From a virus: a stretch of 64,000 bases of DNA. How positions within the stretch are numbered: position 1 is the stretch's first letter; each line of letters opens with the position of its first letter. The notes beneath the pieces were generated by a model that was given only the letters and a program-made list of their open reading frames with translations, had not been told where the DNA came from and ran no database searches. A program made the position numbers and the translations under genes. Below, piece after piece: positions 1-64,000 of the stretch. The DNA is taken from the IMG/VR virus record IMGVR_UViG_3300025093_000020; one strand, 5' to 3'.

Positions 1-190
1 CTGGTGCTGCTGGTGCTGCTGGTGCTGCTGGTGCTGCTGGTGCTGCTGGTGCTGCTGGTGCTGCTGGTGCTGCTGGTGCTGCTGGTGCTGCTGGTGCTGG
101 TGCTGCTGCTGGTGCTGCTGGTGCTGCTGGTGCTGCTGGTGCTGCTGGTGCTGCTGGTGCTGGTGCTGCTGCTGGTGCTGCTGCTGATCG
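1..190. repeat. Imperfect 9-bp tandem array (CTGGTGCTG)n, about 20 units, cut by the window edge
   Basis: Read directly. CTGGTGCTG repeats from nt 1 to about 190, with two local phase irregularities near 96-110 and 160-180. The period is a multiple of 3, so it may be coding. Plus frames give (LLV)n or (GAA)n ending at TAA 219-221; minus frames give (SST)n or (QQH)n. Coding status cannot be resolved from this window. Confidence 0.9.
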
Positions 191-251
191 GCGGCGCGGC
201 CGGTGCCAATTTCACTTTTAAGTTGACATTTGCTTGTGACGCGCGGATATC

Positions 252-270
252 TGTCACAGTAAACGTGACA
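252..270. promoter_or_regulatory. Dyad operator-like site TGTCAC-N7-GTGACA (core TCACAG-TAA-ACGTGA)
   Basis: Perfect 6+6 bp inverted repeat, 24 nt upstream of the ATG at 294. It belongs to the TCACGT-N3-ACGTGA family seen at other gene boundaries. Confidence 0.55.
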
Positions 271-293
271 ACCACGAATCAAGGGAATCTGAT

Positions 294-476
294 ATGATCA
301 ACCGGCTTTACATTCAGCGTGCCGCAAAAGGCCTGTTTTATCTGCGCGACTCAAATGGCGTTTGGGTCGGTCCCGGCCTTGGCGAATTCCGCTCGCCGCA
401 AGCGGCGCGGCAGTGGGCAAAGCGCCAACCCGCGTGGTGCGGGTATCGCGTGGCGCGCGAATTCTGGAAAGCGTGA
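294..476 (+). CDS. hypothetical small early protein (60 aa)
   Basis: ORF track. First of a same-strand series of tightly packed small ORFs. I recognise no domain. Confidence 0.4.
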   Translation: MINRLYIQRAAKGLFYLRDSNGVWVGPGLGEFRSPQAARQWAKRQPAWCGYRVAREFWKA

Positions 477-496
477 GTTTTGATTAGCGGCGCGGC

Positions 497-754
497 ATGG
501 AAAGCCTACCGTTAACCAACCTAAGAAGGATTACATCAATGAACACGCCAATTACTGACTTTGATGCAAGCGATTTTGACCCTAGGGCGGAGGCAATTGC
601 GCTTTCTGTATATGACGCGACTAGCGCAATTGGTGACGGCAGCGACGAGTCCCATTTGCTGAAATGTTTCGACGCTGTAGCGGCAACCTATGTGAAAGGA
701 ATGACCGCCGCAGAATGGAAAATTGCCGCATTGGCAGAATGCAAAACCGCCTGA
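497..754 (+). CDS. hypothetical small acidic protein (85 aa; an alternative ATG at 539 gives 71 aa)
   Basis: ORF track. The internal ATG at 539 is preceded by GAAGGA. No domain recognised. Confidence 0.4.
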   Translation: MESLPLTNLRRITSMNTPITDFDASDFDPRAEAIALSVYDATSAIGDGSDESHLLKCFDAVAATYVKGMTAAEWKIAALAECKTA

Positions 755-821
755 CTATCAATTTGTGGCGCGTTGCGGCGCGTCACTGGTGGAAAGTCAA
801 ATCAGCATAAGGAGTCCTATC

Positions 822-1091
822 GTGAAGGCATATTTGCAATTTGGTGGCGCGTTCTGCGGAAAAGCTGAGGGGCCGTTCCAGACAATTTCGGCAAATCTCA
901 AAACCACGGAGTCGCCTGTAAACCGCAACGTCACGGGATACGGCCGCCGCATTCCGACATGTTACATGGTGGAACACAATGGCAAATGGCGTCGCGTCTA
1001 TGCCTGCAGCTTTGGCAACTGGCCTACCCTTTACATCGGCACAAGCGCCGAGCCTATCGCAACTGTGAATATTACGGAGTCGAACACATGA
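822..1091 (+). CDS. hypothetical protein (89 aa, GTG start)
   Basis: In frame with track ORF 723..1091. The GTG at 822 is preceded by AAGGAGTCCT (809-818), the same RBS cassette used before the ATGs at 1296 and 1558. Confidence 0.5.
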   Translation: MKAYLQFGGAFCGKAEGPFQTISANLKTTESPVNRNVTGYGRRIPTCYMVEHNGKWRRVYACSFGNWPTLYIGTSAEPIATVNITESNT

Positions 1092-1294
1092 ATCCCAACA
1101 TGGAAACCATGCGCCGCGCTATTGCTGGCGACAATGAAGCATGCCGCGTAATGTATTTGGATTACGTAAACGACTTTCTCACAACGCGCCGCTTTGCCTC
1201 ATATTATGGCATTTGCGAAACCGCCGCGAAAGTCTTTCTCGAATCGTGGCGCGGGCATCATGAAGCGCATTGCGCACGGATCAAGGAGTCCTAA
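1088..1294 (+). CDS. hypothetical protein (68 aa)
   Basis: ATG at 1088 overlaps the upstream stop as ATGA, indicating translational coupling. In frame with track ORF 959..1294. Confidence 0.5.
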   Translation: MNPNMETMRRAIAGDNEACRVMYLDYVNDFLTTRRFASYYGICETAAKVFLESWRGHHEAHCARIKES

Positions 1295-1295
1295 A

Positions 1296-1556
1296 ATGTT
1301 TCTTTCGATTTACTGCAATCAAAGCGGCGATGAATACTTGCGGCGCCTATCGCCGACCGAAACGCTAGATCTGCAAAAGCATGTCATGCAATGGGCGGAA
1401 CGCGAAACAGATGGCCAAGCCGTGCCAAGTTTCAGCAAGCCGGGTTCCCATATCCCAAATGGTTGCGCTGACTATCAGGCGGAGATTCGTTATACTAAAG
1501 CGGCAAGCGGCTCTTGCTTCGCTTGTGAGCCTTTCTTTCTAAGCTGGGAGTCCTGA
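1296..1556 (+). CDS. hypothetical protein (86 aa)
   Basis: ATG preceded by AAGGAGTCCTAAA. In frame with track ORF 1194..1556. Confidence 0.5.
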   Translation: MFLSIYCNQSGDEYLRRLSPTETLDLQKHVMQWAERETDGQAVPSFSKPGSHIPNGCADYQAEIRYTKAASGSCFACEPFFLSWES

Positions 1557-1557
1557 A

Positions 1558-1866
1558 ATGACACAGAAAATTGCGTATTATCATCTCATGGCAGGATTGC
1601 CGGGTTGCATGCCAGACTCTCACAACTTTTTTGCGTGGTCGACTCGTCGCGATATGGCGCGCGGCATCAACTATGAATTGGATAATTTCGGCTTTCCAAT
1701 GCGCGCGCGGCGGCAAATAAATCTGGTAGAAGCTTGGCGCTATATCCAAAGCGGCGGAGCTCGCGGGCATTTCATTCTGCGCGACATACATCAAGCTAAC
1801 CAACTCGAATTTGTCCAGATAGACGCGGCCGCATATCATGCCGCCATGAAAGAGGAGTGTTTTTAA
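1558..1866 (+). CDS. hypothetical protein (102 aa)
   Basis: ATG preceded by GGGAGTCCTGAA. From the ORF track. Confidence 0.5.
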   Translation: MTQKIAYYHLMAGLPGCMPDSHNFFAWSTRRDMARGINYELDNFGFPMRARRQINLVEAWRYIQSGGARGHFILRDIHQANQLEFVQIDAAAYHAAMKEECF

Positions 1867-2084
1867 TGGAAAGCGCTTTCCATGTGATGCGCGCGGCGCT
1901 GCTGCGTTGTGCAGAAAATGCATTGTATGCAGAAACTGATCTAGGCGAGCACAAGCCTTGTCCAGACTATGTACAGCATATGCGCGAAACAATTCTCGCC
2001 ATCATGGCGGCACAATCAATCGACCAGCTTGCGGCCGTGCCATGGGTTGCAGGGCAAGCAGCCCTAGGTGCCGAATTGATCTGA
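1866..2084 (+). CDS. hypothetical protein (72 aa)
   Basis: ATG at 1866 is preceded by AGAGGAG. In frame with track ORF 1857..2084. Followed by a terminator hairpin. Confidence 0.45.
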   Translation: MESAFHVMRAALLRCAENALYAETDLGEHKPCPDYVQHMRETILAIMAAQSIDQLAAVPWVAGQAALGAELI

Positions 2085-2108
2085 ACCAACTGACAACGCG
2101 ATTGACGC

Positions 2109-2138
2109 AACCCGCCCTAGTGGCGGGTTTTGTCGTTT
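2109..2138 (+). terminator. Rho-independent terminator candidate
   Basis: AACCCGCC-ctagt-GGCGGGTT stem-loop followed by TTTGTCGTTT, 25 nt after the stop at 2084. Confidence 0.65.
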
Positions 2139-2172
2139 CTAGGGCTGCCCTGCTGGTGCCGCCCTCGGCGAG

Positions 2173-2252
2173 CTGCTGACCTGCTGCCCTGCTGACCTGC
2201 TGCCCTGCTGCCCTGCTGCCCTGCTGCCCTGCTGACCTGCTGCCCTGGTGCA
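2173..2252. repeat. 8-bp tandem array, about 10 units (CTGCTGCC / CTGCTGAC)
   Basis: Read directly. Units run at 2173, 2181, 2189 and so on to 2245. The period is not a multiple of 3, so it is very unlikely to be coding. Confidence 0.9.
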
Positions 2253-2434
2253 AGCCTCATGTCGTGTTCGGTCTAATCAATCCCGCCTCATGAGACGCGG
2301 TCGATTGTGGCGCGTTGGGTTGTGGTCACACGCTGGCTTTGGGTCCTTCTTGGGCGGGGTGACGGTGGGGCGGGGACGCAGAACCCCGAAAGATGCGCTG
2401 ATTCAAATTTTGCACAGTGAAACAGGCCTAATGT

Positions 2435-3044
2435 CGTTCGATTTCAACGATTTACGCTGTGTTTCCGCGCCGCCGAGACGAATGCAACGTTATATCATAA
2501 CATATCGCGTCAAATGTGAAATTTCGGCTGTTTTCAGGTGCTGCCTGATATTTAGGCGGTTCTTGCTGACCCGGGCTCTTGCTTCGGTTTTGCCTAACTC
2601 AAGGCCGATCAGGCTTAGGTTACAGGGGTTCGATTTAAATCCACTCGCGGCAGCGAAACAGCCCTAGTTCGATTTAAATCCACTCAGATGGCCTGACCAC
2701 CTTGGATTTTAGGGTGGTCAGGCTAGGGTGGTCAGAATTTCCAAGTAAAACCATACTGTTACCACCTTGACCACCTTGACCACCCTAATTGTTAAGGACT
2801 CTGTAGAGAGGGGGAATGGGTGAAGGGGTAATTTCACTCGCAATGTGCCAAATGACCCCGCTGTGGGTCCATCTAGAGTCGGGTGGTCAGGGTGGTAAAG
2901 GTGGTCAAGGGTGGTCAAAAAGGGTGGTCGTTCGATTGTAGCTCACTGAGGCGTTCGATTTAAATCGCGTTGGATTATAAACGAACGAGGGCGCCGAAGC
3001 GCCCAGGTTGGATTTAAATCGCGTTGGATTTTAATCGTTCGATT
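2435..3044. other. Putative origin of replication (iterons plus AT-palindromes)
   Basis: At least 11 copies of GGTGGTCA/TGACCACC: 2694-2701, 2713-2720, 2727-2734, three copies in 2760-2784, and five copies in 2882-2930. They form opposed clusters flanking a unique core. Six copies of GTTCGATT start at 2435, 2628, 2667, 2930, 2953 and 3037. Four copies of the AT-only palindrome ATTTAAAT lie at 2633, 2672, 2958 and 3012. The region sits immediately downstream of the primase-helicase gene and contains no credible CDS. Confidence 0.55.
2989..3004 (-). terminator. Terminator candidate for the primase operon
   Basis: GGGCGC-cgaa-GCGCCC hairpin 27 nt past the primase stop. On the minus strand it is followed by TCGTTCGTTTAT. 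Confidence 0.45.
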
Positions 3045-5577
3045 GTGGTCGAACGTAGACCCGAGTTGCCCCGTAGCGCTTGTTGACCTCGTAGGTTCGG
3101 ACCTTGTTTTCGGTCCTCTTCCAGCCGAGAATCTGCATGGCGCGGCCGATCTTCATCGCCTCAATATTGGGCATCTGACCCGGGCGCCCACCCATGACTT
3201 CTTCCCAGATCTGGGCGGTGCATGTTTCGTTCCGCACGACGCGAGTGCTCTCTTCCAGGTCTTCGAAGTCGTCGCCGACATGGCTGTCGAGCCAGACCTC
3301 GATCTTGCCTGCCAGCACGTCTTCCGGCGTCTCCACGCGCCGGCTTTCCTGGATGCTGGCAGCCTCGATCTGCGCGGCCTCGTCGGTCAGGTGCAGCGGC
3401 AGGTCGCCGTTGTGGCGGCGGCGCATCTCCCGGTAAAGGTGGAGGGCTTCCGCCCAGACCTGCAGCACCTCACCGGCCAGCCGCCGGTTGTCGATCTGCC
3501 CTTCCAGGTTGCACTTGATCGGCCAGAAGCGGCGGTTGCCGGTCTGGTCGCGCAGGTACTCGTCATCGTTGGTGGAGCCGAAGAAGATGCACTGCCGCGG
3601 GAACACCTGAACGCGCTTGGCATAGGCCAGACGCCCCTTGTCGTGGGTCCGGGTGACGAACGCCTTGAGGTCGTTGACCTCGGAGCGGTGCATGGTGCTC
3701 AGTTCCCCGAGTTCGAGGATCCACGAGCCCTGCATCACCTCGATCATCTGCTTGGTGTCTTTGATGTCGCCGGTCAGCTCGTCATACCAGTGGAGGGCCA
3801 GCACCTTGATGAAGGTCGACTTCCCCTTACCCTGCACGCCTTCGAGGATCGGCACGAAGTCGAACTTGTGCCCGGGCTCCATGATGCGGGTGACGGCGCC
3901 GACGAGCGTCAGCAGCGAGGCCTGGCGATGGTAGGGGGTATCCTCGCAGCCCAGGTATTCGATAAACAGCCGCTCGCAGCGCGGAATGCCGTCCCACGGC
4001 TGAGCCATGATGGTATCGCGCACCGGGTGGAATGAATGGGTCTGCGCGGCCGAGTCCACCGCGGCTTTCAAATCTCGATCGCTGATCTTGATACCATAGC
4101 CGCCAGCGGTCATCGGAGCTTCAAACATGATCCGCACGGCAATGTCATGACTGTCTGACCAGGCGTCACCATTGGTCGGGTCACCCAATTCCCAGAGGCG
4201 TCCCGTGAGATTGACCACCTCTTTCGCGTTCGAGTGCTCTTTCTTCTTCGCGCGGCCGGGGCGGCGCTTCAGCACCACCATCTGCGTGAATTCGTTGAAC
4301 GCTGCCGTTCCGTAGGTGCGCAGATCGTTCTTGAAGATGGTGGAGATGTTGTAGGATTGACTTTTAAGCTCACCTTCTTCGTTTCTTGCAAGCAAAACGT
4401 GAAAGTCTGAATTGCGTTGGATCGTCGGTTCAGAGCTGATGACCGGCAGCGTGATATTGGGCGTGTCCTCGGCTGTGATTGCTGCTGCGATCGCGTTCGA
4501 AGTCGGGCCGAGCAAATCATCGAAGGATACTTGTTTCACCGCTGCCGCGGTTGCGCCGAGGATGTCGTTCAGATTGTCGAAGCCGTCATAGTCATCCGCT
4601 TCAAGGGCGATTTCCTCTTTCAAGCGATGATCGAGGGCCGCGCGCCGCACAGTGAGAATGGTGATAGGATTGATGGAGTCTGCGCGGATGGACTTCCAGA
4701 TATAAGCTGCGTTCTCTTCGTCGTATTTCTTGGACTGCTCTGCCCATTCACACCAGATCGTGAAACCCTGATCGCTGCCACGGTATTGGTGATGCAGGGC
4801 CTGACCAACCGTCAGCCAAAGCGCGCGATCTTCGACCCATTCTTCTGGGAGATCATCGAGAAACGTAACGATCTCGTCATCATCGAAATCCTTTGGTTCC
4901 AGCGCGAGAATGGTTTCGAGGTCTTCTGGATCCAGTGCGCCGCGGCCTTCCTTTATCCTAACGCCATTCTCAATCAGCGCTTCCGCTGAGACGGTCATCA
5001 GGTAAGGCATGCTCAGTTCTAGCGGGCGCTCCCAAACATACGGTTCTCCGGTATCCGGGTGGATCGATGGCGGAAGGACGATATTCTTTCCGGTTCCACC
5101 GATGTCGATTTCCCAGTAACTCTTCTTCACCTCACGATTGAGCTTCGCGTCAAAAACCATGTCGAAGCCCGCAGAACGCGCGAGCTTTCGGCTTCCAAAG
5201 GGCTTCTCGCTCAGGAAATAAAGATGGCGGCTTTCGCCGCCTGATCCGCTGATGACGGAGGGTAGGGTTCTGGCGGTTGGTGCGATCTGCAGCAGCGTTT
5301 CCCAGGCCTCGTCCGCGAATTCAGTCCTGCGAATGTCGAGATCGATGACGTGGAGATAGAGGTTGCCGACCTTGGACCAGACACCAGGTCGAAAGCCTAT
5401 GTTGTATCCGGGGCGGTATTTGGAGAGCAGGAGCGCTTCATCATAGCGCTCGACCGTGCTCCAGTTCTTCTCGACTGGTCGTTTATTGCGGGTATTGAGC
5501 CAATGCAGCGATACACTCGCCCGCAAGAGCGGACGAACAGAATCCAGCACGCTTTGCAGCGATGGTGTCTCGGTCAT
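3031..5577 (-). CDS. Bifunctional primase-polymerase / VirE-D5-type helicase (848 aa)
   Basis: N-terminal AEP/Prim-Pol signatures: LHVIDLD, GGESRHLYF, PPSIHP. Central PriCT-like segment: WLTVGQALHH...WCEWA. C-terminal P-loop GVQGKGKST with ILELGE. Confidence 0.85.
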   Translation of the reverse strand: MTETPSLQSVLDSVRPLLRASVSLHWLNTRNKRPVEKNWSTVERYDEALLLSKYRPGYNIGFRPGVWSKVGNLYLHVIDLDIRRTEFADEAWETLLQIAPTARTLPSVISGSGGESRHLYFLSEKPFGSRKLARSAGFDMVFDAKLNREVKKSYWEIDIGGTGKNIVLPPSIHPDTGEPYVWERPLELSMPYLMTVSAEALIENGVRIKEGRGALDPEDLETILALEPKDFDDDEIVTFLDDLPEEWVEDRALWLTVGQALHHQYRGSDQGFTIWCEWAEQSKKYDEENAAYIWKSIRADSINPITILTVRRAALDHRLKEEIALEADDYDGFDNLNDILGATAAAVKQVSFDDLLGPTSNAIAAAITAEDTPNITLPVISSEPTIQRNSDFHVLLARNEEGELKSQSYNISTIFKNDLRTYGTAAFNEFTQMVVLKRRPGRAKKKEHSNAKEVVNLTGRLWELGDPTNGDAWSDSHDIAVRIMFEAPMTAGGYGIKISDRDLKAAVDSAAQTHSFHPVRDTIMAQPWDGIPRCERLFIEYLGCEDTPYHRQASLLTLVGAVTRIMEPGHKFDFVPILEGVQGKGKSTFIKVLALHWYDELTGDIKDTKQMIEVMQGSWILELGELSTMHRSEVNDLKAFVTRTHDKGRLAYAKRVQVFPRQCIFFGSTNDDEYLRDQTGNRRFWPIKCNLEGQIDNRRLAGEVLQVWAEALHLYREMRRRHNGDLPLHLTDEAAQIEAASIQESRRVETPEDVLAGKIEVWLDSHVGDDFEDLEESTRVVRNETCTAQIWEEVMGGRPGQMPNIEAMKIGRAMQILGWKRTENKVRTYEVNKRYGATRVYVRPQSND

Positions 5578-5592
5578 GATGCTGCTCCGGAA

Positions 5593-5955
5593 TCAGAGCG
5601 AGACGGTGTGCGGCAGCAGGTCTTCGCGGGTAAGTTTTCCGCAAGTCACGGCCTTTCCTTCGACTTTGACTTTTTTCGATAGATCCAGCAGCTTGTTCGC
5701 AGTTTTCACGGACATCCGCGCTTCAGGGTCCATCCATCGGTAGATGGTGTAGTGATGGACGCCCAGTTCGGCGGCAAGCACGCGGACCTGCACTTTGTCA
5801 CCGTCAACGAATCGCGGCGGCAGTTTCTTGGCCAGCGTCTTGTAGAGCGTTGTTTCATAGATGTTTTTCTCCGCGTTTTTCTTACGCGGTCGGCCCGTTC
5901 GGGTGGTTTTCGCGAGCGTGTTCATAGGCGTGTCCCGGAGCAGTTCAGGGTTCAT
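5593..5955 (-). CDS. HTH DNA-binding protein (120 aa), candidate early regulator
   Basis: The helix-turn-helix-like segment VRVLAAELGVHHYTIYRWM. It is the first gene of the leftward primase operon and is adjacent to the divergent operator region. Confidence 0.6.
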   Translation of the reverse strand: MNPELLRDTPMNTLAKTTRTGRPRKKNAEKNIYETTLYKTLAKKLPPRFVDGDKVQVRVLAAELGVHHYTIYRWMDPEARMSVKTANKLLDLSKKVKVEGKAVTCGKLTREDLLPHTVSL

Positions 5956-5990
5956 CGGTACTACGCGGCGGCGGAAGAATCAATTTGAAT

Positions 5991-6034
5991 GTGACACTCA
6001 CGTTCAAGGTTGCGGTGTCACGTTTAGTGTGATT
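5991..6034. promoter_or_regulatory. Divergent control region with operator-like dyads
   Basis: GTGACAC (5991-5997) and GTGTCAC (6015-6021) form an inverted repeat. A TCACGT half-site lies at 5998-6003. A full site TCACGT-TTA-GTGTGA lies at 6018-6032. The region sits between the divergent starts at 5955 (-) and 6081 (+). Confidence 0.55.
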
Positions 6035-6080
6035 ATCTCAAGGACGTTGTCAGAATCAAACAGCCGTATGGGAGACACCA

Positions 6081-6560
6081 ATGGCGCTCGAAGACGAAAT
6101 CAAATCCCTCAAGGAAACCGTGGCGCAACTGGTCGATGTGACCAAGGAACTGCTGGCCGTGCGCACCGAGGCAGTCGAAACCGTTCGCACCGCTGCCGCG
6201 CCGAAGGCCACTGGCGCCAAAGCGACGGCGACGGCGGCTGCGGAGACCAAGCCCGCGGCATCCAGCGCCGACGCCAGTACGATCAGTGTCGAGGTTGGCG
6301 AGAAGATGTCGGCAGCCATCGCCGGTTACATCGCCGGCGCGACCCGTGACGAAGAGCGCGCCGCGCGCAAAGACAAGATCAAGGCGCTGCTCCGTCACGA
6401 TCAGATCGTGCGTCCGGAATTCAAGGCCGTCACCGAGACCTATGACGCACTGCAGGTCAAGCCCGAGGCAGTTCAGCTCTTCTTCGATCAGATCGGGTTG
6501 CTGGTGCAACAGGGTGATCTGACCCAGCCCGCGGCTGCCAGCACGGCGCTGAATTTCTGA
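6081..6560 (+). CDS. hypothetical protein (159 aa), coiled-coil N-terminus and Ala/Thr-rich linker
   Basis: ORF track. First gene of the rightward operon. Confidence 0.55.
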   Translation: MALEDEIKSLKETVAQLVDVTKELLAVRTEAVETVRTAAAPKATGAKATATAAAETKPAASSADASTISVEVGEKMSAAIAGYIAGATRDEERAARKDKIKALLRHDQIVRPEFKAVTETYDALQVKPEAVQLFFDQIGLLVQQGDLTQPAAASTALNF

Positions 6561-6901
6561 TGGCGAGCCCCAAGACCATCCGCGAACGGCTGCGCGTCGA
6601 AAAGATCGCAGCCGAGGTGCAGGCGGAATGCGAGGCCCGCTATGCCAAGACGCATCCTTCCCTGCCGCGCACTTCCCGGCGGCACATCGCCGGGACAAAG
6701 GGTCTGCCGTTCAGCCGTTGCAAGCTGATCGACACCACCCCCGCGCAGCCGGGTAAACCGGCTGTCTTTCACCTGAAGCACCCGACACGCGGCACTGGCG
6801 GCGTGTTCACCAAGACCGCGACTCCGCAATTGCTGCGGACCTTCTTTCCATCGCTGCCGGATAACCTGGCCGCCTTCATGCTGGGACGCACACATGGGTA
6901 A
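6560..6901 (+). CDS. hypothetical protein (113 aa)
   Basis: ATG overlaps the upstream stop as TGATG. From the ORF track. Confidence 0.45.
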   Translation: MASPKTIRERLRVEKIAAEVQAECEARYAKTHPSLPRTSRRHIAGTKGLPFSRCKLIDTTPAQPGKPAVFHLKHPTRGTGGVFTKTATPQLLRTFFPSLPDNLAAFMLGRTHG

Positions 6902-7121
6902 CATCCTCCCCGCCGACGCCATCGGATTCGACGCCAAGGTTCGCATCAAGATCTCCGGCGAAACCGGGACCGTGGTCGCGATGAGCGTGGATAAGCGTCT
7001 CACCGAGGGCCAGTACCTGCTGGAATACAAGACCGCCGATGGCCGCGCTTCCGAGAAGTGGTTCTTCGAAAGTCAGATCGAGGTTGTCGGAGCCGAACTT
7101 CCCCCGCCCAGCGACGACTGA
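6894..7121 (+). CDS. hypothetical protein (75 aa)
   Basis: ORF track. Overlaps the upstream gene end by 8 nt. Confidence 0.45.
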   Translation: MGNILPADAIGFDAKVRIKISGETGTVVAMSVDKRLTEGQYLLEYKTADGRASEKWFFESQIEVVGAELPPPSDD

Positions 7122-7128
7122 CGGATTT

Positions 7129-7159
7129 CCCCGCGCTTCCCAGCGCGGGGTTCTCCCTT
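7129..7159 (+). terminator. Rho-independent terminator or attenuator candidate
   Basis: CCCCGCGC-ttccca-GCGCGGGG followed by TTCTCCCTT. Confidence 0.55.
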
Positions 7160-7215
7160 GAGCCGTCCGTTGGACGGTTGAAGCGAGAAATTCGCAGCAG
7201 AAGGAGACCCATGCG

Positions 7216-7695
7216 ATGACCGACTCGAAAGACCCGAGACCGCTGTCCAAGACGACAGCCAAGCCGGAAGCGGCTGCAGCACCGAAACCGGAGGTGGCAA
7301 AGCCCGCTGCTGAGCCCAAGGCCGCGCCCGAGAAGCCCGCTGCTCAACCCAAGGAGGCGCAGGGCACCCTTGATCTGGGTTTCAGCCTGGAAGGTCTGAA
7401 CATCCAGCAGCTCGCGCAGCTTCAGGCTGACGCGGCAGTTCGTTTTGCAGAGGCCAAAAAGGCAGCGCTGGTCGATGCGCGGCGGGCCGTCGAGAAACTG
7501 GCGTCCGACTGGGGGTTCAGCATGCTCGAACTGGGCTTCCAGCCGGTCAAGTCGAAGTCCAAGGCGCCGATCGGGGCACCGAAGTACCGGAACCCCGCCG
7601 ATCCCGCTCAGACCTGGACCGGCACCGGGCGCAAGCCGCAGTGGATCCTCGACGCGCTGGAGAAGGGCGTCGACATCGAGACCATGAAGATCTGA
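7216..7695 (+). CDS. H-NS family nucleoid-associated protein (159 aa)
   Basis: The C-terminal motif YRNPADPAQTWTGTGRKPQWI matches the H-NS DNA-binding signature (TWxGxGRxPxW). Upstream of it are a coiled-coil and a Pro/Ala/Lys-rich N-terminus. RBS AAGGAG at 7201. Confidence 0.75.
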   Translation: MTDSKDPRPLSKTTAKPEAAAAPKPEVAKPAAEPKAAPEKPAAQPKEAQGTLDLGFSLEGLNIQQLAQLQADAAVRFAEAKKAALVDARRAVEKLASDWGFSMLELGFQPVKSKSKAPIGAPKYRNPADPAQTWTGTGRKPQWILDALEKGVDIETMKI

Positions 7696-7865
7696 TGGCC
7701 GTTCAGGTTGTGCTGCCGGATGAACGGTTGGCAACCTGCTCCTGCGGGGTGCAAGTCAGATTCCGCCCCGCAGACATCGACCTCTTTCACAACACCACTG
7801 CCGGGGTGAAAGAGGTCGATGAGTTCGTAACGTGCCCCTGTTGCGGAAAGAAGATCTTCGTCTGA
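7695..7865 (+). CDS. small zinc-ribbon protein (56 aa)
   Basis: Cys pairs CSCG...CPCCG. ATGA overlap with the H-NS-like gene stop. Confidence 0.5.
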   Translation: MAVQVVLPDERLATCSCGVQVRFRPADIDLFHNTTAGVKEVDEFVTCPCCGKKIFV

Positions 7866-9223
7866 TGGCACACGCAACGAAAACTCCCCCTTCATCTGCC
7901 GACCGTTGGTTCTATTGCACGGCCTCAGTCCTTCTGATCCTGCAATTGATGCGTAATGGCGAATTAAAGGAGAGCGATCTTGAACGCGACGAGGGTGTCA
8001 CCGAGGATGAGGTGCTTGAATTCGGCGGTTATGATGACGTTGTATTGGGCAATTCTATCTCAGACTCTTTCTCCGCCGAAGGGACTGTGCTTCATGAAGT
8101 TCGGGCCAGTTGTCTAGAATTCAACCTTGATCCCATGAACTTTGTCGGATTGGAAATGAGTGCTGATGGGCATTCGTTTCTGATTGATGACGATAAGGCC
8201 GATCGATTGGTTGCAGGCATAGATTGGATCCGGGAGCACACACGCGCGCCATACGTGGAAACCCGGGTTGATCTATCCGAATGGCTGCCGGAACAGTTCG
8301 GCACCTGCGATACTTTCTGGCTGAAACCTGTTCGCGGCAAGCGTGATATTTTCGATCTGTACGTCTCCGATTATAAGAACGGCATCGGTAGACCTGTCGA
8401 TGCCGAAGGGAACAAACAGCTTCGGATCTACGCGCTTGGCGCCTGGGTTTTCCTCGGAAAGCCGAATATCCGAAAGATCATCATCAACATCGATCAGCCG
8501 CGCGTCGGCGGCATGAAGTATGACGAGTTTGATTTCCAAGAATTGCTTGAGTTCGGCGAAGAATTGAAGCGAATTTGGGAACGCATCGAAAGCGGAAACG
8601 TTGAATTCGTGCCTACCATCAAAGGTTGTCAGTTCTGCCCGGTGAGGAAGACTGACGCAGGCTGCGCCGCCTATAACCGATGGCTGTTGCTGATGTGCGG
8701 GACCGCCTTCCTTGATCCGTCAGAACCCTATCCCAAATTCAAAGACCCTGAGCAGATCACCGCCGCGCAGAGGTACTATATCGTGCGGCACGCGGCAGCG
8801 TTGAAGTCCTGGCTGGAGAAGCTGTATGAGGCCTCTCTGCGCGCTGCTATGGCGGGTAACCCCGACCCTGGGTCCAAGGCGATCGAGGGTAACGGTGGCA
8901 AGCGCTACTTCACCAATGAAGAGCGCGCACAGCGCATCATGAAACACGCTCTTGGGGATCAGGCATTCAAGCCCCGCGAGTTGATCGGTTTCACGGAGCT
9001 TGACCGGCTGATGAAGCCCGGTCGCAAGAAGGATGGATTTCCGCGGCACTATGCGCTGCTGGAAAAGCTGGCAGCTCGGCCAAAGGGGAAGCCCAAATTG
9101 GTGTCAGCGGATCACCCGAAACCTGCACTGGAAACGGTGTCTACGGATGATTTCGAGGATCTACCGGAAAAAGGATCAGTGCGCCGCGTCGAGATTTCGA
9201 CCGACGATTTCGCAGACCTTTGA
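7865..9223 (+). CDS. PD-(D/E)XK Cas4/RecB-like nuclease (DUF2800-like, 452 aa)
   Basis: The N-terminal Cys (WFYCTAS) plus the C-terminal CQFCPVRKTDAGC cluster is typical of Cas4-type Fe-S nucleases. A DYK motif is present. It has the canonical position upstream of the SSB-like and polymerase genes. TGATG coupling at the start. Confidence 0.65.
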   Translation: MAHATKTPPSSADRWFYCTASVLLILQLMRNGELKESDLERDEGVTEDEVLEFGGYDDVVLGNSISDSFSAEGTVLHEVRASCLEFNLDPMNFVGLEMSADGHSFLIDDDKADRLVAGIDWIREHTRAPYVETRVDLSEWLPEQFGTCDTFWLKPVRGKRDIFDLYVSDYKNGIGRPVDAEGNKQLRIYALGAWVFLGKPNIRKIIINIDQPRVGGMKYDEFDFQELLEFGEELKRIWERIESGNVEFVPTIKGCQFCPVRKTDAGCAAYNRWLLLMCGTAFLDPSEPYPKFKDPEQITAAQRYYIVRHAAALKSWLEKLYEASLRAAMAGNPDPGSKAIEGNGGKRYFTNEERAQRIMKHALGDQAFKPRELIGFTELDRLMKPGRKKDGFPRHYALLEKLAARPKGKPKLVSADHPKPALETVSTDDFEDLPEKGSVRRVEISTDDFADL

Positions 9224-9247
9224 AAAACAGAAAACTAGGAGAGAAAA

Positions 9248-9928
9248 ATGGGAAAACTGATGGAACGCGACAACACGGGTCGCACGACAATGCTCACCCG
9301 GGTGCGCGCGTCTTTCGCGGAATCGTTGCAGGAGAAAAAGGCGTCGAAGGCCGATCCGACGAAACTGTCTCACGCGGCGAACTTCATCATCGAACGGGAT
9401 AGCCCTGATTTCGAGAGCAACAAGGCAGCGGTTGTCGCCGCGCTCCAGAATACCTGCAAGGAAGCCAAGCGGTCGGAAAACTGGTGGAAACAGCTTTTTG
9501 ACGACGATCCCAAGCAGCTTGCCTTCCGCAAAGGGGAACGCTTCAAGGACAAGAACGGCGAGATCTACAAGGGTTATGAGAACAATCTGATTGTCGTCGG
9601 GAAAGGGCCGAAAGCCGGCGCCGAGCGGCCGAGCAAACTGCTTGATCGCTACAAGCGTCCCATCGAAGTGAATGACATCAATGATGTGATTTACAACGGC
9701 ACCATGTGCGACGTGGTGATCTCCTGGTACTATACCGACAAACACGGCCCCGCGCGCATTACCTGCTCGATTGAGGCCGTGCGGTCGTGGCAGGAGGGGG
9801 AACGCCTCGGCGGCGGCGGTATCTACGTCGATGAGGACGATTTCGATACCATTGAAGGCGACGACGATGGGTTCGACTCGCCTCCCAAAACCCAGACCTC
9901 CAGCAGCACCAGCCTCCTGGATTTCTGA
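9248..9928 (+). CDS. phage ssDNA-binding protein candidate (DUF2815-like, 226 aa)
   Basis: Synteny (nuclease, this gene, polymerase) and an acidic aromatic tail DEDDFDTIEGDDDGFD...SLLDF. RBS AGGAGAG. Confidence 0.5.
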   Translation: MGKLMERDNTGRTTMLTRVRASFAESLQEKKASKADPTKLSHAANFIIERDSPDFESNKAAVVAALQNTCKEAKRSENWWKQLFDDDPKQLAFRKGERFKDKNGEIYKGYENNLIVVGKGPKAGAERPSKLLDRYKRPIEVNDINDVIYNGTMCDVVISWYYTDKHGPARITCSIEAVRSWQEGERLGGGGIYVDEDDFDTIEGDDDGFDSPPKTQTSSSTSLLDF

Positions 9929-9933
9929 TAGAG

Positions 9934-9972
9934 CTGGCGGCTTCGGCCGCCAGTTTCACCTTTTGCGGGAGA
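9934..9972 (+). terminator. Hairpin plus conserved 19-nt leader TTTCACCTTTTGCGGGAGA
   Basis: CTGGCGGC-ttcg-GCCGCCAG at 9934-9953, followed by a 19-mer identical to 32205-32223. The 19-mer supplies the GGGAGA RBS of the next gene. Confidence 0.5.
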
Positions 9973-9980
9973 AGCACGTC

Positions 9981-10148
9981 ATGTTCCGTTTCCTTTTGAT
10001 GATTTTCGGTCGGAAAAGAGTTTTCGAGAGGTTGTCTAGCAATACCAATCTCCCCTGCGAGGCGATCCAGTATAGCGATTCAATGGTCTGCGCTCGCTGC
10101 GGTTTGATCTGGGATATGAACGATCCTGATGCGCCTTGGTGTAAATGA
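9981..10148 (+). CDS. small Cys-rich protein (55 aa)
   Basis: ATG 9 nt after GGGAGA. Carries C...CARCG...C. Its end overlaps the polymerase start. Confidence 0.45.
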   Translation: MFRFLLMIFGRKRVFERLSSNTNLPCEAIQYSDSMVCARCGLIWDMNDPDAPWCK

Positions 10149-12181
10149 CTTCCGACATTTTCTTCGATATCGAATGCTTTCCGAATTTCTTCTTCGTCGG
10201 CATGAAGCGCCGCGAAGACGGAAAGAGGATTGGTTTCGAACTCAGCGAACGCCGAAATACTTTTGATCGTGATCGGATTCGGCGCCTTCTTTTGAAGACG
10301 CGCCACATTGGCTACCATTCCTTGACTTACGACTTACCAATGCTTTGGTATGCGCTTGACGAAAACGTGACCAACGCAATTCTCAAGGAAAAATCCAACG
10401 GGATCATTCAGGGGAATTTACGTTGGTGGGATGTTGACGATTACCTAGGTATCCGCGTCCCTTGGGATGTGCGAAATCGTCATATCGATCTCATCGAGCC
10501 TCAACCGAACGCCTTTGCGTCATTGAAGGCTCTGAATGGGCGGATGCACGGGGAACACCTGCAAGACCTACCTTACCAGCATGACACTGTGCTCACGGAC
10601 GCACAGATGGATGTTGTGGCGGAATACTGCCTTCATCGCGATCTCGATGCCACCGAAAACCTCTGGAATACCTTGGCTGAACCTATGGCGCTCCGCGAAG
10701 CGCTTGGCGCGCAGCATGGGCAGAATTTCATGTCCAAGTCGGACTCGCAGATTGGTGAAGCAATCGTCAAAAAGCGCGTCGAGGAAATTACCGGAACGAA
10801 GCCACAGCGCATCGAAACGAAACCTGGAACTACGTTCTTTTACCCAGTTCCGGAATGGATGAAGTTTGAGACGCCAGCTTTACAAAGCTTTCTTGAGGAA
10901 GTGCGCCAGGCTCAGTTTGTAATTGGCGCCGATGGAAAGGTTAAATCTCCAAAGGCGCTGAAAGACGTTCGAGTCAAACTCGGGAACATGGAATATAGCG
11001 TCGGTATTGGTGGACTCCATTCGACGGAAGCCCATCGGCCGGTGAAATCTGACCAAGACTGGCAACTTGTTGATGCTGATGTGGCGTCTCAGTATCCCTC
11101 GATTATCCTTATGCTTGGGCTTTTCCCAAAATCTCTAGGTGCTCCATTCCTTGAAGCCTATCGAGCGATTCGCGACGAACGGCTCAAAGCCAAGAAGCGC
11201 GTCAAGGAAATTAAGAAGGAACTGCCCGGCGTAAACGATCCAGACAGAATTGCGGAACTCAAGCGGGAGCTTGAGATTTGCACTGTCAAGGATAAGGGCG
11301 GTAAGATCCAGTTGAACGGTGTATATGGAAAGCTCGGCAGTAAGTACAGCATTCTCTACGCACCCCATCTGCTGATCGGTGTGACTTTGACAGGGCAATT
11401 AACCTTGCTCATGCTCATTGAGAAAGCATTGGCCGCAGGTATCGACGTGGTTTCCGGAAACACTGACGGCGTTCTTTTCCGTTGCCCGCGTGCAAAATAC
11501 GCCGGCTTGGACGGAGATCGTTTGATACCTTCCGCCTTGAAGAATGTGTGCGACTGGTGGGAAAATTTGACGGGCTTTGATCTCGAATTTGGGGAATATG
11601 ACGCCGTTTACAGTTCGTCGGTGAACACCTATTATGCGATTAAGCCAAATGGCGGGCATAAGCGCAAAGGGCCAATCGGTAATCCGTGGTCATCGCATCC
11701 TGACGATTTCGATCCGGTCCGTGGCCAGCTCACGAAAAACCCGCAGATGACGATATGTTCTGACGCAGCGCTTGCCAAGATTAAACACGGAACACCAGTT
11801 GAGGAAACGATCTACAATTGCCGAGACATGAAGCAGTTTATCACGGTGATTGCAGCGAGTTCAGGCGCCACTTGGCGCGAGGAATACCTTGGCCGAGTGG
11901 TTCGGTATTATTGGTGTAAAAACGGTGAGGCCGTATTGCGGGCCGAGGCAAACGACAGCGGCACTTTTGCCCGCGTGCAGAAGACAGAAGGCGCAGGCGC
12001 GTGTATGAAATTGCCGAACGAGATGCCAGACGACATCGACTATCAGCGTTACATTGATGAAGCTGAATCCATTCTTCGCGACGTTGGCTTCTATGGCGCC
12101 ATCATACCCAAGAGAAAGCCAATCCGCCTCACCAAAAAGAACAAGGTTCCCGTGTTATCAACGTGGATGCAGGTGGCGTGA
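10145..12181 (+). CDS. DNA polymerase with 3'-5' exonuclease, family-B-type motifs (678 aa)
   Basis: Exo I FFDIECFPN. Exo II-like SLTYDLPML. Pol motif A DADVASQYPSII (DxxSxYPS). Motif B KIQLNGVYGKLG (KxxxNxxYG). Motif C GNTDGV (xxTDx). Confidence 0.8.
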   Translation: MTSDIFFDIECFPNFFFVGMKRREDGKRIGFELSERRNTFDRDRIRRLLLKTRHIGYHSLTYDLPMLWYALDENVTNAILKEKSNGIIQGNLRWWDVDDYLGIRVPWDVRNRHIDLIEPQPNAFASLKALNGRMHGEHLQDLPYQHDTVLTDAQMDVVAEYCLHRDLDATENLWNTLAEPMALREALGAQHGQNFMSKSDSQIGEAIVKKRVEEITGTKPQRIETKPGTTFFYPVPEWMKFETPALQSFLEEVRQAQFVIGADGKVKSPKALKDVRVKLGNMEYSVGIGGLHSTEAHRPVKSDQDWQLVDADVASQYPSIILMLGLFPKSLGAPFLEAYRAIRDERLKAKKRVKEIKKELPGVNDPDRIAELKRELEICTVKDKGGKIQLNGVYGKLGSKYSILYAPHLLIGVTLTGQLTLLMLIEKALAAGIDVVSGNTDGVLFRCPRAKYAGLDGDRLIPSALKNVCDWWENLTGFDLEFGEYDAVYSSSVNTYYAIKPNGGHKRKGPIGNPWSSHPDDFDPVRGQLTKNPQMTICSDAALAKIKHGTPVEETIYNCRDMKQFITVIAASSGATWREEYLGRVVRYYWCKNGEAVLRAEANDSGTFARVQKTEGAGACMKLPNEMPDDIDYQRYIDEAESILRDVGFYGAIIPKRKPIRLTKKNKVPVLSTWMQVA

Positions 12182-12525
12182 TGAAAGTCCCTACGGATTT
12201 CGATTTTGGGCAGAGGGAACTGGAGGCGAACGAAGAGCTTGAGGCCGTGGCTTGGGCCGAGAACAACGGCTGGATCTCCAGGAAGCTCAGCTTTGAGGGG
12301 CGCCGCGGTGCGCCGGATCGGATGTTCGCGGGTCACGGCGAGCTTTTCATATGCGAATTCAAGAAGCTGTCGCGCCTGAACACCAAGCGCGGCGGCAAGT
12401 CGGGCGGCCAATCCAAGGAGGCGTTGAGGTTCGAGGCCGTGGGCGTACATGTGCCCACCTTCTACACAGCATCTAGTTGCATTGACTACCTGAAGCACAA
12501 GATGTCAAAGTCACTTTTAGTGTGA
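12181..12525 (+). CDS. VRR-NUC domain nuclease (114 aa)
   Basis: The PDRMF...ELFICEFKK (D...ExK) signature. ATGA overlap with the polymerase stop. Confidence 0.65.
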   Translation: MKVPTDFDFGQRELEANEELEAVAWAENNGWISRKLSFEGRRGAPDRMFAGHGELFICEFKKLSRLNTKRGGKSGGQSKEALRFEAVGVHVPTFYTASSCIDYLKHKMSKSLLV

Positions 12526-12527
12526 GA
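12509..12527. promoter_or_regulatory. Operator-like dyad AGTCAC-N7-GTGAGA
   Basis: Core TCACTT-TTA-GTGTGA, 20 nt upstream of the nrdJ ATG. Confidence 0.4.
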
Positions 12528-12545
12528 ATCACGAGGAACAGGACC

Positions 12546-14813
12546 ATGGGAACACATTTCAGCGCGCCGATCGCAGAGCAGATCTGGGACGCCAAATATC
12601 GCTTCAAACAGTTCGACGGCACCCCGATCGATCAGGATGTCGAAGACAGTTGGCGGCGCATCGCCAAGCACCTGGCTTCGGCCGAGAAGGATCCGGAGCT
12701 GTGGGAGCCGAAGTTCTATGAAGCGCTGGAGGATTTCAAGTTCCTGCCGGCCGGGCGCATCACCGCAGGCGCTGGCACCGATCGCAGCGTGACGCTGTTC
12801 AACTGCTTCGTCATGGGCAGCATCCCCGACAGCATGGACGGCATCTTCAGCATGCTGAAAGAGGCCGCGCTGACGATGCAGCAGGGCGGGGGGATCGGTT
12901 ACGACTTCAGCACCATCCGCCCATCGGGCGCCGAGGTTAAAGGCGTGGCTGCTGACGCCTCTGGTCCCCTGACCTTCATGGATGTCTGGGACGCCATGTG
13001 CCGCACTGTCATGTCCGCTGGTAGCCGCCGCGGGGCGATGATGGCGACGATGCGCTGCGACCATCCCGACATCCTGAAATTCATCGAAGCCAAGCGCGAT
13101 CCGAAACGCCTGCGGATGTTCAACATGTCCGTGCTGGTGACGGACGACTTCATGGCCGCGGTGAAGGCTGACGGGCTCTGGGAACTGCATTTCCAGAAGA
13201 AGATCTACAAGACCATGGCGGCGCGCGAGCTGTGGAACCACATCATGCAGGCGACCTATGACGTGGCCGAGCCGGGCGTCATCTTCATTGATCGCATCAA
13301 CAAGATGAACAATCTCGGGTATTGCGAGACCATCGCAGCAACCAACCCCTGTGGCGAACAACCCCTGCCGCCCTATGGCGCCTGCTTGCTGGGCTCGATC
13401 AACCTCGCTCGCCTGATCGAAAATCCGTTCGGCAATGACTCTGGAATCGACCGGAGGAAGCTGTCCAAACTCGTCCGTACCGCCGTCCGAATGATGGATA
13501 ACGTGATCGAGGTTTCCAATTTCCCGCTTCAGCAGCAACGGCAGGAGGCGCTGGATAAGCGCCGTATCGGCCTTGGCGTTACCGGGCTTGCTGATGCGCT
13601 GATCATGTGCGGCCTGATTTACGGCTCCGACGAGGCGTGCCGTCAGACTGAGGAATGGCTCCGCTGCATTGCCATCGAGGCCTATCTCGCCTCCGCTGAT
13701 CTGGCCGCCGAGAAAGGTTCTTTTCCGCTACTGGACAGGGAGAAATTCCTTGCCTCCGGCAACATGCAGCAGATGCCGAAAATAGTGCATGATGCTGTCA
13801 GAAGCTTCGGCATCCGAAATGCGCTGCTGACCTCGATCGCACCCACCGGCACGATTTCCCTTTACGCTGGCAACGTGTCGTCGGGAATTGAGCCCGTCTT
13901 CGCGCACGAGTACACGCGCAAGGTTCTGCAGAAAGACGGCTCCAAGGTCGAGGAAGTCGTGCAGGACTTCGCCGTCAAGGCATACTGGGATTGGTTCGGT
14001 GAAGGCGGCTCCCAGCACCCTGGTGATCTCCCCGCGACTTTCGTGACGGCGCAGGATCTGCCGCCGGAGGCGCATATCCGAATGCAGGCAGCCGCGCAGA
14101 AATGGATCGACAGTTCGATTTCCAAGACCATCAACCTGCCAGCCGACATCAGCTTCGATGATTTCCAGCAGGTCTACATGGACGCCTATGACAGCGGGTG
14201 CAAGGGCTGCACGACCTACCGGCCCAACGATGTCACGGGATCGGTGCTGTCTGTGGCCCCGAAACCGGAGGCCGAGGCGGCACCTGAACCCGCGAAAGAG
14301 GTACAAGCTGTCGAGCAGCCTGCCGACCGGCCGGAACACCTGAACGGCACGACCTACAAGCTGAAATGGCCGAACGATCCGCACGCGATCTATGTGACCG
14401 TCAATGACAAGGACGGGCGACCGTTCGAGGTGTTCTTCAATACCAAGAATACCGGACATCAGGCGTGGATGATGGCGCTTTCTCGTACCATCAGCGCGGT
14501 ATTTCGGCGCGGAGGCGATAGCCGGTTCATCGCACAAGAGCTGATGGAGGTGTTCGATCCGAAAGGAGGCGCTTGGGTCAATGGCACCTATGTGCCCTCT
14601 CTCATCGCCGCCATCGGCCAGCTTCTGTCGCGCCATATGGACGGTGGTCTATGCGGGGCAGTGCGAGCCGGCGAGATCAGCTTGAACGACGCACTGGGGG
14701 TGGGGGGCTCATCGATTTCGGCCGCGGCTTGCACCTCTTGCGGGGCGCTCGCCTTGGTGATGTCAGGAGGTTGCAGCACATGCAGCTCCTGCGGCTATAG
14801 CAAGTGCGGTTGA
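12546..14813 (+). CDS. nrdJ: Class II (adenosylcobalamin-dependent) ribonucleotide reductase
   Basis: Active-site block NPCGEQPLPPYGACLLGSINL. C-terminal redox Cys tail CTSCG...CSTCSSCGYSKCG. RBS GAGGAA precedes the ATG at 12546. Confidence 0.9.
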   Translation: MGTHFSAPIAEQIWDAKYRFKQFDGTPIDQDVEDSWRRIAKHLASAEKDPELWEPKFYEALEDFKFLPAGRITAGAGTDRSVTLFNCFVMGSIPDSMDGIFSMLKEAALTMQQGGGIGYDFSTIRPSGAEVKGVAADASGPLTFMDVWDAMCRTVMSAGSRRGAMMATMRCDHPDILKFIEAKRDPKRLRMFNMSVLVTDDFMAAVKADGLWELHFQKKIYKTMAARELWNHIMQATYDVAEPGVIFIDRINKMNNLGYCETIAATNPCGEQPLPPYGACLLGSINLARLIENPFGNDSGIDRRKLSKLVRTAVRMMDNVIEVSNFPLQQQRQEALDKRRIGLGVTGLADALIMCGLIYGSDEACRQTEEWLRCIAIEAYLASADLAAEKGSFPLLDREKFLASGNMQQMPKIVHDAVRSFGIRNALLTSIAPTGTISLYAGNVSSGIEPVFAHEYTRKVLQKDGSKVEEVVQDFAVKAYWDWFGEGGSQHPGDLPATFVTAQDLPPEAHIRMQAAAQKWIDSSISKTINLPADISFDDFQQVYMDAYDSGCKGCTTYRPNDVTGSVLSVAPKPEAEAAPEPAKEVQAVEQPADRPEHLNGTTYKLKWPNDPHAIYVTVNDKDGRPFEVFFNTKNTGHQAWMMALSRTISAVFRRGGDSRFIAQELMEVFDPKGGAWVNGTYVPSLIAAIGQLLSRHMDGGLCGAVRAGEISLNDALGVGGSSISAAACTSCGALALVMSGGCSTCSSCGYSKCG

Positions 14814-14815
14814 CC

Positions 14816-15238
14816 ATGCACCCGCGCGCACACCTGATGGGCTTCGCGGAGCATGCAGCGAAGGCTTCCCGAGATCACAGCACACAGGTCGGGGCTGCAC
14901 TGATTAGCCCCGATGGCGATGTGCTTCTCACCGCATGCAATGACTTCCCGGTCGGCGTTCAGGATCACCCTGAACGCCGGTCCCGGCCGACCAAATACCT
15001 TTTCACTTCGCACGCAGAGGGTCGGCTTATTGCTCATGCAGCAAAGCACGGAATCAAGACTGCGGGAATGACGGTATACGTCACCCACTTTCCTTGCTCC
15101 CGATGCGCCTCAACGCTGATTGATGCGGGTATTTCTCTGATTGTTCACGGCACAGGCAGCACGTCAATGCCGCCTGAAGAATTCGATGCTGCAATTGATA
15201 TGTTCTGTGAAGCTGGGATCGACTTGGAAGTTCTGTAA
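14816..15238 (+). CDS. dCMP / cytidine deaminase family protein (140 aa)
   Basis: Zinc-binding motifs SHAEGRLI (HAE) and HFPCSRCASTLI (PCxxC). Confidence 0.8.
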   Translation: MHPRAHLMGFAEHAAKASRDHSTQVGAALISPDGDVLLTACNDFPVGVQDHPERRSRPTKYLFTSHAEGRLIAHAAKHGIKTAGMTVYVTHFPCSRCASTLIDAGISLIVHGTGSTSMPPEEFDAAIDMFCEAGIDLEVL

Positions 15239-16641
15239 TGCGATCTCCAGAGGAACTTAGGCGCGGCCAAAAGCTGATCAGCAAACTCGTCTATGAGAAT
15301 TATGCGCATCTGATCATCTCTGGCATGGGGAGCGGCAAGACCGGGGCGACACTCGACGCCACGGTCAAGCTGCTTAACCGCCTTGAGGTGAATCACGTTC
15401 TTGTCGTGGCTCCCAAATTCGTCGCCAAATCCACCTGGCCTGACGAAGTAAAAACATGGGAGCATACGCGCGCAATCAGTGTTGCCGTTGCAGTTGGTGA
15501 TCCAATTGTTCGGAGAGCCGCGATTAAAAGACGCGCAGAAATCACGACGATCAATACTGAAAATCTCCCTTGGCTCGCCAAGTTCATCAAGACGGTGGAT
15601 AATTGGTATTGGGACATGGTGATTATTGACGAGTCTTCTCGTTTCAAGAGTGGTGAAGGTCGGACGCTACCCACCAAATACAAGGATTCAAAAGGTGAGG
15701 TGAAAGTCCGCAAAGGTGGAAACATGACGCGGTTTGGCATCATGACCACGGCCCGGCGGAAAATGAACCGCGTCATTGAGCTGACTGGCACGCCGGCGCC
15801 CAAGGGCCTGATTGATCTCTGGGGGCAGGCGTACCTGCTCGATCAGGGCGAGGCGCTTGGGCGTGACAAGAGCGGCTTCGAGCGCAAGTGGTTCGACAAG
15901 GACGCGCGCACGCACATCATCAAGCCTAGGGCAAACGCTGAGGCGGAGATCCTAGGGCGCCTCGGGCATCTGCTGACGACGATCCCGCCGGAGGTGGTGG
16001 TCCCTGAGCCTCAGTTCATTCAGATGAACGTCGACCTGCCGCCTGCGGTGCTGAAGAACTACCTGGACTTCGAGCGCGACCTCTACAGCGAGCCCTATGA
16101 CGTGGAGGCGGTGTCCAAGGGGGTGCTCGCCAACAAGCTGCTGCAGGCGGCCAACGGCGCGCTCTACCGCGAAGATCGTGAGGTCGTGCACATCCATGAC
16201 GAGAAGTTGGAGGCACTGGCCGAGCTGGATGAGATGTGCGCTGATGAAAGCCTGCTCATTTTCTATGCGTTCAAGTTCGACAAGGAGCGGATTAAAGCTC
16301 GTTTCCCTGATGCCGTTGTCGCGAATGAATACCGTGGCGATCTCGTGGCAGATTGGAACAAAGGTAGAATTAAACGATTGCTCGCGCACCCCGCTTCGAT
16401 CGGTCACGGCACCAACATGCAGTATGGCGGGCACATTGCCTGTTGGTATGGCCTAACTTTTTCCTTGGAACTATGGATGCAGGCAAACATGCGTCTCCCT
16501 CGGCCGGGGCAAACGAAACAGGTTCTAATCTATCCGATTGTCGCCCGCAGAACCTACGATGAGCGCGCGTTGGCAATCTTGCAGGACCGAGAAACCACAC
16601 AAACGAAAATCATAGAACATTTTCTGGCATACAAATCTTGA
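15238..16641 (+). CDS. SNF2/DEAD-like phage helicase (467 aa)
   Basis: Walker A GMGSGKTG. DExx box VIIDESSRF. C-terminal helicase block LLAHPASIGHGTNMQ. This gene is the typical partner of VRR-NUC in phage replication modules. Confidence 0.75.
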   Translation: MRSPEELRRGQKLISKLVYENYAHLIISGMGSGKTGATLDATVKLLNRLEVNHVLVVAPKFVAKSTWPDEVKTWEHTRAISVAVAVGDPIVRRAAIKRRAEITTINTENLPWLAKFIKTVDNWYWDMVIIDESSRFKSGEGRTLPTKYKDSKGEVKVRKGGNMTRFGIMTTARRKMNRVIELTGTPAPKGLIDLWGQAYLLDQGEALGRDKSGFERKWFDKDARTHIIKPRANAEAEILGRLGHLLTTIPPEVVVPEPQFIQMNVDLPPAVLKNYLDFERDLYSEPYDVEAVSKGVLANKLLQAANGALYREDREVVHIHDEKLEALAELDEMCADESLLIFYAFKFDKERIKARFPDAVVANEYRGDLVADWNKGRIKRLLAHPASIGHGTNMQYGGHIACWYGLTFSLELWMQANMRLPRPGQTKQVLIYPIVARRTYDERALAILQDRETTQTKIIEHFLAYKS

Positions 16642-16713
16642 GTTTCACAGTTTGATTGACATATTCGTTCGGTAGAAAGGGAGCATCTTCCTTACATTTT
16701 TGCAGGACTGATA

Positions 16714-17373
16714 ATGAAAACGACCAAGAAGGTACCTCACCCAGATTTCGCCTTGCGATTTCAGCAGGCATGTGACGGAAACCCAGATGTTCCGCAGCCG
16801 AACTATGGGCGGCTCGGCTGGTTCGTCACCCAGATGGAAAGGTTCGGCGTGGAACTCACTGTCGAAACCGTTCGGAAGTGGTTCGCTGGCGAGTCGCGCC
16901 CGCGCCCTCGCAACATCACCTATCTCGCCCAGATCTTGAAGGTGGACGAAGCGTGGCTCAGCGTCGGCCGCATCCAGGAGATCAGCGACAAGCAAATTCG
17001 CCTGCGAAACTCTCTGGCAGGCGGCGCCGTGAACGTGGTTGCCGGGCTGATCCAGCTCTCTGGCGGCAACCCGGCCTTTCCTGCTGCTGATGACAAGCGG
17101 GCTCAGGCTGAGAAGATCGACCTCTACGCGATCATCAAGGGCGCGCAGTATGCGTTTCATGTGACCGTGGCGGATGACGGCGTGTTCTCGATCCCTGTCG
17201 AGGCGCGGGAGACCGTGATCATCGGCGTCGACCTGCAGGACTCTTTCGACGTGCGGATCTTCGAACTGGATTGGGCTGAGGTCGAAGCGACCGGGACGCG
17301 CAAGGGTCCGGTGATCACCGTCCCCCTTGAGCATGAATGGAAGCGGATCACGAGCTTTACGGAACGGCTGTGA
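16714..17373 (+). CDS. XRE-type HTH regulator, CI-like (219 aa)
   Basis: N-terminal HTH: LTVETVRKWFAGESRPRPRNITYLAQILKVDEAWLSVG. A distinct C-terminal domain follows. Preceded by a 72-nt intergenic region. C-terminus is SFTERL. Confidence 0.6.
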   Translation: MKTTKKVPHPDFALRFQQACDGNPDVPQPNYGRLGWFVTQMERFGVELTVETVRKWFAGESRPRPRNITYLAQILKVDEAWLSVGRIQEISDKQIRLRNSLAGGAVNVVAGLIQLSGGNPAFPAADDKRAQAEKIDLYAIIKGAQYAFHVTVADDGVFSIPVEARETVIIGVDLQDSFDVRIFELDWAEVEATGTRKGPVITVPLEHEWKRITSFTERL

Positions 17374-17441
17374 CTTTCACGTTTTGAGTTGAAATGCACT
17401 TATCAAGTGTGTAAGTCTGAGGCTCTGAGTGGGAGCCTTGG

Positions 17442-19129
17442 ATGCGGTTTGGATCGGTATGCAGTGGCATCGAGGCGGCTTCGGTAGCCTGGTGTCAGCT
17501 TGGATGGAAAGCCGCTTGGCTATCTGAGGTGGATGTTTCCGCCTCGGCTGTTTTGGCGCATCGGTTTGGTGCATCTGCACCTGTGTTTCCCTTGGAGGGA
17601 ACAGAGAAATCGCTGAAGCGAATCCACTGGGGCGATCGTATCGTCAACTGGGGTGATATGACGCGCCTTCCTGATGCCGTGCGCTCTGGAAAGGCTGCCG
17701 CCCCCGAAATTCTCTGCGGGGGAACCCCCTGCCAAGGTTTCAGTGTCGCCGGGCTCCGTGGAGGTCTGAGCGATCCCCGCGGACAACTCACCTTGTCTTT
17801 CGTGGAATTGGCAAATGCAATTGACGATAAACGAACTGCTCTCGGCCAGCAGCCCTGTGTCATTTTCTGGGAGAACGTCCCAGGTGTCAGAAGTGACAAA
17901 GGCAACGCATTCGGACATTATCTCGCCGGGCTCGTGGGTGCGGAACATCCCATTGAACCGGGTCCACGACCTGAACCGGGACGGTCCTCTGCCCACTGGA
18001 CATGGAAAAAAGAAACCCGTGAGCATATTCCGAAATGGCCAAGCGCAGGTGTTGTTGCTGGACCCCGCCGGACAGCAGCATGGCGGTCCAGCGATGCCCA
18101 ATATTTCGGTCTGGCCCAACGACGCGAGCGTGTGTTCGTTGTCGCAAGTGCTCGTGAGGGGTTTGATCCCCAAGTCGTACTATTTGAGTTCGACAGCCTG
18201 CGCCGGGATTCTGCGCCGAGCAGAGAAGCGTGGGAAGACATTGCCGGAACCCTTGCTGCGCGCACTGATGGCGGCGGTTTCCCGGGAACAGACGAAGCCT
18301 GCTCCGGATACGTCCAGCCCATCGGGTCTTCTAGTCTAGTACCGCAATGGTGGGACGGCTCGCCGGTATCACAGACGCTTGATGCTGTGCTGCACAAGGG
18401 GCAGACCATGCCCGAGAAGAACCGTTTCCCGGCGGTGTTGCAGCCGGTTTCAGTTCTGCCCTTCAACAGCACGCAGATCGCCAGTCCTCAAAATGGCGCA
18501 AACCCAAAGCAGGGATCTCCCCACTTCAGCTTGGCATCAGGTAATCATCCGCCGGCAGTCTGCATTCACGGAACACAGGATCCGATTGTCGGCTACAACA
18601 TTGCTCATGCGCTAGGGCGAAATAGCGGACAGGAGAATGCAGTTTGCGTGATGTCGCCAGTCACGCATGCGTTGAAAGCTGAAGGATTTGATGCCTCCGA
18701 AGATGGCACCGGCAGAGGGCAGCCGATCATCGCGTTTTCATGTAAAGATTACGGAAACGACGCGACCGTTGATCTTTCTCCTACGATGCGCGCGATGACT
18801 CATTCCGCAAGTCACGCCAACGCAGGTGGTCAACTGGCAATTCAAAGCGAAATGGCCGTTCGCCGTCTGATGCCGTTCGCCGTCTGATGCCGGTCGAGTG
18901 TGAGCGCCTCCAGGGCTTTCCCGATGGTCATACTGCTGTGCCGGTCGGGAAAGCCTTAGCTGCGGACGGCCCGCGTTACAAGCAGCTCGGAAACAGTTGG
19001 GCCGTACCCTGCGTGACATGGATCGGCAAGCGCCTTGATCGTTATTTGACGGAGTTGGACGGCGTGACCATCGAAGGTTCATCTGTTGAAATCGTTGAAC
19101 CCTTCCACCTTTGGATGACCGCAGCATGA
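17442..19129 (+). pseudogene. DNA (cytosine-5)-methyltransferase split by a 17-bp tandem duplication
   Basis: Motif I FGSVCSGIEAAS, motif IV GGTPCQGFS and motif VI ENVPG lie in ORF 17442..18887. The RRL(M)PxECERLQGFPDG and QLGNSWAVP motifs lie in ORF 18887..19129. Deleting one 17-bp copy restores ...MAVRRLMPVECERLQGFPDG... in a single frame. Confidence 0.85.
18855..18888. repeat. Exact 17-bp tandem duplication GCCGTTCGCCGTCTGAT x2
   Basis: Read directly. 18855-18871 equals 18872-18888, followed by a partial third copy, GCCG. Confidence 0.95.
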
Positions 19130-19578
19130 CCTATTACTACGTCCATGACGAGAGCGGCTGCGCCTTCCTGAGCGACGACCCGCCTGAAGTCGTGTGTAAG
19201 GAACCCTTGGTCGAATGCGTGCCGCGCGACATTTATCTGCGCGCCTGCGAGCGTTATGGGCAACCCCCTGAGCCCCATCCGAACCCGTGCCTGGAGACCC
19301 GCCGCCGCATTCGAGTGGCCGTGGCAGCATGGGCTTACGAGGTGCACAACGATCCGATCATTTCTGACGCCGCCTTCGATGCGCTCGCGCGGGAGATCGA
19401 TCTCAATCGCAGCACGACAAACATCGAAATGGACCGTTGGTTCTCGAGGGAGTTCAGCTCGGACACTGGCGCCTGGGTGCATCGGCATCCTGATACCGCG
19501 GGCCTTGAGCGCGTCTACCGCATGCTGCGCGGGTATCGGCAGCACCCCGCACTCTGGATCTGGATGGTGGCAGCATGA
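19126..19578 (+). CDS. hypothetical protein (150 aa) with a LigA domain-Ia-like segment
   Basis: ATGA overlap with the methyltransferase stop. AYEVHNDPIISDAAFDALAREIDL resembles the YxVxDxPxIxDAEYDxLxREL block of NAD-dependent ligase domain Ia. The match is weak and short. Confidence 0.45.
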   Translation: MTYYYVHDESGCAFLSDDPPEVVCKEPLVECVPRDIYLRACERYGQPPEPHPNPCLETRRRIRVAVAAWAYEVHNDPIISDAAFDALAREIDLNRSTTNIEMDRWFSREFSSDTGAWVHRHPDTAGLERVYRMLRGYRQHPALWIWMVAA

Positions 19579-20378
19579 AGCGTGCTGATGGGAAGACCCG
19601 GATTACAGCCGAACGAATTCGTGCCGCCATGGCAAAGCGTTGGGCTGATCCCGAGTGGGCGATCATGTGGGAAGTCGGTGAAGGCACCGGAGCCGCCAGC
19701 GGCCGCTATGCTGACGCTGTGATGATGTCGCTTTGGCCGTCGCGCGGACTGGAACTCCATGGCGTTGAAATCAAGGTGAGCCGATCTGACTGGAGGCGCG
19801 AAGCAGCTGACCCCAGTAAGGCCGAAGCGATTGCGAAGTATTGTGACCGTTGGTGGATCCACACACCTCCTGGAATCGTGGATGATCTGTCCGACCTTCC
19901 GCCGGCGTGGGGTTTGCGTGAATTCGACGGCAAGAACTGGAACACGCGGCGAGAGGCCGAGAAGACCGAAGCGGAGCAGGTCACTCGCAGGTTTCTAGCC
20001 GCGATGTTGCGGCGTGCCGATGGGACGATGCGAGCATTGGCTGCTGAGGCTGCGAGCGATGGAATGGCGGCCGTGGTGGTGGAAGAAGAGAAGCTGCGCG
20101 CTGAATATGCTAAGCGGGTCGAAGATGCTGTGAAGCGCAAGACCTCCGAATTAGATGAGGTTCGGGCCAACCTCAAAGCCTTCGAATCCGGTTTCGGCAT
20201 CTCAGCCGCCCACTATGCTGACTTTGGTCGCATTGGCAAAGCGGCACGGGCCTTGGCGGATCTCGACAGCAAAGGATGGCCACCGCTTGCTGATCGCTTG
20301 CGCCGTGCCGCCAATGAAATCGACGCTTTGAGCGAATGCCGGTTTTCCCAAACTGATCTGACGGAGTTGTTGCAATGA
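19575..20378 (+). CDS. MmcB-like PD-(D/E)XK protein with coiled-coil C-terminus (267 aa)
   Basis: The YADAVMM...LHGVEIKVSRSDW (D...ExK) block is typical of the MmcB family. ATGA coupling at the start. Confidence 0.55.
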   Translation: MKRADGKTRITAERIRAAMAKRWADPEWAIMWEVGEGTGAASGRYADAVMMSLWPSRGLELHGVEIKVSRSDWRREAADPSKAEAIAKYCDRWWIHTPPGIVDDLSDLPPAWGLREFDGKNWNTRREAEKTEAEQVTRRFLAAMLRRADGTMRALAAEAASDGMAAVVVEEEKLRAEYAKRVEDAVKRKTSELDEVRANLKAFESGFGISAAHYADFGRIGKAARALADLDSKGWPPLADRLRRAANEIDALSECRFSQTDLTELLQ

Positions 20379-20854
20379 TCGTTGCAGGCACCGGGCACCG
20401 GCCCGTGAAACTTGGTGGCTATGATGAGGCCACCTTTGGCCGTCTGACCGCACTGGCCCGAGGCCGGTTGCAGGAATTGAAGCCTAAGAAGTTCATCAGC
20501 GGCATGGCGCTTGGGTGGGATCAGGCAGCGGCAACTGCTGCCCTAGATCTCCACATTCCCTTGATCGCGGCCGTTCCGTTCGATGGCTTTGAGGCGCGCT
20601 GGACTCACGCCCAACAAGATCGCTTCAGCCTGCTCTTGGATCAAGCCGACGAGGTTGAGACCTGCAGCCCATATCCCGGCCAGCGGGCTTACCAACTTCG
20701 CAACGAGTGGATGGTCGACCGGGCGAACCTGATGCTCGCGCTTTGGGATGGATCCTGGGGTGGCACGTTCAACTGCATCCGCTACGCGGAGAAGATGGGG
20801 CGGCCGGTCGAGAACCTTTGGGACCAGTGGGAAGCGGCAAGCCTGCTGGTATGA
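20375..20854 (+). CDS. YpsA/DUF1273-type SLOG domain protein (159 aa)
   Basis: VAGTGHRPVKLGG, ISGMALGWDQAAATAALDL and IAAVPFDGFEARW align with the YpsA blocks ITGYKPxELG, ISGxxLGVExWAAEAA and VITPF...W. Confidence 0.65.
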   Translation: MIVAGTGHRPVKLGGYDEATFGRLTALARGRLQELKPKKFISGMALGWDQAAATAALDLHIPLIAAVPFDGFEARWTHAQQDRFSLLLDQADEVETCSPYPGQRAYQLRNEWMVDRANLMLALWDGSWGGTFNCIRYAEKMGRPVENLWDQWEAASLLV

Positions 20855-21672
20855 CACCTTTCCCCGGAGATCGCATTGTTGTTTGGTTTTCCAACGATGC
20901 CGCCAGCGCCGTAGCCTGGGTTAAGACTGTCGAGCGCTACGGGCATATGTGTGAAGTAGTGGCGGTCAACAATCCGGTAGTTGAGGAAGATGCGGATAAT
21001 CAGCGCTTCGCCCGTGACGTTGCGAAGTGGGCGGGTGGCGAGATCGTTTTCTGGAAGAACCCGAAGTTCCTACATGGCTCAGCGGTCAAGGTGTGGGACC
21101 GCAAAAAGGCGATGTCTTTCCCGCGTGGAGCCCCTTGCACAGATCTTCTCAAGAAAGCCGCTAGACAAGATTACGAGCGGCATCACCACTTCGAATGGCA
21201 TGTGTTCGGGTTCACCGCGGACGAACAGAAACGCCATGATCGTTTCGTTTTGAGCGAACGCGAAAACGTGCTGCCAGTCTTGATCGAGGCTGGAATCACG
21301 AAGGATGACTGCTACGAAATCGTAAAGGCCGCGGGCATTTCGTTGCCGCTAGTTTACCGCCTTGGTTACCCCAATGCAAACTGCATCGGTTGCGTCAAGG
21401 CGACTAGCCCAACCTACTGGAATCATGTTCGCAAAGTGCATCCAGAGATCTTCCGCCAGCGGGCCGAACAGTCCAGACGCCTAGGTGTCCGATTGGTGCG
21501 CTACAAAGGCGTGCGCATCTTCCTGGACGAATTGCCCGAAGATGCTTTTGGTCGCCCGATGAAGACCATGCAGATCGAGTGCGGCATATTTTGTGAGGAA
21601 CCTAGCTTACCCCTGCCATCGCGCGATAAGGTAGCATCTGCAGTACATCTTTTCTGGCTCACTGCCCCATAA
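20851..21672 (+). CDS. PAPS-reductase / PP-loop-like protein with a degenerate PP-loop (273 aa)
   Basis: VVWFSNDAASAV occupies the position of the SGGxDS PP-loop. NCIGC lies downstream. ATGA coupling at 20851. The long N-terminal extension in the track (20707) overlaps the upstream gene. Confidence 0.5.
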   Translation: MTPFPGDRIVVWFSNDAASAVAWVKTVERYGHMCEVVAVNNPVVEEDADNQRFARDVAKWAGGEIVFWKNPKFLHGSAVKVWDRKKAMSFPRGAPCTDLLKKAARQDYERHHHFEWHVFGFTADEQKRHDRFVLSERENVLPVLIEAGITKDDCYEIVKAAGISLPLVYRLGYPNANCIGCVKATSPTYWNHVRKVHPEIFRQRAEQSRRLGVRLVRYKGVRIFLDELPEDAFGRPMKTMQIECGIFCEEPSLPLPSRDKVASAVHLFWLTAP

Positions 21673-21846
21673 GTCCCAGAGAAACCCGGTGCATCCCGAC
21701 CTCTAGGCGGTAGATTTTACGGTATGGCACTCTGTAAAGCATTGAAAACAATCAACTTACAGTGCGTCTCGACCGCACCAAATTAGGGTCTCAATGGGTC
21801 CAAGTGCTCCCGAGATCCAACGAAATAAGGGGCTTCCGGATGCCAT

Positions 21847-23103
21847 GTGTCCCAGTCAGACCCCTTGTTTCCCACCCCGATGACGGTAAATCTCACGGTA
21901 GACGCAAATTTATACCGTGAGCCGCCCATGAGCCTTACCGATGCCGCCTGCCGTGCGGCCAAGCCCGCCGAGAAACCCCGCAAGCTGAGCGACAGCGGCG
22001 GGCTCTATCTCTTCGTCAGCCCCAGCGGCACGAAGACCTGGCGCCTGGACTATGCCTTCCAGGGCAAGCGCAAGACAGCATCCCTCGGCCGATACCCAGG
22101 TGTGAAGCTGGTGGAAGCCCGTGAGGAACGCGACCGCATGAAGGCGGAAGTCGCCGCCGGCCGTGACCCTATGCAACGTTATAACATAACATTTGAGAAG
22201 GTGGCGCGAGACTGGTTCGCTGCAAACCGCTCCAAGTGGAAGTCATCCTATTCGGAGCGCTTCTGGCGCCGGATCGAGCAGGACATTTTGACCAGTCTTG
22301 GTGACCGGGTGGTTAGCGAGGTCCAGCCACAGGAGATCCTGAAGCTGTTGCGGGAGATCGAGGAACGGGATGCTATCTACACGGCCAAGCGCATCTGCCA
22401 GATGGTCAGCACCATCTATCGCTTTGCGATCTCAGAGGGGCATGCTTCCAGCAACCCGGCTGAGAACCTGATGAGCGCGCTGAAGCCACTGCCGAAGCGC
22501 GAGCACCGGGCGGCCCTGGCTGAGAGCGATCTGCCTGAGTTCTTTCGCCGCCTGCGCGCCTATGACGGCGATGAGACGACAAAGCTTGGCCTCGCGATCG
22601 TGATGCACACCTTCGTGCGGACGAACGAGATCCGCTATGCCACCTGGTCAGAGATCGACGGTGACGTGTGGCGCATCGAGGGGGATCGGATGAAGATGGG
22701 CAAGACGCACCTGATCCCCCTAAGCCGCCAGGTGCAGGAACTGCTGGCGCAACTGCGGGAGCTGACCGGCCACGCGCCGTGGCTGCTTCCGGGCCGCGAT
22801 AGCAATCGTAAACCGGTCTCCGAAAACACCTTGCTTTATGCGCTGCGCAACATGGGGTATCATCGAACAGCAACCGTCCATGGTTTCCGGGGAACTGCGT
22901 CAACGATCCTGAACGAAAGCGGAAAGTGGAATTCAGACTGGATCGAGCGGCAGCTTGCGCACGTTCCCAAAGACCAAGTGCGATCAGCATACAATGCTGC
23001 GCAATGGATGGAGCAACGGCGTGAAATGATGCAGTGGTATAGCGACCTACTTGAAAGAAATGCAAAAGAGGATAAATTGAGCTTCAATAGCTTGTTGATG
23101 TGA
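21847..23103 (+). CDS. int: Tyrosine recombinase, P4-type phage integrase (418 aa)
   Basis: N-terminal DUF4102-like GLYLFVSPSGTKTWRLDY. Catalytic HGFRGTAST (HxxR) and LAHVPKDQVRSAYN (catalytic Tyr). Confidence 0.9.
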   Translation: MSQSDPLFPTPMTVNLTVDANLYREPPMSLTDAACRAAKPAEKPRKLSDSGGLYLFVSPSGTKTWRLDYAFQGKRKTASLGRYPGVKLVEAREERDRMKAEVAAGRDPMQRYNITFEKVARDWFAANRSKWKSSYSERFWRRIEQDILTSLGDRVVSEVQPQEILKLLREIEERDAIYTAKRICQMVSTIYRFAISEGHASSNPAENLMSALKPLPKREHRAALAESDLPEFFRRLRAYDGDETTKLGLAIVMHTFVRTNEIRYATWSEIDGDVWRIEGDRMKMGKTHLIPLSRQVQELLAQLRELTGHAPWLLPGRDSNRKPVSENTLLYALRNMGYHRTATVHGFRGTASTILNESGKWNSDWIERQLAHVPKDQVRSAYNAAQWMEQRREMMQWYSDLLERNAKEDKLSFNSLLM

Positions 23104-23107
23104 TTAC

Positions 23108-23611
23108 ATGAAAACGATAGCAACATTTCTTCTCTGCGTCTTTGGAACTTCGGCTTCTGCGGAAGACTGGATTTACAATGTGTCCAAAGACGAGTTTACG
23201 GATGCCGAAACTAGAATTGCCATGAGCTTTTCGCCGTATGACCGTAGTCGTTATGGCGACACAATTGCGCTTTTCATTGGGTGTTCTCCATCAGGGTTTT
23301 ATTCAGGCGTGATTTGGGAAGAAAGTGTTGTTCCGACCTATCAGTCAATGTCGGCCGATGTGCTGATGCGAGCCGGGGAAAATCCGACAATCACACTGGA
23401 AGCTGACGTGATTGGTGCGCGCAATGAAATGACTTATTTCTACGATTCCGATAGCCGCCGAGTATTGACCGAACTTCAAGATGCCGCTGCTCGGTCTGCA
23501 ACGGTTATTCTCGGCGTGGAAACGGTGAGCGATCTGCGGCTGACGGCCAGGTTTGAAATGAACGGATTTCACGAGGCTGCGGCCGGGGTGCTGGAGTTCT
23601 GCGCCGAGTGA
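23108..23611 (+). CDS. secreted protein of unknown function (167 aa), moron candidate
   Basis: Sec-type signal peptide MKTIATFLLCVFGTSASA/ED. Visibly lower G+C than its neighbours; this is judged by eye and not computed. Confidence 0.6.
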   Translation: MKTIATFLLCVFGTSASAEDWIYNVSKDEFTDAETRIAMSFSPYDRSRYGDTIALFIGCSPSGFYSGVIWEESVVPTYQSMSADVLMRAGENPTITLEADVIGARNEMTYFYDSDSRRVLTELQDAAARSATVILGVETVSDLRLTARFEMNGFHEAAAGVLEFCAE

Positions 23612-23617
23612 TCGTGT

Positions 23618-23687
23618 CGGAGGTGCTTCTGCGCCCGTGATACCGCTTTTCCCAACCTGCTGTGGCAGGCCCGGCGAAGCACCTCCG
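23618..23687. repeat. 12-bp perfect inverted repeat CGGAGGTGCTTC / GAAGCACCTCCG with a 46-nt spacer
   Basis: Read directly. The spacer contains a second small hairpin, CCTGC-tgtg-GCAGG (23656-23669). It starts 7 nt after the stop at 23611. Confidence 0.85.
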
Positions 23688-23768
23688 AAGGTCGACGCGG
23701 TACGAACTTCTTCCAGACCGTCTCGCGGTCGAGCGGCAGCAGCCCTTTACAACGTCGCGTCCAACCAG

Positions 23769-23815
23769 AATCACGTCTAGTGTGTTTTCTGTTGAGTGTC
23801 ACGCGAAACGTGATA
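23769..23815. promoter_or_regulatory. Two operator-like dyads upstream of alpA
   Basis: TCACGT-CTA-GTGTGT at 23771-23785 and TCACGC-GAA-ACGTGA at 23799-23813, which ends 35 nt before the ATG at 23848. Confidence 0.5.
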
Positions 23816-23847
23816 GACCTGATCGGGACGCACAGGAACCGATCACC

Positions 23848-24036
23848 ATGGCTGAACTGACAAACGACCGATTTTTGCGCCTGAAACAAGTGGTTGAGAT
23901 CACGAGTCTCTCCAAGAGCGAAATTTACCGGCAGGTCAACGATGGCCGGTTTCCTAAGCAGCAGCGCCGATCGCACAAGGTGGCGGTGTGGCGGCAAAGC
24001 GAGGTCGAGGCTTGGATGCGAGACACCAATGCCTGA
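23848..24036 (+). CDS. alpA: AlpA-family HTH regulator / excisionase-like (62 aa)
   Basis: RFLRLKQVVEITSLSKSEIYRQVNDGRFPKQ...WRQSEVEAWM matches the AlpA/MerR-like excisionase signature. Confidence 0.8.
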   Translation: MAELTNDRFLRLKQVVEITSLSKSEIYRQVNDGRFPKQQRRSHKVAVWRQSEVEAWMRDTNA

Positions 24037-24778
24037 CTTCAATGACCTCTTGGGCGATGAGCCTCCGAAGAAGCCGTCGAAGTCGAAGCGCGCCCGCGGG
24101 CGCCCGTCGCGCGAGGCAATGCTTGAGCGCGACACCGAAGAGTTGGCTGCAGAGCAGGCGAGACTGGGCCTCACCGATAACAAGACGCCGCATTACAGCG
24201 AGTTCCGCAAGCCGGTCGGCATCACATTCTTGGCCGCCGTCATGGGCCGCCAGCCAAAGCAGATCGAGAAGCGCCTCGAAAAGTGCCCGGTTCATTCCTG
24301 GCACCTGGTCTCTGGCAAGCAGAAGCCGCTGTACGAGTTCATGGACGCCATGTCCTATCTGGTGCCGCCGCGGGGCAGCATCGAAGACTGGTTCGCCCAG
24401 CAGAACGCCGCCAGCTTGCCCCCCTACGTCAACAAGATGTGGTGGGACTCAGCGGCGCAGCGCAACCGGGTGATGCTCGATTCCAACGATCTTTGGCACA
24501 CGGATGATGTGCTGGTGCTGCTCGGTCGCGCCCACATGGCGATCAAGGAAGAATGTAAGATGTGGGTCGAGGAATTGCCTGAAAAGGAGATTCTGACCGA
24601 CAAACAATACGCCGCTCTTATCGACGCGCAGAACCGTCTGGTTCTGAACCTACGCAAGATCTTCATCGAGATGCCGCGTGAAACCCTGTCCATGACTGCT
24701 CACATTCAGAGCGAACTGGACGCCAGCGGCAGGGTGCCGAATGACGCAGATCGACCGAACGCTGACGACGAAGAGTGA
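24029..24778 (+). CDS. putative terminase small subunit (249 aa)
   Basis: It lies immediately upstream of, and overlaps, the gpA-type large terminase. Basic N-terminus KKPSKSKRARGRPSR. The call rests on position. Confidence 0.5.
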   Translation: MPDFNDLLGDEPPKKPSKSKRARGRPSREAMLERDTEELAAEQARLGLTDNKTPHYSEFRKPVGITFLAAVMGRQPKQIEKRLEKCPVHSWHLVSGKQKPLYEFMDAMSYLVPPRGSIEDWFAQQNAASLPPYVNKMWWDSAAQRNRVMLDSNDLWHTDDVLVLLGRAHMAIKEECKMWVEELPEKEILTDKQYAALIDAQNRLVLNLRKIFIEMPRETLSMTAHIQSELDASGRVPNDADRPNADDEE

Positions 24779-26978
24779 GGCGCTGCGGACAATCCGTCCG
24801 CTGACAATCAAGGAACTGGCGGCGCGTGCAAAGTACCGCACGCTTGAGGATGTTTTTGCCGCGGCCTTCGTTGAGATGAAGCCCGCGGGGCGGATGACCG
24901 TCACCGAGGCCGCAGAAGACTTTACGCGCATTGGCAGCGCTGGCGGCAGCAAGCCTTGGCTGCTTTCCACGACTCCATACCTGAAGCTGCCGCAGGACGT
25001 TCTGACCTCGCTTGAGTTTCAGGGAATGATCTTTGTCGGTCCCGCGCGGACAGGCAAAACGGTCATGGGCCTGAATTGGATCAGCCACACCGTCAAGACC
25101 GATCCCGCCGACATGCTCTATGTTCACATGGACCGGGAAAATGCGCGCAAATGGTCAAAGGGTGATCTTGATCGATACCTGATGGCCTCCACGGCAATTC
25201 GCTCTGAGCAGATCACTGCGCGGCAATACGACAACACCTTCGACAAGACCTTCAAGAGCGGGATGCGTTTCCTGCTGACCTATCCAACGGCGTCGAACCT
25301 TTCCGGGATCACGGTCGGCCGGGTGATGTTCATCGATTACGACCGGAGCCCGAGCAACGACAACGTGGACGGCGAAGGTAACGCATATGACCTTGGGTCG
25401 ATGCGGACCACGACTTTCCGTCGCTTCGCAATGACGGCTGCGGAATCATCGCCCAACCCCAACAAGGAGATCACCGATCCACGCTGGATGCCTTCTTCAC
25501 CCCACGAGGCGCCGCCGATCAAGGGTATCTTCGAACTCTACAACCGCGGCGACCGGCGGCGCTGGCAGTGGTGCTGCCCTGAATGTGACAACTGGTTCGA
25601 GCCGGATTTCAAGCTGCTCGATTGGAATAACTTGGAAGACCCGATGGAGGCCAAAGAGGCCACCACGATGATCTGTCCCCACAACGGTTGCATTCTGTAC
25701 CCGTGGCAGAAGGACGAGATGAACCACTATGGCCACTGGATCCGGGAAGGGGAATACATCGAACCCGGCCGCGATGGTGAGACCAAAGCCCGCCCTGGAA
25801 TGAAGGTGACGCGCTCCACCATCGCTTCTTTCTGGCTGAAAGGGCCGGCTGCTGCTTACCAAGGCTGGGGGAACCTGGTCGAGAAATATCTGCGGGCACT
25901 CAAGACTTACAACGACACCTCCGACGATGGTCCGCTCCGAAAAACAATCACGACCGATCAGGGGAATTACTATATCCCCTATTCGCGGTTGTCCGAGATT
26001 GCCCCGGAAACCCTGAAAGCCAAAGCTGAGGACTGGGGATCGACTCCCGAAAATCCAACCGTTCCCGAAGGTGTGCGCTTCCTTGTCGCAACTATCGACG
26101 TGCAGAAATCGGCATTTGATGTTCAGGTGAACGGCTTCACGGCTACGGGGGATCTTGTCGTCGTGGACATGTTCAAGATCCGCGTTTCTTTGCGCGAGAA
26201 CAGCCGAGGGGAACGCCTGCCGATCGACCCAGCCGCATATGGGGAAGATTGGGCCAGGATCGAGGAACTGGTAATGAACCAGACCTACGAACTGGGTGAC
26301 GGCTCCGGGCGGCGCATGCGGATCCGGGCGACGGCTTGTGACTCCGGTGGTCGGGAAGGTGTGACCGGGCACGCCTATAATTACTGGCGAACCTTGAAAC
26401 GACGCAAGGATGGCTCCCACCGCCGACTGATCCTCATCAAAGGGGACACCGTGAAATCGGTGACCAATACCCCTGAAGCGCAAACTCGGCATCCAGACGC
26501 ATCGCAGAAGGATCAATTCGCGGTGGCCAAGGGTGACGTGCCAGTGGTCTTCTTGAACTCGAACAAGCTCAAGGACCGCGTGAGTCTTCTCATGCACCGG
26601 CGCGTTTCTGATGAGGGTGAGACAGGCGGTTTGATCCGTTACCCTGATTGGGCTGAGAACTGGTTCTATTCCCAGCTCACCGCCGAGGTGCGCACGGAAA
26701 AGGGTTGGGAGAAGACCGGCAAACGGCGAAACGAAGCCTTTGACTTGAGCTATTACGCCCTAGGCGCAGTGCTGCGCGGCCGGGAACGGAACGTGCCTTT
26801 GATGCTGTTCGAATGGGATCGCATCCGATGGGATGACCCGCCGTTTTGGGCCGAGGAATGGGACGACAACGAATTGGTGTTCAAGCCTACCGGCGCAGCG
26901 GAACCGGAGCCCGAGTTCAAATCGAAGAAGACTGCGGGTCGACCAACGATGGCGGAACTTGCTGAACGACTCGGGTAG
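24741..26978 (+). CDS. terL: Terminase large subunit, lambda gpA type (745 aa)
   Basis: Walker A FVGPARTGKT. Its size and the following gpW-like and portal genes are as in lambda. Confidence 0.85.
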   Translation: MTQIDRTLTTKSEALRTIRPLTIKELAARAKYRTLEDVFAAAFVEMKPAGRMTVTEAAEDFTRIGSAGGSKPWLLSTTPYLKLPQDVLTSLEFQGMIFVGPARTGKTVMGLNWISHTVKTDPADMLYVHMDRENARKWSKGDLDRYLMASTAIRSEQITARQYDNTFDKTFKSGMRFLLTYPTASNLSGITVGRVMFIDYDRSPSNDNVDGEGNAYDLGSMRTTTFRRFAMTAAESSPNPNKEITDPRWMPSSPHEAPPIKGIFELYNRGDRRRWQWCCPECDNWFEPDFKLLDWNNLEDPMEAKEATTMICPHNGCILYPWQKDEMNHYGHWIREGEYIEPGRDGETKARPGMKVTRSTIASFWLKGPAAAYQGWGNLVEKYLRALKTYNDTSDDGPLRKTITTDQGNYYIPYSRLSEIAPETLKAKAEDWGSTPENPTVPEGVRFLVATIDVQKSAFDVQVNGFTATGDLVVVDMFKIRVSLRENSRGERLPIDPAAYGEDWARIEELVMNQTYELGDGSGRRMRIRATACDSGGREGVTGHAYNYWRTLKRRKDGSHRRLILIKGDTVKSVTNTPEAQTRHPDASQKDQFAVAKGDVPVVFLNSNKLKDRVSLLMHRRVSDEGETGGLIRYPDWAENWFYSQLTAEVRTEKGWEKTGKRRNEAFDLSYYALGAVLRGRERNVPLMLFEWDRIRWDDPPFWAEEWDDNELVFKPTGAAEPEPEFKSKKTAGRPTMAELAERLG

Positions 26979-27053
26979 TTTCACATAAAAAGTGAAATAC
27001 AAGAACAACTTGCAAGTTTAACGTGACTCGGGGTATGGCTAGGGCAACGTGAC
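26979..27053. promoter_or_regulatory. Operator cluster in the terL-gpW intergenic region
   Basis: Palindrome TTTCAC-ATAAAAA-GTGAAA at 26979-26997. Two direct AACGTGAC half-sites at 27020-27027 and 27046-27053, 26 bp apart. Confidence 0.5.
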
Positions 27054-27067
27054 AAACAAGGTGTCCA

Positions 27068-27298
27068 ATGCCCGTTCTTCCCTCTGCTGCAGATCGGTTG
27101 CTTGAAGCGCGGATTGCGCTTCACGCCCTGCTGACCGGGCAACAGGAAGCCGAGGTGCGTGACAGCAATGGCGAAAGCGTGCGGTTCACCTCCGCCAATG
27201 CCTCGCGCCTGCGCGAGTACATCGCCCAGCTTGAAGCTGAGGTTGCCGGCCTGAACCCGATCAAACAACGGGCTCCGTTGAGGCCCATCTGGTCATGA
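27068..27298 (+). CDS. Head-tail joining protein, lambda gpW-like (76 aa)
   Basis: ARIALHALLTGQQ...VRFTSANASRLREYIAQLEAEV aligns with lambda gpW ARAALHDLMTGKR...VEFTATSVSDLKKYIAELE. Confidence 0.8.
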   Translation: MPVLPSAADRLLEARIALHALLTGQQEAEVRDSNGESVRFTSANASRLREYIAQLEAEVAGLNPIKQRAPLRPIWS

Positions 27299-28962
27299 GC
27301 GCGTCGTTCAACGATCTGCTGAGCACTGAAGTCTCCCAGGTGCCCGCGCAGGCGCGTCCGCCCGGCGTCTCCGCGTCGGGCGGCGTGGCCTATGACGGCG
27401 CCAGTCAGATCGATCAGCTCGCAACCTGGTACACGCCGATCCGATCTGCAGACGCAGACATCCTGCCCAACAAGGCTGTGATCGACGGTCGCGCCCGCGA
27501 CATGACGAACAACGACGCCTACGTCGCCGGCGGCGCCACGCTGCACAAAGACGCGATGGTTGGCGCCCAATATCGCCTGAATGCGAAGCCCATGACCAAG
27601 GTGCTCTGGGGCGCGGATGACGAAACCTGGGAAGAGGAATTTCAGGAGGAAGTCGAGACGAAGTTCACGTTGTGGGCCGAGTCCGATCTTCACTGGTCCG
27701 ACTCCCAGCGGCGTCTGAACTTCACGGATCAGATCCGGCTCGCCGTGGGGGTGCACGTCACTGGTGGCGAATTCCTCGGCATTGCCGACTGGCAGGACGA
27801 TGGCCGCGCTTATGCTTCGTCCCTCTTGGCCATCGATGCCGACCGCCTCAGCACGCCGAATGACCGCGTGCTCGACATGAATCTCCGGATCCGGGATGGC
27901 GTGGAGTTCAATCGCCGCGGACAGCCGATCGTCTATCACATCCGAAATGAACACCCGAGCGACTATTACAGCGGCTTCAACCACATGCTCGAAGTGTTCA
28001 AGTGGACGCGGGTGCGCCGGGAAACCCGTTGGGGCCGCCAGAACGTGCTGCATATCTACGACATGCTGCGGCCGGATCAGTCCCGCGGCATTGCAGCCAT
28101 GGTCACGGCGCTCACTGAGATGCGCATGCTCAAGCATTTCCGGAAGACGGAACTACAGCGCGCAGTGATTGCCGCGACCTATGCGGCGTCGATCGAAACC
28201 GACCTGCCAACCGATGCCGCTTATGCAATGGGCACGATGGACAGCGCAGGCGAAAACTATTCGGAATTCGCGCAGCAATACATGGCGATGATGAGCGGGT
28301 ATTTCGAAAACGCCCGCACGATCCGCATGGATGGCGCAAAGATCCCCGTCTTTGTCCCGAACACCAAGCTGAGAATCCAGAACCCGGGTGCCGCATCGCC
28401 GGCCGGTGATAAATTCGAGGCGTCGATGCTGCGTTATATCGCGGCAAGCCTCGGGGTTTCCTACGAGCAGCTTTCCCGCGATTACAGCAACACCAACTAT
28501 TCGTCGGCACGCGCTTCCATTGGCGAAGCACTCCGCGGCATGCTGCCCAAGAAACGAATGGTTGCCGATCGCACCGCCAATTTCATCTATCGGCTCTGGC
28601 TGGAAGAGGCGATCAATTACAATCGGCTCGAAACGCTGAAGCGGCCCAATGTTCCCTCCTTCTACGAAGGATTGAACACAGAGGCCTATGTGAATGCGGA
28701 ATGGGTTGGCGCGGGGCAGGGGCAGATTGATCCCCTGAAAGAAACTCAGGCGGCAATGCTGAAAGTGCAGAACGGCTTCTCGACACTGGAGCATGAAACC
28801 GCCCGGATGAACGGTGGTGATTGGCGCTCTGTGTCTCGCCAACGCGCCCGCGAGCAGCGCTTGCTGAGGGATCAGTACAAGGTCGGTTCGGTTTACGACA
28901 ACCAGAACAGCGATATGACCAATGCGCTCTCCGGCAACAAAGGGGAAGCGGATGCCACTTGA
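27295..28962 (+). CDS. Portal protein, lambda gpB family (555 aa)
   Basis: Position after gpW, its size, and ATGA coupling. The N-terminus is MSASFNDLLS. Confidence 0.8.
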   Translation: MSASFNDLLSTEVSQVPAQARPPGVSASGGVAYDGASQIDQLATWYTPIRSADADILPNKAVIDGRARDMTNNDAYVAGGATLHKDAMVGAQYRLNAKPMTKVLWGADDETWEEEFQEEVETKFTLWAESDLHWSDSQRRLNFTDQIRLAVGVHVTGGEFLGIADWQDDGRAYASSLLAIDADRLSTPNDRVLDMNLRIRDGVEFNRRGQPIVYHIRNEHPSDYYSGFNHMLEVFKWTRVRRETRWGRQNVLHIYDMLRPDQSRGIAAMVTALTEMRMLKHFRKTELQRAVIAATYAASIETDLPTDAAYAMGTMDSAGENYSEFAQQYMAMMSGYFENARTIRMDGAKIPVFVPNTKLRIQNPGAASPAGDKFEASMLRYIAASLGVSYEQLSRDYSNTNYSSARASIGEALRGMLPKKRMVADRTANFIYRLWLEEAINYNRLETLKRPNVPSFYEGLNTEAYVNAEWVGAGQGQIDPLKETQAAMLKVQNGFSTLEHETARMNGGDWRSVSRQRAREQRLLRDQYKVGSVYDNQNSDMTNALSGNKGEADAT

Positions 28963-30292
28963 TTTCAACCCCGTGCTGATGTCGCGATTTCAGGACCAGG
29001 TCGCGCTTGTTTCCGAAAGCCGCGTTGGCTGGTTCGAAGGCTGCCTCGTTGGCCTCAACGAGCGCATGGATGAGATCGAGAACGCGGACATGCAGGTTTC
29101 TGCATCCGATGATTTCTGGTCTTTCGAGCCGGATTCCTTTCTCGCATATCTGCGACCCTACAAGGTCAAGAATGGCATTCTGCAGATTCCTGTCAGAGGC
29201 GTTCTGCTCAACAATTTCCCCTATGCTTACGGATCCTGGGCGACCGGCTACGAATACATCCGTGAGGCAATCAAACGCGGACTTGATGATTCAGAGGTGA
29301 TGGGTATTGTGCTTGTCATCGATTCCGGTGGCGGCATGGTCTCGGGAAACTGGGATCTGGTGGACTTCATTTCTGAAGGTCGGGATACCAAGCCGATCCG
29401 TGCCATTGCTGCTGAGCACGCCTATTCCGCGGCCTACAATATCGCCGCAGCGACGAGTCATATTACCGTCGCACGGACAGGTGGCGTCGGCTCAATCGGC
29501 GTCGTGATTGTTCACATGGAAATGTCCAAGCTGCTCGATGAGCGCGGCATTACTGTCAACATCATCCGCTCCAAGCCCGGAAAGATGGAGGGCAATTCGT
29601 TCGAGGCGCTTTCCGAAGACGCTCGCAAGCGATTCCAAGAAGGCGTGGATGAATCTCACAAAGAATTCGTCGCCATGGTGGCGAAGAATCGAGGCCTTTC
29701 GGAAGAGGCAGTGGACGCGACAAACGCCCTGACCTTTCGCGCCTCGCAGGCGATCGACAACGGACTTGCTGACCAAATTGGCAACTTTGACGACGCAATC
29801 ACGGCCTTCGTGGCCAGTTTCAACCACAAGGAGGATGAATCCATGGCCAATGTCTCCGAGGCCAAACATACCGACGAGCAGCTTTCGACGGCTGTTTCTG
29901 ATGCGACAAAAGCTGCGAAGGCGGAAGGCGTGAGCGAAGGTGCTTCGGCCGAGCGCACGCGGATCACCTCGATCCTCGGTTCGCCCGAAGCCAAGACCCG
30001 CCCGGCCGGCGCCCTGATGATGGTCAACCTCGGTATCGCGGCTGATGCAGCGGTGGCTGAACTGGCCAAGCTGCCGGAAGAAAAGCCTGCAGCCCAAACC
30101 CCCGCCACGCCCGAACCGGCAGCGGGCGCCGGGGCGCCGGAGGGCATGCTGAAATCGGCCATGGCGGGCGAGGGCGCTCACGGCGTGCAGCCCGATGGCA
30201 GCGACGGCGAGAAGCAAAAGAAATCCCAGGCAGACGAGGACCGCGAGCTGATCGCGGCCTACGGCCTCTCTGGCTTCAAGGGCAAGGAGTGA
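28952..30292 (+). CDS. S49 (SppA/ClpP-fold) head maturation protease with scaffold-like C-terminus, lambda gpC-like (446 aa)
   Basis: GIVLVIDSGGGMVSG and AAEHAYSAAY blocks of S49 peptidases. Ala/Glu/Lys-rich C-terminal half. RBS AGGGGAAG precedes the ATG at 28952. Confidence 0.8.
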   Translation: MPLDFNPVLMSRFQDQVALVSESRVGWFEGCLVGLNERMDEIENADMQVSASDDFWSFEPDSFLAYLRPYKVKNGILQIPVRGVLLNNFPYAYGSWATGYEYIREAIKRGLDDSEVMGIVLVIDSGGGMVSGNWDLVDFISEGRDTKPIRAIAAEHAYSAAYNIAAATSHITVARTGGVGSIGVVIVHMEMSKLLDERGITVNIIRSKPGKMEGNSFEALSEDARKRFQEGVDESHKEFVAMVAKNRGLSEEAVDATNALTFRASQAIDNGLADQIGNFDDAITAFVASFNHKEDESMANVSEAKHTDEQLSTAVSDATKAAKAEGVSEGASAERTRITSILGSPEAKTRPAGALMMVNLGIAADAAVAELAKLPEEKPAAQTPATPEPAAGAGAPEGMLKSAMAGEGAHGVQPDGSDGEKQKKSQADEDRELIAAYGLSGFKGKE

Positions 30293-30296
30293 CCCG

Positions 30297-31058
30297 ATGG
30301 CAACCGTTACCCCTCCGTATGCTGACCCGGGCCGGGCGGCGTTCGAAGAACTCGACACCTATGTGATGAACTTCCTGCTGGCAGGATCGCATCCTGAACT
30401 GAAACCGGCGGTCGGTCTGCCGATGCCGAACAGCGCATCCTATGCGCAATTTTCCGTTCTGGGTCTGAACGCCGCCGGGAAACTGGTGATGGCGACCGAA
30501 GGTTCTGACGCGGCTGCCGCAACCGGGACGCTGACTTTCAGCGGCACGGGCACGGCAAACGACACCGTGACGATCGGCGGCACTGTCTACACGCTCGTGG
30601 CGGCCGCTGACGCGGAATACGAGGTGACCATCGGCGGCTCGGCGGCTGCGACCGCTGCCAACTTCGCCGCAGTGGTGAACGGCACCGATCCCAACGAGAC
30701 GCCGGCCAACCCGGATGTTTCGGCCTCGGTTGCAAGCGCCGTGGTGACGCTGACCGCGCGCCAAGCGGGTGCTGTGGGCAACTCGATCACGACCACCGAG
30801 TCTGGCACCGGCACCTCCTTCGGTGCGGCTGTCATGAGCGGCGGTGCTGATCAAGGCGGCGTGCAGGCCAGCTATGTCCTCGCACATGCCACCGCACTGG
30901 GCGCCAGCGGCACCACCAACGGGCCGTGCTGGTACTCGGGCTGCTTCAACATCGACGCCCTGGTGTGGGACGCCTCGTTCGACACCGACGCCAAGAAGCT
31001 CGCCGCATTCCGCGGTGCGCCGACCCCGACCACCATCCTCACCGCCAAGCGCGTCTGA
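30297..31058 (+). CDS. Head decoration protein, gpD-like with a large internal insertion (253 aa)
   Basis: The C-terminus WYSGCFNIDALVWDASFDTDAKKLAAFRG resembles lambda gpD FYKSGTFRYEDVLWPE...KRTAFAG. The central Gly/Thr/Ala-rich segment is absent from the 110-aa gpD. Confidence 0.65.
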   Translation: MATVTPPYADPGRAAFEELDTYVMNFLLAGSHPELKPAVGLPMPNSASYAQFSVLGLNAAGKLVMATEGSDAAAATGTLTFSGTGTANDTVTIGGTVYTLVAAADAEYEVTIGGSAAATAANFAAVVNGTDPNETPANPDVSASVASAVVTLTARQAGAVGNSITTTESGTGTSFGAAVMSGGADQGGVQASYVLAHATALGASGTTNGPCWYSGCFNIDALVWDASFDTDAKKLAAFRGAPTPTTILTAKRV

Positions 31059-31073
31059 TCAAGGAGCAGGTAA

Positions 31074-32177
31074 ATGCCCGCCGACAGCCAACATTATGAA
31101 GTGTGGGACACGAACCGATTCCTCGGCGTGTACCGCGACATGCAGCCGGATCCGCTGTACTGGATGCAGTGGTTCCCCACTGAAATCCGCTCCACCGACG
31201 AGTGGATTGATTTCGAGAAGATGCCGATCCGTGGCCGCAAGCTTGCGCCGTTCGTCATGCCGCTTGGCCGCGGTGCTCCTGTTTGGGACGATTCCGGCAA
31301 GCATTTCCGCTTCAAGCCGGCCTACACCAAGGTCGAGGATCAGATCGATCCGCTGATGCCGCTGGTGCGGCGGGTTGGCATCGACTCGTCCATGTCGCAG
31401 ATGCCTGTGCCGCTGACCCCGATGCAGCGTCTGACGCTGATCCGGGCTGCGATGGCACAGGCGCATGTGGACGCCATCCGCCGCCGCTGGAACTGGATGG
31501 CATGCACGGCGCTGCGCGATGGTGCGGTCACCATCAGCGGTGAGAATTATCCGACCGTGGTTCTGGATTTCAAACGCGATCCCGGGCACACGATCACCCT
31601 TGGCAGCGGCAACCGTTTCGGCGATTCCGGCGTTTCGATCGTGGACTTCTTCCAACTCGTTCTGGACACCATGTCGACCGCTGAATTCGGTGGCGTGCCG
31701 GTGCGGGCGACGATGGGCGGCAGCGTCTGGGCGGTGCTCCGAAAGGATACCGAGTTCCTGGAGCACATGGACATCAACATCCGCGGCGGAAATATCACCA
31801 TCGAGCGCGGTCTCGTCCCACCCTCGAACGAACCCTTTCGCGTCGGAACGATGACGGTCGGCGGCGGTTCGGGCCAGGCGATCGAACTGTGGGTGGACAA
31901 CACCACTTATGTTCACCCGGACACCGGGGTGCCGACGCGCTACATCGGTGCCCATCAGATCCTCTTCACGAGCACACCCGATGCGATCGCTGGCGTCCGC
32001 GCCTTCGGCCGCATCATCGACCGCAAGGCTGATTACGAAGCCCTGCCGATTTTTCCGAAGAACTGGATGACGGAGGGGGATGTCGAAGTCGAGAACATGT
32101 CGGCCAAGAGCGCCCCTCTGATGGTGCCGATCAACGGGAATGCCACGCTGCTGGCCAACGTGCTCGCGGCGGCCTGA
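31074..32177 (+). CDS. Major capsid protein, lambda gpE family (367 aa)
   Basis: The N-terminal block IDFEKMPIRGRKLAPFVMPLGRG is typical of Phage_cap_E. Position after the decoration protein. Confidence 0.85.
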   Translation: MPADSQHYEVWDTNRFLGVYRDMQPDPLYWMQWFPTEIRSTDEWIDFEKMPIRGRKLAPFVMPLGRGAPVWDDSGKHFRFKPAYTKVEDQIDPLMPLVRRVGIDSSMSQMPVPLTPMQRLTLIRAAMAQAHVDAIRRRWNWMACTALRDGAVTISGENYPTVVLDFKRDPGHTITLGSGNRFGDSGVSIVDFFQLVLDTMSTAEFGGVPVRATMGGSVWAVLRKDTEFLEHMDINIRGGNITIERGLVPPSNEPFRVGTMTVGGGSGQAIELWVDNTTYVHPDTGVPTRYIGAHQILFTSTPDAIAGVRAFGRIIDRKADYEALPIFPKNWMTEGDVEVENMSAKSAPLMVPINGNATLLANVLAAA

Positions 32178-32183
32178 AAAATT

Positions 32184-32223
32184 GGGTGATCCGGTGGGTC
32201 ACCCTTTCACCTTTTGCGGGAGA
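32184..32223 (+). terminator. Hairpin plus conserved 19-nt leader TTTCACCTTTTGCGGGAGA
   Basis: GGGTGA-N9-TCACCC at 32184-32204, then a 19-mer identical to 9954-9972. It follows the major capsid gene. Confidence 0.4.
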
Positions 32224-32231
32224 TAACCCAA

Positions 32232-32630
32232 ATGATTGCATTCACGAAGCACCTGATCCTTCGGCCCGGAAACGAAAAAGTCAAACCCCAGACAGTTTTC
32301 AAATTCAGCGATACTGAGTTCCGCGAACTGGCGGCCATGGGCGCTGTGCGAGAGGCCACCAGCGAAGAAAAGCAGATCTACGAGCTGACCAATCCTCCGA
32401 AGGTTTCACCCGATGCGCCGGAAGATGATGACGAGGATGTCGACCAAATCAGCGAACCCGTCGCCATCGAAGACATGTCGCGCGAAGAGCTGAAGCTGCG
32501 CGCCGACGACATGGGCATCGACTACGCGAAGAACATCCCCACGGACAAGCTGATCGACCTGATCCGCGAAGCCGAGGAAGATGCTGTCGCCGGTGAAGAA
32601 CGGACCACGGCCGCTGGTCCTCTGGTCTGA
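32232..32630 (+). CDS. hypothetical head-associated protein with Rho_N/SAP-like motif (132 aa)
   Basis: DMSREELKLRADDMGIDYAKNIPTDKLIDLIRE resembles the Rho N-terminal/SAP helix pair. ATG 9 nt after GGGAGA. Confidence 0.5.
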   Translation: MIAFTKHLILRPGNEKVKPQTVFKFSDTEFRELAAMGAVREATSEEKQIYELTNPPKVSPDAPEDDDEDVDQISEPVAIEDMSREELKLRADDMGIDYAKNIPTDKLIDLIREAEEDAVAGEERTTAAGPLV

Positions 32631-32631
32631 C

Positions 32632-33051
32632 ATGGCGGGGCACGCTGAACGGAAACAGCGCGCTCTGGCTCGGGTCCATCGGACCTTTGAGCGCCCGGCG
32701 GTGTACCTCCCCCACACCGCCGGGCAACCTGTTGTGGTCAACATCCGGCTGCACGAAAAGCCGACGATCGAAAGCAAGCAGGAAGACGATTGGTCCAACG
32801 CGGCAGCTTATTCCGAAATGGCTGACCGGATCGTTTTCGATGCTGCCGAAGTGCAGTCGATCCGCTTGAAAAGCTACACCTTCTACAAAGCACCTGGGCG
32901 AGAACTGCAGGTCTTCATTTCCGGCCCGAGCGAGCCGATGCGTGAGGGCTACATTCGCGTTGAGGTCACGCCGCTTTCTGCCTCCGAAATTCAGTCGCTG
33001 CTCGACACCTTGGATCTCAGCGCTTCGATTTGGGAGACCCTGGGCCTATGA
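32632..33051 (+). CDS. head-tail connector candidate (139 aa)
   Basis: Call rests on position only. In frame with track ORF 32581..33051. Confidence 0.4.
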   Translation: MAGHAERKQRALARVHRTFERPAVYLPHTAGQPVVVNIRLHEKPTIESKQEDDWSNAAAYSEMADRIVFDAAEVQSIRLKSYTFYKAPGRELQVFISGPSEPMREGYIRVEVTPLSASEIQSLLDTLDLSASIWETLGL

Positions 33052-33665
33052 CCCCGCTGATCATCATTGAATTCGAAGCACCAGCCTTCGCGCAGATCCA
33101 GAGCGAGCGTGTTGAAACCGCACTGGTGCGAGCGTTGAACCGCACGGCTGAGCGCGCCAGAACCACTGCATCGCGTGAGGTGCGAGATCAGGTGGCCTTT
33201 CCTGCGGCCTACGTGAGCCCCGCAAACAAGCGGCTGTGGGTCAGTCAGCGCGCCAATGGCGCCTCGCTGTCTGCGACGGTGGAGGGGCGCGGCCGGGCAA
33301 CCTCTCTGGCCCGCTTCTCGCGGCAGAAGCCCGTTGCCCCTGGGCAGCGTCACAAGGGTGGCGAAGTGAAAGTGACGGTGAAGCCGGGTGTCACGAAGTC
33401 AATCTCCCGAGCCTTCCTGATCCGGCTGAACAACGACAATATCGGTCTTGCCGTTCGCACAGACGGCAGTTCGCCTGCAGGGGCGTACAGGCCGAAGGAG
33501 ATCGGGAAGAACCTGTGGCTGCTATATGGCCCCTCCGTCGATCAAGCTCTTATCGCCGCGTCTGACGGAGACGGGATCTTCGCGCAAATGAGCGAGCAGA
33601 ACCTCGACATTCTCGAAGCCGAATACAATCGGCAAATGGACCTATTGGAGGGTAAACGTGCCTGA
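33048..33665 (+). CDS. minor tail / tail-completion protein, gpZ-like (205 aa)
   Basis: ATGA coupling. ALNRTAERARTTASREVRDQV is loosely like lambda gpZ AINRVASSAISQSASQVARETKV. Confidence 0.4.
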   Translation: MTPLIIIEFEAPAFAQIQSERVETALVRALNRTAERARTTASREVRDQVAFPAAYVSPANKRLWVSQRANGASLSATVEGRGRATSLARFSRQKPVAPGQRHKGGEVKVTVKPGVTKSISRAFLIRLNNDNIGLAVRTDGSSPAGAYRPKEIGKNLWLLYGPSVDQALIAASDGDGIFAQMSEQNLDILEAEYNRQMDLLEGKRA

Positions 33666-34188
33666 CGATCCCTTCCGTCTGAGAGTGATGAAGGCTCTCT
33701 GTGATCAACTGAAAACCATAACCGTTGATAACGGGTATGCTCACGACTTGTCGGATTACGTGGATGCAGATGGCGTCACAATGGAACGGGTGTTCCGTGG
33801 TCGGGATCTCTTCGGGGAAAACGATGGACTCCCGTTGCTGTCGGTCCTTGAGGATCCGAGACAGGGTGAATCGAACAATGCTTCCGGAAATGCACCGCAA
33901 GCAGTCAACCCTTGGCGAATTCTCATTCAGGGGTTCGCTCGGGATGATAAGTTTCACCCCCTTGATCCCGCTTACCATCTGAGCGGTGCCGTGGTGAAAG
34001 CGCTCGCCTCTGCGAAGACCTCCCGCCATTCGACACTCGGTTTCCCGGAAAAGGCGCCCACCGTCATTAAAATGGTGATAGGGCAACCAATTCACCGCCC
34101 CGGGCGCGACGAGATTTCCAGTGTCGCGTATTGCCTTGTCCCTGTGACTTTAACGCTTGCTGAAATACTCGATCAACCCCATGCCTGA
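33658..34188 (+). CDS. hypothetical head-tail protein (176 aa, GTG start)
   Basis: ORF track. GGAG lies 8 nt upstream. Confidence 0.45.
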   Translation: MPDDPFRLRVMKALCDQLKTITVDNGYAHDLSDYVDADGVTMERVFRGRDLFGENDGLPLLSVLEDPRQGESNNASGNAPQAVNPWRILIQGFARDDKFHPLDPAYHLSGAVVKALASAKTSRHSTLGFPEKAPTVIKMVIGQPIHRPGRDEISSVAYCLVPVTLTLAEILDQPHA

Positions 34189-34226
34189 CGCCGCGCGACA
34201 GTTGCAAAGTAAAATAGAGGTGGGAA

Positions 34227-36695
34227 ATGCCTGTAACAACAAATGATCTGAGATCTTTGACTGCAACTCGTTATGTCGACAATACAGCGCAAGAAATTGA
34301 CGCTGCGGATCTCCGCGCCGGAATGACTCTGATGGCGGATGTTATTGACGATAGCGTAAATGCAATCGCAATTGCGGCATCATTTGGTTTTCCGCTTTAC
34401 GAAACGGTTGAAGCGGCGATTGCAGTTGTCAAACCAGGTAAAGGTTTTTCGATTGTCGAAGAAGATGGCGTTGCGATCTACAAGAACAGTGAGGGTGCGG
34501 CCGAAAAGCTGCAAACCTTACTAGCCACGTCTGCCGTGAGTACTTTGACATCAGACGTAGAAAATATAAAGAGCAACTTTCGATATACTAAGGCAAACCT
34601 CACGGCTCTACTCGAAGACACTTCAATCACATATTCTACAATTGGAGTTGGTGATTTAGTTCAGGCGGGGACGCTTGTTTACCGGGTACTGGCGGCGGAC
34701 GCAGACCTGTATGATCTGGAGAACGAGGGCGGCGTCAGATTCGCGGTAGCTGACGATACCATCTCAGCTACCGCTCTTGGTGCGCCTGATAGCCCAGATC
34801 CAGTCGGGCGCACGCCTTTCAGCGGCGCATTGGTTCAGTCCGCGCAGCAACGCAGGCTGAACGGCGTGACTCTTCGTGGGCTTCTCGGCGAGAGATACAA
34901 TGGCAATCCTGCACGGGGTACAGCCTACGATGGCTCTGTGGCCATCAATGGATTTTTGCCCGAGCTTGTCGCTGATGGTATTGGCGTCCGGGATGACGAC
35001 CACCTCGTCGTTTCATGCGAGACAGCGATCATCGCGCCTGCCGGTCTGAAAATGGCCCTTTCGGCAGGCACTCGCATGGTGAAGCGATCCGAAGGCGGAC
35101 GCTTGTTGCAGCGGGACAAATCGCGGGATTTCCGCGATACCGGCGCCACCCTGAACGGTGTGGCTAACGGCTCCTTGGTCGTCACGTCAGCGGCTTTGGC
35201 TGGCGCGGCATCTCCGCCGGTTATCGGTGACAAGTTGCTGATCCGGCGTTGCTCCGATGGAAAGTATTATCTGCAAGGATTGATCGCACCGATTGCATCT
35301 GTCAGTGGGAATAATTTCACTTTGGATTACCGTCTGAATGAGACGATTTCTGGCGTGACATGCCATGCGACCCTGTTCGCATGGGCCGATGATCTGGATA
35401 TATCTGGGGGCATCTGGGGCGCATTTGATGATGCTACCAAGCATGGGCATGCCGTGGAGCTTTTTGGCTCGCACATGAGCCTGAGCCGTATGCAGGTAAT
35501 TGGTCACTATTCTGGGGGAGGCGCCGGTGGATTGGCAATGCTGCTTGCCGGTGACAACAGCATGTTACACGCAATCCGGACAAGAACCCCGGCTAATGCG
35601 GCAGGTACAGGGGCAATCCGGGTAGTCGGAGGTAGAGGATGGCGAAATAGTCACCTAAACGTCGCTTGCGGCGATGACGGGATCCAGTTTGTCCAAAACT
35701 CCAATCCGACGCACATCGAATATGATTGGGATATCCTCGACAGCATCTACAGTGACAGCGTTGCGCATTCGGCATTCGCCCGCGCCGCAATTATTGCACT
35801 TGGTGGTCCGCAGGACAGGTATGACATGATGGGGCGCATGCACGGCGTGACGATGCGCGGCATCTCCGGATCCGGTACCAACCGCAGCATCGCGGTCGAG
35901 AATTCGGAAGGCATCGGTTATTCTGGTCAGGTGGACAATGTACTGTTGGACGACATCAACATCGATGCGCGAAATGAGCCTGACGAATTGACCGCACAGA
36001 GCATCAGCGTCTACTCCCGAATTGATGGCGGCATTGGCCGCGTCGGAATGCGCAAAGTGGTCACGAAAGGGACGAGGCGAGAGCATGGCCTGACTATTCA
36101 GGCGCCGGGGGCCTACATAAAACTGGAAGACTGCGTGATGGAGGGTCAGGGGGCAGGCTTGGAGATCACCAGTGCCCGCCGCGTCGATATTGTCGGCGGG
36201 GCATACGGAACCGTGGATCGGGGCGGGTCAAAATCTGCAAACCACGTCATTGATGCAACCGCGGCGTCTAATGACGTGGAGATCAATATCTCGGGCACAC
36301 CGATGCTCTACGGAGTGGCGACGGGTAAAGCCGGAGTACGCCTTTCTTCCGCAAGCGCGGTTTTGCGGAGTGGTGATATCCGGGTTGAGCGGCGTGCTGA
36401 AGCCACGGGCGTAATCGGCGTGTCGACCAATCCCGGTTGTAAGGCTGATCTTGGGATGATTTTGGGCGATTTCGACACCGCGACTTCTGGCGGAGGGTTC
36501 GTCGCGGGTCGGGGTGTTGGCAGCACCAGTGCTGCGAATTTCGCCATCGCCACGCATGCGGTGAATACCTTCGACAAATACGTCAACAAGATCGCGATCA
36601 ACACCACAGACGGAAAGGCTTACCGCGCAACCGGCCCATTGCCCACCGATCCGTGGACCGCTTTGGACGGCAGCGGGTCTATCACGCCGATTTAA
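34227..36695 (+). CDS. Large beta-helix (pectin-lyase-fold-like) fibre or spike protein (822 aa)
   Basis: Gly/Asn/Asp-rich turn repeats such as GDDGIQFVQNS, RGISGSGTNRSIAVENSEG and VLLDDINID are typical of right-handed beta-helix depolymerases. RBS GAGGTGGGA. Confidence 0.55.
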   Translation: MPVTTNDLRSLTATRYVDNTAQEIDAADLRAGMTLMADVIDDSVNAIAIAASFGFPLYETVEAAIAVVKPGKGFSIVEEDGVAIYKNSEGAAEKLQTLLATSAVSTLTSDVENIKSNFRYTKANLTALLEDTSITYSTIGVGDLVQAGTLVYRVLAADADLYDLENEGGVRFAVADDTISATALGAPDSPDPVGRTPFSGALVQSAQQRRLNGVTLRGLLGERYNGNPARGTAYDGSVAINGFLPELVADGIGVRDDDHLVVSCETAIIAPAGLKMALSAGTRMVKRSEGGRLLQRDKSRDFRDTGATLNGVANGSLVVTSAALAGAASPPVIGDKLLIRRCSDGKYYLQGLIAPIASVSGNNFTLDYRLNETISGVTCHATLFAWADDLDISGGIWGAFDDATKHGHAVELFGSHMSLSRMQVIGHYSGGGAGGLAMLLAGDNSMLHAIRTRTPANAAGTGAIRVVGGRGWRNSHLNVACGDDGIQFVQNSNPTHIEYDWDILDSIYSDSVAHSAFARAAIIALGGPQDRYDMMGRMHGVTMRGISGSGTNRSIAVENSEGIGYSGQVDNVLLDDINIDARNEPDELTAQSISVYSRIDGGIGRVGMRKVVTKGTRREHGLTIQAPGAYIKLEDCVMEGQGAGLEITSARRVDIVGGAYGTVDRGGSKSANHVIDATAASNDVEINISGTPMLYGVATGKAGVRLSSASAVLRSGDIRVERRAEATGVIGVSTNPGCKADLGMILGDFDTATSGGGFVAGRGVGSTSAANFAIATHAVNTFDKYVNKIAINTTDGKAYRATGPLPTDPWTALDGSGSITPI

Positions 36696-36719
36696 CAACC
36701 CTCTTCCCTGCAACCAAAG

Positions 36720-36738
36720 TTTCACGTTATAAGTGAGA
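36720..36738. promoter_or_regulatory. Operator-like dyad TTTCAC-N7-GTGAGA
   Basis: Core TCACGT-TAT-AAGTGA, 23 nt upstream of the major tail gene ATG. Confidence 0.45.
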
Positions 36739-36760
36739 CACCCTTCTAAGGAGCATCCTT

Positions 36761-37570
36761 ATGGCCCTCGACCTTCAATCCCGCAACCTGACCATCAGCC
36801 GCGGCGTTGCCTTCTTCGCCCCCTACCTGACGGGCACCCAGACTCCCGGCCCCTACCGCGATCTCGGTAACTGCCCCGAGTTTACCATGAGCCGCGCCGT
36901 CACGAACCTGGAACACCGCAGTTCCCGCGGCGGCATGACCCATCGCGATGCGATGGAAACGCTGAACTCGGACATCAACGTCACGGTTACCATGGAAGAC
37001 CTGAACGCGAAAAACATGGCGTTCTGGTTTCTGGACGAACCGCAGACCACGACGATTGCTTCAGCGACCGATGCCACCGAAACCCTGTCGAACGTGCAGC
37101 CCGGTGGCATCTACCAGATCGGCCGCAGCAACTCGGCCCCGATGGGGCTGCGCGGCATCTCCAGCCTCCAGGTGGTTCGCGGCTCTGACACACTGACCGC
37201 TGACACCGACTACATTCTCGACGGCGACACTGGGCTTCTGACGATCACGGAAGGCGGTGACGTGGCACTGGATGACGATCTGGCGCTGACCTATGACGTG
37301 GCAGCCTCCAGCTTCAGCCTGATGACGGCCGCCAACACCATGGTCGAGGGGGAGATGAAGTTCGTCAGCCAGAACCCCTTCGGCCCGAACCGGATCATCA
37401 TGGTGCCGCGGGTGAAGATCTCGCCGGTCGGCGATCTGGCGCTGCTGAGCGAATCCGAGTCGCCCACCTGGTCCAGTTTGCAGATCAACATGATGGTGCT
37501 GAAGAAGGGAAACATGGCGCTGGCCTACAACGCAGACGGGCTCCCGGCTCTCGGCACGGCATCGGTGTAA
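36761..37570 (+). CDS. Major tail (tube) protein candidate (269 aa)
   Basis: Strong RBS AAGGAG. It lies immediately upstream of the chaperone pair and tape measure. Confidence 0.6.
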   Translation: MALDLQSRNLTISRGVAFFAPYLTGTQTPGPYRDLGNCPEFTMSRAVTNLEHRSSRGGMTHRDAMETLNSDINVTVTMEDLNAKNMAFWFLDEPQTTTIASATDATETLSNVQPGGIYQIGRSNSAPMGLRGISSLQVVRGSDTLTADTDYILDGDTGLLTITEGGDVALDDDLALTYDVAASSFSLMTAANTMVEGEMKFVSQNPFGPNRIIMVPRVKISPVGDLALLSESESPTWSSLQINMMVLKKGNMALAYNADGLPALGTASV

Positions 37571-37576
37571 CGTATC

Positions 37577-38005
37577 ATGGGAGACACGTTCAACCATTTG
37601 TCCGAGCTGGTGATCGAGACGGAAACGCTCGAATACAACGGCATGGTCTTTCAAGTGCGGGGTCTCTCGATCCCGCACTTGTCCGCGATCATTCGCGCGC
37701 ACAAGAGCGCATTGGAAGAGCTGTATTTCCGCGCTGCCGCAGGCGTTCTGCCGGCAGATGTCGAGCAGTTGGTCATCGCCGCCGCCCAGAAGGGCGACAC
37801 GCTCGTAGCCATGGTCATCGCCTGCGGCATGGGGGATCCCGATGCGATCGAGAAGGCGGGCAGCCTGCCGTTGGGAAAGCAGGTAGAGGCCCTGGACAAG
37901 ATCATCCGCCTGACCATCGCAACGGAGGGCGGCCTGGGAAAGCTCGTAGGGATCGTCAGCGGCGCGCTGGGGGCGATGCAAAAACTCGCACCCCCGCAGA
38001 CCTGA
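37577..38005 (+). CDS. Tail assembly chaperone (gpG-like, 142 aa)
   Basis: Position between the tube gene and the tape measure. Confidence 0.6.
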   Translation: MGDTFNHLSELVIETETLEYNGMVFQVRGLSIPHLSAIIRAHKSALEELYFRAAAGVLPADVEQLVIAAAQKGDTLVAMVIACGMGDPDAIEKAGSLPLGKQVEALDKIIRLTIATEGGLGKLVGIVSGALGAMQKLAPPQT

Positions 38006-38034
38006 ACGAGTGGTTTGCCGGGCTGCGTCGGCAA

Positions 38035-38268
38035 TTGAGCCTGCTTCTGGATCACGGTCACCCGGACGCATGGCGATACCCACTCTGGTTGGTGATGGAA
38101 GAGGCTGAAATCGTGGACAGGCGGATCAACATCCAAACCGCAAACCACTTTTCTCTCCTTCAAAAGACTTTGCTGTCGATCCCGAATGAAAACGTGAAGG
38201 CGAGATTCACGGAAACCGTCGCCGAAGAACTGGGTGGCACTTTGAAGGATATGATCGATGGCAGCTAA
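38035..38268 (+). CDS. Tail assembly chaperone extension (gpT-like), probably expressed by a -1 frameshift
   Basis: It lies in the -1 frame relative to 37577..38005. That frame is open back to at least 37921. There is no ATG or RBS of its own (TTG in the track). The A-run CAAAAAC at 37979-37985 lies near the end of the upstream ORF. Confidence 0.45.
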   Translation: MSLLLDHGHPDAWRYPLWLVMEEAEIVDRRINIQTANHFSLLQKTLLSIPNENVKARFTETVAEELGGTLKDMIDGS

Positions 38269-41200
38269 TGAGCGGGTAAGCTCTTTGGTCATCAAGGCGC
38301 GGGACGAATACTCCCGCGCCTTGGCGAATCTGGAAAAGCGTCAAGGAAGCCTCGCCGCCGCACAGAAGCGCGCCTCCGACATCAGCGCCGCAAAGAAAGC
38401 GCTTCAGGAGCATCGAGACGCCTATCTTGATCTCGAACGGCAACTGAAAAATACCTCCGCCGTGCTGACGGAATTGCATGCGAAGAAGCAGCGCAATACA
38501 GAGGATTTTTCGAACTACAGCCTTGCTGCCGTCAACCTCGCCGCGCGCCTGAAAGCGCTGCGCAACGACACAGCGTCCTATCAGGCGGCATTGGATCGCG
38601 TCAAAGCGCAGCATCAGAGCGGCTTCAAGGCATTCTCCCAGCGGATCGAGGCCACACGCCGGCAGGAGGAAGCTGCGAAAGCCGCGACCGCCGCTGAGCA
38701 GAAGCTCGCGGAGATGACCGCGCGTCGGCAGGCCGTTGAGTCTCAACGTGCAGTCCGGCAGGCTGGAAACGCCAGTGCCTACACCACATGGTCGCAGGGT
38801 GTCGATCAGTCCGCTGCGACACGGGCGGCCGAGATCCAAGCGCGGCAGACCGCGGTGCTGGAGCAACGTCAGGCTCGCCTCAACGGGACCATGCAGAGCG
38901 GCTTCGCAACCTGGTCCAAGGCGATCGATCGGGAACAGAGACTTGCTGCCGTCCGCGAACGTCTCGCCAACCAGACCAAATCCGGCTTCGCGCAGTGGTC
39001 GCGATATGTCGATGCCGTGGATCGGGTCAGGACGACAGAAGAGAAAGCCGCCAGCATCGCGGCGCGCAAGGCGGCAATCCAGGACCGGCTGAACTATTCC
39101 GTTCGCTCTGGGTTCGCTGCGTGGTCCAAGGCCGTCCGTGGAGTCGACGGTTACTCCAACGCCATCAACCGCAACGTCACGCAGCTCAAGCTTCTGGAGA
39201 CACAAGCCCGCCGCACCCAAGGTGCCATTGGTCCGCTGCAGGCCGAGATCGACAGCATCGCGTCTCCGCTTCGACCGAAGCCCTCGGCACCCAGTGGGTC
39301 TGACGGTACGGGGCAGAACGGCGCGAAAGGCAACGCGCAGGATGTGGAGATCTGGGGGCTGCGCCCATGGCAGCTCACGAACCTCGGTTATCAGATCAAT
39401 GACGTGGTTTCCGGCCTCGCGATGGGGCAGGCGCCGGTTCAGATCCTTGCGCAGCAGGCCGGACAATTCGTCCAAATTTGGCCGCAGGTCATGGTCGCAC
39501 TGGCGAGATCAATACCGATCATCGCGGGCGTCACTGCTGCACTGACGCCGTTCTTTGTGGCGCTCTCTCGCGCGCGCAAGGAAGCCGAAACGCTCAAGGT
39601 GATGGAAGAGAACCTTGCCTTGCTCGCAGACGGCGCCAACTACAGCGCGGACGCGCTCGCTCAGGCTGCACGTGGTTTCGAAAGACTGGGCGTGCCGATC
39701 GCTGACGCCCGGAAGGCCATTGTCGAACTGACGAAGCTTGGCGTCGACCAGAGCGACATTTTCCCGATCGGGCAAATGGCAGATCGCCTGTCCGAGATCA
39801 CGGGTGAGGATTTCGCGGATGAGGTGACGCGGATCGCGGAGGCCTTCAAGGGCGGCGCCGAAAGCGTGCGCGAACTGGACCGCGATCTGAAATTCCTGAC
39901 CGCAGAACAACTGCGCAACATCTACGCCCTTGATCGGGCCGGTGATCGCACGCAGGCTCTGGCACTTGCCCAAGATGCCCTGAAAACGCGCCTGGACGCC
40001 AGCCGCCGATCAATGACGCCATGGCAGAGCGCTGTGAAGGAAATGTCGTCGTCTTGGAACGACTTCATTACCGCTATCCAGAAATCTGGCATTGTCGAAC
40101 TGGCGGCCAAGGGTGTCGATGTTCTGGCGCTTTCGGTGAAAGGCGCTGCTGCTGTTTTGGAGGGTGCTGTTGCCGTCATTACGCCGCCGGATCTGGCGCA
40201 GCAGTACGGTAAGCTCAACAAGGAGCGGCAGGGAATCCTTGACGCGATCAAGGAAGCCGAAAACGAAGGCGGCTTGTTCAACGACCTTGGGTTTTCAGAC
40301 GGCAATTCTGCCTATATGCAGGGATTGCTTGAAGACCTGCAAGATGTCGAAGCCAGAATTGACGAAATTGGCGCGGCTATCCAAAGCAATGCCAAGAAGC
40401 AATCCTCCGCAAATGCCGAATCCGCGGCTGCTGTAAAACTGGCCGAAGAGGAATTGAAGCAGCGGGAAGACGCGCTGCGAGCGGTCGAAAGCTATCTGAA
40501 AGACGTGGAGAAAGAGGGCCGCCAAGGCTCCATGTCTGATCGCGAAATCTTCGTGGATAACGCGCTGATTGAAGCTCAGCGCGAAATCAACAAAGGGAAA
40601 AAGGACGAGGTTGCGCTTGAGTCTTCTCTGGTCGACCTCATCAAACAACGGGCAAACGCTGCTTACGACTTCATCGAGCAGGGCAAACGCGACGAAGCCG
40701 CGAAAGAACTGACCAAGGATTTCAATGCTCAAGTCGAGGCGCTGCGGGTTCAAGCGGACCTGGTGATGAAATCCAAGCGCGAACAATTCATTCTCAGCGA
40801 GATTGAGAAGGCCAAAGCTGAATGGAAAGAAAAAGACCTCCTTCTTGATAAGAAAAAACTGGCGGTTCTGCGCGAGCAGGCCGGGATCACCTTTGATGCT
40901 GAGAACAGCAAAGAGGTCACCGATCAGTTTAAGGCGCAAATCAAAGCTCTTCGGGCGCAAGCGGCTCTCGTCACCAAGTCCAAGCGTGAGCAATTCATTC
41001 TCGTTGAAGTCGAAAGGCTCAAAACGAGCTTGGCGGAGCGTGGTCTGGCCACAGACCGAAAGAAGCTGCAGCTTCTGCGCGAGCAGGCGGGACGGACTTT
41101 CGACGCGCAGGTTTCCACCGATCTGAACCGGGACTTCGATGCCCAGATTGACGCTCTGCGGTTGCAGGCAATTCTTGTCACGGAAACCAAGCGCGAACAG

Positions 41201-43150
41201 TTCATCCTTGCCGAACTGGAAAAGACCAAAACCGCGTGGGCTGAACAAGGGCTGGAAATTGATAAGGAAAAACTGCGCATCCTCCGGGAGCAAGCGGGCA
41301 ACACCTTCGACACGCAAGCCTCTGCCGAACTGACCAAGGCGTTTGACGATCAGGTCAAGGCCCTGCAGTTGCAGGCCTCTCTGGTGACAGAGACCAAGCG
41401 CGAGCAGTTCATCCTCGCCGAGATCGAGAAGACCAAGGCAAACTGGGCCGAAAAGGGCTTGGAGATTGACAAGGAGAAACTGAAGATCCTGCGCGAGCAA
41501 GCTGGGATCACCTTCGATGCGCAGACCTCGGCTTTCACCACGGGCTCATATGGCTCGGTGGTAGACCGCATTGTTGGCGTGGAATCCGCTGGAAAGGCCG
41601 ACGCGAAGAACCCGGACTCGTCTGCCACCGGCCTTGGTCAGTTCATCAAGTCGACGTGGCTGGACATGTTCCGAAAATACTTCCCGGATCGAGCTGCGTC
41701 GATGACGGAAGAAGCCATTCTTGCGCTGCGCTTGAATGCGTCTGAATCGCGCCGCATGGTCGAGCTTTACGCGCGCGAGAACGCGGCCGTGCTCCAGCAG
41801 GCCGGCATCGCTGTCTCGGATGCTGCCATTTACCTGGCCCACTTCCTCGGCCCGGGTGGCGCCCAAGCTGTGCTCCAAGCTGCCCCTGACACCCCGGTTT
41901 CTGAACTGCTCGGTGCCGATCAGATCGCCTCCAATCGCAGCATCCTCGAAGGCAAAACCGCCGGGCAGGTCACCGGCTGGGCGGAGAACAAGATGGGCGT
42001 CAGCGACGGGGAAGTCGCGCTGAACGTCCAACTGGCCGAGATCGAAGCCGACCGCCTGAAGACCCAGAGGGACTACCTAGTCGAGTATCAGAAGCGTATT
42101 GCCGATCAGCAGTTCGAACTGGATCTGATGCGCGAAGGAGCGCGCGAGGCCGCTATTGCCGAGGCGCTGCGTGCTGAGGAACTTGCTGCCAAGGAAGCGG
42201 GGCTCACGCTGACCGAAGCCCAGGTGGCCGAGATCAAGAAGCTGACCGGCGCCACCTTTGACCGGCAGAACGCCGAACTGCGTGTCAATCAGCTTCTGGA
42301 AGAACAGGCGGAGCTGGCCAAGGCCTTGGAGACCGCACAGCACGATGGCGATCTGACCATGGTCGACATCTTGCGGGAAGACATCAGCCTCCTGGAAGAA
42401 GAACTGCAGAAAGCCATTGATGCGGCGATTGCCTTCTACGAGGCCATGGGCGGCGAGGGTGCCGACATCGCGATCATGAAGCTGCAGAACATGCGCGATG
42501 AAGTGGGGCGGGCATCCAGTGACCTGAAGACCAAGTTCCTCCCGAGCGCGGAAGACTTGAACGAGACCATTGCTGAGACCGGGGCCAACGCATTTGACGA
42601 CTGGGCTCAGGGGATCGCCGAAGGGCAAGGCGTCTTCGAGTCGTTCGTCAACGCGGTCAAGAAGGGCTTGGGTGAGATCCTTGTCGAACTCGGCAAGGCA
42701 ATCATCAAGCAGGCCATCTTCAACGCTCTGACGGGCGGCAAAGGCGGCACTGCAGGTGGCCTCGGGGGGATGATCTCGGGTGCCATCGGCGGCCTGTTCA
42801 AGACGGCGCACACCGGCGGCACCGTGGGTTCCCTGAGCAGCAGCAAGATGGTGAATCCGGCCGTGTTCGCCGGCGCAGCGCGTTACCACGGTGGCGGCAT
42901 CGTTGGCGAGCGCCTGAAGCCCAACGAAGAGCCGATCATCGCCCTGAAAGGTGAAGAGGTGCTGACTGAGGACGATCCGAACCACTCGAAGAACCGAGGC
43001 GGTCGTCCGAAGATCGATCTTTCCGTCAACAACTTCTTCGACCCGGCCGACATGATGGAAAAGGGCTTGAGCACCGCGCAGGGGCAGCAGGCGTTCATGA
43101 ACTTCGTCAACGAGAACCCCCGCAAAATCAAAACGGCACTGGGGGTCTGA
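38258..43150 (+). CDS. Tape measure protein with an SLT-type lytic transglycosylase domain (1630 aa)
   Basis: Size, coiled-coil character, and periodic SGF(A/K)xWS repeats. The block GVESAGKADAKNPDSSATGLGQFIKSTW is typical of soluble lytic transglycosylase domains. Confidence 0.85.
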   Translation: MAANERVSSLVIKARDEYSRALANLEKRQGSLAAAQKRASDISAAKKALQEHRDAYLDLERQLKNTSAVLTELHAKKQRNTEDFSNYSLAAVNLAARLKALRNDTASYQAALDRVKAQHQSGFKAFSQRIEATRRQEEAAKAATAAEQKLAEMTARRQAVESQRAVRQAGNASAYTTWSQGVDQSAATRAAEIQARQTAVLEQRQARLNGTMQSGFATWSKAIDREQRLAAVRERLANQTKSGFAQWSRYVDAVDRVRTTEEKAASIAARKAAIQDRLNYSVRSGFAAWSKAVRGVDGYSNAINRNVTQLKLLETQARRTQGAIGPLQAEIDSIASPLRPKPSAPSGSDGTGQNGAKGNAQDVEIWGLRPWQLTNLGYQINDVVSGLAMGQAPVQILAQQAGQFVQIWPQVMVALARSIPIIAGVTAALTPFFVALSRARKEAETLKVMEENLALLADGANYSADALAQAARGFERLGVPIADARKAIVELTKLGVDQSDIFPIGQMADRLSEITGEDFADEVTRIAEAFKGGAESVRELDRDLKFLTAEQLRNIYALDRAGDRTQALALAQDALKTRLDASRRSMTPWQSAVKEMSSSWNDFITAIQKSGIVELAAKGVDVLALSVKGAAAVLEGAVAVITPPDLAQQYGKLNKERQGILDAIKEAENEGGLFNDLGFSDGNSAYMQGLLEDLQDVEARIDEIGAAIQSNAKKQSSANAESAAAVKLAEEELKQREDALRAVESYLKDVEKEGRQGSMSDREIFVDNALIEAQREINKGKKDEVALESSLVDLIKQRANAAYDFIEQGKRDEAAKELTKDFNAQVEALRVQADLVMKSKREQFILSEIEKAKAEWKEKDLLLDKKKLAVLREQAGITFDAENSKEVTDQFKAQIKALRAQAALVTKSKREQFILVEVERLKTSLAERGLATDRKKLQLLREQAGRTFDAQVSTDLNRDFDAQIDALRLQAILVTETKREQFILAELEKTKTAWAEQGLEIDKEKLRILREQAGNTFDTQASAELTKAFDDQVKALQLQASLVTETKREQFILAEIEKTKANWAEKGLEIDKEKLKILREQAGITFDAQTSAFTTGSYGSVVDRIVGVESAGKADAKNPDSSATGLGQFIKSTWLDMFRKYFPDRAASMTEEAILALRLNASESRRMVELYARENAAVLQQAGIAVSDAAIYLAHFLGPGGAQAVLQAAPDTPVSELLGADQIASNRSILEGKTAGQVTGWAENKMGVSDGEVALNVQLAEIEADRLKTQRDYLVEYQKRIADQQFELDLMREGAREAAIAEALRAEELAAKEAGLTLTEAQVAEIKKLTGATFDRQNAELRVNQLLEEQAELAKALETAQHDGDLTMVDILREDISLLEEELQKAIDAAIAFYEAMGGEGADIAIMKLQNMRDEVGRASSDLKTKFLPSAEDLNETIAETGANAFDDWAQGIAEGQGVFESFVNAVKKGLGEILVELGKAIIKQAIFNALTGGKGGTAGGLGGMISGAIGGLFKTAHTGGTVGSLSSSKMVNPAVFAGAARYHGGGIVGERLKPNEEPIIALKGEEVLTEDDPNHSKNRGGRPKIDLSVNNFFDPADMMEKGLSTAQGQQAFMNFVNENPRKIKTALGV
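40703..41530 (+). repeat. Four tandem 207-bp (69-aa) repeats inside the tape measure gene
   Basis: Units start at 40703, 40910, 41117 and 41324. The consensus is ...F.AQ(I/V)(K/D)AL(R/Q)(A/L)QA.LVT(K/E)(S/T)KREQFIL.E(I/V)E(K/R).K..W.E.GL..D(K/R)(E/K)KL..LREQAG.TFD.... Confidence 0.9.
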
Positions 43151-43151
43151 G

Positions 43152-44450
43152 ATGCAAGCTCACCTGGTGCCCAACTGGACCACCTCAGTCCGCGAGACCT
43201 ATGAGTTCAGGACGATCATCTTCACCTCGGAAAACGGGAAGGAACAGCGCTCGGCCGATCGCATGACACCGCGACGGCAGATCTCGTTCAGTCCCCAGCT
43301 CTATGGTCCCGCACTGCGCCAGTTCAAGAACCTGATGCACGATCGAGGTGCGGCAGAGATCACCATCGCCGATCCCGCACGCTATGGCATCAGCTTGCTG
43401 GAGGACGCCGAAGCGGGGGCAGAAGAGATCACCGTGGCGCCAGTGCCGCCATGGATCGAGGACGGCATTCAGATCGCCTTGTCGACCTTCTTCACGGCCG
43501 AGCAAATTGGCCTTGAGGCCGTGGCCGCGGTCAGCAGCTTCAGTTCTGCCTATTCGAGCGATTTTGGTGGCGGTCGCGCGGTCATCACTCTGGCCACGCC
43601 TCTGCAAAGCACATGGCCTGCAGGAACCGAAGTGCGGCCAGTGGTGCGCGGCCGGCTGCCGCAGTCGGTCGACGCCACCTTCCTCACCGACCAGCACGCA
43701 GAGGTTTCGGTGACGTTCGCGGTTGACCCGCCCTCCAATGTGCCGCTGCTCGCCGCTGGCTTGGAGTATTCGCTTTTTCAGGGACGCCCGGTGCTGCTGG
43801 CAAAACCCAACTGGGTGAATGCAGCGTCAATTCAATTCGACACTGCCTATGAGCAGGTTGACTATCAACGCGGCATCATCGCGAACTATCTTCCGATTGA
43901 GTATGCTGCGCGAATTTCCCAGTTCAATTACATGGACGTGGCTTCGGCAGATATTGCCAGTCTCCTTGCTTTGTTTGTCGACATGAAAGGGCGACGTGGT
44001 GAATTCTGGTCACCATCCTGGATAACAGATTTCATTCCAGCGTCTCAGGTGACGAGCGGAGCAACGACATTCGTCGTGCGCGGCATAGACACCTATCACT
44101 CATACGCAGATTCCACAGTCAACAACGCCATTGCAATCATGAAAGGCGACGGCTCGTGGATCTTCGCTGAGGTTGAGGAAATGAGCCTTGTTTCATCCGC
44201 ATCAGGTGGCGCGTTTTCTTCCGGGTATTCTGATGGCTTCGACGCCCCTTTGGCAGATCAGTTCACGCAGATAACCGTCTCATCGCCGTTCGAAGAAACC
44301 GTCGCCAGAAAAGACATTGCGATGGTTTGCTGGCTCAACCTCTGCCGATTTGCCAGTGACACGCTTACGCTTGATTGGCGCAGCGACAACCTAGCGCAAT
44401 GCCTAGCAAACATAATGACACTTGAAACGAACGCCGTGGAGGAAATGTAA
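43152..44450 (+). CDS. distal tail / baseplate protein (432 aa)
   Basis: Position directly after the tape measure. No domain recognised with confidence. Confidence 0.5.
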   Translation: MQAHLVPNWTTSVRETYEFRTIIFTSENGKEQRSADRMTPRRQISFSPQLYGPALRQFKNLMHDRGAAEITIADPARYGISLLEDAEAGAEEITVAPVPPWIEDGIQIALSTFFTAEQIGLEAVAAVSSFSSAYSSDFGGGRAVITLATPLQSTWPAGTEVRPVVRGRLPQSVDATFLTDQHAEVSVTFAVDPPSNVPLLAAGLEYSLFQGRPVLLAKPNWVNAASIQFDTAYEQVDYQRGIIANYLPIEYAARISQFNYMDVASADIASLLALFVDMKGRRGEFWSPSWITDFIPASQVTSGATTFVVRGIDTYHSYADSTVNNAIAIMKGDGSWIFAEVEEMSLVSSASGGAFSSGYSDGFDAPLADQFTQITVSSPFEETVARKDIAMVCWLNLCRFASDTLTLDWRSDNLAQCLANIMTLETNAVEEM

Positions 44451-47044
44451 TGGCTTTTGGACTTCGTGAAACATCCCGAGCCGACGCATCCCCGGTCAAG
44501 CTGTTCCTCTTCAAAGGCACTGATCCGACCGCAGAATCGCTGGTGCGCTCCATTACCATGATACCGGGTGCCACCGAATTCGGGTATGGGGTGACTCCTG
44601 TTGACAAGACGTGGGTGGATGAGATCAGTGAAACGATTTCGATTGATCGCTCTGAACCGCTGAATCGCATCGCAGGAAACGAGGTCACTGACTTCGTGCA
44701 ATCGGTCAAAGATCTACTGGCGACGTTCCCGTATCTCCAGCACGTCAGCCTTGTCGTTACCTGGTTCGGCACGGACCTGCGCTGCGGGAACTGTACCGTG
44801 ATCCCGAAGGTAGGTGAGGAATCCCTCACAACCAGTCCGTATTCTTGGCGCGTTGGAAACCTTGATCGTGCGTCGGCCGAGGCAACTTCCATATTCACCA
44901 ATGTCGAGATCCCCGGTGGAGACCCCACCTACGAGTCCATCCTGGATGCCATCCTCGATATTTTGAGCGGCGATGCCTACGTGAAAGCCTTCGGTGGCAC
45001 TCCCTCCGACAGATCGGTTTATGAAGCAATCCAGTACCTGCGCGCGGCCGGGCTTCGGGTGACACTCTATCCGTTTGTGATGATGGACATCCCCGAAGAC
45101 AACGCGCTCCCCGACCCCTACGGCGCGGCTGAGCAGGCGCAGTACCCGTGGCGCGGGCGGATCACATGCCACCCGGCCGCCGGGCAACCTGGGACGGTCC
45201 AGGGGGCAAGCGCTGCTGCCGACCAGGTTGCGGATTTCTTCGGTGACCATGACCCCGCTGACTTCGGCTGGGACGCCACAAACCTGGCCGTGGATTACAG
45301 CGGCCCCGCGAACTGGAGCTATGAGCGTTTCATCCTGCACATGGCCACTCTGGCTGCGGCGGCGGGCGCCAATGACTTCCTCATTGGTTCGGAAATGGTC
45401 GGGCTCACCCGGGTGCGCGGAGCAGGCGTCAACAACTACCCGGCTGTGACGCATCTCAAGACTTTGGCGGCCAAGGCGCGCACGATCGTGGGGGAAGATG
45501 TGCGCATTTCCTATGCTGCCGATTGGTCGGAATATCACTCGGATCAATACGGAAGCAATCTCTGCTTCAACCTCGATCCGCTCTGGTCCGATACAAACAT
45601 CGACTTCATCGGGATCGACAATTACTTCCCCCTTTCCGATTGGCGGGAAGGGAAAACTCACCGCGACTGGTGGGATGGATACACCAGCAACTACGACCTA
45701 TTCTATTTGAAGAAGAATGTCGAAGGTGGTGAGTATTTCGACTGGTATTACGCTTCCGAAAGCGATCGTGATGCTCAAGTGCGAACGCCGATCACGGATG
45801 GTGCGCATTCGAAACCATGGGTGTTCCGGCAGAAGGATATGCGGTCGTGGTGGAGCAATCCGCACATCAACCGCATTGATGGCGAAGAAGTGGGAACGGC
45901 GACAGACTGGGTTGCTGAATCCAAGCCGATCGTTTTCACCGAACTCGGTTGCCCTGCTGTGGAGAAGGGCTCGAACCAACCGAATGTTTTCTACGATCCG
46001 AAGTCGGCGGAAAGCGCGCTGCCCCACTACTCGAACGGACGACCGGATGCCGCGATTCAGCGCGTGTTCCTTGAAGCCAGTCTGGATTACTGGCGCCCCG
46101 GCAACGGGAACAACGAAGACGGGATGATCGAGTGGAATTCTGCTTCGGTTTGGACCTGGGACGCCCGGCCTTATCCGACATTCCCCAATCGCACCTCCTA
46201 CTATGGTGACGCGCCCAACTGGCGTTTTGGCCACTGGTTGACCGGGCGTATGGTACCGGGCCGCGCCTTCGAGAGCGGCACCTTCGGCCCCTACGCCTTC
46301 ACCGATGGGGAAACTGCCATCGAGCGCGCCGGCATTACCTTTGAGCCGTGGCCGATCAAGCACAGCGACATCGAGTCCTCGGGCGACCTCGACAAGTCGA
46401 CTCTGACCGTCTCACTGGCCAACCGGGGCGATCTGATGGGGGAGTTTAACGCCTTCCCGCCGTCGCAGGTGATCAACCTCACCATCTTCCAGGGTCACGC
46501 TGAAGATCCGGTGAGCCTCACCAATCACCCGGCAATCTGGCTCGGCCGCGTCAGTGCGCCGGAGATCGAAGGCAACGAGCTGCGCTTCGCCTGCACGCCG
46601 GTCAGCACCACCATTCAGCGCCCCGGGTTGAGGCGCAACTACCAGCTCGGGTGCCCGCATGTGCTCTACGGCCCCCAGTGTCAGGCGAGCAAGGCGGCAG
46701 CGACCGTGGAAGCCGTGGTGGCGTCAATGGCAGGATCCATGGTCACGCTGGAGGAAACACTTGGCACGGGCTTCGCGAACTTCATCGGTGGCACCCTTGA
46801 ATGGATGCGCTCGACCGGGCAGCGCGAGATCCGGACGATCCTGAACACCAACTTCGACGGCACCACGTTGGCAATCCGCGGCGGCCTGCGCGGTCTGACG
46901 GTGGGCGCCACGGTCTACGCTGCGCTGGGGTGCCCGCGCAACATGAGCGGCTGCATCTCGCTGCACAACAACATCCTGAACTTCGGCGGGCAGCCGTTCA
47001 TCCCGCTCGACAACCCCCTTTCCCAAAAGGTCCAGTTCTACTAA
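44450..47044 (+). CDS. GTA-type TIM-barrel-like glycoside-hydrolase domain fused to a BR0599/DUF2163-like tail hub domain (864 aa)
   Basis: FLIGSEMVGLTRVR...ISYAADWSEY...IDFIGIDNYFPLSDWR matches the GTA TIM-barrel-like domain. The C-terminal block LGCPHVLYGPQCQASKAA...FIGGTLEW is typical of phage BR0599. Confidence 0.65.
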   Translation: MAFGLRETSRADASPVKLFLFKGTDPTAESLVRSITMIPGATEFGYGVTPVDKTWVDEISETISIDRSEPLNRIAGNEVTDFVQSVKDLLATFPYLQHVSLVVTWFGTDLRCGNCTVIPKVGEESLTTSPYSWRVGNLDRASAEATSIFTNVEIPGGDPTYESILDAILDILSGDAYVKAFGGTPSDRSVYEAIQYLRAAGLRVTLYPFVMMDIPEDNALPDPYGAAEQAQYPWRGRITCHPAAGQPGTVQGASAAADQVADFFGDHDPADFGWDATNLAVDYSGPANWSYERFILHMATLAAAAGANDFLIGSEMVGLTRVRGAGVNNYPAVTHLKTLAAKARTIVGEDVRISYAADWSEYHSDQYGSNLCFNLDPLWSDTNIDFIGIDNYFPLSDWREGKTHRDWWDGYTSNYDLFYLKKNVEGGEYFDWYYASESDRDAQVRTPITDGAHSKPWVFRQKDMRSWWSNPHINRIDGEEVGTATDWVAESKPIVFTELGCPAVEKGSNQPNVFYDPKSAESALPHYSNGRPDAAIQRVFLEASLDYWRPGNGNNEDGMIEWNSASVWTWDARPYPTFPNRTSYYGDAPNWRFGHWLTGRMVPGRAFESGTFGPYAFTDGETAIERAGITFEPWPIKHSDIESSGDLDKSTLTVSLANRGDLMGEFNAFPPSQVINLTIFQGHAEDPVSLTNHPAIWLGRVSAPEIEGNELRFACTPVSTTIQRPGLRRNYQLGCPHVLYGPQCQASKAAATVEAVVASMAGSMVTLEETLGTGFANFIGGTLEWMRSTGQREIRTILNTNFDGTTLAIRGGLRGLTVGATVYAALGCPRNMSGCISLHNNILNFGGQPFIPLDNPLSQKVQFY

Positions 47045-47070
47045 AAGCACTTTAGACGGGAGTTTCACCT

Positions 47071-47313
47071 TTGGCGTTCCAGCTCATCCCCTTCCTGATA
47101 CAGTTGGCCATCGGCTTCGCGCTGCAGGTTATCGGCTATCTGCTGATGGGGAAGCCCCGCGCCGAGAAGTCCGACGCAGCCACCGACCTGGAAAACCCGA
47201 CTGCGGAGGCGGGACGGCCGATTCCCGTACCCTTTGGTGAGGTCGAGATCACGGGACTCAACATCATCTACTACGGCGAAAAAGGGACGCACTCCTACAA
47301 GGTGAAAAGCTGA
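47071..47313 (+). CDS. small membrane protein (80 aa, TTG start)
   Basis: Hydrophobic N-terminus FQLIPFLIQLAIGFALQVIGYLLM. GGGAG lies 10 nt upstream. Confidence 0.45.
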   Translation: MAFQLIPFLIQLAIGFALQVIGYLLMGKPRAEKSDAATDLENPTAEAGRPIPVPFGEVEITGLNIIYYGEKGTHSYKVKS

Positions 47314-47519
47314 TGGAAGACGACGACCCGCTCATCACCGCACCGGAAGCCAACAGGCTCTTCTGCTCCCCCGGCTTGCTCCGATGGGCCAGAGAGCGCG
47401 ACCTAGATTTCAAGAAATTCGTCCGTGAGGGCATCCGCGCATCAGAGCTTCGCGCGCTGGGGGAGCACGCCATGGTTGACCGGATCCTCGAAGCGCGGGT
47501 GAAAAACAATGGGCTCTAA
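47313..47519 (+). CDS. hypothetical protein (68 aa)
   Basis: ORF track. ATGA-type coupling. Confidence 0.4.
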   Translation: MEDDDPLITAPEANRLFCSPGLLRWARERDLDFKKFVREGIRASELRALGEHAMVDRILEARVKNNGL

Positions 47520-49962
47520 AAGCGGCGGTAAGATCAAGGTCAGCGAATACAGTATGTCGATGCACGTTGGCATCTGCGCTGCCGGTGAAAACCTCGAATT
47601 GCTCAATGTCAAAGTCGGCGAAAAGGTCATTTGGCAGGGCGCGCAAAAGAACCGTGACGTTTTCAAGATTGATCTGCCCGATCTCTTTGGCGGAAACAAG
47701 AAAGAGGGCGGCGTTCGCGGCGCGCTTTGGTGGCTGAACGGCGACCGTTCGCAGACGCTGCCGGCGCCGCTGTTCCAGAGGCTCGGTCTGACAAGATCCA
47801 CTTGCCCTGGGTTTCGCGGCCTTGCTTCGATTTTCTTTACCGGCTTCTTCGGAAACAGCATGAGCGAAGGTGATCGGCTGCAATGGCCTGGCTATGCTGA
47901 CGTGGGTGGCGAACCACCAATTCCAGAAGTCGAAGAAACGCCCCAGTATGATGAAGACGGCAATCCAGTCATCAGCTACATCAAAATCGAAGACAACACG
48001 TCAACCGCCCGTGGTTTTACATGGTGCACTAATAACCCCTATCTGAAGACGATCTCCGCACGGGTGCGCCGACCTTCTGAGGGGCTGAATCCATCTATTG
48101 CGCTAATCCAGATCCAAGACAGTTCGGAAGGTATTGCGCAATTCGCGTCCAACCCCGCGCATATGATCTTCGAGTGTATGACAAATCGAGATTGGGGAAT
48201 GGGTGAAAGCTACGGCGCAATGAACATCGGCGCTTTCGAAGCTGTTGCGCAGACGCTTTACGACGAGAATTTCGGACTCAACATCCTCTGGACTCGGCAA
48301 TCGAAGATTGAAGATTTCATCGGTGAGATCCTTGGTCACATTCAAGGCGCGCTTTACCCCGATCCAGCGACCGGAAAGCACACGCTGAAGCTGTTGCGGG
48401 CTGACTACGACTTCAACACGCTGAAAATTGTGAACGAGAGCAACGCCAAGCTTTCGAAATTCAAGCGGAAGATCTGGTCCGAAATCTCCAACGAAATGAC
48501 GGTGACTTGGACCAACCCGGAAACCGGAAAAGAGGAAACTGTCACGGTTCAGGATAACGCCGCAATCGCCATGCAGGGTGGTGTCGCGCCTGACTCCAGA
48601 AACTACCACGGCATTCCAAACCAGCAGCTTGCGATTACTGTCGCCGAGCGCGATCTTGCTGCGGTGGTTCATCCCATTGCCACCTGTGATACCACTGTCT
48701 CACGGGAACTTTGGGAAACCGTGACGTTTGATGTCGTGCGCCTCCAGTGGGCAAAGTATGGCATCGCGGACGTAGCATTCCGAGTTGCCTCGGTGCGCGC
48801 TGGTGCCAACAATCGAACCGTCATTCTGTCGCTTTACGAGGACATTTTTGCACGGGCAACCGCAAGCTATCTTCCTGAAATCGACACAGGCTGGGCGAAC
48901 CCGTCGCAACCGCCTGCGGAAATCGCAAACTATTACCTTGGCACCCTGCCTGCCTTTATGCAGACGGCGGCCTTGCAACTGAATGATCCTGCTGAAATCG
49001 TATACCCAGAAGCAATGACTGCCATTTGCGTTGCGCAAAACACACTTGGTGACGTTGGTTACAATCTGTTTGCAAACACGGTCAACGTTAACGGGGAAAC
49101 GGTCCTGAGTAATCTCGGGCTGCGAAGCATGAATAGCTACTGGGAACTGAGCGCTGCCATTCCCCAGGAAGCAATGACGACGATCCGGGGAATGTTCGGG
49201 TACAAGGGCATTCTCCCCAACGTGGGTGATTTCGTTCTGTTCGGAACCGACGACGCTACTTCGGAAATCGCTGTCGTCACCGCGATCGACGCAGTGACAG
49301 GATACACACTGGCGCGCGGAGTTCTGGATACAACCCCGAAAGAATGGCCGATCGGGACGCCCGCATTCGTCATTTCGGAACTCACTGAGGTTCCCGACAG
49401 CAGCAGGTATTCCGCAGGTGAAGACGCAGTTTACAAATTCCAGACCATCACGCCGCGGGGCTCCATCCCGCTGGCTGATGTCATGGCGCTGACCGAAACT
49501 CTGACCGACAGGCCCCACCGCCCCAATCGGCCCGCCAACGTGCAGATCGAGGGAGTTGCCTTCGGCACGTATGAGATGGGCGCGGCTGCCAGTGCAACCG
49601 TGACCTGGGCAAACCGAAACAGGACCACCGAAGCCACGCAGGTGCTGAAATGGACGGACGCTTCGGCTGCGCCCGAGGCAGGGCAAACCACTGTCATCGT
49701 GATCGCCGACACATCCGGCGACCTGGTGGCGGAGATCTCGGGACTGACCGGAACTTCCTATGAACTGACTCGTTTGGACCTCAGTTTCAACGCTGCCGTG
49801 GATGTCACGGTCTATGCGGAATGTGACGGCCTGCGATCGCTGCAGGGGCACACGATCCGCGTGGAGCAGGACTTGGAAATTCTCACCCTCTCCGGAGACG
49901 AACTGGGGAACGATCTGGCTTTCTCCGGTGATGAAGCGCCGGGCAATCTTGGAGTGATATGA
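47509..49962 (+). CDS. Host-specificity / central tail fibre protein, gpJ-like (817 aa)
   Basis: Size and position. The N-terminus GGKIKVSEYSMSMHVGICAGE..LELLNVKVGEK is typical of the phage-tail_3 / gpJ-like families. Confidence 0.6.
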   Translation: MGSKSGGKIKVSEYSMSMHVGICAAGENLELLNVKVGEKVIWQGAQKNRDVFKIDLPDLFGGNKKEGGVRGALWWLNGDRSQTLPAPLFQRLGLTRSTCPGFRGLASIFFTGFFGNSMSEGDRLQWPGYADVGGEPPIPEVEETPQYDEDGNPVISYIKIEDNTSTARGFTWCTNNPYLKTISARVRRPSEGLNPSIALIQIQDSSEGIAQFASNPAHMIFECMTNRDWGMGESYGAMNIGAFEAVAQTLYDENFGLNILWTRQSKIEDFIGEILGHIQGALYPDPATGKHTLKLLRADYDFNTLKIVNESNAKLSKFKRKIWSEISNEMTVTWTNPETGKEETVTVQDNAAIAMQGGVAPDSRNYHGIPNQQLAITVAERDLAAVVHPIATCDTTVSRELWETVTFDVVRLQWAKYGIADVAFRVASVRAGANNRTVILSLYEDIFARATASYLPEIDTGWANPSQPPAEIANYYLGTLPAFMQTAALQLNDPAEIVYPEAMTAICVAQNTLGDVGYNLFANTVNVNGETVLSNLGLRSMNSYWELSAAIPQEAMTTIRGMFGYKGILPNVGDFVLFGTDDATSEIAVVTAIDAVTGYTLARGVLDTTPKEWPIGTPAFVISELTEVPDSSRYSAGEDAVYKFQTITPRGSIPLADVMALTETLTDRPHRPNRPANVQIEGVAFGTYEMGAAASATVTWANRNRTTEATQVLKWTDASAAPEAGQTTVIVIADTSGDLVAEISGLTGTSYELTRLDLSFNAAVDVTVYAECDGLRSLQGHTIRVEQDLEILTLSGDELGNDLAFSGDEAPGNLGVI

Positions 49963-50480
49963 TGGCTGACAAAGAACTCGGCGACCTGACTGCAGCATCG
50001 GCGCTCTCGACCGCTGACCTGTTTTACATCGTGCAAGGCGGCAACAGCCGCAAGCTGACCGGCGCACAGATGCGCACCTTCATCGACGGCCGCGAGACGC
50101 GCCAGCTCATCACCTTGGGTGCGCAGGGCAGTCTCCATGTCTCAGCCGTGGATCAGCTTGTGACGCTTGACGGCGCATCCGTTGCAGCCACAGCCCTGCT
50201 GCCCGCCCGCTCGATCCCCATTTGCGTCACAGCCTACGTGATCTCGACGCTGACGGGCACGCTGACCTCCTTCGACGTGGGTATCGCTGGAGAAGTCGAC
50301 AAGTTCGGCGCCACGCTGCCCCTCGCGGCCGGCAGCAACAACGTGGGCGTCGTACCACCCTTCGCTGTCTATGCGGATACTGACGTGGTGGTGACCGCCA
50401 ACGGCGGCACTGGCAGCGGCAACACCGACAAAATCCGACTGGTGGCCTATTATTTCGAGTTCGTTGCACCTACGGCGTGA
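49959..50480 (+). CDS. tail fibre-associated protein (173 aa)
   Basis: ATGA coupling to the gpJ-like gene. Call rests on position. Confidence 0.45.
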   Translation: MMADKELGDLTAASALSTADLFYIVQGGNSRKLTGAQMRTFIDGRETRQLITLGAQGSLHVSAVDQLVTLDGASVAATALLPARSIPICVTAYVISTLTGTLTSFDVGIAGEVDKFGATLPLAAGSNNVGVVPPFAVYADTDVVVTANGGTGSGNTDKIRLVAYYFEFVAPTA

Positions 50481-50553
50481 TATACAAGGCAAAGTTGACT
50501 CTCTGGTATGCTGCGTGAGAGTTTAAGGCGGGCGGGAAAACCATGGGGCCGAC

Positions 50554-50937
50554 ATGCACGATCAACATCCACCGGGGCCAGAGTTCTGGCAAATCATCAA
50601 ACTCTGGTCAGGGTTGATCCTGACCTGGTTCGCGGGCGCGTCTGGACAAGTCGCCCTCGCTGGCGCCGCTGGAGGACTCGTCCGCTGGTGGCTTTCGGAG
50701 AAGCGGAAGCTCCTAGCCGGAGCAGGCAGCGTGATCACGGGCGCATTGTTCGCCCAGTATTTCGCTCCGATCACGCTGACCATCCTCGAAAAGTGGATCG
50801 GACCGCTGGGCGAGGGCAGCTTCGCGACTGCAGCTTTTGCCGCGGGCCTCGGCGGCATGAGCATCGCCAAAATCATCCTGGCAGCGATCGAGGCAATGAG
50901 CAGCAAGATCGGAGGGCCATCAAATGACAAAGCGTGA
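50554..50937 (+). CDS. Holin candidate, multi-TM membrane protein (127 aa)
   Basis: Three hydrophobic segments. It lies upstream of the endolysin. Confidence 0.55.
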   Translation: MHDQHPPGPEFWQIIKLWSGLILTWFAGASGQVALAGAAGGLVRWWLSEKRKLLAGAGSVITGALFAQYFAPITLTILEKWIGPLGEGSFATAAFAAGLGGMSIAKIILAAIEAMSSKIGGPSNDKA

Positions 50938-51124
50938 AGTCGGCCTGGCGGGCATGTCAGCCGCGGCCGCGCAAGCCAAGAAGGAGGGTCGGCTTTGGCT
51001 GGTGTTCACGCCGCTGCTGATCCTCCTTCTGATCATCCTGCCCCTGCTGGATCACCGCGACGATTGCCGCGACCGGATCCACTGCTACGGCGCTGGTTCG
51101 TTTCACAAGGGAGACATCGAATGA
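50924..51124 (+). CDS. small single-TM protein (66 aa), holin/antiholin candidate
   Basis: TM segment LWLVFTPLLILLLIILPLL. It overlaps both neighbours. Confidence 0.5.
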   Translation: MTKREVGLAGMSAAAAQAKKEGRLWLVFTPLLILLLIILPLLDHRDDCRDRIHCYGAGSFHKGDIE

Positions 51125-51786
51125 CATTTTACATCGGATCAGGCAAACGTCTGAAGGACATCGACATTCCTCGCATCGGCCATCGTATCGGCGTCGGTGA
51201 AGATGAGATCCACGCAGTGCTTGACGTGGAATCCCGGGGGCGCGGCTTCGACAGTCAGCGCCGGGTGGCGATGCTCTTCGAACCGCACGTCTTCTACGCG
51301 CAGCTCGGCGCCGGTGCGGCCCGGGATGAAGCCGTGAAACGTGGACTGGCTTATTCCTCCTGGGGGCAGCAGAAGTACCCGAGCGACAGCTATCCTCGTC
51401 TGCTGGCGGCCATGGAAATCGACGCCAACGCCGCGCTGCGCTCCTGCTCATGGGGCCTCGGGCAGATCATGGGCTTCAATGCAGAGGCTTGTGCTTATCT
51501 GAATGCCCGCGCGATGGTGGAGGGGTTTGCCCAAGGCGGTGAGGCCGAACAGCTTGATGCCATGGTGACGTTCATCGTAGCGAGCGGTTTGGACGACAAA
51601 CTGCGCCGGCACGACTGGAGAGGCTTCGCCCGCGGCTACAACGGCCCGGGCTACGCGAAACACGGTTACCACACCCGCCTCGCCGAGCGCTTCCGCTGGT
51701 GGCAGGGCAAGCCGGACACGCCGTGGACGCCCGATAGCTGCGGCTGCGTGTGCCCGTCGATCGATGAAATGAACGAGGTGGCATGA
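51121..51786 (+). CDS. Endolysin, N-acetylmuramidase (DUF3380-type, 221 aa)
   Basis: DVESRGRGFD...MLFEPHVFY...SWGLGQIMGFN blocks. ATGA coupling at 51121. Confidence 0.75.
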   Translation: MTFYIGSGKRLKDIDIPRIGHRIGVGEDEIHAVLDVESRGRGFDSQRRVAMLFEPHVFYAQLGAGAARDEAVKRGLAYSSWGQQKYPSDSYPRLLAAMEIDANAALRSCSWGLGQIMGFNAEACAYLNARAMVEGFAQGGEAEQLDAMVTFIVASGLDDKLRRHDWRGFARGYNGPGYAKHGYHTRLAERFRWWQGKPDTPWTPDSCGCVCPSIDEMNEVA

Positions 51787-52142
51787 TGGCACGCATTGGT
51801 CGAAAATTGCGCTCGATCGAAGGTGGTCGGGTCGCATTCAAATGCCCGGGTTGCAACATGATGCACCAAGTTGGCGTTGGCACCGGGCCGGGTCCGCGCT
51901 GGGGGTATAACGGCGATCCGGACAAACCAACTTTCACGCCTTCCATCCTTGTCACAACCGGGCACTTCGTTCAGCCCAATGGAAAGCACTGTGACAAATC
52001 CGGCGATCCGGATTGGCCCTGCGATTGCATGCGATGCCACAGCTTCGTTACGAATGGCCAGATCCGTTTTCTACCCGACTGCACGCATGCCCTCGCGGGT
52101 CAGACGGTTGATCTGCCCGACATTCCCGAGACGGCAGCATGA
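51783..52142 (+). CDS. Cys-rich zinc-binding protein (DUF6527-like, 119 aa)
   Basis: CPGC...CDC..CHSF...C pattern and PTFTPSIL. Located between the endolysin and the spanins. Confidence 0.45.
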   Translation: MMARIGRKLRSIEGGRVAFKCPGCNMMHQVGVGTGPGPRWGYNGDPDKPTFTPSILVTTGHFVQPNGKHCDKSGDPDWPCDCMRCHSFVTNGQIRFLPDCTHALAGQTVDLPDIPETAA

Positions 52143-52447
52143 TCCGCTATGCACTGATTGCGGCTCTTCTGGGCTGCCTAGGCCTTGGTGCCTATGCGGT
52201 CGTACAGGGCGAGCGACTGGATGTGGCCGAGGCTGATGTTGCGCGCCTGAAGGCGTCTGTGGCGGCGCTGGAAGAGCAGGCGGCCCAGGCGCGCGCGGCT
52301 GCTGAGGTGGCAAAGGCAACGGCCGCGCGGGAAGCAGCTCGCGCGGCCGCAATGAGCAATGTTCGCGAGGCGTTTCAAAATGGAGATTTCGATGAAGAAC
52401 TTTCCCCTGATTTTCTCGATCGTCTTCGCGATCTCGGGCTGCGCTGA
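52139..52447 (+). CDS. i-spanin (Rz-like, 102 aa)
   Basis: N-terminal TM IRYALIAALLGCLGLGAYAVV followed by an Ala/Glu-rich coiled coil. Confidence 0.65.
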   Translation: MIRYALIAALLGCLGLGAYAVVQGERLDVAEADVARLKASVAALEEQAAQARAAAEVAKATAAREAARAAAMSNVREAFQNGDFDEELSPDFLDRLRDLGLR

Positions 52448-52655
52448 GAAAGAGCGGACAGTCTACGTGACGCCTGTCGTCCCGGAGTCGCTGCGGCAGA
52501 CGGTGCACGTTCCCAAGCGAGAAGCGCGCACGCTCGCAGATGTCGGGATCCTGTTGACCGACCACGTTGAAGCCTTGGCCACCGCGAATGGCCGCATCGA
52601 GAGCATTGACTGCATTCTCGATGCGGCTGAGGCGCGGGCAGAGCCTACGTGCTAA
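52392..52655 (+). CDS. o-spanin lipoprotein (Rz1-like, 87 aa)
   Basis: Lipobox FAISGC after the signal peptide MKNFPLIFSIV. Its start lies inside the 3' end of the i-spanin gene, in another frame (the overlapped architecture). Confidence 0.65.
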   Translation: MKNFPLIFSIVFAISGCAEKERTVYVTPVVPESLRQTVHVPKREARTLADVGILLTDHVEALATANGRIESIDCILDAAEARAEPTC

Positions 52656-52929
52656 CCTCTTCTGAGAGCTGCTGCGCGAAGCCGATCTCGATGGCCCCCC
52701 ACTTTCCCGCGCGCACCTGAGCCTCCAGTGTCCTGCTCAACAGGAGCGGATAGCCATCCAAGTGCATGCGCATGAAAAGCGCGTTGCAGAAGGACCGGCC
52801 GAGGGCGCAGTCTTTTCCGTAATCGCCGCTGCGATGTTTTTCGACATCCCAGTTGGATTCAATGGAGCCGTTTGCGTCAACCCGTACAAACGGGAGGTGG
52901 TCGTGTTTCGTAACGGACATTGGGTTCAT
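52645..52929 (-). CDS. hypothetical protein (94 aa), last gene of the leftward operon
   Basis: ORF track. Confidence 0.5.
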   Translation of the reverse strand: MNPMSVTKHDHLPFVRVDANGSIESNWDVEKHRSGDYGKDCALGRSFCNALFMRMHLDGYPLLLSRTLEAQVRAGKWGAIEIGFAQQLSEEVST

Positions 52930-52932
52930 TCC

Positions 52933-54354
52933 TTAAAGGAGAAGTTCGTTAAAGCTCATACTGGCTAATGTTTCGTTAACTTCCGGAAACCTTTGGTAAA
53001 GGAACTCCAGGTAACTCGGTTCGGCCTCCATTAAGACACATTCGAAACCTTCCCGACGAGCTGCCTCAGCGGTCGTGCCGCTGCCTGCGAATGGATCGAG
53101 GACAACGCCGCCGGGCGGGGTGATATGACGGATTAAATACTGCATCAGCGCGATAGGTTTTACCGTGGGATGCTTAGAACCGCCGCGATCCAGCTTACCC
53201 GCTTTGCTGTGGTAGAACAGGGGATTACCGCAGTCGGTGCCGATTTCACCAAGCGCGATTGCCGTCTCATAATCTTCATCGGTGAGCGGGAATTGGTGGA
53301 AGAAGCGCGCGGCCGAACCTTCGTCACCATAACCAACTTCGACGCGATCGTTCAGCCCAAGATCCCCAGCCATGGAATGACTCGTGGCAATCTTTCGGCG
53401 ATTGCCCGGTTTCCCTGACTTGCCGTTTGGAAACATCGCGACAACCTCGGACGAGCCGTCAAGAATCAGGTTTGCCGGGTGCCGACCATTGGCGTTTGGA
53501 AAGACCACTCGGCGATCAGCTTCTGTCGGAAAAATGTGTCCACCGTTACCACCATTGATCTTTTCTCGCATGTGAGGATTCAGTGCGAGGTTTGATCCAT
53601 CACCCACCGTCACATGCGGGACAAGGCAACCTTTGATGTGCACGGCCCCAAGACCATGCTTCAAAAGGTTCGCCGCGCCGGTCTTGGACTCAAACGGCTT
53701 CTGGCCGAGGTAGATCGGCTCAAGGGCTGGCTTCTGTGCTTGCGTACCATAGGCCCAGCCGCTCCATTCAGCGGCCTCAGCGGTGGCAGGCACGTATTCG
53801 CCGGGCTGGTATTCGCGCCCGTTGTCCTTGATCCAGGATCCGGTTGCGTGCTGATCGGCGCCGGGGATCATTCGCTTCACAGGGGCGCCGGTCGGCACCA
53901 CCTCACCCTTCTTCCCGAAGTGCTTGTCAATGGCTTTGTCGGCAGCGTGGGCCTTTGGAAAGCCTTGGCCGAACACCCAGCCGTGCATCGGGTGCATGAT
54001 GAACCCGGCCAGCTCCATGGCGCACGCCTGCCAGTGGCCCGTGCGGCTACCGCTGAACGCAAAGACATAGCCGCCGGGCAACAGGATGTCGTAGATCAGC
54101 GCCCAGAACTCCGGATCCCGCTCAATGCCGGTCGCATCCCACTTGGTGCCCATGAAGCCACCCGACAGACGCGCGAAGCTGCCGTCATTGTTCTCGGTTC
54201 GAGCTGGGGCGCTACCCTCTTTCCCGAAGCGCTTCTGCACGCTGACGAGGCCGTAAGGCGGATCGGTGACCACGGAGTGAACCCGGCGACCTTCTGCGAT
54301 CATTCGCCGCAAACTTTCCCGGTTATCTCCCGGGATAATTGATAGTGTGGACAC
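52933..54354 (-). CDS. beta-class DNA methyltransferase (N6-adenine or N4-cytosine, 473 aa)
   Basis: Motif IV VVTDPPYG near the N-terminus and motif I VVLDPFAGSGTTAEAA near the C-terminus, which is the beta-class order. The two motifs are separated by an unusually long region. The C-terminus is SFNELLL. Confidence 0.85.
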   Translation of the reverse strand: MSTLSIIPGDNRESLRRMIAEGRRVHSVVTDPPYGLVSVQKRFGKEGSAPARTENNDGSFARLSGGFMGTKWDATGIERDPEFWALIYDILLPGGYVFAFSGSRTGHWQACAMELAGFIMHPMHGWVFGQGFPKAHAADKAIDKHFGKKGEVVPTGAPVKRMIPGADQHATGSWIKDNGREYQPGEYVPATAEAAEWSGWAYGTQAQKPALEPIYLGQKPFESKTGAANLLKHGLGAVHIKGCLVPHVTVGDGSNLALNPHMREKINGGNGGHIFPTEADRRVVFPNANGRHPANLILDGSSEVVAMFPNGKSGKPGNRRKIATSHSMAGDLGLNDRVEVGYGDEGSAARFFHQFPLTDEDYETAIALGEIGTDCGNPLFYHSKAGKLDRGGSKHPTVKPIALMQYLIRHITPPGGVVLDPFAGSGTTAEAARREGFECVLMEAEPSYLEFLYQRFPEVNETLASMSFNELLL

Positions 54355-54376
54355 GTTTCCACCTCGCTTTGAAAGA

Positions 54377-54625
54377 TCAACCCTTGGGCTTCGGTTTCGG
54401 CTTCAAAGGCCGCAGCGTGCCGTGAATGTCCTCCGGCTCAGTGACGCTGTTGCTGAAGACGAAATGGCGCTGCCCCATCAGGTTCTTTCGGGCGAAGATG
54501 CACCAGCAGTGCTCAAGCCAAACCCAATCGCCGTTCCGCATTTGCCTGGGGAACAGGCAAAACACCCGATGCCATTTCGACACCCGCTCGATCCACTGTT
54601 CCTCGGTTTCGCCGCGCCACTTCAT
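54377..54625 (-). CDS. hypothetical protein (82 aa)
   Basis: ORF track. ATGA coupling. Confidence 0.45.
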   Translation of the reverse strand: MKWRGETEEQWIERVSKWHRVFCLFPRQMRNGDWVWLEHCWCIFARKNLMGQRHFVFSNSVTEPEDIHGTLRPLKPKPKPKG

Positions 54626-54987
54626 CTCGGCTTCCCCACTTTTGCGCGAAATTCTTCCGGTAGATGAATGTTGTTCGGCAAATCGCCACCGAAAAATGGT
54701 GCGATTTCGTCATGACGATAGCCCGCAAGTCCACAGCCGATCGGCGTCACCCAGAAAATCATTTCGGGATGTGCTGCGGCATATTCCACGAAGGTGCGAA
54801 CGTGTTTTTCGATCTCGACCAGGGGTAAAGTGTCCAAGTTCCCGTCCTTGGTGGGTATCGCATAGGATTGGCCCTGGATTCCTTCTCCGACGCCGTAAAT
54901 GGCGCCCCAGTTCTTCCTGGCATGGAGAGCTGCACCTTTGCCGTGACGACCGGCCAAATTGGAGCCGAAGACGAAGATTTCGGTCAT
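54622..54987 (-). CDS. conserved phage protein, FGSNxxGxHGxGAA...SYAIPT family (121 aa)
   Basis: IFVFGSNLAGRHGKGAA...GQSYAIPTKD...IGCGLAGY. ATG at 54987 with GGAGG upstream, and ATGA overlap with the thyX stop. Confidence 0.55.
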   Translation of the reverse strand: MTEIFVFGSNLAGRHGKGAALHARKNWGAIYGVGEGIQGQSYAIPTKDGNLDTLPLVEIEKHVRTFVEYAAAHPEMIFWVTPIGCGLAGYRHDEIAPFFGGDLPNNIHLPEEFRAKVGKPR

Positions 54988-55841
54988 GCGGTTACCTCCA
55001 GCATCTTGCGGTGTTGATCCCAGCCGGCCAGGTTCCCCCACAGATCCGTGCCTTCATCGCCTGTCAAACGTGCTTGATGCTCGAAGGGCGACATGTGCTT
55101 GGACTCGAGCAGCCGCTTGGCCAGCGCGAGGTCTTTCTCGATGTCAGGGTTACTCCCGTCATGGTTCAGATAGGACACGCGGGCGCACCGGGCGGCGCTG
55201 ATCATGGCGAAGGTATCGAAGTCGTGCCAACCGCCCGTTTCGTTCTTCGCCCAGATGGCTTCCGCATCGGACTGCGTGAAGTAAGGCAAGTGCCATGTTT
55301 GCGTGGTAGGCTCGCTCCCCGCAATTGCATTCCGCATCGCCTCGGCCAGCGCCCGCATCGTGGGATCTGCGTCGGGGTGGCAGCGCAGGTCGAAGAAGTT
55401 CTCCCATTCCGTCGCGGTGACGACCACGGTGATGTGCCCGAAAGGTTCGAGCAGCCGGTTGACGATCTGCTTGTGGTAGCCTGCTGCGGTGAAGGAACGA
55501 GCCACCCAAACAGCGTTATCGCGAGCCTGCAGCCAAGCCGAAGCTGCGCTGTGCGGAATCATTTCAGTGTCTTCACACAAGAACACTGGATTCGTGCATT
55601 CCCCACCGGCCTGCATCCCCGGCTTGTTGCTGCCCCACGCCACCGGCATCGCCGGATCTTCCTCCACGTCGCGGATCATCTTCTCGATCGGAATAGCCCG
55701 GCTGCTGCTGGCATTGCGGCTGAACACGCGGTGCGTCATGAACTCAGCATGGATAAACCGGGGATAGCGGCATTGCAGCGTGATGAGATCCGGGGAATAT
55801 GTGGCGCGGCTGTGTGCGATAACTTTGACAGAAATGGTCAT
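54984..55841 (-). CDS. thyX: Flavin-dependent thymidylate synthase
   Basis: ThyX signature RFIHAEFMTHRVFSRNASSSRAIP (RHRxxSxxxxSxR type). ATG at 55841 preceded by AGGAGGA. Confidence 0.85.
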   Translation of the reverse strand: MTISVKVIAHSRATYSPDLITLQCRYPRFIHAEFMTHRVFSRNASSSRAIPIEKMIRDVEEDPAMPVAWGSNKPGMQAGGECTNPVFLCEDTEMIPHSAASAWLQARDNAVWVARSFTAAGYHKQIVNRLLEPFGHITVVVTATEWENFFDLRCHPDADPTMRALAEAMRNAIAGSEPTTQTWHLPYFTQSDAEAIWAKNETGGWHDFDTFAMISAARCARVSYLNHDGSNPDIEKDLALAKRLLESKHMSPFEHQARLTGDEGTDLWGNLAGWDQHRKMLEVTA

Positions 55842-56146
55842 TCGCCATCCTCCTGATGATGGGTATATTGCAGTTTGCGCGCCCAAATCTTCGGCGCCAC
55901 CGATTCCATGTCACCTAGGGCAGAAACGTCACCCTGCTCCACCATTGCCCAATGAACGGCGAATATATCCCGGACCTCTGCTTCCAGTTTCGCGAGGTTG
56001 CTAAAATACGGAGTATCGGGATGGTGGCTATTATACCCGTGGCGCAGAATTTTGCCGACCACTTTGACGACTTCGCCGCATTCCTCTGCCAACATGGCAA
56101 GGCGTTCGGCTTCGGCAGGTGTGAGATTGTTGAAGGGTTGCTGCAT
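55838..56146 (-). CDS. mazG: MazG-like nucleoside triphosphate pyrophosphohydrolase (102 aa)
   Basis: LAMLAEECGEVVKVVGKILRHG (EExxE) and AKLEAEVRD acidic helices. ATG at 56146 preceded by GGAGGG. Confidence 0.7.
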   Translation of the reverse strand: MQQPFNNLTPAEAERLAMLAEECGEVVKVVGKILRHGYNSHHPDTPYFSNLAKLEAEVRDIFAVHWAMVEQGDVSALGDMESVAPKIWARKLQYTHHQEDGE

Positions 56147-56276
56147 ATCACAACCCTCCGAAGGTTTTAATAAGCCGGCCGAAGCCGAACGCACCGCCGA
56201 CCTGATCGCCGTCGCGCAGATTACAAAGAGATGTAACATGTCAATTCCATTTGTTGAGGTTGTCGGTAAAGAATGC

Positions 56277-56483
56277 TCATGTGATTTCAGCCCCTGTGCG
56301 GGATGCACGATCACTTGCCACAAATACGGTGCGTTCGGCCCGGTCGCGAGGGCCGATGTCGCTCCCTTTTGCTTTCGGCATTCTTTCGACAGCGTATTCA
56401 AGCATCAACTTCAATTGCTGCAATTCGGCGTTGCTGAACACCAACACAACGCTGCTTGCGTGTTTAACATAAGAGGCCATCAT
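56277..56483 (-). CDS. hypothetical protein (68 aa)
   Basis: ORF track. Confidence 0.4.
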   Translation of the reverse strand: MMASYVKHASSVVLVFSNAELQQLKLMLEYAVERMPKAKGSDIGPRDRAERTVFVASDRASRTGAEIT

Positions 56484-56677
56484 TCAATCCATGGCGTATT
56501 GAATTGGTATTCAGCAACATACTGCAGATCAGGCGATTTGTAGTACGCAACGACATGATGGTCAGCGATGGGGCGCAGTTTGAAGAATGCCGCATCTGCG
56601 GGAACTTCTGCGTCAATCCAACGTCCATCCGCGTTTGGTTCCGCGTCTGGCACAACTTTCAGCGAAACTCGTATCAT
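56480..56677 (-). CDS. hypothetical protein (65 aa)
   Basis: ATG at 56677 preceded by GGGGAGAA. In frame with track ORF 56480..56743. Confidence 0.45.
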   Translation of the reverse strand: MIRVSLKVVPDAEPNADGRWIDAEVPADAAFFKLRPIADHHVVAYYKSPDLQYVAEYQFNTPWIE

Positions 56678-56678
56678 T

Positions 56679-56816
56679 TCATTCTCCCCAGAACTTCTTT
56701 CGCAACTTGACAGCGAGCTTTTCACCGGCTTCGCCAATTGCACGAATTACCAAGATCGCGGTGATGAAAGTCATCAGAACTGCAAAGCTGTCAATGATGA
56801 GCGACACCGTGTCCAT
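56679..56816 (-). CDS. small TM protein (45 aa), not in the ORF track
   Basis: Hand translation gives MDTVSLIIDSFAVLMTFITAILVIRAIGEAGEKLAVKLRKKFWGE. It fills the gap between two coupled genes exactly. Confidence 0.45.
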   Translation of the reverse strand: MDTVSLIIDSFAVLMTFITAILVIRAIGEAGEKLAVKLRKKFWGE

Positions 56817-56818
56817 GC

Positions 56819-57013
56819 TCACACCAAAAGCGCCGTGAAATTCGTCGTCTTCACCGGGTATTGGTGTTCAGTCGTAAACTTGCGTTCAGCGGATGCCATT
56901 GCTGAAATGGTGTTTTCGCGCATGTCACCAATGGAAAAGAAAGCGCCATTGCGCGCTTCACAGATCCATGTGTTTGGCGCCACCAATCGAACAACGAACA
57001 GCGACGGCTTCAT
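56819..57013 (-). CDS. small early protein (64 aa) ending NFTALLV
   Basis: ORF track. ATGA coupling. Confidence 0.5.
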   Translation of the reverse strand: MKPSLFVVRLVAPNTWICEARNGAFFSIGDMRENTISAMASAERKFTTEHQYPVKTTNFTALLV

Positions 57014-57276
57014 ACCAGCAACTCCGTGAAACTGGCTTTCTCAGGTTCAGAGATTTCGCCCAGGCAGGAAGTCAGGGCTTCTGCCAAGGTGGGCTTCCAC
57101 TTTCCGCGCTTCCATTCCAACTGCATTTCGTTGGATTTGATCGACACCTGCCACATGCCGCGCTCTGTCTCGCGTGTCGGTTCATCGCGCATGGTGTAAA
57201 CCGGCGACGAGATCGACAGCTTTTCAATTCCCTGCGTCAGCAGGAAATCTTCAATCTGCTCGACTGTGAGGTTCAT
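57010..57276 (-). CDS. small early protein (88 aa) ending SFTELLV
   Basis: ORF track. Paralogous to the next gene: KWKPTLAEAL against KWAATLDEAF, and the same tail. Confidence 0.55.
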   Translation of the reverse strand: MNLTVEQIEDFLLTQGIEKLSISSPVYTMRDEPTRETERGMWQVSIKSNEMQLEWKRGKWKPTLAEALTSCLGEISEPEKASFTELLV

Positions 57277-57557
57277 ACCAGGAGATCGGTGAAGCTGGGC
57301 TTCTGGGCCGCCTCCGCGGGCAGATCGTCAAAGTCGGTAGCGCGCACCTTGGCAGGTGCAGCCTTCAGCGCGGCCTCAAACGCTTCGTCCAGTGTAGCCG
57401 CCCATTTGTGGACGGGGATGCACTCGCACAGCGCGCCCGGGCTGCTGTAGTAGATCGACGCCAACGCCTTCCCATTGGACCCAACGCCAAACGTGATCGA
57501 CGTGATTTCGTGCTCTGCAATGATCGAGGCCAATGGGGCGAGCGTCAGCATGCTCAC
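57273..57557 (-). CDS. small early protein (94 aa, GTG start) ending SFTDLLV
   Basis: ORF track. GTGA overlap. It also carries TDFDDLPAE. Confidence 0.55.
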   Translation of the reverse strand: MSMLTLAPLASIIAEHEITSITFGVGSNGKALASIYYSSPGALCECIPVHKWAATLDEAFEAALKAAPAKVRATDFDDLPAEAAQKPSFTDLLV

Positions 57558-57901
57558 ACCAGCAGGTCGAAGGTCGCAGGGGCGGGCGAGGGGGCAGCGG
57601 GCTCGTCCAGGAGCAACAGGACCTTGGGCGCCTCAGCAGCGGGGCTCACCTGCCGCGCGCCGTTCTCGTCCTTGTAGGGCACAGAATCTGCAGCCGGCAC
57701 GTCATAGGTCAGCAGACCCGTGTCCATGTTCAAGCTGAGGCCGGTCTCATACTTCTCGCCCTCGGGGAAGATCTCCTTGAGCACTTCGAGCAGCGGCCCT
57801 TTCATCAGGGACAGCGTGACCGGCCGTCCGGCCAGTGTGGTCTGCAGGGTGATGACGCCCTTGGTCTTGCGGATGCCGCCGCGCAGCGCAGAAAGTTGCA
57901 T
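57554..57901 (-). CDS. small early protein (115 aa) ending TFDLLV
   Basis: ORF track. A Pro/Ala-rich linker precedes the tail. The leader TTTCACTTTTATGGAGA lies upstream. Confidence 0.55.
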   Translation of the reverse strand: MQLSALRGGIRKTKGVITLQTTLAGRPVTLSLMKGPLLEVLKEIFPEGEKYETGLSLNMDTGLLTYDVPAADSVPYKDENGARQVSPAAEAPKVLLLLDEPAAPSPAPATFDLLV

Positions 57902-57931
57902 GTGATTGTCTCCATAAAAGTGAAAGGTGGA

Positions 57932-58195
57932 TCAGACCAGGAGGCCCACTGCCTCACGGTACAGTTGCTCAACGGATTCGAATTCGGCCAAGGTGTCGGG
58001 GTCAGTCTTGCGATCTCGGATGACCTTGCGCATCACCTTGACATCGTAGCCGCGCGCCTTGGCCTCAGCGTAGATCTCACGCTTGCGAGCCTTGATGTCC
58101 TGTTCCTCGGACTCCATCTGCTCGATCTGCTCGATGAACTGGTTCAGCTCATCTGTCGCAGCGCTTGGTGCGCCGTTGTGACCGATGTCGCTCAT
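57932..58195 (-). CDS. gapR: GapR / DUF2312 family nucleoid-associated protein (87 aa)
   Basis: LNQFIEQIEQMESEEQDIKARKREIYAEAKARGYDVKVMRKVIRDRK matches the GapR block L..IIDRVERLE.E...I....KEVYAEAK..GFDVKVLKKVVR.RK. Confidence 0.8.
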   Translation of the reverse strand: MSDIGHNGAPSAATDELNQFIEQIEQMESEEQDIKARKREIYAEAKARGYDVKVMRKVIRDRKTDPDTLAEFESVEQLYREAVGLLV

Positions 58196-58215
58196 GATGA
58201 CTCCTTAACTTTGAC

Positions 58216-58234
58216 ATTCACGTTAGACGTGACT
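58216..58234. promoter_or_regulatory. Perfect 15-bp palindrome TCACGT-TAG-ACGTGA
   Basis: 58218-58232, which ends 22 nt upstream of the gapR start and overlaps the stop of the upstream gene. Confidence 0.55.
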
Positions 58235-58498
58235 CGCGCCCCGGTCAAGGCGCTCTTGCATGAACGTGAGAGCATCTTTGCCATAGTTCAGGGCCTCGCC
58301 GCTTTGATGCAGCCGGGTCTCTGAATCGTCCTCGAACTGGCAGACCCATCCGCGCCGTTTGCAGATCTTGTGAACCATGCCGTAGTTGATGCCGGTGGCG
58401 CGGGCGATGTCAGCATAGGTGCATTTCCAGTCGACGGATTTACCGAGGCGCCAGATCACGAAGGCGCGGGCTGCTTGCTGAAATGGGCGGGTGGTCAT
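58223..58498 (-). CDS. HTH DNA-binding protein (91 aa)
   Basis: The YADIARATGINYGMVHKICKRRGW helix-turn-helix. ATGA coupling at 58498. In frame with track ORF 58223..58696. Confidence 0.55.
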   Translation of the reverse strand: MTTRPFQQAARAFVIWRLGKSVDWKCTYADIARATGINYGMVHKICKRRGWVCQFEDDSETRLHQSGEALNYGKDALTFMQERLDRGASHV

Positions 58499-58683
58499 CA
58501 GTCGCACTCCCAATGGTAACCTGTCTTGCCGACGCATTGGACGGCAAATCCTCTTTCGAAGGCCTCTTTCATCAGGGTGTGGTGGGTATTGAGGCGTGTC
58601 AGAAACGGCGGTATTGTGCAGATAGATAGAAAAACAACTACTGCAAATGTCTCTTTCCAGATTTGGATTTGATTTTCGGTCAT
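58498..58683 (-). CDS. small TM protein (61 aa)
   Basis: TM segment FAVVVFLSICTIPPFL. ATGA overlaps at both ends. Confidence 0.45.
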   Translation of the reverse strand: MTENQIQIWKETFAVVVFLSICTIPPFLTRLNTHHTLMKEAFERGFAVQCVGKTGYHWECD

Positions 58684-59900
58684 TTGGTTTCACCATTTTT
58701 ACTGAATACCATGGCTGCGCATGAAAAGGCGATCACCCAAAGCGGAGCGACGAATATCCAAAGTGTCATTGCCGCAAAGAGACCCCACGACTCCGCCATG
58801 GCTGCAATTCCCGCGATCACAATGAAGGCGCATTCGGTGACGATGAAACGCTTTGGCATTTCAGGGATTTTATCGTTGCTCATCATCCAAAATCCCGCGA
58901 GATTTTTTGCCAGTTTTACCAATGAATCCCAGTGCGATTCATTGATGATAAGAATGCCCAATTTTCGCGCCATAGTTAATTTACTACCCGCACCAGGGCC
59001 GACGACAAGAAGATTGGTCCTTGAACTCAAGCTACCGCTTACTTTCGCACCGAGTGATTCCGCCATTGTTTTGGCTTCGATGCGAGTGGTATTTTCCAAG
59101 GTTCCAGAGAAAACGATAATCTTTCCTTGAAACCATTGATAACACAAGTTGGATTCAGGCAGGATCGGCAGTATAAGGTTTTCCATGATACGCTTAGCGG
59201 CCATGGTGAGGGTTACAGTCAAATCTGGGTCGCAGAACTCTCTCAGAGTTTGTTCATCCCAGATCGCGGGTTCGGTTTGCCCGCCTTCCTGCGCGGCGGG
59301 TTTACCTAAGCTAGACACATCGCTTTCCCGTTCCACCGCAGCATCCCAGCACGTCTCTGAACACGTCCATTCTCCGGATGTGATCTGCGCGCCATGAGGA
59401 TCGCCGCCTTCGTCAGCCTCGCGGGGGTCAACGATGCGCGCGCAGATGCAACATTTCGGAAGCATTGCCGCCGCCTCTGCCACCGCGTCAGCGGTCGCAT
59501 GGGAATTGCTCAGCCGCACCGCCGGCCACCCCAGGACATCGACGCACCGCGCCACGAGGCAGGTCGGGCAGAACATGCCGTTGCCGCCGTCGCCTGAGAC
59601 CTGGGCGAAAAGGTCATCGGGCAGCCAGGTGTCGTGCTGAACGGGTGCACCGCAGGACTGGCAGGAGGGGTGATCGGGGGCCGGGGCGTCGGCATTGATC
59701 GCGCGGCAGATCGTCGTTGCGAGGCTGGTCTGCAGGTCTTTCTCGCCCAGTTCTTCAGAATGGCACAGGAACGCAATCTGGCCGATCATGCGCCCATCTT
59801 CCGCAATCAGGTGGACGCTGTTTCCGACAACGCTGGACCAATGCCCCATTTCAGCGCGGAAGGTGAATTTCGGCTCGGGGGTGTGATCCGTGGTGGTCAT
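58680..59900 (-). CDS. Cys-rich protein with a LigA-type BRCT domain and C-terminal TM helices (406 aa)
   Basis: FQGKIIVFSGTLENTTRIEAKTMAESLGAKVSGSLSSRTNLLVVGPGAGSKLTMARKLGILII matches the BRCT domain of NAD-dependent ligases. It is followed by the hydrophobic segments FIVIAGIAAMAESWGLFAAMTLWIFVAPLWVIAFSCAAMVF. Confidence 0.7.
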   Translation of the reverse strand: MTTTDHTPEPKFTFRAEMGHWSSVVGNSVHLIAEDGRMIGQIAFLCHSEELGEKDLQTSLATTICRAINADAPAPDHPSCQSCGAPVQHDTWLPDDLFAQVSGDGGNGMFCPTCLVARCVDVLGWPAVRLSNSHATADAVAEAAAMLPKCCICARIVDPREADEGGDPHGAQITSGEWTCSETCWDAAVERESDVSSLGKPAAQEGGQTEPAIWDEQTLREFCDPDLTVTLTMAAKRIMENLILPILPESNLCYQWFQGKIIVFSGTLENTTRIEAKTMAESLGAKVSGSLSSRTNLLVVGPGAGSKLTMARKLGILIINESHWDSLVKLAKNLAGFWMMSNDKIPEMPKRFIVTECAFIVIAGIAAMAESWGLFAAMTLWIFVAPLWVIAFSCAAMVFSKNGETK

Positions 59901-60085
59901 TGGATTGCACCTTTGCGCCAGATCGTATTGCCGTTGGCGTCCTCAATCCTCACAATGTGAGGATTAGCCTCTGCATGATCCTCCGGCTTGCATTTGTTGC
60001 TGGGTTGGATCGGGTAAAAGTTGTTGGCGGTGTGCATGATCCAGACGGTATCCAGAAGCTCCGCCTTCGTGTCAGGATTGGTCAT
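59897..60085 (-). CDS. hypothetical protein (62 aa)
   Basis: ORF track. ATGA coupling. Confidence 0.45.
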   Translation of the reverse strand: MTNPDTKAELLDTVWIMHTANNFYPIQPSNKCKPEDHAEANPHIVRIEDANGNTIWRKGAIQ

Positions 60086-60474
60086 GCTTTCGGTTCCTCG
60101 CAGGATGCCGGGGTCACGGCGTCAAGCGCCTCGCAGAAGCTGCACCAAACCGTGAAGCCGGCATTGACGACCTGGTATTGCTCGCCGTGGATCACGTCCA
60201 TGCCAGCGCGCGACCGCTCCAACATGTCGTCACGGAGAGCCTGCGCGGCGGTGCGGAGGCGGATCAGATCGTCTTCCATCTTGCTATGGGCATTGGCGCC
60301 GACTTGGACAGCTGCGATCAGGTCTTTCTTCTCGATCTGCAGTCGATCACGCTCGGCTTCAAGGTCAACTACGCGATCCGAATAAAATCTGACCATCTGA
60401 TGATTTTCACAACCACAGTCCCAGAGTTCATCTTTACCGCACCGTGGGCAGGTGGAAGAGGTGTTGTCGGTCAT
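60082..60474 (-). CDS. Cys-rich coiled-coil protein (130 aa)
   Basis: CPRCG...CGC at the N-terminus, a central coiled coil, and C..C near the C-terminus. Confidence 0.5.
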   Translation of the reverse strand: MTDNTSSTCPRCGKDELWDCGCENHQMVRFYSDRVVDLEAERDRLQIEKKDLIAAVQVGANAHSKMEDDLIRLRTAAQALRDDMLERSRAGMDVIHGEQYQVVNAGFTVWCSFCEALDAVTPASCEEPKA

Positions 60475-60947
60475 GCTTTCGTTCCTTTGTCCTGCTGCCG
60501 CTGGAAAGCCTCTACGAAATTGCGGATGCAGTCAGGTACAGGCCGTTGGCATTTGATGGTGAATTCCGCCTCGAACAGCGGCTTCGCCTGCCATGGGTGG
60601 TCACTTTCCAGCAGGCTACACGGTGTCAGCTCGTTCTCAGGTTTCATGACCATCTGAAACGAGGTGACGTGCTTCGCCAGTTCGTCCACCGTGCTCTGAA
60701 CTGGAGGCAGAGGGCGCTTGGGCAGGCGGGAGAGCGCCATTTCCTCCAATCTCTCAAGGATGCGGTCGGGGTGCCGCGCGCTTTCAATCGTCGCCCATGC
60801 GATGGATTGTGTTTGGCTGTGCGGACCTTGAGTTGCATAAATGGTGAGCCCGCACGTCTCCGCGCGCCAGAACGCAACGATGCCATGCAGATCATACCAT
60901 TTAGCAACGCGATCTGCGGCGGCCATCAGGATGGAAAGGTCGGTCAT
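60471..60947 (-). CDS. hypothetical protein (158 aa)
   Basis: ORF track. ATGA coupling. Confidence 0.5.
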   Translation of the reverse strand: MTDLSILMAAADRVAKWYDLHGIVAFWRAETCGLTIYATQGPHSQTQSIAWATIESARHPDRILERLEEMALSRLPKRPLPPVQSTVDELAKHVTSFQMVMKPENELTPCSLLESDHPWQAKPLFEAEFTIKCQRPVPDCIRNFVEAFQRQQDKGTKA

Positions 60948-61303
60948 TTCAGCGTCTCCCGGAAGGCATCGATTGTCTCGACCAGTTCAGCGCCCCGCGG
61001 CCCGGCAAAGTTCTTCGCGAACCAGTCTGCGGCTTCAGCCATCCGCTCAGCGGCCAGTAGCGCGGTCTCATAGCTATCGACGCTCAGAGCCCGGTTCACG
61101 TTGGCATCCAGCTCGACATCCATGGTGAAGGCGTCGGGAACTGCGAAGATCGCAATGGGGCCGGCGAGGTCCGTACCGATGGCGATCTGAGAATTGTCGG
61201 TATCAGTGTTCAAGGACCATCCATCCTCAGAAGCGTCCACCTTGATCCACTGACCTCGGGTTCCTTCTTGGCGGTCGCGTTTGATGCGTTCGATCAGGTT
61301 CAT
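60944..61303 (-). CDS. hypothetical acidic protein (119 aa)
   Basis: ORF track. RBS GAAGGAA. Confidence 0.5.
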   Translation of the reverse strand: MNLIERIKRDRQEGTRGQWIKVDASEDGWSLNTDTDNSQIAIGTDLAGPIAIFAVPDAFTMDVELDANVNRALSVDSYETALLAAERMAEAADWFAKNFAGPRGAELVETIDAFRETLK

Positions 61304-61306
61304 GAT

Positions 61307-61531
61307 TTATTCCTTCTGCTCCTTTGCGTATTCGATAATGATCAAACCCGTGATGATGAAAACCAAACCAACTGGCACGATCCAAAGTCCTATCAGAATG
61401 AGGAATACCATGAACAAGAGTGTGCAGAGACCCGCGATGGCAGTGGTGATTCCGACAAAGAACGTAACAAAGAAATTGCGATCAAAATCGAAAGCCCAAG
61501 CGTAAAATTTTCTGATGTGTTTCACGATCAA
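61307..61531 (-). CDS. two-TM membrane protein (74 aa)
   Basis: FFVTFFVGITTAIAGLCTLLFMVFLILIGLWIVPVGLVFIITGLIII. Confidence 0.5.
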   Translation of the reverse strand: MIVKHIRKFYAWAFDFDRNFFVTFFVGITTAIAGLCTLLFMVFLILIGLWIVPVGLVFIITGLIIIEYAKEQKE

Positions 61532-61755
61532 GATCCATCTATGATGTTTCTATAGCCCACCGTAATTCGGCAGGACGGCTTGAGGTAGATGTCCTTTTCC
61601 TTTGGCGCGTGATTGCGGTGCCATTGTCGTGCATCTGCATGAGCTTGCGCCACAGTCTCAGATGAACTGCAGATCCCAATGTAACCTAGCCGACCTTCGT
61701 CCCAATAAAGCATCACGCTCCACGGGACTTTTCCATGTAATGTCAGAATGACCAT
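61528..61755 (-). CDS. hypothetical protein (75 aa)
   Basis: ATG at 61755 overlaps the stop of the upstream small ORF by 1 nt. In frame with track ORF 61528..61860. Confidence 0.45.
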   Translation of the reverse strand: MVILTLHGKVPWSVMLYWDEGRLGYIGICSSSETVAQAHADARQWHRNHAPKEKDIYLKPSCRITVGYRNIIDGS

Positions 61756-61919
61756 CAGAAGAAGATCCACTTGAGAACGCGATACAGGCCGTAGAGCATC
61801 CCAGTGCCGATGGCCGCAGCAGGCAGGATCCACCACCCCGAAATGAAATAGGGATCGCACTCACGGCCTTTCGCCGCCTTATAGTCAGCGGTCAATTCCT
61901 CGGGTGTCATTTCATTCAT
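61755..61919 (-). CDS. small TM protein (54 aa), not in the ORF track
   Basis: Hand translation gives MNEMTPEELTADYKAAKGRECDPYFISGWWILPAAAIGTGMLYGLYRVLKWIFF. ATGA overlap with the stop at 61916. Confidence 0.45.
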   Translation of the reverse strand: MNEMTPEELTADYKAAKGRECDPYFISGWWILPAAAIGTGMLYGLYRVLKWIFF

Positions 61920-62125
61920 GATAGGAGATCCTTGAAGCTGGTGGCGATGGCGGCCGATTGCTTGCAGAATTCCTCGACCTGGCGATTCAAGGCTTCGATC
62001 TGCCGGTTCGATTGAAGCAAGCGGAGGGTGAGTTCTTCATTCTGGGAGCGCAATTTCCCGTTGCGCTCCCGAAGCTCCAGCAGTTCATTCTGCAGGCGGC
62101 CGATTTTCAGATTGGCGGCATCCAT
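61916..62125 (-). CDS. coiled-coil protein (69 aa) ending SFKDLLS
   Basis: ORF track. Confidence 0.5.
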   Translation of the reverse strand: MDAANLKIGRLQNELLELRERNGKLRSQNEELTLRLLQSNRQIEALNRQVEEFCKQSAAIATSFKDLLS

Positions 62126-62685
62126 TACGCACCGTCATCCTCGACAGGCCCGGCGTTATGCAAATCACGCTGCGCCCGATAATGAGACACCTGGCGCTGA
62201 CGTTCTTCCAGTTCCCGCAGGTATTTCATCGACACCTTGACCATCGGTTGCAGCATTTTGTCCACACCGCCTGATTGGTGAATTGGGTGATCGATACCGC
62301 CCACAAAGCCGCCGTTTGCCGGCGATGGCCAAGCACGATCTGCTGAGACGTACATGTGCCCTTGTTCCACCGCCTCCTGCGCCCGCTTCTCTTCGATCAG
62401 CAGGTAGGTTGCAGCCGCGTAGACGATGGCCCCCAGCAGCTCGTGCTTGGCCGCCTCCAGCTTGCCAGCGGCGGCCATGGTACACGCCTCCTGGGTCTTC
62501 TTGATGACCTGGTAAGCGGCGCCGTCGATCTTGCTCGGCAGCATGCGGTTGATCTCGAAGATCGGCTGATCGGTGAACGCGCGGCCGTTGGCGTGGCGCT
62601 CCTTGCCTTTACCCCGGGCAGCCTGATCGAAGGCGGCGGTCAGCACGGCGGCGAGGTCTTCGTATCCGGGAACATCCATGGTCAT
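62125..62685 (-). CDS. all-alpha NTP pyrophosphohydrolase-like protein (DUF5664 / dATP-dGTP diphosphohydrolase N-domain-like, 186 aa)
   Basis: RGKGKERHANGRAFTDQP...GAAYQVIKKTQEA block, recalled from the MazZ-like family. Confidence 0.45.
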   Translation of the reverse strand: MTMDVPGYEDLAAVLTAAFDQAARGKGKERHANGRAFTDQPIFEINRMLPSKIDGAAYQVIKKTQEACTMAAAGKLEAAKHELLGAIVYAAATYLLIEEKRAQEAVEQGHMYVSADRAWPSPANGGFVGGIDHPIHQSGGVDKMLQPMVKVSMKYLRELEERQRQVSHYRAQRDLHNAGPVEDDGA

Positions 62686-63686
62686 CAGAATGCCTTTCCA
62701 CCGGGCTGCAGCCGGTTTTCAATCTTGTGGTCGGGGCGGGTGGCGTTGTAGGCACGCTTCTGCGCCATCACGTCGAGCAGGTTGATATGCTCAATCTCAG
62801 CTATCCGGAGGGCAGTGAGGATGCCGATCGCCATCTGCTTGACGTATTTCTCGACGCGACCCTTGCGGTAATCCTCCATGGCGCGTGCAATAATCTTGAC
62901 CAATTCCATGAGGCGATCGCTGCGCGACCCAGCTTTAAGTTCAGGCTCGGTCGGCATGAACAGATCAGCGCACTCGCCCAAGCGAACGAGGCGTTCCCAA
63001 TCGGGCATCTTCGCACCAGCCGACACCTCTGCGCCGATCTGGTCGAACTGCCGGATTGCAAAGTCAGCCAGTTCGACATCATACATCGGCAGATACGGCA
63101 GCTTGTCGTCCATCGCACCAGCAGCGCCCTCTGCCGCTTCTGCGAGTTCGCTCACCGCCAGCATCAACATCTCAGGACGATTGCGGGTGTGCAGAACGCT
63201 CTCGCCGGTATTGATGTCGGTCCACCAACCCGCCACCACGTTGGCAGCATGGATATCGATCGCCATCTGGGCGAGGTCGGGCTTGATGACGTAGTTGAGG
63301 TTACTGAGGGTGTCGCGGGTAGGAGTCGACTCGATGATGAACATCGGGCGAAGGGCTTTGAGGTTTATCTCGCGTTTCTTCGCGAGATCGAAGAAACCTT
63401 CATCGTGCGCCTTTTCAAGGTGTTCCTTGATCTGATCGCGCAATTTCTGGCCCTGCTCGGGCGACAGTTCGGGGGAATACAGATCCGCCTTGTTAAAGAC
63501 TACCGAGGTCATCTCGATCGGCTTTCGTGCGTCCAGCAGCGCATGGAAAAGCGCAAAGGAGTCGTTCTTCCAGTCGTTCACACTGAGACGACAGGGTTGT
63601 CCGTGGCGCAACACATTGACCGGCAGGTCGTTGTTGTCCGGATCGTATTCCACCGACCACTTTTCATCGATCTTGAGCGTTTTCAT
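62685..63686 (-). CDS. Unknown N-terminal domain fused to a MazG-like NTP pyrophosphohydrolase (333 aa)
   Basis: EMLMLAVSELAEAAEG...DDKL...DVELADFAIR acidic metal-binding helices. C-terminal KRAYNATRPDHKIENRLQPGGKAF is typical of phage MazG-like proteins. Confidence 0.6.
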   Translation of the reverse strand: MKTLKIDEKWSVEYDPDNNDLPVNVLRHGQPCRLSVNDWKNDSFALFHALLDARKPIEMTSVVFNKADLYSPELSPEQGQKLRDQIKEHLEKAHDEGFFDLAKKREINLKALRPMFIIESTPTRDTLSNLNYVIKPDLAQMAIDIHAANVVAGWWTDINTGESVLHTRNRPEMLMLAVSELAEAAEGAAGAMDDKLPYLPMYDVELADFAIRQFDQIGAEVSAGAKMPDWERLVRLGECADLFMPTEPELKAGSRSDRLMELVKIIARAMEDYRKGRVEKYVKQMAIGILTALRIAEIEHINLLDVMAQKRAYNATRPDHKIENRLQPGGKAF

Positions 63687-63916
63687 TACTTCGCTCCTTC
63701 GACCAGGGTCACGAGATCGCCGACCGTTTTCAGGTCTTCGATCTCTGCGTCGGAAAGGTCGACGCCAAGCTTTTCCTCGACCTCCATGATGATTTCGATG
63801 ATGTCGAGGCTGTCAGCCATCTCCTTGAGGTTGGTCTCGCGCGTCAGCTTTTCAGGGACGTGCGTGCCACGGATTTCCCGGATGGCGGTGACCACGGTTT
63901 CTTCGATATTGCTCAT
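63686..63916 (-). CDS. Acyl carrier protein (76 aa)
   Basis: Phosphopantetheine attachment motif MADSLDIIEIIMEVEEKLGV, with overall ACP length and charge. Confidence 0.8.
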   Translation of the reverse strand: MSNIEETVVTAIREIRGTHVPEKLTRETNLKEMADSLDIIEIIMEVEEKLGVDLSDAEIEDLKTVGDLVTLVEGAK

Positions 63917-64000
63917 GCCATCACCTTCTTCACGATGCGCTGGATTGCGGTGTCGATGCTGACCTTCTTCGCCCGCCGGAAGGTATCGAGGCTCAGGTGC
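63913..64000 (-). CDS. 3' end of an upstream gene (partial; C-terminus ...SIDTAIQRIVKKVMA)
   Basis: Open frame running in from the window edge. Its TGA overlaps the ACP start as ATGA. Confidence 0.35.
   Translation of the reverse strand, partial: HLSLDTFRRAKKVSIDTAIQRIVKKVMA

What the first reader, a model, noticed from the sequence alone, without database searches (positions are those of the whole stretch)
4510..61939. A terminal short linear motif [S/D/T/N]-F-x-[D/E/S]-L-L recurs on about 12 unrelated proteins across the phage proteome
C-terminal copies:
- integrase ends LSFNSLLM (23080-23100)
- beta-class MTase ends MSFNELLL (52936-52956)
- ORF 61916 ends TSFKDLLS
- ORFs 57010, 57273, 57554 and 56819 end SFTELLV, SFTDLLV, TFDLLV and NFTALLV

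N-terminal copies:
- portal starts MSASFNDLLS
- putative small terminase starts MPDFNDLLG
- protease/scaffold starts MPLDFNPVLM

Internal and weaker copies:
- the primase has VSFDDLLG (4510-4527) in its inter-domain linker
- the nuclease has DFQELLE
- weaker versions are SFTERL (CI-like), LTELLQ (MmcB-like) and SLLDF (SSB-like)

Synonymous codons differ between copies (ttg, ctc, ctg and ctt for Leu; ttc and ttt for Phe). Conservation is therefore at the peptide level, not the DNA level.

A rough estimate with typical residue frequencies expects F-x-[DE]-L-L about once in a proteome of this size. I count 8 strict hits, 6 of them within 10 residues of a terminus. This looks like a docking or degron tag for a common partner. 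Candidates are a host hub or protease, or a phage scaffold or capsid-targeting factor. I do not know of a described equivalent.
Basis: partly seen in the sequence, partly recalled or inferred. Interest (0 to 1): 0.8.

Follow-up and report, generated by a model that had tools for sequence, protein, structure and literature searches.

The report
Shared terminal docking tag on phage proteins
About fifteen unrelated proteins of this phage carry the same six-residue acidic, leucine-rich peptide at an end or in a flexible linker; relatives keep it at the same places, so it looks like an undescribed address tag for one unidentified common partner.

Summary
F.[DE]LL occurs 8 times against 0.65 expected, and 6 copies are terminal against 0.07 expected. 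Eleven of 87 genes end in L-L-x-stop, against 5 of 474 non-coding ORFs. Codons differ between copies, so conservation is at the peptide level.

The tag recurs at the same positions in relatives:
- 107 of 120 portal homologues carry it at the N-terminus.
- 59 of 120 integrase homologues carry it at the C-terminus.
- About half of the 150 best TerS family representatives carry it at the N-terminus.
- The primase linker holds one to three copies.

The usual form is D-L-[ST]-[DE]-L-L-G. This phage has switched L to F in about ten copies at once. Salmonella phage Chi carries a different shared tail, [DE]n-E-V-COOH, at orthologous positions. An unrelated Rhodobacter phage carries none.

I read it as a short linear docking motif for one co-evolving partner. 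The closest analogues are the T7 gp2.5/gp4 acidic tails, the bacterial SSB C-terminal tip and sliding-clamp-binding motifs. The partner is unidentified, and host and phage origin are about equally likely.

I found no description of the tag in the searchable literature.

The parts
23077..23100 (+). C-terminal tag LSFNSLLM of the tyrosine integrase (21880-23103)
   Evidence: 59 of 120 Int homologues end in the tag, and positions -7 to -2 are conserved. AF2 gives a short low-confidence helix at 402-406.
52936..52959 (-). C-terminal tag MSFNELLL of the N6/N4 DNA methyltransferase (52933-54303)
   Evidence: Orthologues end NETLLV (RcCWillis) and DIAALLA (Ruegeria V18).
24032..24055 (+). N-terminal tag (M)PDFNDLLG of the small terminase (DUF1441; 24029-24778)
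   Evidence: About half of the 150 best TerS representatives start with [DE][DE]-phi-x-[DE]-L-[LI]-G.
27301..27324 (+). N-terminal tag ASFNDLLS of the lambda-family portal (27295-28962)
   Evidence: 107 of 120 portal homologues carry (T)DL[ST][DEH]LLG within the first 24 residues. It corresponds in position to the cleaved lambda gpB leader, MKTPTIPTLLGPDG.
4507..4530 (-). Internal tag VSFDDLLG in the disordered linker between the PriCT-2 and VapE domains of the primase (3031-5577)
   Evidence: RcCWillis has NLDDLLD at this place. V18 has three SIDDLLGG copies plus a C-terminal copy.
4555..4575 (-). Second, L-type tag NLNDILG in the same primase linker
20352..20375 (+). C-terminal tag TDLTELLQ (canonical form) of a 267-aa protein with no Pfam match (19575-20378)
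   Evidence: The relative L019 ends TDLTDLLR. No Pfam hit.
61919..61942 (-). C-terminal tag TSFKDLLS of a 69-aa early protein (61916-62125)
57013..57036 (-). C-terminal tag ASFTELLV of an 88-aa early protein (57010-57276)
   Evidence: The RcCWillis orthologue ends DEELLV.
57276..57299 (-). C-terminal tag PSFTDLLV of a 92-aa early protein (57273-57551)
57557..57577 (-). C-terminal tag ATFDLLV of a 115-aa early protein (57554-57901)
   Evidence: The RcCWillis orthologue ends GLDDLLI.
56822..56845 (-). C-terminal tag TNFTALLV of a 64-aa early protein (56819-57013)
   Evidence: The RcCWillis orthologue ends TDLSDLFI.
20834..20851 (+). Weaker C-terminal copy AASLLV on the YpsA/SLOG-like protein (20375-20854)
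   Evidence: The Mesorhizobium homologue ends DLSSLLG.
12505..12522 (+). Weaker C-terminal copy SKSLLV on the VRR-NUC-like protein (12163-12525)
   Evidence: The Mesorhizobium homologue ends KTKMLLV.
9905..9925 (+). Class-A tail STSLLDF at the end of the disordered acidic tail of the Enc34/T7 gp2.5-type SSB (9248-9928)
   Evidence: Pfam Enc34_ssDNA-bd. Homologues end D[FL]D[FLI], LLD[FL] or DDLLG, some with tandem DLLG repeats. AF2 gives pLDDT below 50 for residues 211-226.
9197..9220 (+). Class-A tail STDDFADL of the DUF2800 / PD-(D/E)XK nuclease (7832-9223)
   Evidence: Orthologues end DDFDDLD, DVDDLLG (V18) and DDDDEV (Chi).
6540..6557 (+). Class-A tail STALNF of a conserved 159-aa replication-module protein (6081-6560)
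   Evidence: Homologues end TALDI, DDDDILG (V18) and GEEDDV (Chi).

Best explanation
The recurring peptide is a genuine short linear interaction motif. It is six to seven residues long, acidic and amphipathic. The family consensus is D-[LF]-[STN]-[DE]-L-L-x, and in this phage it is mostly S-F-x-[DE]-L-L-x.

It is displayed in three settings:
- At the extreme C-terminus, always with exactly one residue after LL.
- Within the first ~10 residues of the N-terminus.
- In disordered inter-domain linkers.

It decorates proteins of integration (Int), DNA methylation, replication and repair (primase linker, VRR-NUC-like, SLOG-like) and packaging (TerS, portal). It also decorates five small early proteins.

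**Shown.** The enrichment, the peptide-level selection, the positional conservation across a large clade and the within-genome homogeneity.

**Inferred.** The three hydrophobic side chains sit at positions i, i+3 and i+4, on one face of a short helix. Together with the flanking acidic residues they would dock into a basic and hydrophobic groove of one common partner. That would tether all carriers to the same hub. Multivalent copies in the primase linker and in some SSB tails would raise avidity.

**Not shown.** The identity of the partner. It must coexist with very different gene sets and must co-evolve with the tag. A conserved alphaproteobacterial host protein and a phage protein are about equally likely. 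The only phage families seen in every tagged element where the packaging region could be read are the gpA-type large terminase and the lambda-type portal.
For: **Enrichment and terminal bias.**

**Peptide-level selection.** Synonymous sites and Ser codon families differ between copies. Many tagged stop codons are not overlapped by a downstream start.

**Orthologous conservation.**
- RcCWillis, Ruegeria V18 and the IMG/VR and prophage loci carry the tag on the same proteins.
- Portals: 107 of 120.
- Integrases: 59 of 120. Positions D-7, L-6, [ST]-5 and D-4 carry high information, while linker positions -9 to -17 carry about 1 bit.
- TerS family.

**Typical SLiM behaviour.**
- Position is flexible. 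TerS is tagged at the C-terminus in Chi and at the N-terminus in alphaproteobacterial phages. The primase is tagged at the C-terminus in Chi and V18 and internally here.
- Tandem copies occur.
- The tags lie in low-confidence regions of the AF2 models.

**Evidence for a single partner.**
- One Mesorhizobium prophage has almost the same heptapeptide, DL[ST]DLLG, on Int, TerS and portal.
- RcCWillis has TDLSDL[FL] on three unrelated proteins.
- About 10 of 12 copies in this window have F where 43 of 52 Int homologues and about 100 of 107 portals have L.
- Chi carries a different shared tail, [DE]n-E-V, on 10 proteins including orthologues.
- The unrelated R. capsulatus phage RcBaka has none.
Against: - No partner was identified, and no binding was tested or modelled.
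- AF2 shows only that the tags are short helices of low confidence or are disordered.
- A universal phage polymerase hub is unlikely. The polymerase here is not BLAST-detectably related to those of Chi or V18, although tags persist.
- Small islands keep the Int tag without SSB, polymerase or SNF2 genes.
- Two tail classes coexist in some genomes, so there may be more than one partner.
- Some weak copies may be fold elements: GLLV of the GapR-like protein and AAGPLV of the protein downstream of the capsid gene.
- Gene starts come from my own heuristic caller. C-termini are fixed by stop codons, and N-termini agree with GenBank calls in relatives.
Confidence: 0.7

Rival explanations
1. The tag is a degradation or remodelling signal read by a host AAA+ machine such as ClpXP, Lon or FtsH. 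It would time the removal or disassembly of integration, replication and packaging complexes.
For: - ClpX recognition signals are known to lie at either terminus, and MuA and lambda O are phage precedents (from my own knowledge).
- C-terminal copies end in non-polar L-L-[GSAV] with a fixed distance to the carboxylate.
- The lambda gpB leader that holds PTLLG is removed during maturation.
Against: - The strongly acidic context is unlike the known ClpX, Lon or FtsH degrons I recall.
- Internal and tandem copies in the primase linker and in SSB tails suit docking rather than a degron.
- Structural and stoichiometric proteins (portal, SSB) are unlikely to be targets for destruction.
- Chi's [DE]n-E-V tails resemble stabilising rather than destabilising C-termini.
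Confidence: 0.1
2. There is no common partner. The tails are intramolecular DNA mimics, acidic with a hydrophobic anchor. Each would fold back on its own protein's DNA-binding surface, as shown for the T7 gp2.5 tail. Their similarity would then be convergence.
For: - Nearly all carriers bind DNA.
- The Enc34 SSB tail inserts into a neighbour's groove in the crystal and modulates DNA selectivity (PMC5686142).
- The tails are acidic and disordered.
Against: - Convergence does not explain near-identical heptapeptides on unrelated proteins of one genome.
- It does not explain the concerted L-to-F switch here.
- The portal and the small early proteins have no known DNA-binding groove.
- AF2 does not dock the tails in cis.
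Confidence: 0.1
3. The pattern reflects a nucleotide-level signal at gene junctions. Candidates are a ribosome-binding site or translational coupling element of the downstream gene, or a recombination boundary sequence.
For: - Many tagged genes end in an ATGA or GTGA stop/start overlap, which fixes the last codon as V, S or Q.
- In two cases, NNG-GAG upstream of LL forms GGAG eight bases before the next start.
- Unrelated phages show a small excess of RBS-encoded C-termini. RcBaka gives 10 pairs against 3.6 and lambda 8 against 1.8.
Against: - Third codon positions are near random at 0.39 identity. Leu uses CTN and TTR, and Ser uses both codon families.
- N-terminal and internal copies exist.
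- Tagged stops in RcCWillis, V18 and Chi are often followed by 10-30 non-coding bases.
- The control effect produces clusters of 3 proteins, against 9-13 in the tagged genomes.
Confidence: 0.02
4. The tag targets proteins into the procapsid for co-injection, in the manner of the T4 capsid-targeting sequence.
For: - The portal carries it at an N-terminus that is cleaved in lambda.
- The protein encoded just downstream of the capsid gene carries a tag in several relatives.
Against: - TerS is not a virion component.
- Int, SSB, primase and nuclease are not known to be packaged.
- The tag is not followed by a recognisable protease site.
- Small islands keep only the Int copy.
Confidence: 0.03

Closest known systems
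Acidic C-terminal tails of T7 gp2.5 (SSB) and gp4 (helicase-primase), which bind gp5 polymerase
   Same: - Disordered acidic tails end in a hydrophobic anchor.
- They are shared by several replisome proteins of one phage.
- They sit on the same kind of SSB. 9248-9928 belongs to the Enc34 / T7 gp2.5-type family (PMC5686142).
- The class-A tails here (LLDF, ALNF, DDFADL) look like this.
   Different: - T7 has two carriers, both C-terminal and both replisomal.
- Here there are about 15 carriers, including integrase, methyltransferase, terminase and portal.
- Copies also lie at N-termini and inside linkers.
- The polymerase is not conserved across tagged phages.
Bacterial SSB C-terminal tip (DDDIPF) and its interactome
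   Same: An acidic stretch followed by hydrophobic residues at the end of a disordered linker acts as a hub contact. The V18 tails DDDDILG and DDDLLG resemble it closely.
   Different: The topology is inverted. In bacteria one protein carries the tip and many proteins bind it. Here many proteins carry the tag and presumably one protein binds it.
Sliding-clamp-binding motifs: bacterial QL[SD]LF and QLxLxL, the T4 gp45-binding tails of gp43, gp33 and gp55, and the PIP box
   Same: - One short motif on many unrelated DNA-transacting proteins.
- It is found at C-termini, N-termini and internal linkers.
- It couples different DNA transactions to one hub.
- The spacing phi(i), phi(i+3), phi(i+4) equals that of the PIP box.
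- A phage precedent exists: Mu MuC uses the host clamp (PMC12867686).
   Different: - There is no Q.
- The spacing differs from bacterial clamp-binding motifs.
- The context is strongly acidic.
- The carriers include portal and TerS.
- I found no Pfam or PHROG match to a clamp among the window proteins scanned, and only part of the proteome was scanned.
Lambda gpB (portal) N-terminal leader peptide
   Same: The portals are homologous, and the N-terminal position is the same, with phi-x-x-L-L-G (IPTLLG). The leader is annotated as a 22-residue peptide removed on maturation.
   Different: In lambda, to my knowledge, no other protein is known to carry the peptide, and the function of the leader is unknown.
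Eukaryotic and viral acidic LxxLL helical motifs, for example the E6-binding peptide LDDLLG
   Same: The sequence is nearly identical (PMC5760104). An amphipathic helix docks in a hydrophobic pocket.
   Different: This is purely a structural analogy. The organisms and partners are unrelated.

Membership tests
T7 gp2.5 / Enc34-type SSB acidic C-terminal tail | An OB-fold SSB of the DUF2815 / gp2.5 type followed by a disordered acidic C-terminal segment | tested here: met
   9248-9928 hits Pfam Enc34_ssDNA-bd at 2.4e-13. AF2 models the OB fold confidently and gives residues 211-226 pLDDT below 50. This applies only to the SSB copy.
T7 gp2.5 / Enc34-type SSB acidic C-terminal tail | The motif acts only as a free C-terminus, with the terminal aromatic residue and carboxylate essential | tested here: not met
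   The main (class-B) tag also occurs at the N-termini of TerS and portal and inside the primase linker.
T7 gp2.5 / Enc34-type SSB acidic C-terminal tail | The tail binds the phage DNA polymerase and helicase | not testable with these tools
The polymerase is not conserved among tagged phages.
Bacterial beta-clamp-binding motif | Sequence pattern Q-L-[SD]-L-F or Q-L-x-L-x-L | tested here: not met
   The consensus D-[LF]-[ST]-[DE]-L-L-x has no Q, and its hydrophobic spacing is i, i+3, i+4.
Bacterial beta-clamp-binding motif | Binding to the hydrophobic cleft of DnaN | not testable with these tools
   This needs AF-Multimer or peptide-binding assays.
PIP box (PCNA-interacting peptide) | Q-x-x-[LIM]-x-x-[FY]-[FY] | tested here: not met
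   Only the spacing matches. Q and the aromatic pair are absent.
ClpX C-terminal recognition motif 1 (ssrA-like LAA-COOH) | A non-polar tripeptide at the free C-terminus that is sufficient for degradation | tested here: inconclusive
   C-terminal copies end in L-L-[GSAVLMQ]. However, the context is acidic and non-terminal copies exist. Stability was not testable.
T4 capsid-targeting sequence | An N-terminal ~10-residue peptide followed by a prohead-protease L/I-x-E cleavage site on packaged proteins | tested here: not met
   Most copies are C-terminal and sit on non-virion proteins. No cleavage consensus follows the N-terminal copies.
ParB N-terminal ParA-stimulating peptide (GLGRGL[SD]ALLG) | An L-x-x-L-L-G core preceded by basic Arg/Lys residues | tested here: not met
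   The core matches, but the flanks are acidic (D/E/T) and not basic. The ParB consensus is recalled from memory.

The most novel reading that the evidence does not exclude
A whole clade of lambda-head / Chi-like phages, prophages and capsid-encoding islands would wire its integration, methylation, replication and packaging proteins to one hub through a single terminal address tag. The tag would co-evolve genome-wide with that hub:
- D-L-S-D-L-L-G in most alphaproteobacterial members.
- S-F-N-D-L-L in this phage.
- [DE]n-E-V in enterobacterial Chi.

This would be a viral tool-belt system with an inverted SSB-tip logic and a partner that is still unknown.
Probability: 0.5. Interest if true: 0.85.

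Novelty: new variant of a known kind. Interest (0 to 1): 0.75.

Why it matters
If one hub reads this tag, then a single interaction coordinates integration and excision, DNA methylation, replication and genome packaging in a widespread group of temperate phages and islands. These include Rhodobacter, Ruegeria, Paracoccus and Mesorhizobium elements, and the well-known Chi-like Salmonella phages carry a different shared tail at orthologous positions.

Consequences if true:
- Dozens of proteins of unknown function that carry the tag would get a handle.
- There would be a simple sequence rule for finding members of the network.
- The portable 7-mer could be used for recruitment or for competitive inhibition.
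- It would be a clear case of concerted SLiM and hub co-evolution inside a viral genome.
- It could explain the long-unexplained cleaved N-terminal leader of the lambda portal.

Tried and rejected
- **Nucleotide-level explanations.** I tested RBS, ATGA coupling and boundary sequences by codon-position identity and by looking downstream of tagged stops. I rejected them.
- **Paralogy of the four small tandem genes.** It cannot explain the copies on Int, MTase, TerS, portal and primase.
- **Phage-encoded clamp or other known peptide-binding hub.** Pfam and PHROG scans of 40 window proteins found none. There is a BRCT-domain protein (58680-59900), a GapR-like protein and an H-NS-like protein. The BRCT-domain protein has no BLAST match in RcCWillis, V18 or Chi, and neither it nor the H-NS-like protein is common to all the tagged elements examined.
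- **Phage polymerase as the T7-style hub.** This is weakened. The polymerase here is unrelated by BLAST to those of Chi and V18, and small islands lack it.
- **Literature.** String searches for the peptides and for shared phage tails found only eukaryotic LxxLL work and single-protein SSB-tail studies. The Chi genome paper and the Enc34 SSB paper do not mention shared tails.
- **DNA pattern scan of IMG/VR for DL[ST]DLLG-stop.** It returned almost only spurious short ORFs.
- **Genome-contig scan with TerL.** It gave a single prophage.
- **AF2 of Int and SSB.** The models show that the tags are not confidently docked in cis. They cannot address binding in trans.
I rejected the nuclease internal copy and the protease N-terminus, and I consider the CI-like C-terminus doubtful.

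Full report
**What the window is.** My own codon-usage gene caller gives 87 genes. The window is syntenic with Rhodobacter phage RcCWillis (Casjensviridae, cluster RcD) at only about 72% nucleotide identity in the large terminase. Its modules are as follows:
- A PrimPol-PriCT2-VapE primase, a DUF2800 nuclease, an Enc34 / T7 gp2.5-type SSB, a divergent polymerase, a ribonucleotide reductase and an SNF2 helicase.
- A CI-like repressor, a P4-type tyrosine integrase and an AlpA-like excisionase.
- A lambda-type packaging and head module: DUF1441 TerS, gpA-type TerL, gpW, portal, S49 protease, decoration protein and capsid protein.
- Tail and lysis genes.
- A leftward early operon with an N6/N4 methyltransferase, ThyX, a GapR-like protein and many small ORFs.

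The closest relatives are marine metagenome scaffolds and a Paracoccus prophage.

- F.[DE]LL occurs 8 times against 0.65 in 500 within-protein shuffles (maximum 4). Six copies lie within 12 residues of a terminus, against 0.07 expected.
- Eleven of 87 genes have LL at positions -3 and -2, always with exactly one residue before the stop. Only 5 of 474 non-coding ORFs of the same DNA do.
- A test that assumes no motif counted protein pairs sharing at least 3 of their last 4 residues. It gives 33 pairs against 3.5 for random internal 4-mers. One cluster holds 13 proteins.

**Conservation is at the peptide level.**
- Across 11 copies, pairwise nucleotide identity is 0.60, 0.73 and 0.39 at codon positions 1, 2 and 3.
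- Leu is encoded by CTT, CTC, CTG, CTA and TTG. Ser is encoded by both codon families.
- The last residue is often fixed by an ATGA or GTGA stop/start overlap. In two genes NNG-GAG forms a GGAG for the next gene.
- That cannot explain the N-terminal and internal copies.
- It also cannot explain tagged stops in relatives that are followed by 10-30 non-coding bases.
- RBS-encoded C-termini do give a small background signal in unrelated phages. RcBaka gives 10 pairs against 3.6 and lambda 8 against 1.8. Their clusters hold about three proteins, against 9-13 here.

**Relatives keep the tag.**
- RcCWillis has TerS MTTDLSDLFS, portal ..TDTDLSDLLG, gp58 ..TDLSDLFI*, gp61 ..LDDLLI*, gp60 ..DEELLV*, Int ..EPTLLV*, two methylases ..ETLLV* and ..DGLIV*, an exonuclease ..VDLLV* and the excisionase ..GLLV*.
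- IMG/VR contigs and a Plastorhodobacter prophage show the same pattern.
- Ruegeria phage V18 has ..DDLLG* or ..DLLA* on the SSB, nuclease, primase, methylase, the protein after the capsid gene and several small proteins. It has MSDDLSIDDLLGG on TerS and MLDKESLDLLG on the portal.
- Of 120 portal homologues (53-100% identity), 107 start with (T)DL[ST][DEH]LLG.
- Of 120 integrase homologues (47-100% identity), 59 end in the tag. It is appended after the conserved WWSDYLD end of the catalytic domain. D-7, L/F-6, S/T-5 and D-4 are strongly conserved, while the linker at -9 to -17 carries about 1 bit.
- About half of the best 150 TerS cluster representatives, drawn from 1.84 billion proteins, start with M-x(1-8)-[DE][DE]-phi-x-[DE]-L-[LI]-G.
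- The primase linker holds two copies here, one in RcCWillis and three in V18.
- Some SSB tails hold tandem DLLG repeats.

**Evidence for one partner.** Copies within one genome resemble each other more than they resemble their orthologues.
- A Mesorhizobium prophage has DLTDLLG on Int, DLSDLLG on TerS and DLTDLLG on the portal.
- RcCWillis has TDLSDL[FL] three times.
- In this window about ten copies have F at the first hydrophobic position. At that position 43 of 52 integrases and about 100 of 107 portals have L. This is a concerted switch.
- Salmonella phage Chi, a distant member with an orthologous primase, nuclease, SSB, TerS and post-capsid protein, carries a different shared tail. It is [DE]n-E-V-COOH, on ten proteins. 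It is encoded mostly by GAA GTN, which is not a Shine-Dalgarno sequence.
- RcBaka, an unrelated phage of the same host as RcCWillis, has no tag.

- The nuclease internal DFQELLE is a conserved fold element, present even in Chi.
- The protease N-terminus DFNPVLM aligns with a family motif that is also present in lambda gpC.
- The CI-like ..SFTERL* is a family-conserved C-terminus with a basic residue, and its status is unclear.
- 'LTELLQ' is the canonical TDLTELLQ.
- GLLV* of the GapR-like protein aligns with the end of the GapR domain.
- A second tail class exists. It has the form acid-phi-acid-phi-COOH, and it occurs on the SSB (SLLDF), the 6081-6560 protein (TALNF) and the nuclease (DDFADL).
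- The two classes are clearly separate in Mesorhizobium and Manganibacter prophages, which have DDFDF against DLTALLA. They are merged into DDLLG in V18.

**Mechanism.**
- Shown: a short, acidic, leucine-rich peptide lies at protein ends or in disordered linkers. AF2 gives the Int tail pLDDT of about 57 as a five-residue helix, and the SSB tail below 50. The peptide is under purifying selection and co-varies within genomes.
- Inferred: an amphipathic mini-helix with hydrophobic residues at i, i+3 and i+4 and acidic flanks docks into a basic and hydrophobic groove of a common hub.
- The nearest precedents are the T7 gp2.5/gp4 tails, the bacterial SSB tip and sliding-clamp motifs, including the T4 gp45-binding tails. 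These likewise sit at termini or linkers of many proteins and couple DNA transactions.
- The tag fails the sequence definitions of bacterial clamp-binding motifs, the PIP box, the ParB N-peptide and the T4 capsid-targeting signal.

**Who is the hub?**
- A T7-style polymerase hub is unlikely to be universal. The polymerases differ.
- Small Int-PrimPol-TerS-TerL-portal-capsid islands keep the Int tag without SSB, polymerase or SNF2.
- The gpA-type TerL and the lambda-type portal are the only phage families seen in every tagged element where the packaging region could be read.
- In lambda, TerL contacts TerS, the portal and gpFI (from my own knowledge). A role with Int or the methylases has no precedent.
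- A conserved alphaproteobacterial host protein fits the breadth of elements. In that case the concerted L-to-F switch would have to reflect a host shift.
- I therefore leave host against phage at about even odds.
- The homologous lambda portal has IPTLLG in its 22-residue cleaved leader. This suggests that the portal copy is ancient and acts before maturation.

**Novelty.** Searches of the paper library found nothing on shared tails in Chi-like or Rhodobacter phages. I class the finding as a new variant of a known kind, namely terminal acidic-hydrophobic docking tails. Its scope is unusual, and the partner is unknown.

Noticed in passing
window 1-183 and 2173-2251: The window opens inside a 9-bp tandem repeat, (CTGGTGCTG) x20, which reads LLV in one frame. 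An 8-bp repeat, (CTGCTGCC) x10, lies at 2173-2251. Both are probably non-coding, and the ORF at 4-297 is likely spurious or truncated.
   Followed up: partly
window 17442-19129 (repeat at 18855-18896): The C5 cytosine methyltransferase gene is split into two ORFs by a 17-bp direct duplication (GCCGTTCGCCGTCTGAT x2.5). Deleting one copy in silico restores a single 556-aa ORF with the canonical RRLMPVECERLQGFPD motif. This is either a frameshift pseudogene or a repeat-mediated on/off switch.
   Followed up: yes
L017 (Salmonella phage Chi, JX094499) e.g. 22171-24756, 26077-27417, 27472-28068, 31972-32541, 39436-39729: Ten unrelated Chi proteins end in [DE]n-E-V-COOH. They are the primase, the DUF2800 nuclease, the SSB, TerS, RdgC, the protein after the capsid gene and several unknowns. 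The largest C-terminal 4-mer cluster has 11 of 67 proteins. Neither the Chi genome paper nor the Enc34 SSB paper mentions this.
   Followed up: partly
window 18887-19129, 19126-19578, 10145-12181, 20851-21672: A second recurrent C-terminal pattern is W-[MIL]-x-x-A-A/P-stop: HLWMTAA, WIWMVAA, STWMQVA and LFWLTAP. Polymerase homologues in relatives also end AMWAMAA, AWLLAA and MLIALAA. It is unexplained.
   Followed up: no
window 57932-58195 and 7216-7695: The phage encodes two nucleoid-associated protein homologues. One is GapR-like (Pfam GapR_DNA-bd, 3e-26). The other has an H-NS C-terminal DNA-binding domain (1e-14). The V18 GapR homologue carries the tag at its N-terminus, MSGLDDLFG.
   Followed up: partly
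window 58680-59900: A 406-aa protein has a single BRCT domain at residues 257-322 and no other recognisable domain. BRCT is a peptide- and DNA-binding module. The protein has no BLAST match in RcCWillis, V18 or Chi, so it is an unlikely hub.
   Followed up: partly
window 16714-17373 (C-terminus 17350-17370): The CI-like HTH protein ends ..ITSFTERL. Homologues end VTSFSEKF, IRTFSERL, IRTFAERL, IESFKDRI and VESFSVKL. This is a family-conserved C-terminus that resembles the tag, but it has a basic residue in place of the first Leu of the LL pair.
   Followed up: partly
L025, L061, L062 (Gemmobacter, Rhizobiales and Paracoccaceae genomes): These small integrated elements encode Int, TerL (gpA), a lambda-type portal and an S78 protease-capsid fusion. 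L025 and L062 also carry a PriCT2-AAA_25 primase-like protein and a TerS-like protein. No tail genes lie within the flanks read. They resemble capsid-forming phage-inducible islands, and their integrases keep the tag.
   Followed up: partly
L060 (lambda) 2836-2901 and 4418-5737: The cleaved 22-residue leader of the lambda portal contains IPTLLG. The shared C-terminus of gpC and Nu3 contains AVNDLLNTPV. Both are tag-like peptides in the classical head-assembly proteins.
   Followed up: no

Follow-up and report, generated by a model that had tools for sequence, protein, structure and literature searches.

A symmetric 15-bp palindrome at gene boundaries of temperate Casjensviridae-type phages as a candidate operator of a CI-like regulator

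The window analyzed here, a 64,000-nt stretch of DNA from a marine temperate phage, carries approximately 13 copies of a symmetric 15-bp palindrome, which has the full form TCACRTY-N-RAYGTGA in the window and the family-level form TCAM-N7-KTGA. We regard it with moderate confidence as a DNA operator for a dimeric phage helix-turn-helix (HTH) regulator, most likely the 219-aa CI-like protein encoded at 16714-17373, which would repress the promoters that the sites overlap; both the binding by this protein and the repression are what we infer from sequence comparison. The arrangement, hitherto undescribed, is common to every examined relative that encodes the candidate repressor, and a literature search found no usable earlier description of the palindrome. 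Judged by synteny and protein similarity, the phage is a Casjensviridae-like temperate siphophage, its TerL being 69% identical to that of the RcD-cluster phages and 40 of 82 proteins matching RcGingersnap in conserved order. The window sequence itself turns up only in marine metagenome DNA runs.

The palindrome had been noticed in a first-pass annotation, which claimed at least seven copies of TCAC-N7-GTGA where about one would be expected by chance. An exhaustive scan bears this out, with eight exact matches against 1.09 ± 0.93 expected from dinucleotide shuffles (0 of 100 shuffles reach eight); TCAM-N7-KTGA is matched 15 times against 4.18 expected, a number likewise reached by 0 of 100 shuffles, and in an unbiased tally of all 4-Nk-4 palindromes in intergenic DNA the TCAC-N7-GTGA pattern ranks first. 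Seven of the eight exact copies have an A/T-rich spacer and lie 20-72 nt 5′ of a start codon; for these the proposed placement at boundaries stands, with a range slightly wider than the 20-50 nt originally given. The eighth, at 50227, was absent from the first list, lies deep within a gene, has a GC-rich spacer, and is a chance match, in agreement with the roughly one random match expected. All strong sites that had been read by eye are present (254-268, 6018-6032, 12511-12525, 23771-23785, 23799-23813, 26981-26995, 36722-36736, and 58218-58232), as is the half-site TCACGT at 5998-6003, the copy at 23771-23785 having one mismatch (GTGT), and the gene labels AlpA (23848), major tail protein (36761), and GapR (57932) hold. 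Two supposed weaker copies are doubtful, that at 2834-2848 owing to a low position weight matrix (PWM) score of 10.5 within an origin-like repeat region and that at 17377-17391 as a half-site only, and better copies had been missed at 212-226, 5980-5994, 16645-16659, and 27012-27026, together with a weak one at 47047-47061. The features of the window are as follows.

212-226, hybrid site TCACTTTTAAGTTGA; the right half runs into the consensus -35 TTGACA (223-228) of the promoter-like TTGACA-N17-GATATC
254-268, site TCACAGTAAACGTGA; directly 3′ of the -10-like GATATC (246-251) and 25 nt before the ATG at 294
5980-5994, site TCAATTTGAATGTGA; in the divergent region between the leftward small HTH/primase operon and the rightward early operon
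5998-6003, lone half-site TCACGT; between both full sites of the divergent region
6018-6032, site TCACGTTTAGTGTGA; occupies the spacer of the rightward TTGCGG(6010-6015)-N18-TATCTC(6034-6039) and also adjoins the -10 of the leftward TTGATT-N16-GATAAT (6059 to 6032)
12511-12525, site TCACTTTTAGTGTGA; takes up the final 15 nt of the endonuclease gene, with the nrdJ ATG following 20 nt later
16645-16659, site TCACAGTTTGATTGA; occupies the spacer of TTGAGT(16638-16643)-N16-CATATT(16660-16665), 5′ of the regulator gene, and is the putative autoregulatory operator of that gene
16714-17373, plus strand, candidate cognate repressor, 219 aa
23771-23785, site TCACGTCTAGTGTGT; the upstream one of a pair before the AlpA/excisionase gene
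23799-23813, site TCACGCGAAACGTGA; lies between the two hexamers of TTGAGT(23792-23797)-N16-TAGACC, with the alpA ATG 34 nt farther on
26981-26995, site TCACATAAAAAGTGA; 2 nt past the terL stop, leading the pair that precedes the gpW-like head-tail adaptor gene
27012-27026, site GCAAGTTTAACGTGA; the second of that pair, 41 nt before the ATG at 27068
36722-36736, site TCACGTTATAAGTGA; 24 nt before the major tail protein ATG
47047-47061, weak site GCACTTTAGACGGGA; before gene 47071
58218-58232, best site TCACGTTAGACGTGA (TCACGT-TAG-ACGTGA); 22 nt 5′ of the minus-strand gapR, overlapping the -10 (TAACGT) of the minus-strand promoter TTGACC(58243-58248)-N17

At least two more strong sites lie in the divergent early region just past the right end of the window (beyond 64000).

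The sites recur at orthologous positions in related phages. In Rhodobacter phage RcGingersnap, whose proteins are approximately 30-70% identical to those of the window and whose intergenic DNA cannot be aligned with it, sites stand at the same gene boundaries, and the distances to the start codon in the window and in RcGingersnap, respectively, are 20 and 19 nt at nrd (RcGingersnap 13528), 34 and 34 nt at the excisionase gene (19823), 72/41 and 74/34 nt for the paired sites at the gpW-like junction (24116 and 24156), 24 and 22 nt at the major tail gene (31291), and 22 and 24 nt at gapR (52403). Paired sites are also found at the gpW-like junction of RHph_X2_30 (47576 and 47634), and the major tail site is matched in AchV4 (9440, 22 nt) and by an ortholog in V18 (32474). 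The RcGingersnap ortholog of the site before the regulator gene (16645) is at 17353, and the counterpart of the weak window site at 47047 is a perfect site at 40824; in all, RcGingersnap has roughly 19 predicted sites. A one-base variant, TCAAC-N5-GTTGA, is the top intergenic palindrome in four distant Casjensviridae (RHph_X2_30, AchV4, KPN_BP, and SS2019XI), with 10-24 intergenic copies each at the same junctions, and V18, L090, L091, and L093 likewise bear sites. The comparison of coding with intergenic DNA that the first-pass annotation had proposed places TCAM-N7-KTGA preferentially in intergenic DNA in each of seven genomes, with binomial p values between 1e-3 and 7e-13, and the lineage-specific patterns give p from 1.5e-3 to 5e-18 (seven genomes). 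No enrichment of sites was detected in the negative control, approximately 0.9 Mb of nrdJ-carrying contigs from unrelated phages, which made up most of what nrdJ-based locus retrieval yielded. Retrieval by the major-tail and primase loci yielded few new relatives.

Many of the sites coincide with promoter-like hexamers. Among 32 curated sites, 17 are overlapped by a sigma70-like -35/-10 pair, compared with 8-11% of controls, and when six genomes are pooled the overlap amounts to 36% against 13% of controls (Mann-Whitney p = 8e-15); in the window alone and with the loose pattern, it is weak (17% against 11%). These promoter calls are consensus matches obtained by custom tolerant scoring with controls, which was adopted because a generic E. 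coli-type promoter scan contributed a single addition, the leftward promoter at 6059-6032. The overlaps fall into three registers, approximately 7, 13-18, and 27-31 nt from the start of the -35, which place the palindrome in the spacer, on the -10, or at the transcription start, and about half of the sites are without a convincing -35/-10 pair.

The protein that would bind these sites is most plausibly the 219-aa regulator, in which an N-terminal XRE/CI-like HTH is joined by a long helix to a C-terminal Hjc-like PD-(D/E)XK-fold domain. The protein finds matches in PHROG "transcriptional regulator/repressor" families and, weakly, in the HTH domain of TP901-1 CI, and its AchV4 homolog has been called lambda-cI-like by HHpred (PMC7996906); the RcGingersnap homolog is gp19. 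In an AF2 model, the C-terminal domain matches Hjc/PD-(D/E)XK folds; Hjc, SPARDA, I-Ssp6803I, and EspR are among the 50 fold-search matches listed, and no Cluster A repressor is among those 50, while a Pfam search of the regulator gave no match to an S24 (LexA-like) autocleavage domain. The gene is co-oriented with and follows a helicase gene within the replication-integration block, where it stands as a separate transcription unit, with one putative operator in its promoter and a terminator-like hairpin at 17524-17547; in both the window and RcGingersnap, that operator occupies the promoter spacer. Among phages whose motifs are almost the same, the HTH region E[T/A]VRKWFxGExRPRP hardly varies. 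A residue-to-base code that would assign TCAC to an "ET" helix (ETVRKW) and TCAA to an "EA" helix (EAVRKW) held in seven genomes and four loci and was rejected when it failed an independent test, L090 ("EA") and L093 ("EG") having mostly C-type or hybrid half-sites.

Sites and lysogeny module occur together. All seven complete regulator-encoding genomes have 4-19 intergenic sites, whereas Chi, Redjac, and Sano, which are without regulator, integrase, and excisionase, have 0, 1, and 0, respectively (Mann-Whitney p = 0.010 for seven against three genomes). Because these control phages lose the whole lysogeny module, the co-occurrence cannot separate the regulator from an AlpA/excisionase-type protein or the integrase. 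As an immunity repressor the regulator is no more than a candidate, since it is without an S24 domain and its gene does not show the lambda arrangement, in which repressor gene and lytic promoter diverge; the RcGingersnap annotation gives the label "immunity repressor" to another small protein, gp79. The proposal that the palindrome is a DNA operator for a phage HTH protein gains comparative support from its symmetry, its orthologous boundaries, its promoter overlap, and its co-occurrence with the gene at 16714-17373, one of three HTH genes that the first-pass annotation had named.

In the mechanism that we propose, a dimer of the HTH regulator from the lysogeny module would bind the 15-bp palindrome at sites on or beside sigma70-type core promoters, among them those that precede early, replication, excision, head-tail, tail, and gapR genes. 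Once bound, the protein would keep RNA polymerase off the promoter or halt it where transcription starts. A single repressor could in this way shut off many dispersed phage promoters in a lysogen and, its own promoter being among those covered, regulate itself as well. The approximately half of the sites without hexamers would then mark weak promoters or serve as roadblocks.

The same palindrome might instead work in RNA, as a short leader stem-loop for processing, stabilization, or translational control, and such a role would suit sites that are transcribed or near leaders, the placement of many of them 9-34 nt before start codons with spacing conserved at orthologous genes, and the 6-bp stems that some copies could form. 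The mRNA hairpin, translational operator, or processing site suggested in the first-pass annotation is contradicted, however, by a conserved stem of 4 bp only (TCAC/GTGA), with folding energies of 0 to -4.9 kcal/mol for the 15-mers (0 to -5 in round figures), and by inner pairs (5-11, 6-10, and 7-9) that do not exceed partner-shuffled complementarity (p = 0.14, 0.97, and 0.59; 115 sites). Position frequencies over the 115 sites are mirror-symmetric, the two half-sites are separated by roughly one helical turn, and the strand that scores best with the PWM shows no bias and no relation to the direction of transcription; a strand asymmetry, in which the left half would be better conserved and oriented with transcription, was considered and dropped, as the PWM strand calls gave it no support. 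Distances to the start codon run from about -8 to >100 nt, at odds with a leader element, and since the sites overlap promoter hexamers, part of many copies would escape transcription. The absent covariation largely refutes the RNA role, to which we give very little credence. Sites are also absent from the terminator-like matches in a scan for intrinsic terminators. Positive control, in which the same regulator or the 62-aa AlpA-family protein would switch on middle and late lytic promoters, is unlikely in our view, although it would explain why sites precede late genes (gpW-like, major tail, and tail tip) and why about half of them are without good -35 hexamers, as at activator-dependent promoters; moreover, the AlpA-type gene, just upstream of terS, sits where late activators often do and is also missing from Chi, Redjac, and Sano. 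Against it, the register relative to the -35 varies (approximately 7, 17, and 28 nt) and the -10 or start site is often covered, an arrangement that neither classical class I/II activation nor a fixed loading site would allow; many sites accompany a near-consensus TTGAC -35 that should need no activator, and promoter spacers are 16-18 bp, compared with the 19-20 bp typical of MerR-type activation. Two-fold symmetry over 15 bp is also better suited to an HTH dimer than to a winged helix of the Xis/AlpA type. There are precedents for activators that bind the spacer and for Q/AlpA-type loaders, but AlpA of P. aeruginosa is larger, has an unrelated architecture, and uses a 6-bp asymmetric element and a sigma-dependent pause (PMC9371919). 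Such loading sites are short, asymmetric, fixed between -35 and -10, and combined with a sigma-dependent pause element (PMC9371919), whereas the window sites are symmetric, 15 bp long, and variable in register, and the AlpA-family protein of the window has only 62 aa; its role as a Q-like antiterminator was dropped after the structural paper (PMC9371919). The promoter overlap in three registers, the absence of covariation, the negligible hairpin energy, and the absence of strand bias fit an operator for a dimeric repressor and do not fit a promoter element, an upstream site for an activator, or an element that acts in RNA.

Even if the palindrome is an operator, its binder might be another protein, namely the primase-side HTH (5593-5955) or the 91-aa HTH (58223-58498), both named in the first-pass annotation, or an early-region Cro-like protein outside the window; we judge this improbable. 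A Cro-type protein commonly uses the same operators as the repressor, and the two strongest clusters of sites lie in divergent regions beside small genes (5926-6080 and beyond 64000). AchV4_0071, the primase-side HTH, has likewise been called cI-like by HHpred (PMC7996906). The putative recognition helix of the primase-side protein, however, differs widely among phages that share an identical motif, a gene persists at its position in Chi, Redjac, and Sano despite their 0-1 sites, and the protein is detectable by tblastn only within the RcD cluster, all of which disfavors 5593-5955 as the binder. A PDB sequence search with both small HTH proteins returned nothing informative, and a Pfam search of the small genes that flank the divergent region outside the window detected no HTH. 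A conserved host transcription factor exploited by the phages could explain why phages of Rhizobium, Achromobacter, Klebsiella, and Pseudomonas have one A-type sequence in common, but the hosts span alpha-, beta-, and gamma-proteobacteria, the related Salmonella, Providencia, and Xylella phages are without sites exactly when they are without the lysogeny module, and the lineage-specific C/A switch follows the phage lineage. No host regulator is known to have the consensus of this palindrome, and the probability of a host binder seems to us slight.

If the repressor reading is correct, the sites provide a regulatory map for the widespread and poorly studied Casjensviridae and their temperate marine and soil relatives, covering promoters, a probable controller, and lysogenic silencing. 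More tentatively, it is possible, on the lower side of even, that temperate Casjensviridae-type phages with alpha-, beta-, and gamma-proteobacterial hosts have in common an undescribed form of global silencing, in which a CI-like HTH repressor with a catalytically degenerate Hjc-like dimerization/sensor domain in place of S24 would act through 10-30 symmetric operators over many promoters, including late structural ones. The combination of an HTH and an Hjc-like fold without S24 raises the question of prophage induction; if this form of silencing exists, the absence of an autocleavage domain means that induction would need a route unlike that of LexA, for example through an antirepressor or through a nuclease-fold domain that senses DNA structure. 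In practice, the motif can be used to mark promoters and operons in annotation and to predict immunity groups (C-type and A-type sites), and it separates temperate from lytic members of the family, a distinction that matters when biocontrol with Chi-like phages is contemplated. As RcD-cluster phages and R. capsulatus lysogens are already cultured, a tractable system is at hand.

Several known systems resemble the arrangement in part. As with lambda CI/Cro (and TP901-1 CI), palindromic operators lie over core promoters with half-sites about one helical turn apart, an HTH dimer is the predicted reader, and the candidate repressor gene has a putative autoregulatory operator; the lambda half-sites share TCAC/GTGA, with N5 spacing. 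Lambda, however, has two tripartite operators only, whereas approximately 13-15 single or paired sites are dispersed here, with late-gene promoters included, and the candidate gene differs from that of lambda CI in not being divergent from a lytic promoter and in encoding no S24 autocleavage domain. The closest analogue in site symmetry and dispersal is provided by the conserved inverted repeats (CIRs) of the Streptomyces phage phiC31, 17-bp sequences at many intergenic positions, not all at promoters, that are bound by the c repressor; phiC31 is an actinobacterial phage with a repressor of an unrelated family. Among proteobacterial siphophages, T1-like phages (T1 and Stevie) carry sixteen to twenty copies of predominantly intergenic 22-bp repeats (PMC4319613), but those repeats are asymmetric, follow the direction of transcription, belong to lytic phages, and are not known to be bound by any protein. 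In Cluster A mycobacteriophages, more than 20 genome-wide binding sites of the L5 gp71-type repressor keep the prophage silent, these stoperators lying in promoters and in short gaps between co-directional genes, late genes included (PMC9283540). The sites described here are similarly numerous in short intergenic gaps (approximately 13-15 in the window phage and up to 24 intergenic in RHph_X2_30). A stoperator, which blocks transcription elongation, is however a 13-bp asymmetric site bound by a monomer with two DNA-binding domains, and its orientation must follow transcription (PMC9283540), whereas the window sites are two-fold symmetric 15-mers without orientation bias, and the HTH and "stoperator domain" of the mycobacteriophage repressor are replaced in the candidate by an XRE-type HTH and a PD-(D/E)XK-like domain, in phages of proteobacterial hosts. 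Genome-wide repressor sites may extend past the actinobacteriophages, with symmetric sites in place of asymmetric stoperators, and the global silencing outlined above, if it exists, would be the symmetric proteobacterial counterpart of the mycobacteriophage stoperators.

The window represents most of the ~71-kb genome of a temperate siphophage from marine metagenomes, with a TerL that shares 69% identity with its counterparts in the RcD cluster of Rhodobacter capsulatus phages, Casjensviridae found temperate by experiment (PMC8601537). A gene map built from codon usage contains 82 genes (~92% coding), and RcGingersnap, the RcD-cluster phage that serves as the main comparison, has counterparts for 40 of the 82 proteins in conserved order. 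The palindrome TCAC-N7-GTGA occurs exactly eight times, against 1.09 +/- 0.93 in dinucleotide-preserving shuffles of the window, none of which reached eight, and heads the intergenic ranking in an unbiased count of all 4-Nk-4 palindromes (k = 0-12). The first-pass annotation, which had claimed at least seven matches where about one is due by chance, is thus borne out; the sites it cited are present in the sequence, and its gene labels are correct (the Prim-Pol/VapE primase, PF05930 AlpA at 23848, the major tail protein at 36761 and GapR at 57932). Its statement that all sites lie at gene boundaries, 20-50 nt before start codons, holds for the boundary position of seven matches, which have A/T-rich spacers, but the distance range is 20-72 nt and the eighth match, at 50227, is deep within a gene. 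With that position and a GC-rich spacer, 50227 is the single match that chance predicts.

A position weight matrix (PWM) trained on the window and RcGingersnap sites extends the motif to the full 15-bp palindrome TCACRTY-N-RAYGTGA. Its top-scoring sites are overwhelmingly intergenic in both genomes, and since the better-scoring strand is independent of transcription direction, the site is symmetric. Better copies that had been overlooked start at 212, 5980, 16645 and 27012, with a weak one at 47047; the two 'weaker copies' proposed earlier are doubtful, that at 2834 having a low PWM score and that at 17377 being a half-site only. The relaxed form TCAM-N7-KTGA has 15 matches in the window (4.18 expected), ~10 at boundaries and ~5 in coding sequence with GC spacers, the latter consistent with chance. 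The recurring boundary palindrome is confirmed. The end of the window falls inside the early region, and an ENA contig adds 1.9 kb, exposing a divergent region of ~900 bp in which two further sites are strong (TCACGTTTGATGTGA and TCAAGTTAGATGTGA) and two are hybrid. The same divergent early region (L078, window-equivalent 64240-64670) also contains three exact copies of GCAGATTTCTCTGGGG, which may be the binding array of a second regulator, and a terminator-like hairpin.

Other features of the window
1867-3030, non-coding stretch of 1.16 kb preceding the primase gene, origin-like architecture, including five copies of GTTCGATTTAAATC that are all of the GATT-N2-AATC matches (5/5 intergenic)
2144-2250, ~12 tandem 8-bp units, CTGCTGMC
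2694-2790 and 2879-2929, two inverted clusters of GGGTGGTCA-type iterons around an AT-richer core, within which 2834 lies
3031-5577, primase (Prim-Pol/VapE)
9953-9973 and 32204-32224, identical 18-mer TTTCACCTTTTGCGGGAG at two unrelated junctions, each with a GC-rich hairpin before it and a start codon ~10 nt after it; apparently a terminator and ribosome-binding-site module that has been duplicated
57932-58195, GapR homolog
63686-63916, acyl carrier protein homolog (PF00550), also encoded by Rhizobium phage RHph_X2_30
Whole window, GANTC (CcrM-type) sites rarer than expected (154 vs ~238)

RcGingersnap carries at least 14-19 intergenic copies with the consensus TCACRTCTGAYGTGA, which share identical gene junctions and near-equal spacing to the start codon with those of the window, although the intergenic DNA itself is unalignable.

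Shared junctions (site start, distance to start codon where measured)
nrd: window 12511 (20 nt); RcGingersnap 13528 (19 nt)
Regulator gene: window 16645; RcGingersnap 17353
Excisionase: window 23799 (34 nt); RcGingersnap 19823 (34 nt)
gpW-like, paired: window 26981 / 27012 (72 / 41 nt); RcGingersnap 24116 / 24156 (74 / 34 nt)
Major tail: window 36722 (24 nt); RcGingersnap 31291 (22 nt)
After the tail TIM-barrel protein, next gene: window 47047; RcGingersnap 40824
gapR: window 58218 (22 nt); RcGingersnap 52403 (24 nt)
Primase-side divergent region: window 5980 / 6018; RcGingersnap 3569 / 3633

The key result is the presence of TCAAC-N5-GTTGA at shared junctions in four much more distant Casjensviridae, namely Rhizobium RHph_X2_30, Achromobacter AchV4, Klebsiella KPN_BP and Pseudomonas SS2019XI. 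In each, an unbiased palindrome count ranks TCAA-N7-TTGA / CAAC-N5-GTTG first intergenically, and 10-24 intergenic copies per genome retain the 15-bp geometry with one symmetric base altered. They precede the major tail gene (by 22 nt in AchV4), the regulator gene and alpA, and two copies lie between terL and the gpW-like gene, as in the window. TCAM-N7-KTGA is found at these junctions also in Ruegeria phage V18 and in the metagenomic or prophage loci L090, L091 and L093, and the intergenic bias is significant in all seven complete genomes (p 1e-3 to 7e-13). Unrelated phage contigs that carry nrdJ, ~0.9 Mb in total, show the motif at background counts only. One nrdJ-carrying contig (L062, IMGVR_UViG_3300006033_000029, 5841-13961) holds five TCAC-N7-GTGA matches of the type TCACC-N5-(A/T)AGTGA within 17 kb, where 0.2 would be expected, and may represent a separate lineage with a variant of the same operator.

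The palindrome had been proposed to act either as a DNA operator or as a hairpin in mRNA leaders. The hairpin is not supported: the 15-mers fold weakly (0 to -4.9 kcal/mol), distances to the start codon vary from -8 to >100 nt, and over 115 sites only a 4-bp stem is conserved, the inner pairs 5-11, 6-10 and 7-9 showing no more complementarity than partner-shuffled controls (p = 0.14, 0.97 and 0.59). Support for the DNA operator comes from comparison between genomes, from site positions and from co-occurrence. A good sigma70-like -35/-10 pair overlaps 17 of 32 curated sites, compared with 8-11% of control positions, whether random or intergenic, and over six pooled genomes the overlap is 36% vs 13% (Mann-Whitney p = 8e-15). 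Relative to these consensus-predicted promoters the register is variable, with three recurring arrangements.

Arrangements of motif and predicted promoter
Motif occupying the 16-18 bp spacer: TTGCGG-[6018]-TATCTC; TTGAGT-[16645]-CATATT; TTGAGT-[23799]-TAGACC; in RcGingersnap, TTGACT-[17353]-TATCTG
Motif on the -10: 58218 and its ortholog 52403, both TTGAC(C/G)-N17-TAA(C/T)GT
Motif directly after the -10, spanning the predicted transcription start: 254, behind TTGACA-N17-GATATC

At three hybrid sites (212-228; window-equivalent 64289 and 64865), which follow the pattern TCACTTTT-N3-TTGAC(A/C), the right half-site TTGA is also part of the -35 TTGAC, so that repressor and sigma factor would compete for those bases. 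A promoter element read by RNA polymerase would be expected in a single register, and a classical activator site upstream of the -35; a motif that lies over the spacer, the -10 or the transcription start is typical of a repressor operator. Approximately half of the sites lack convincing promoter hexamers and may mark weak promoters or roadblocks. Among sites with a good -35/-10 pair, operator starts pooled from six genomes cluster ~7, 13-18 and 27-31 nt from the -35, with about one helical turn from one cluster to the next and few starts between them; this may reflect a face-of-helix constraint or a scoring artefact.

Three HTH proteins are common to the window and RcGingersnap. The proteins considered as binders are as follows.

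16714-17373 (+), 219-aa HTH protein (the regulator), counterpart of RcGingersnap gp19
58223-58498, 91-aa HTH protein, counterpart of gp62
5593-5925, small HTH protein beside the primase gene
23848, gene for the 62-aa AlpA-type protein

Regulator homologs (287 in all, many in Celeribacter, Mesorhizobium and Yoonia prophages) are present in every motif-bearing genome, always between the helicase and integrase/excisionase genes, and the recognition region E[T/A]VRKWFxGExRPRP is nearly invariant among phages with nearly identical motifs. The protein matches PHROG regulator/repressor families and, weakly, the TP901-1 CI repressor in its HTH domain (E = 0.024), and the AchV4 homolog was called lambda-cI-like on the basis of HHpred (PMC7996906). 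The regulator gene, which looks like a separate transcription unit, has a predicted operator within the spacer of its promoter and is followed by a terminator-like hairpin. Natural deletion controls are provided by the Casjensviridae Chi, Redjac and Sano, in which the helicase gene runs directly into terS and regulator, integrase and excisionase are absent.

TCAM-N7-KTGA counts
Chi: total 3, expected 2.7, intergenic 0
Redjac: total 3, expected 3.6, intergenic 1
Sano: total 6, expected 1.7, intergenic 0
Seven regulator-encoding genomes: total 9-29, expected 1.6-3.0, intergenic 4-19

The difference in intergenic counts between the seven and the three genomes (Mann-Whitney p = 0.010) links the motif with the lysogeny module and counts against the small primase-side HTH protein, an earlier candidate whose recognition helix varies freely among phages with an identical motif; Chi, Redjac and Sano retain the small gene next to the primase. 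As the three controls lack the whole module, co-occurrence leaves the 219-aa and AlpA-type proteins unseparated. We infer both the identity of the binding protein, for which the regulator is the candidate, and the direction of regulation. A role of the AlpA-type protein as a Q-like antiterminator was rejected, given its 62 aa, the symmetric site and the variable register; the much larger P. aeruginosa AlpA acts as a monomer on a 6-bp asymmetric element whose position is fixed, and requires a sigma-dependent pause (PMC9371919). A specificity code in which an 'ET' helix reads TCAC and an 'EA' helix TCAA fitted the first genomes but did not survive an independent test, and was dropped because the half-sites of L090 ('EA') and L093 ('EG') are mostly C-type or hybrid. 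Chi has intergenic palindromes of its own, ACGC-N5-GCGT and ACGC-N1-GCGT (5/7 copies intergenic for each; L094 and L095). In the Asticcacaulis chromosome (CP084910; L092, 10001-10684), a regulator homolog with an 'ES' helix, P0089, lies alone directly upstream of host dnaG and rpoD with no phage genes nearby, and may be a domesticated copy.

An AlphaFold2 model of the regulator from 34 sequences (pLDDT 91, confident) comprises an HTH of five helices (residues 10-84), followed by a long helix (92-115) and then an alpha/beta domain (119-204). In Foldseek searches with the model, the N-terminal part matches EspR-type regulators and the C-terminal domain matches archaeal Hjc Holliday-junction resolvases (E = 1e-4, target-normalised TM ~0.57), I-Ssp6803I, RecU and the SPARDA nuclease domain, the matched enzymes being dimeric PD-(D/E)XK proteins. 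The regulator, which has no S24 peptidase domain, is thus predicted to carry an Hjc-like PD-(D/E)XK nuclease fold in place of the S24 peptidase of classical CI. The canonical D...ExK is not evident, as the position where the second strand should begin with Asp is variable and no ExK follows; D127, H149, E184, D186, R196 and K197 are nevertheless conserved, and the domain could be catalytic, a dimerisation module or a sensor.

The sites are common to every regulator-encoding relative examined, and the system appears undescribed, the papers on the RcD phages and on AchV4 and full-text searches having yielded no description of the motif; cultured RcD phages allow the operator reading to be tested experimentally. 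In site symmetry and promoter overlap the sites resemble lambda/TP901-1-type CI operators, but the tripartite divergent operator and S24 domain of a lambda-type switch are both absent. The conserved inverted repeats of phiC31 have a similar arrangement. The closest functional analogue is provided by the operators and stoperators of Cluster A mycobacteriophages, where one repressor is served by >20 sites over the whole genome (PMC9283540), although the symmetric sites of these phages are not stoperators in the strict sense, which lack symmetry, depend on orientation and are bound by a monomeric repressor.
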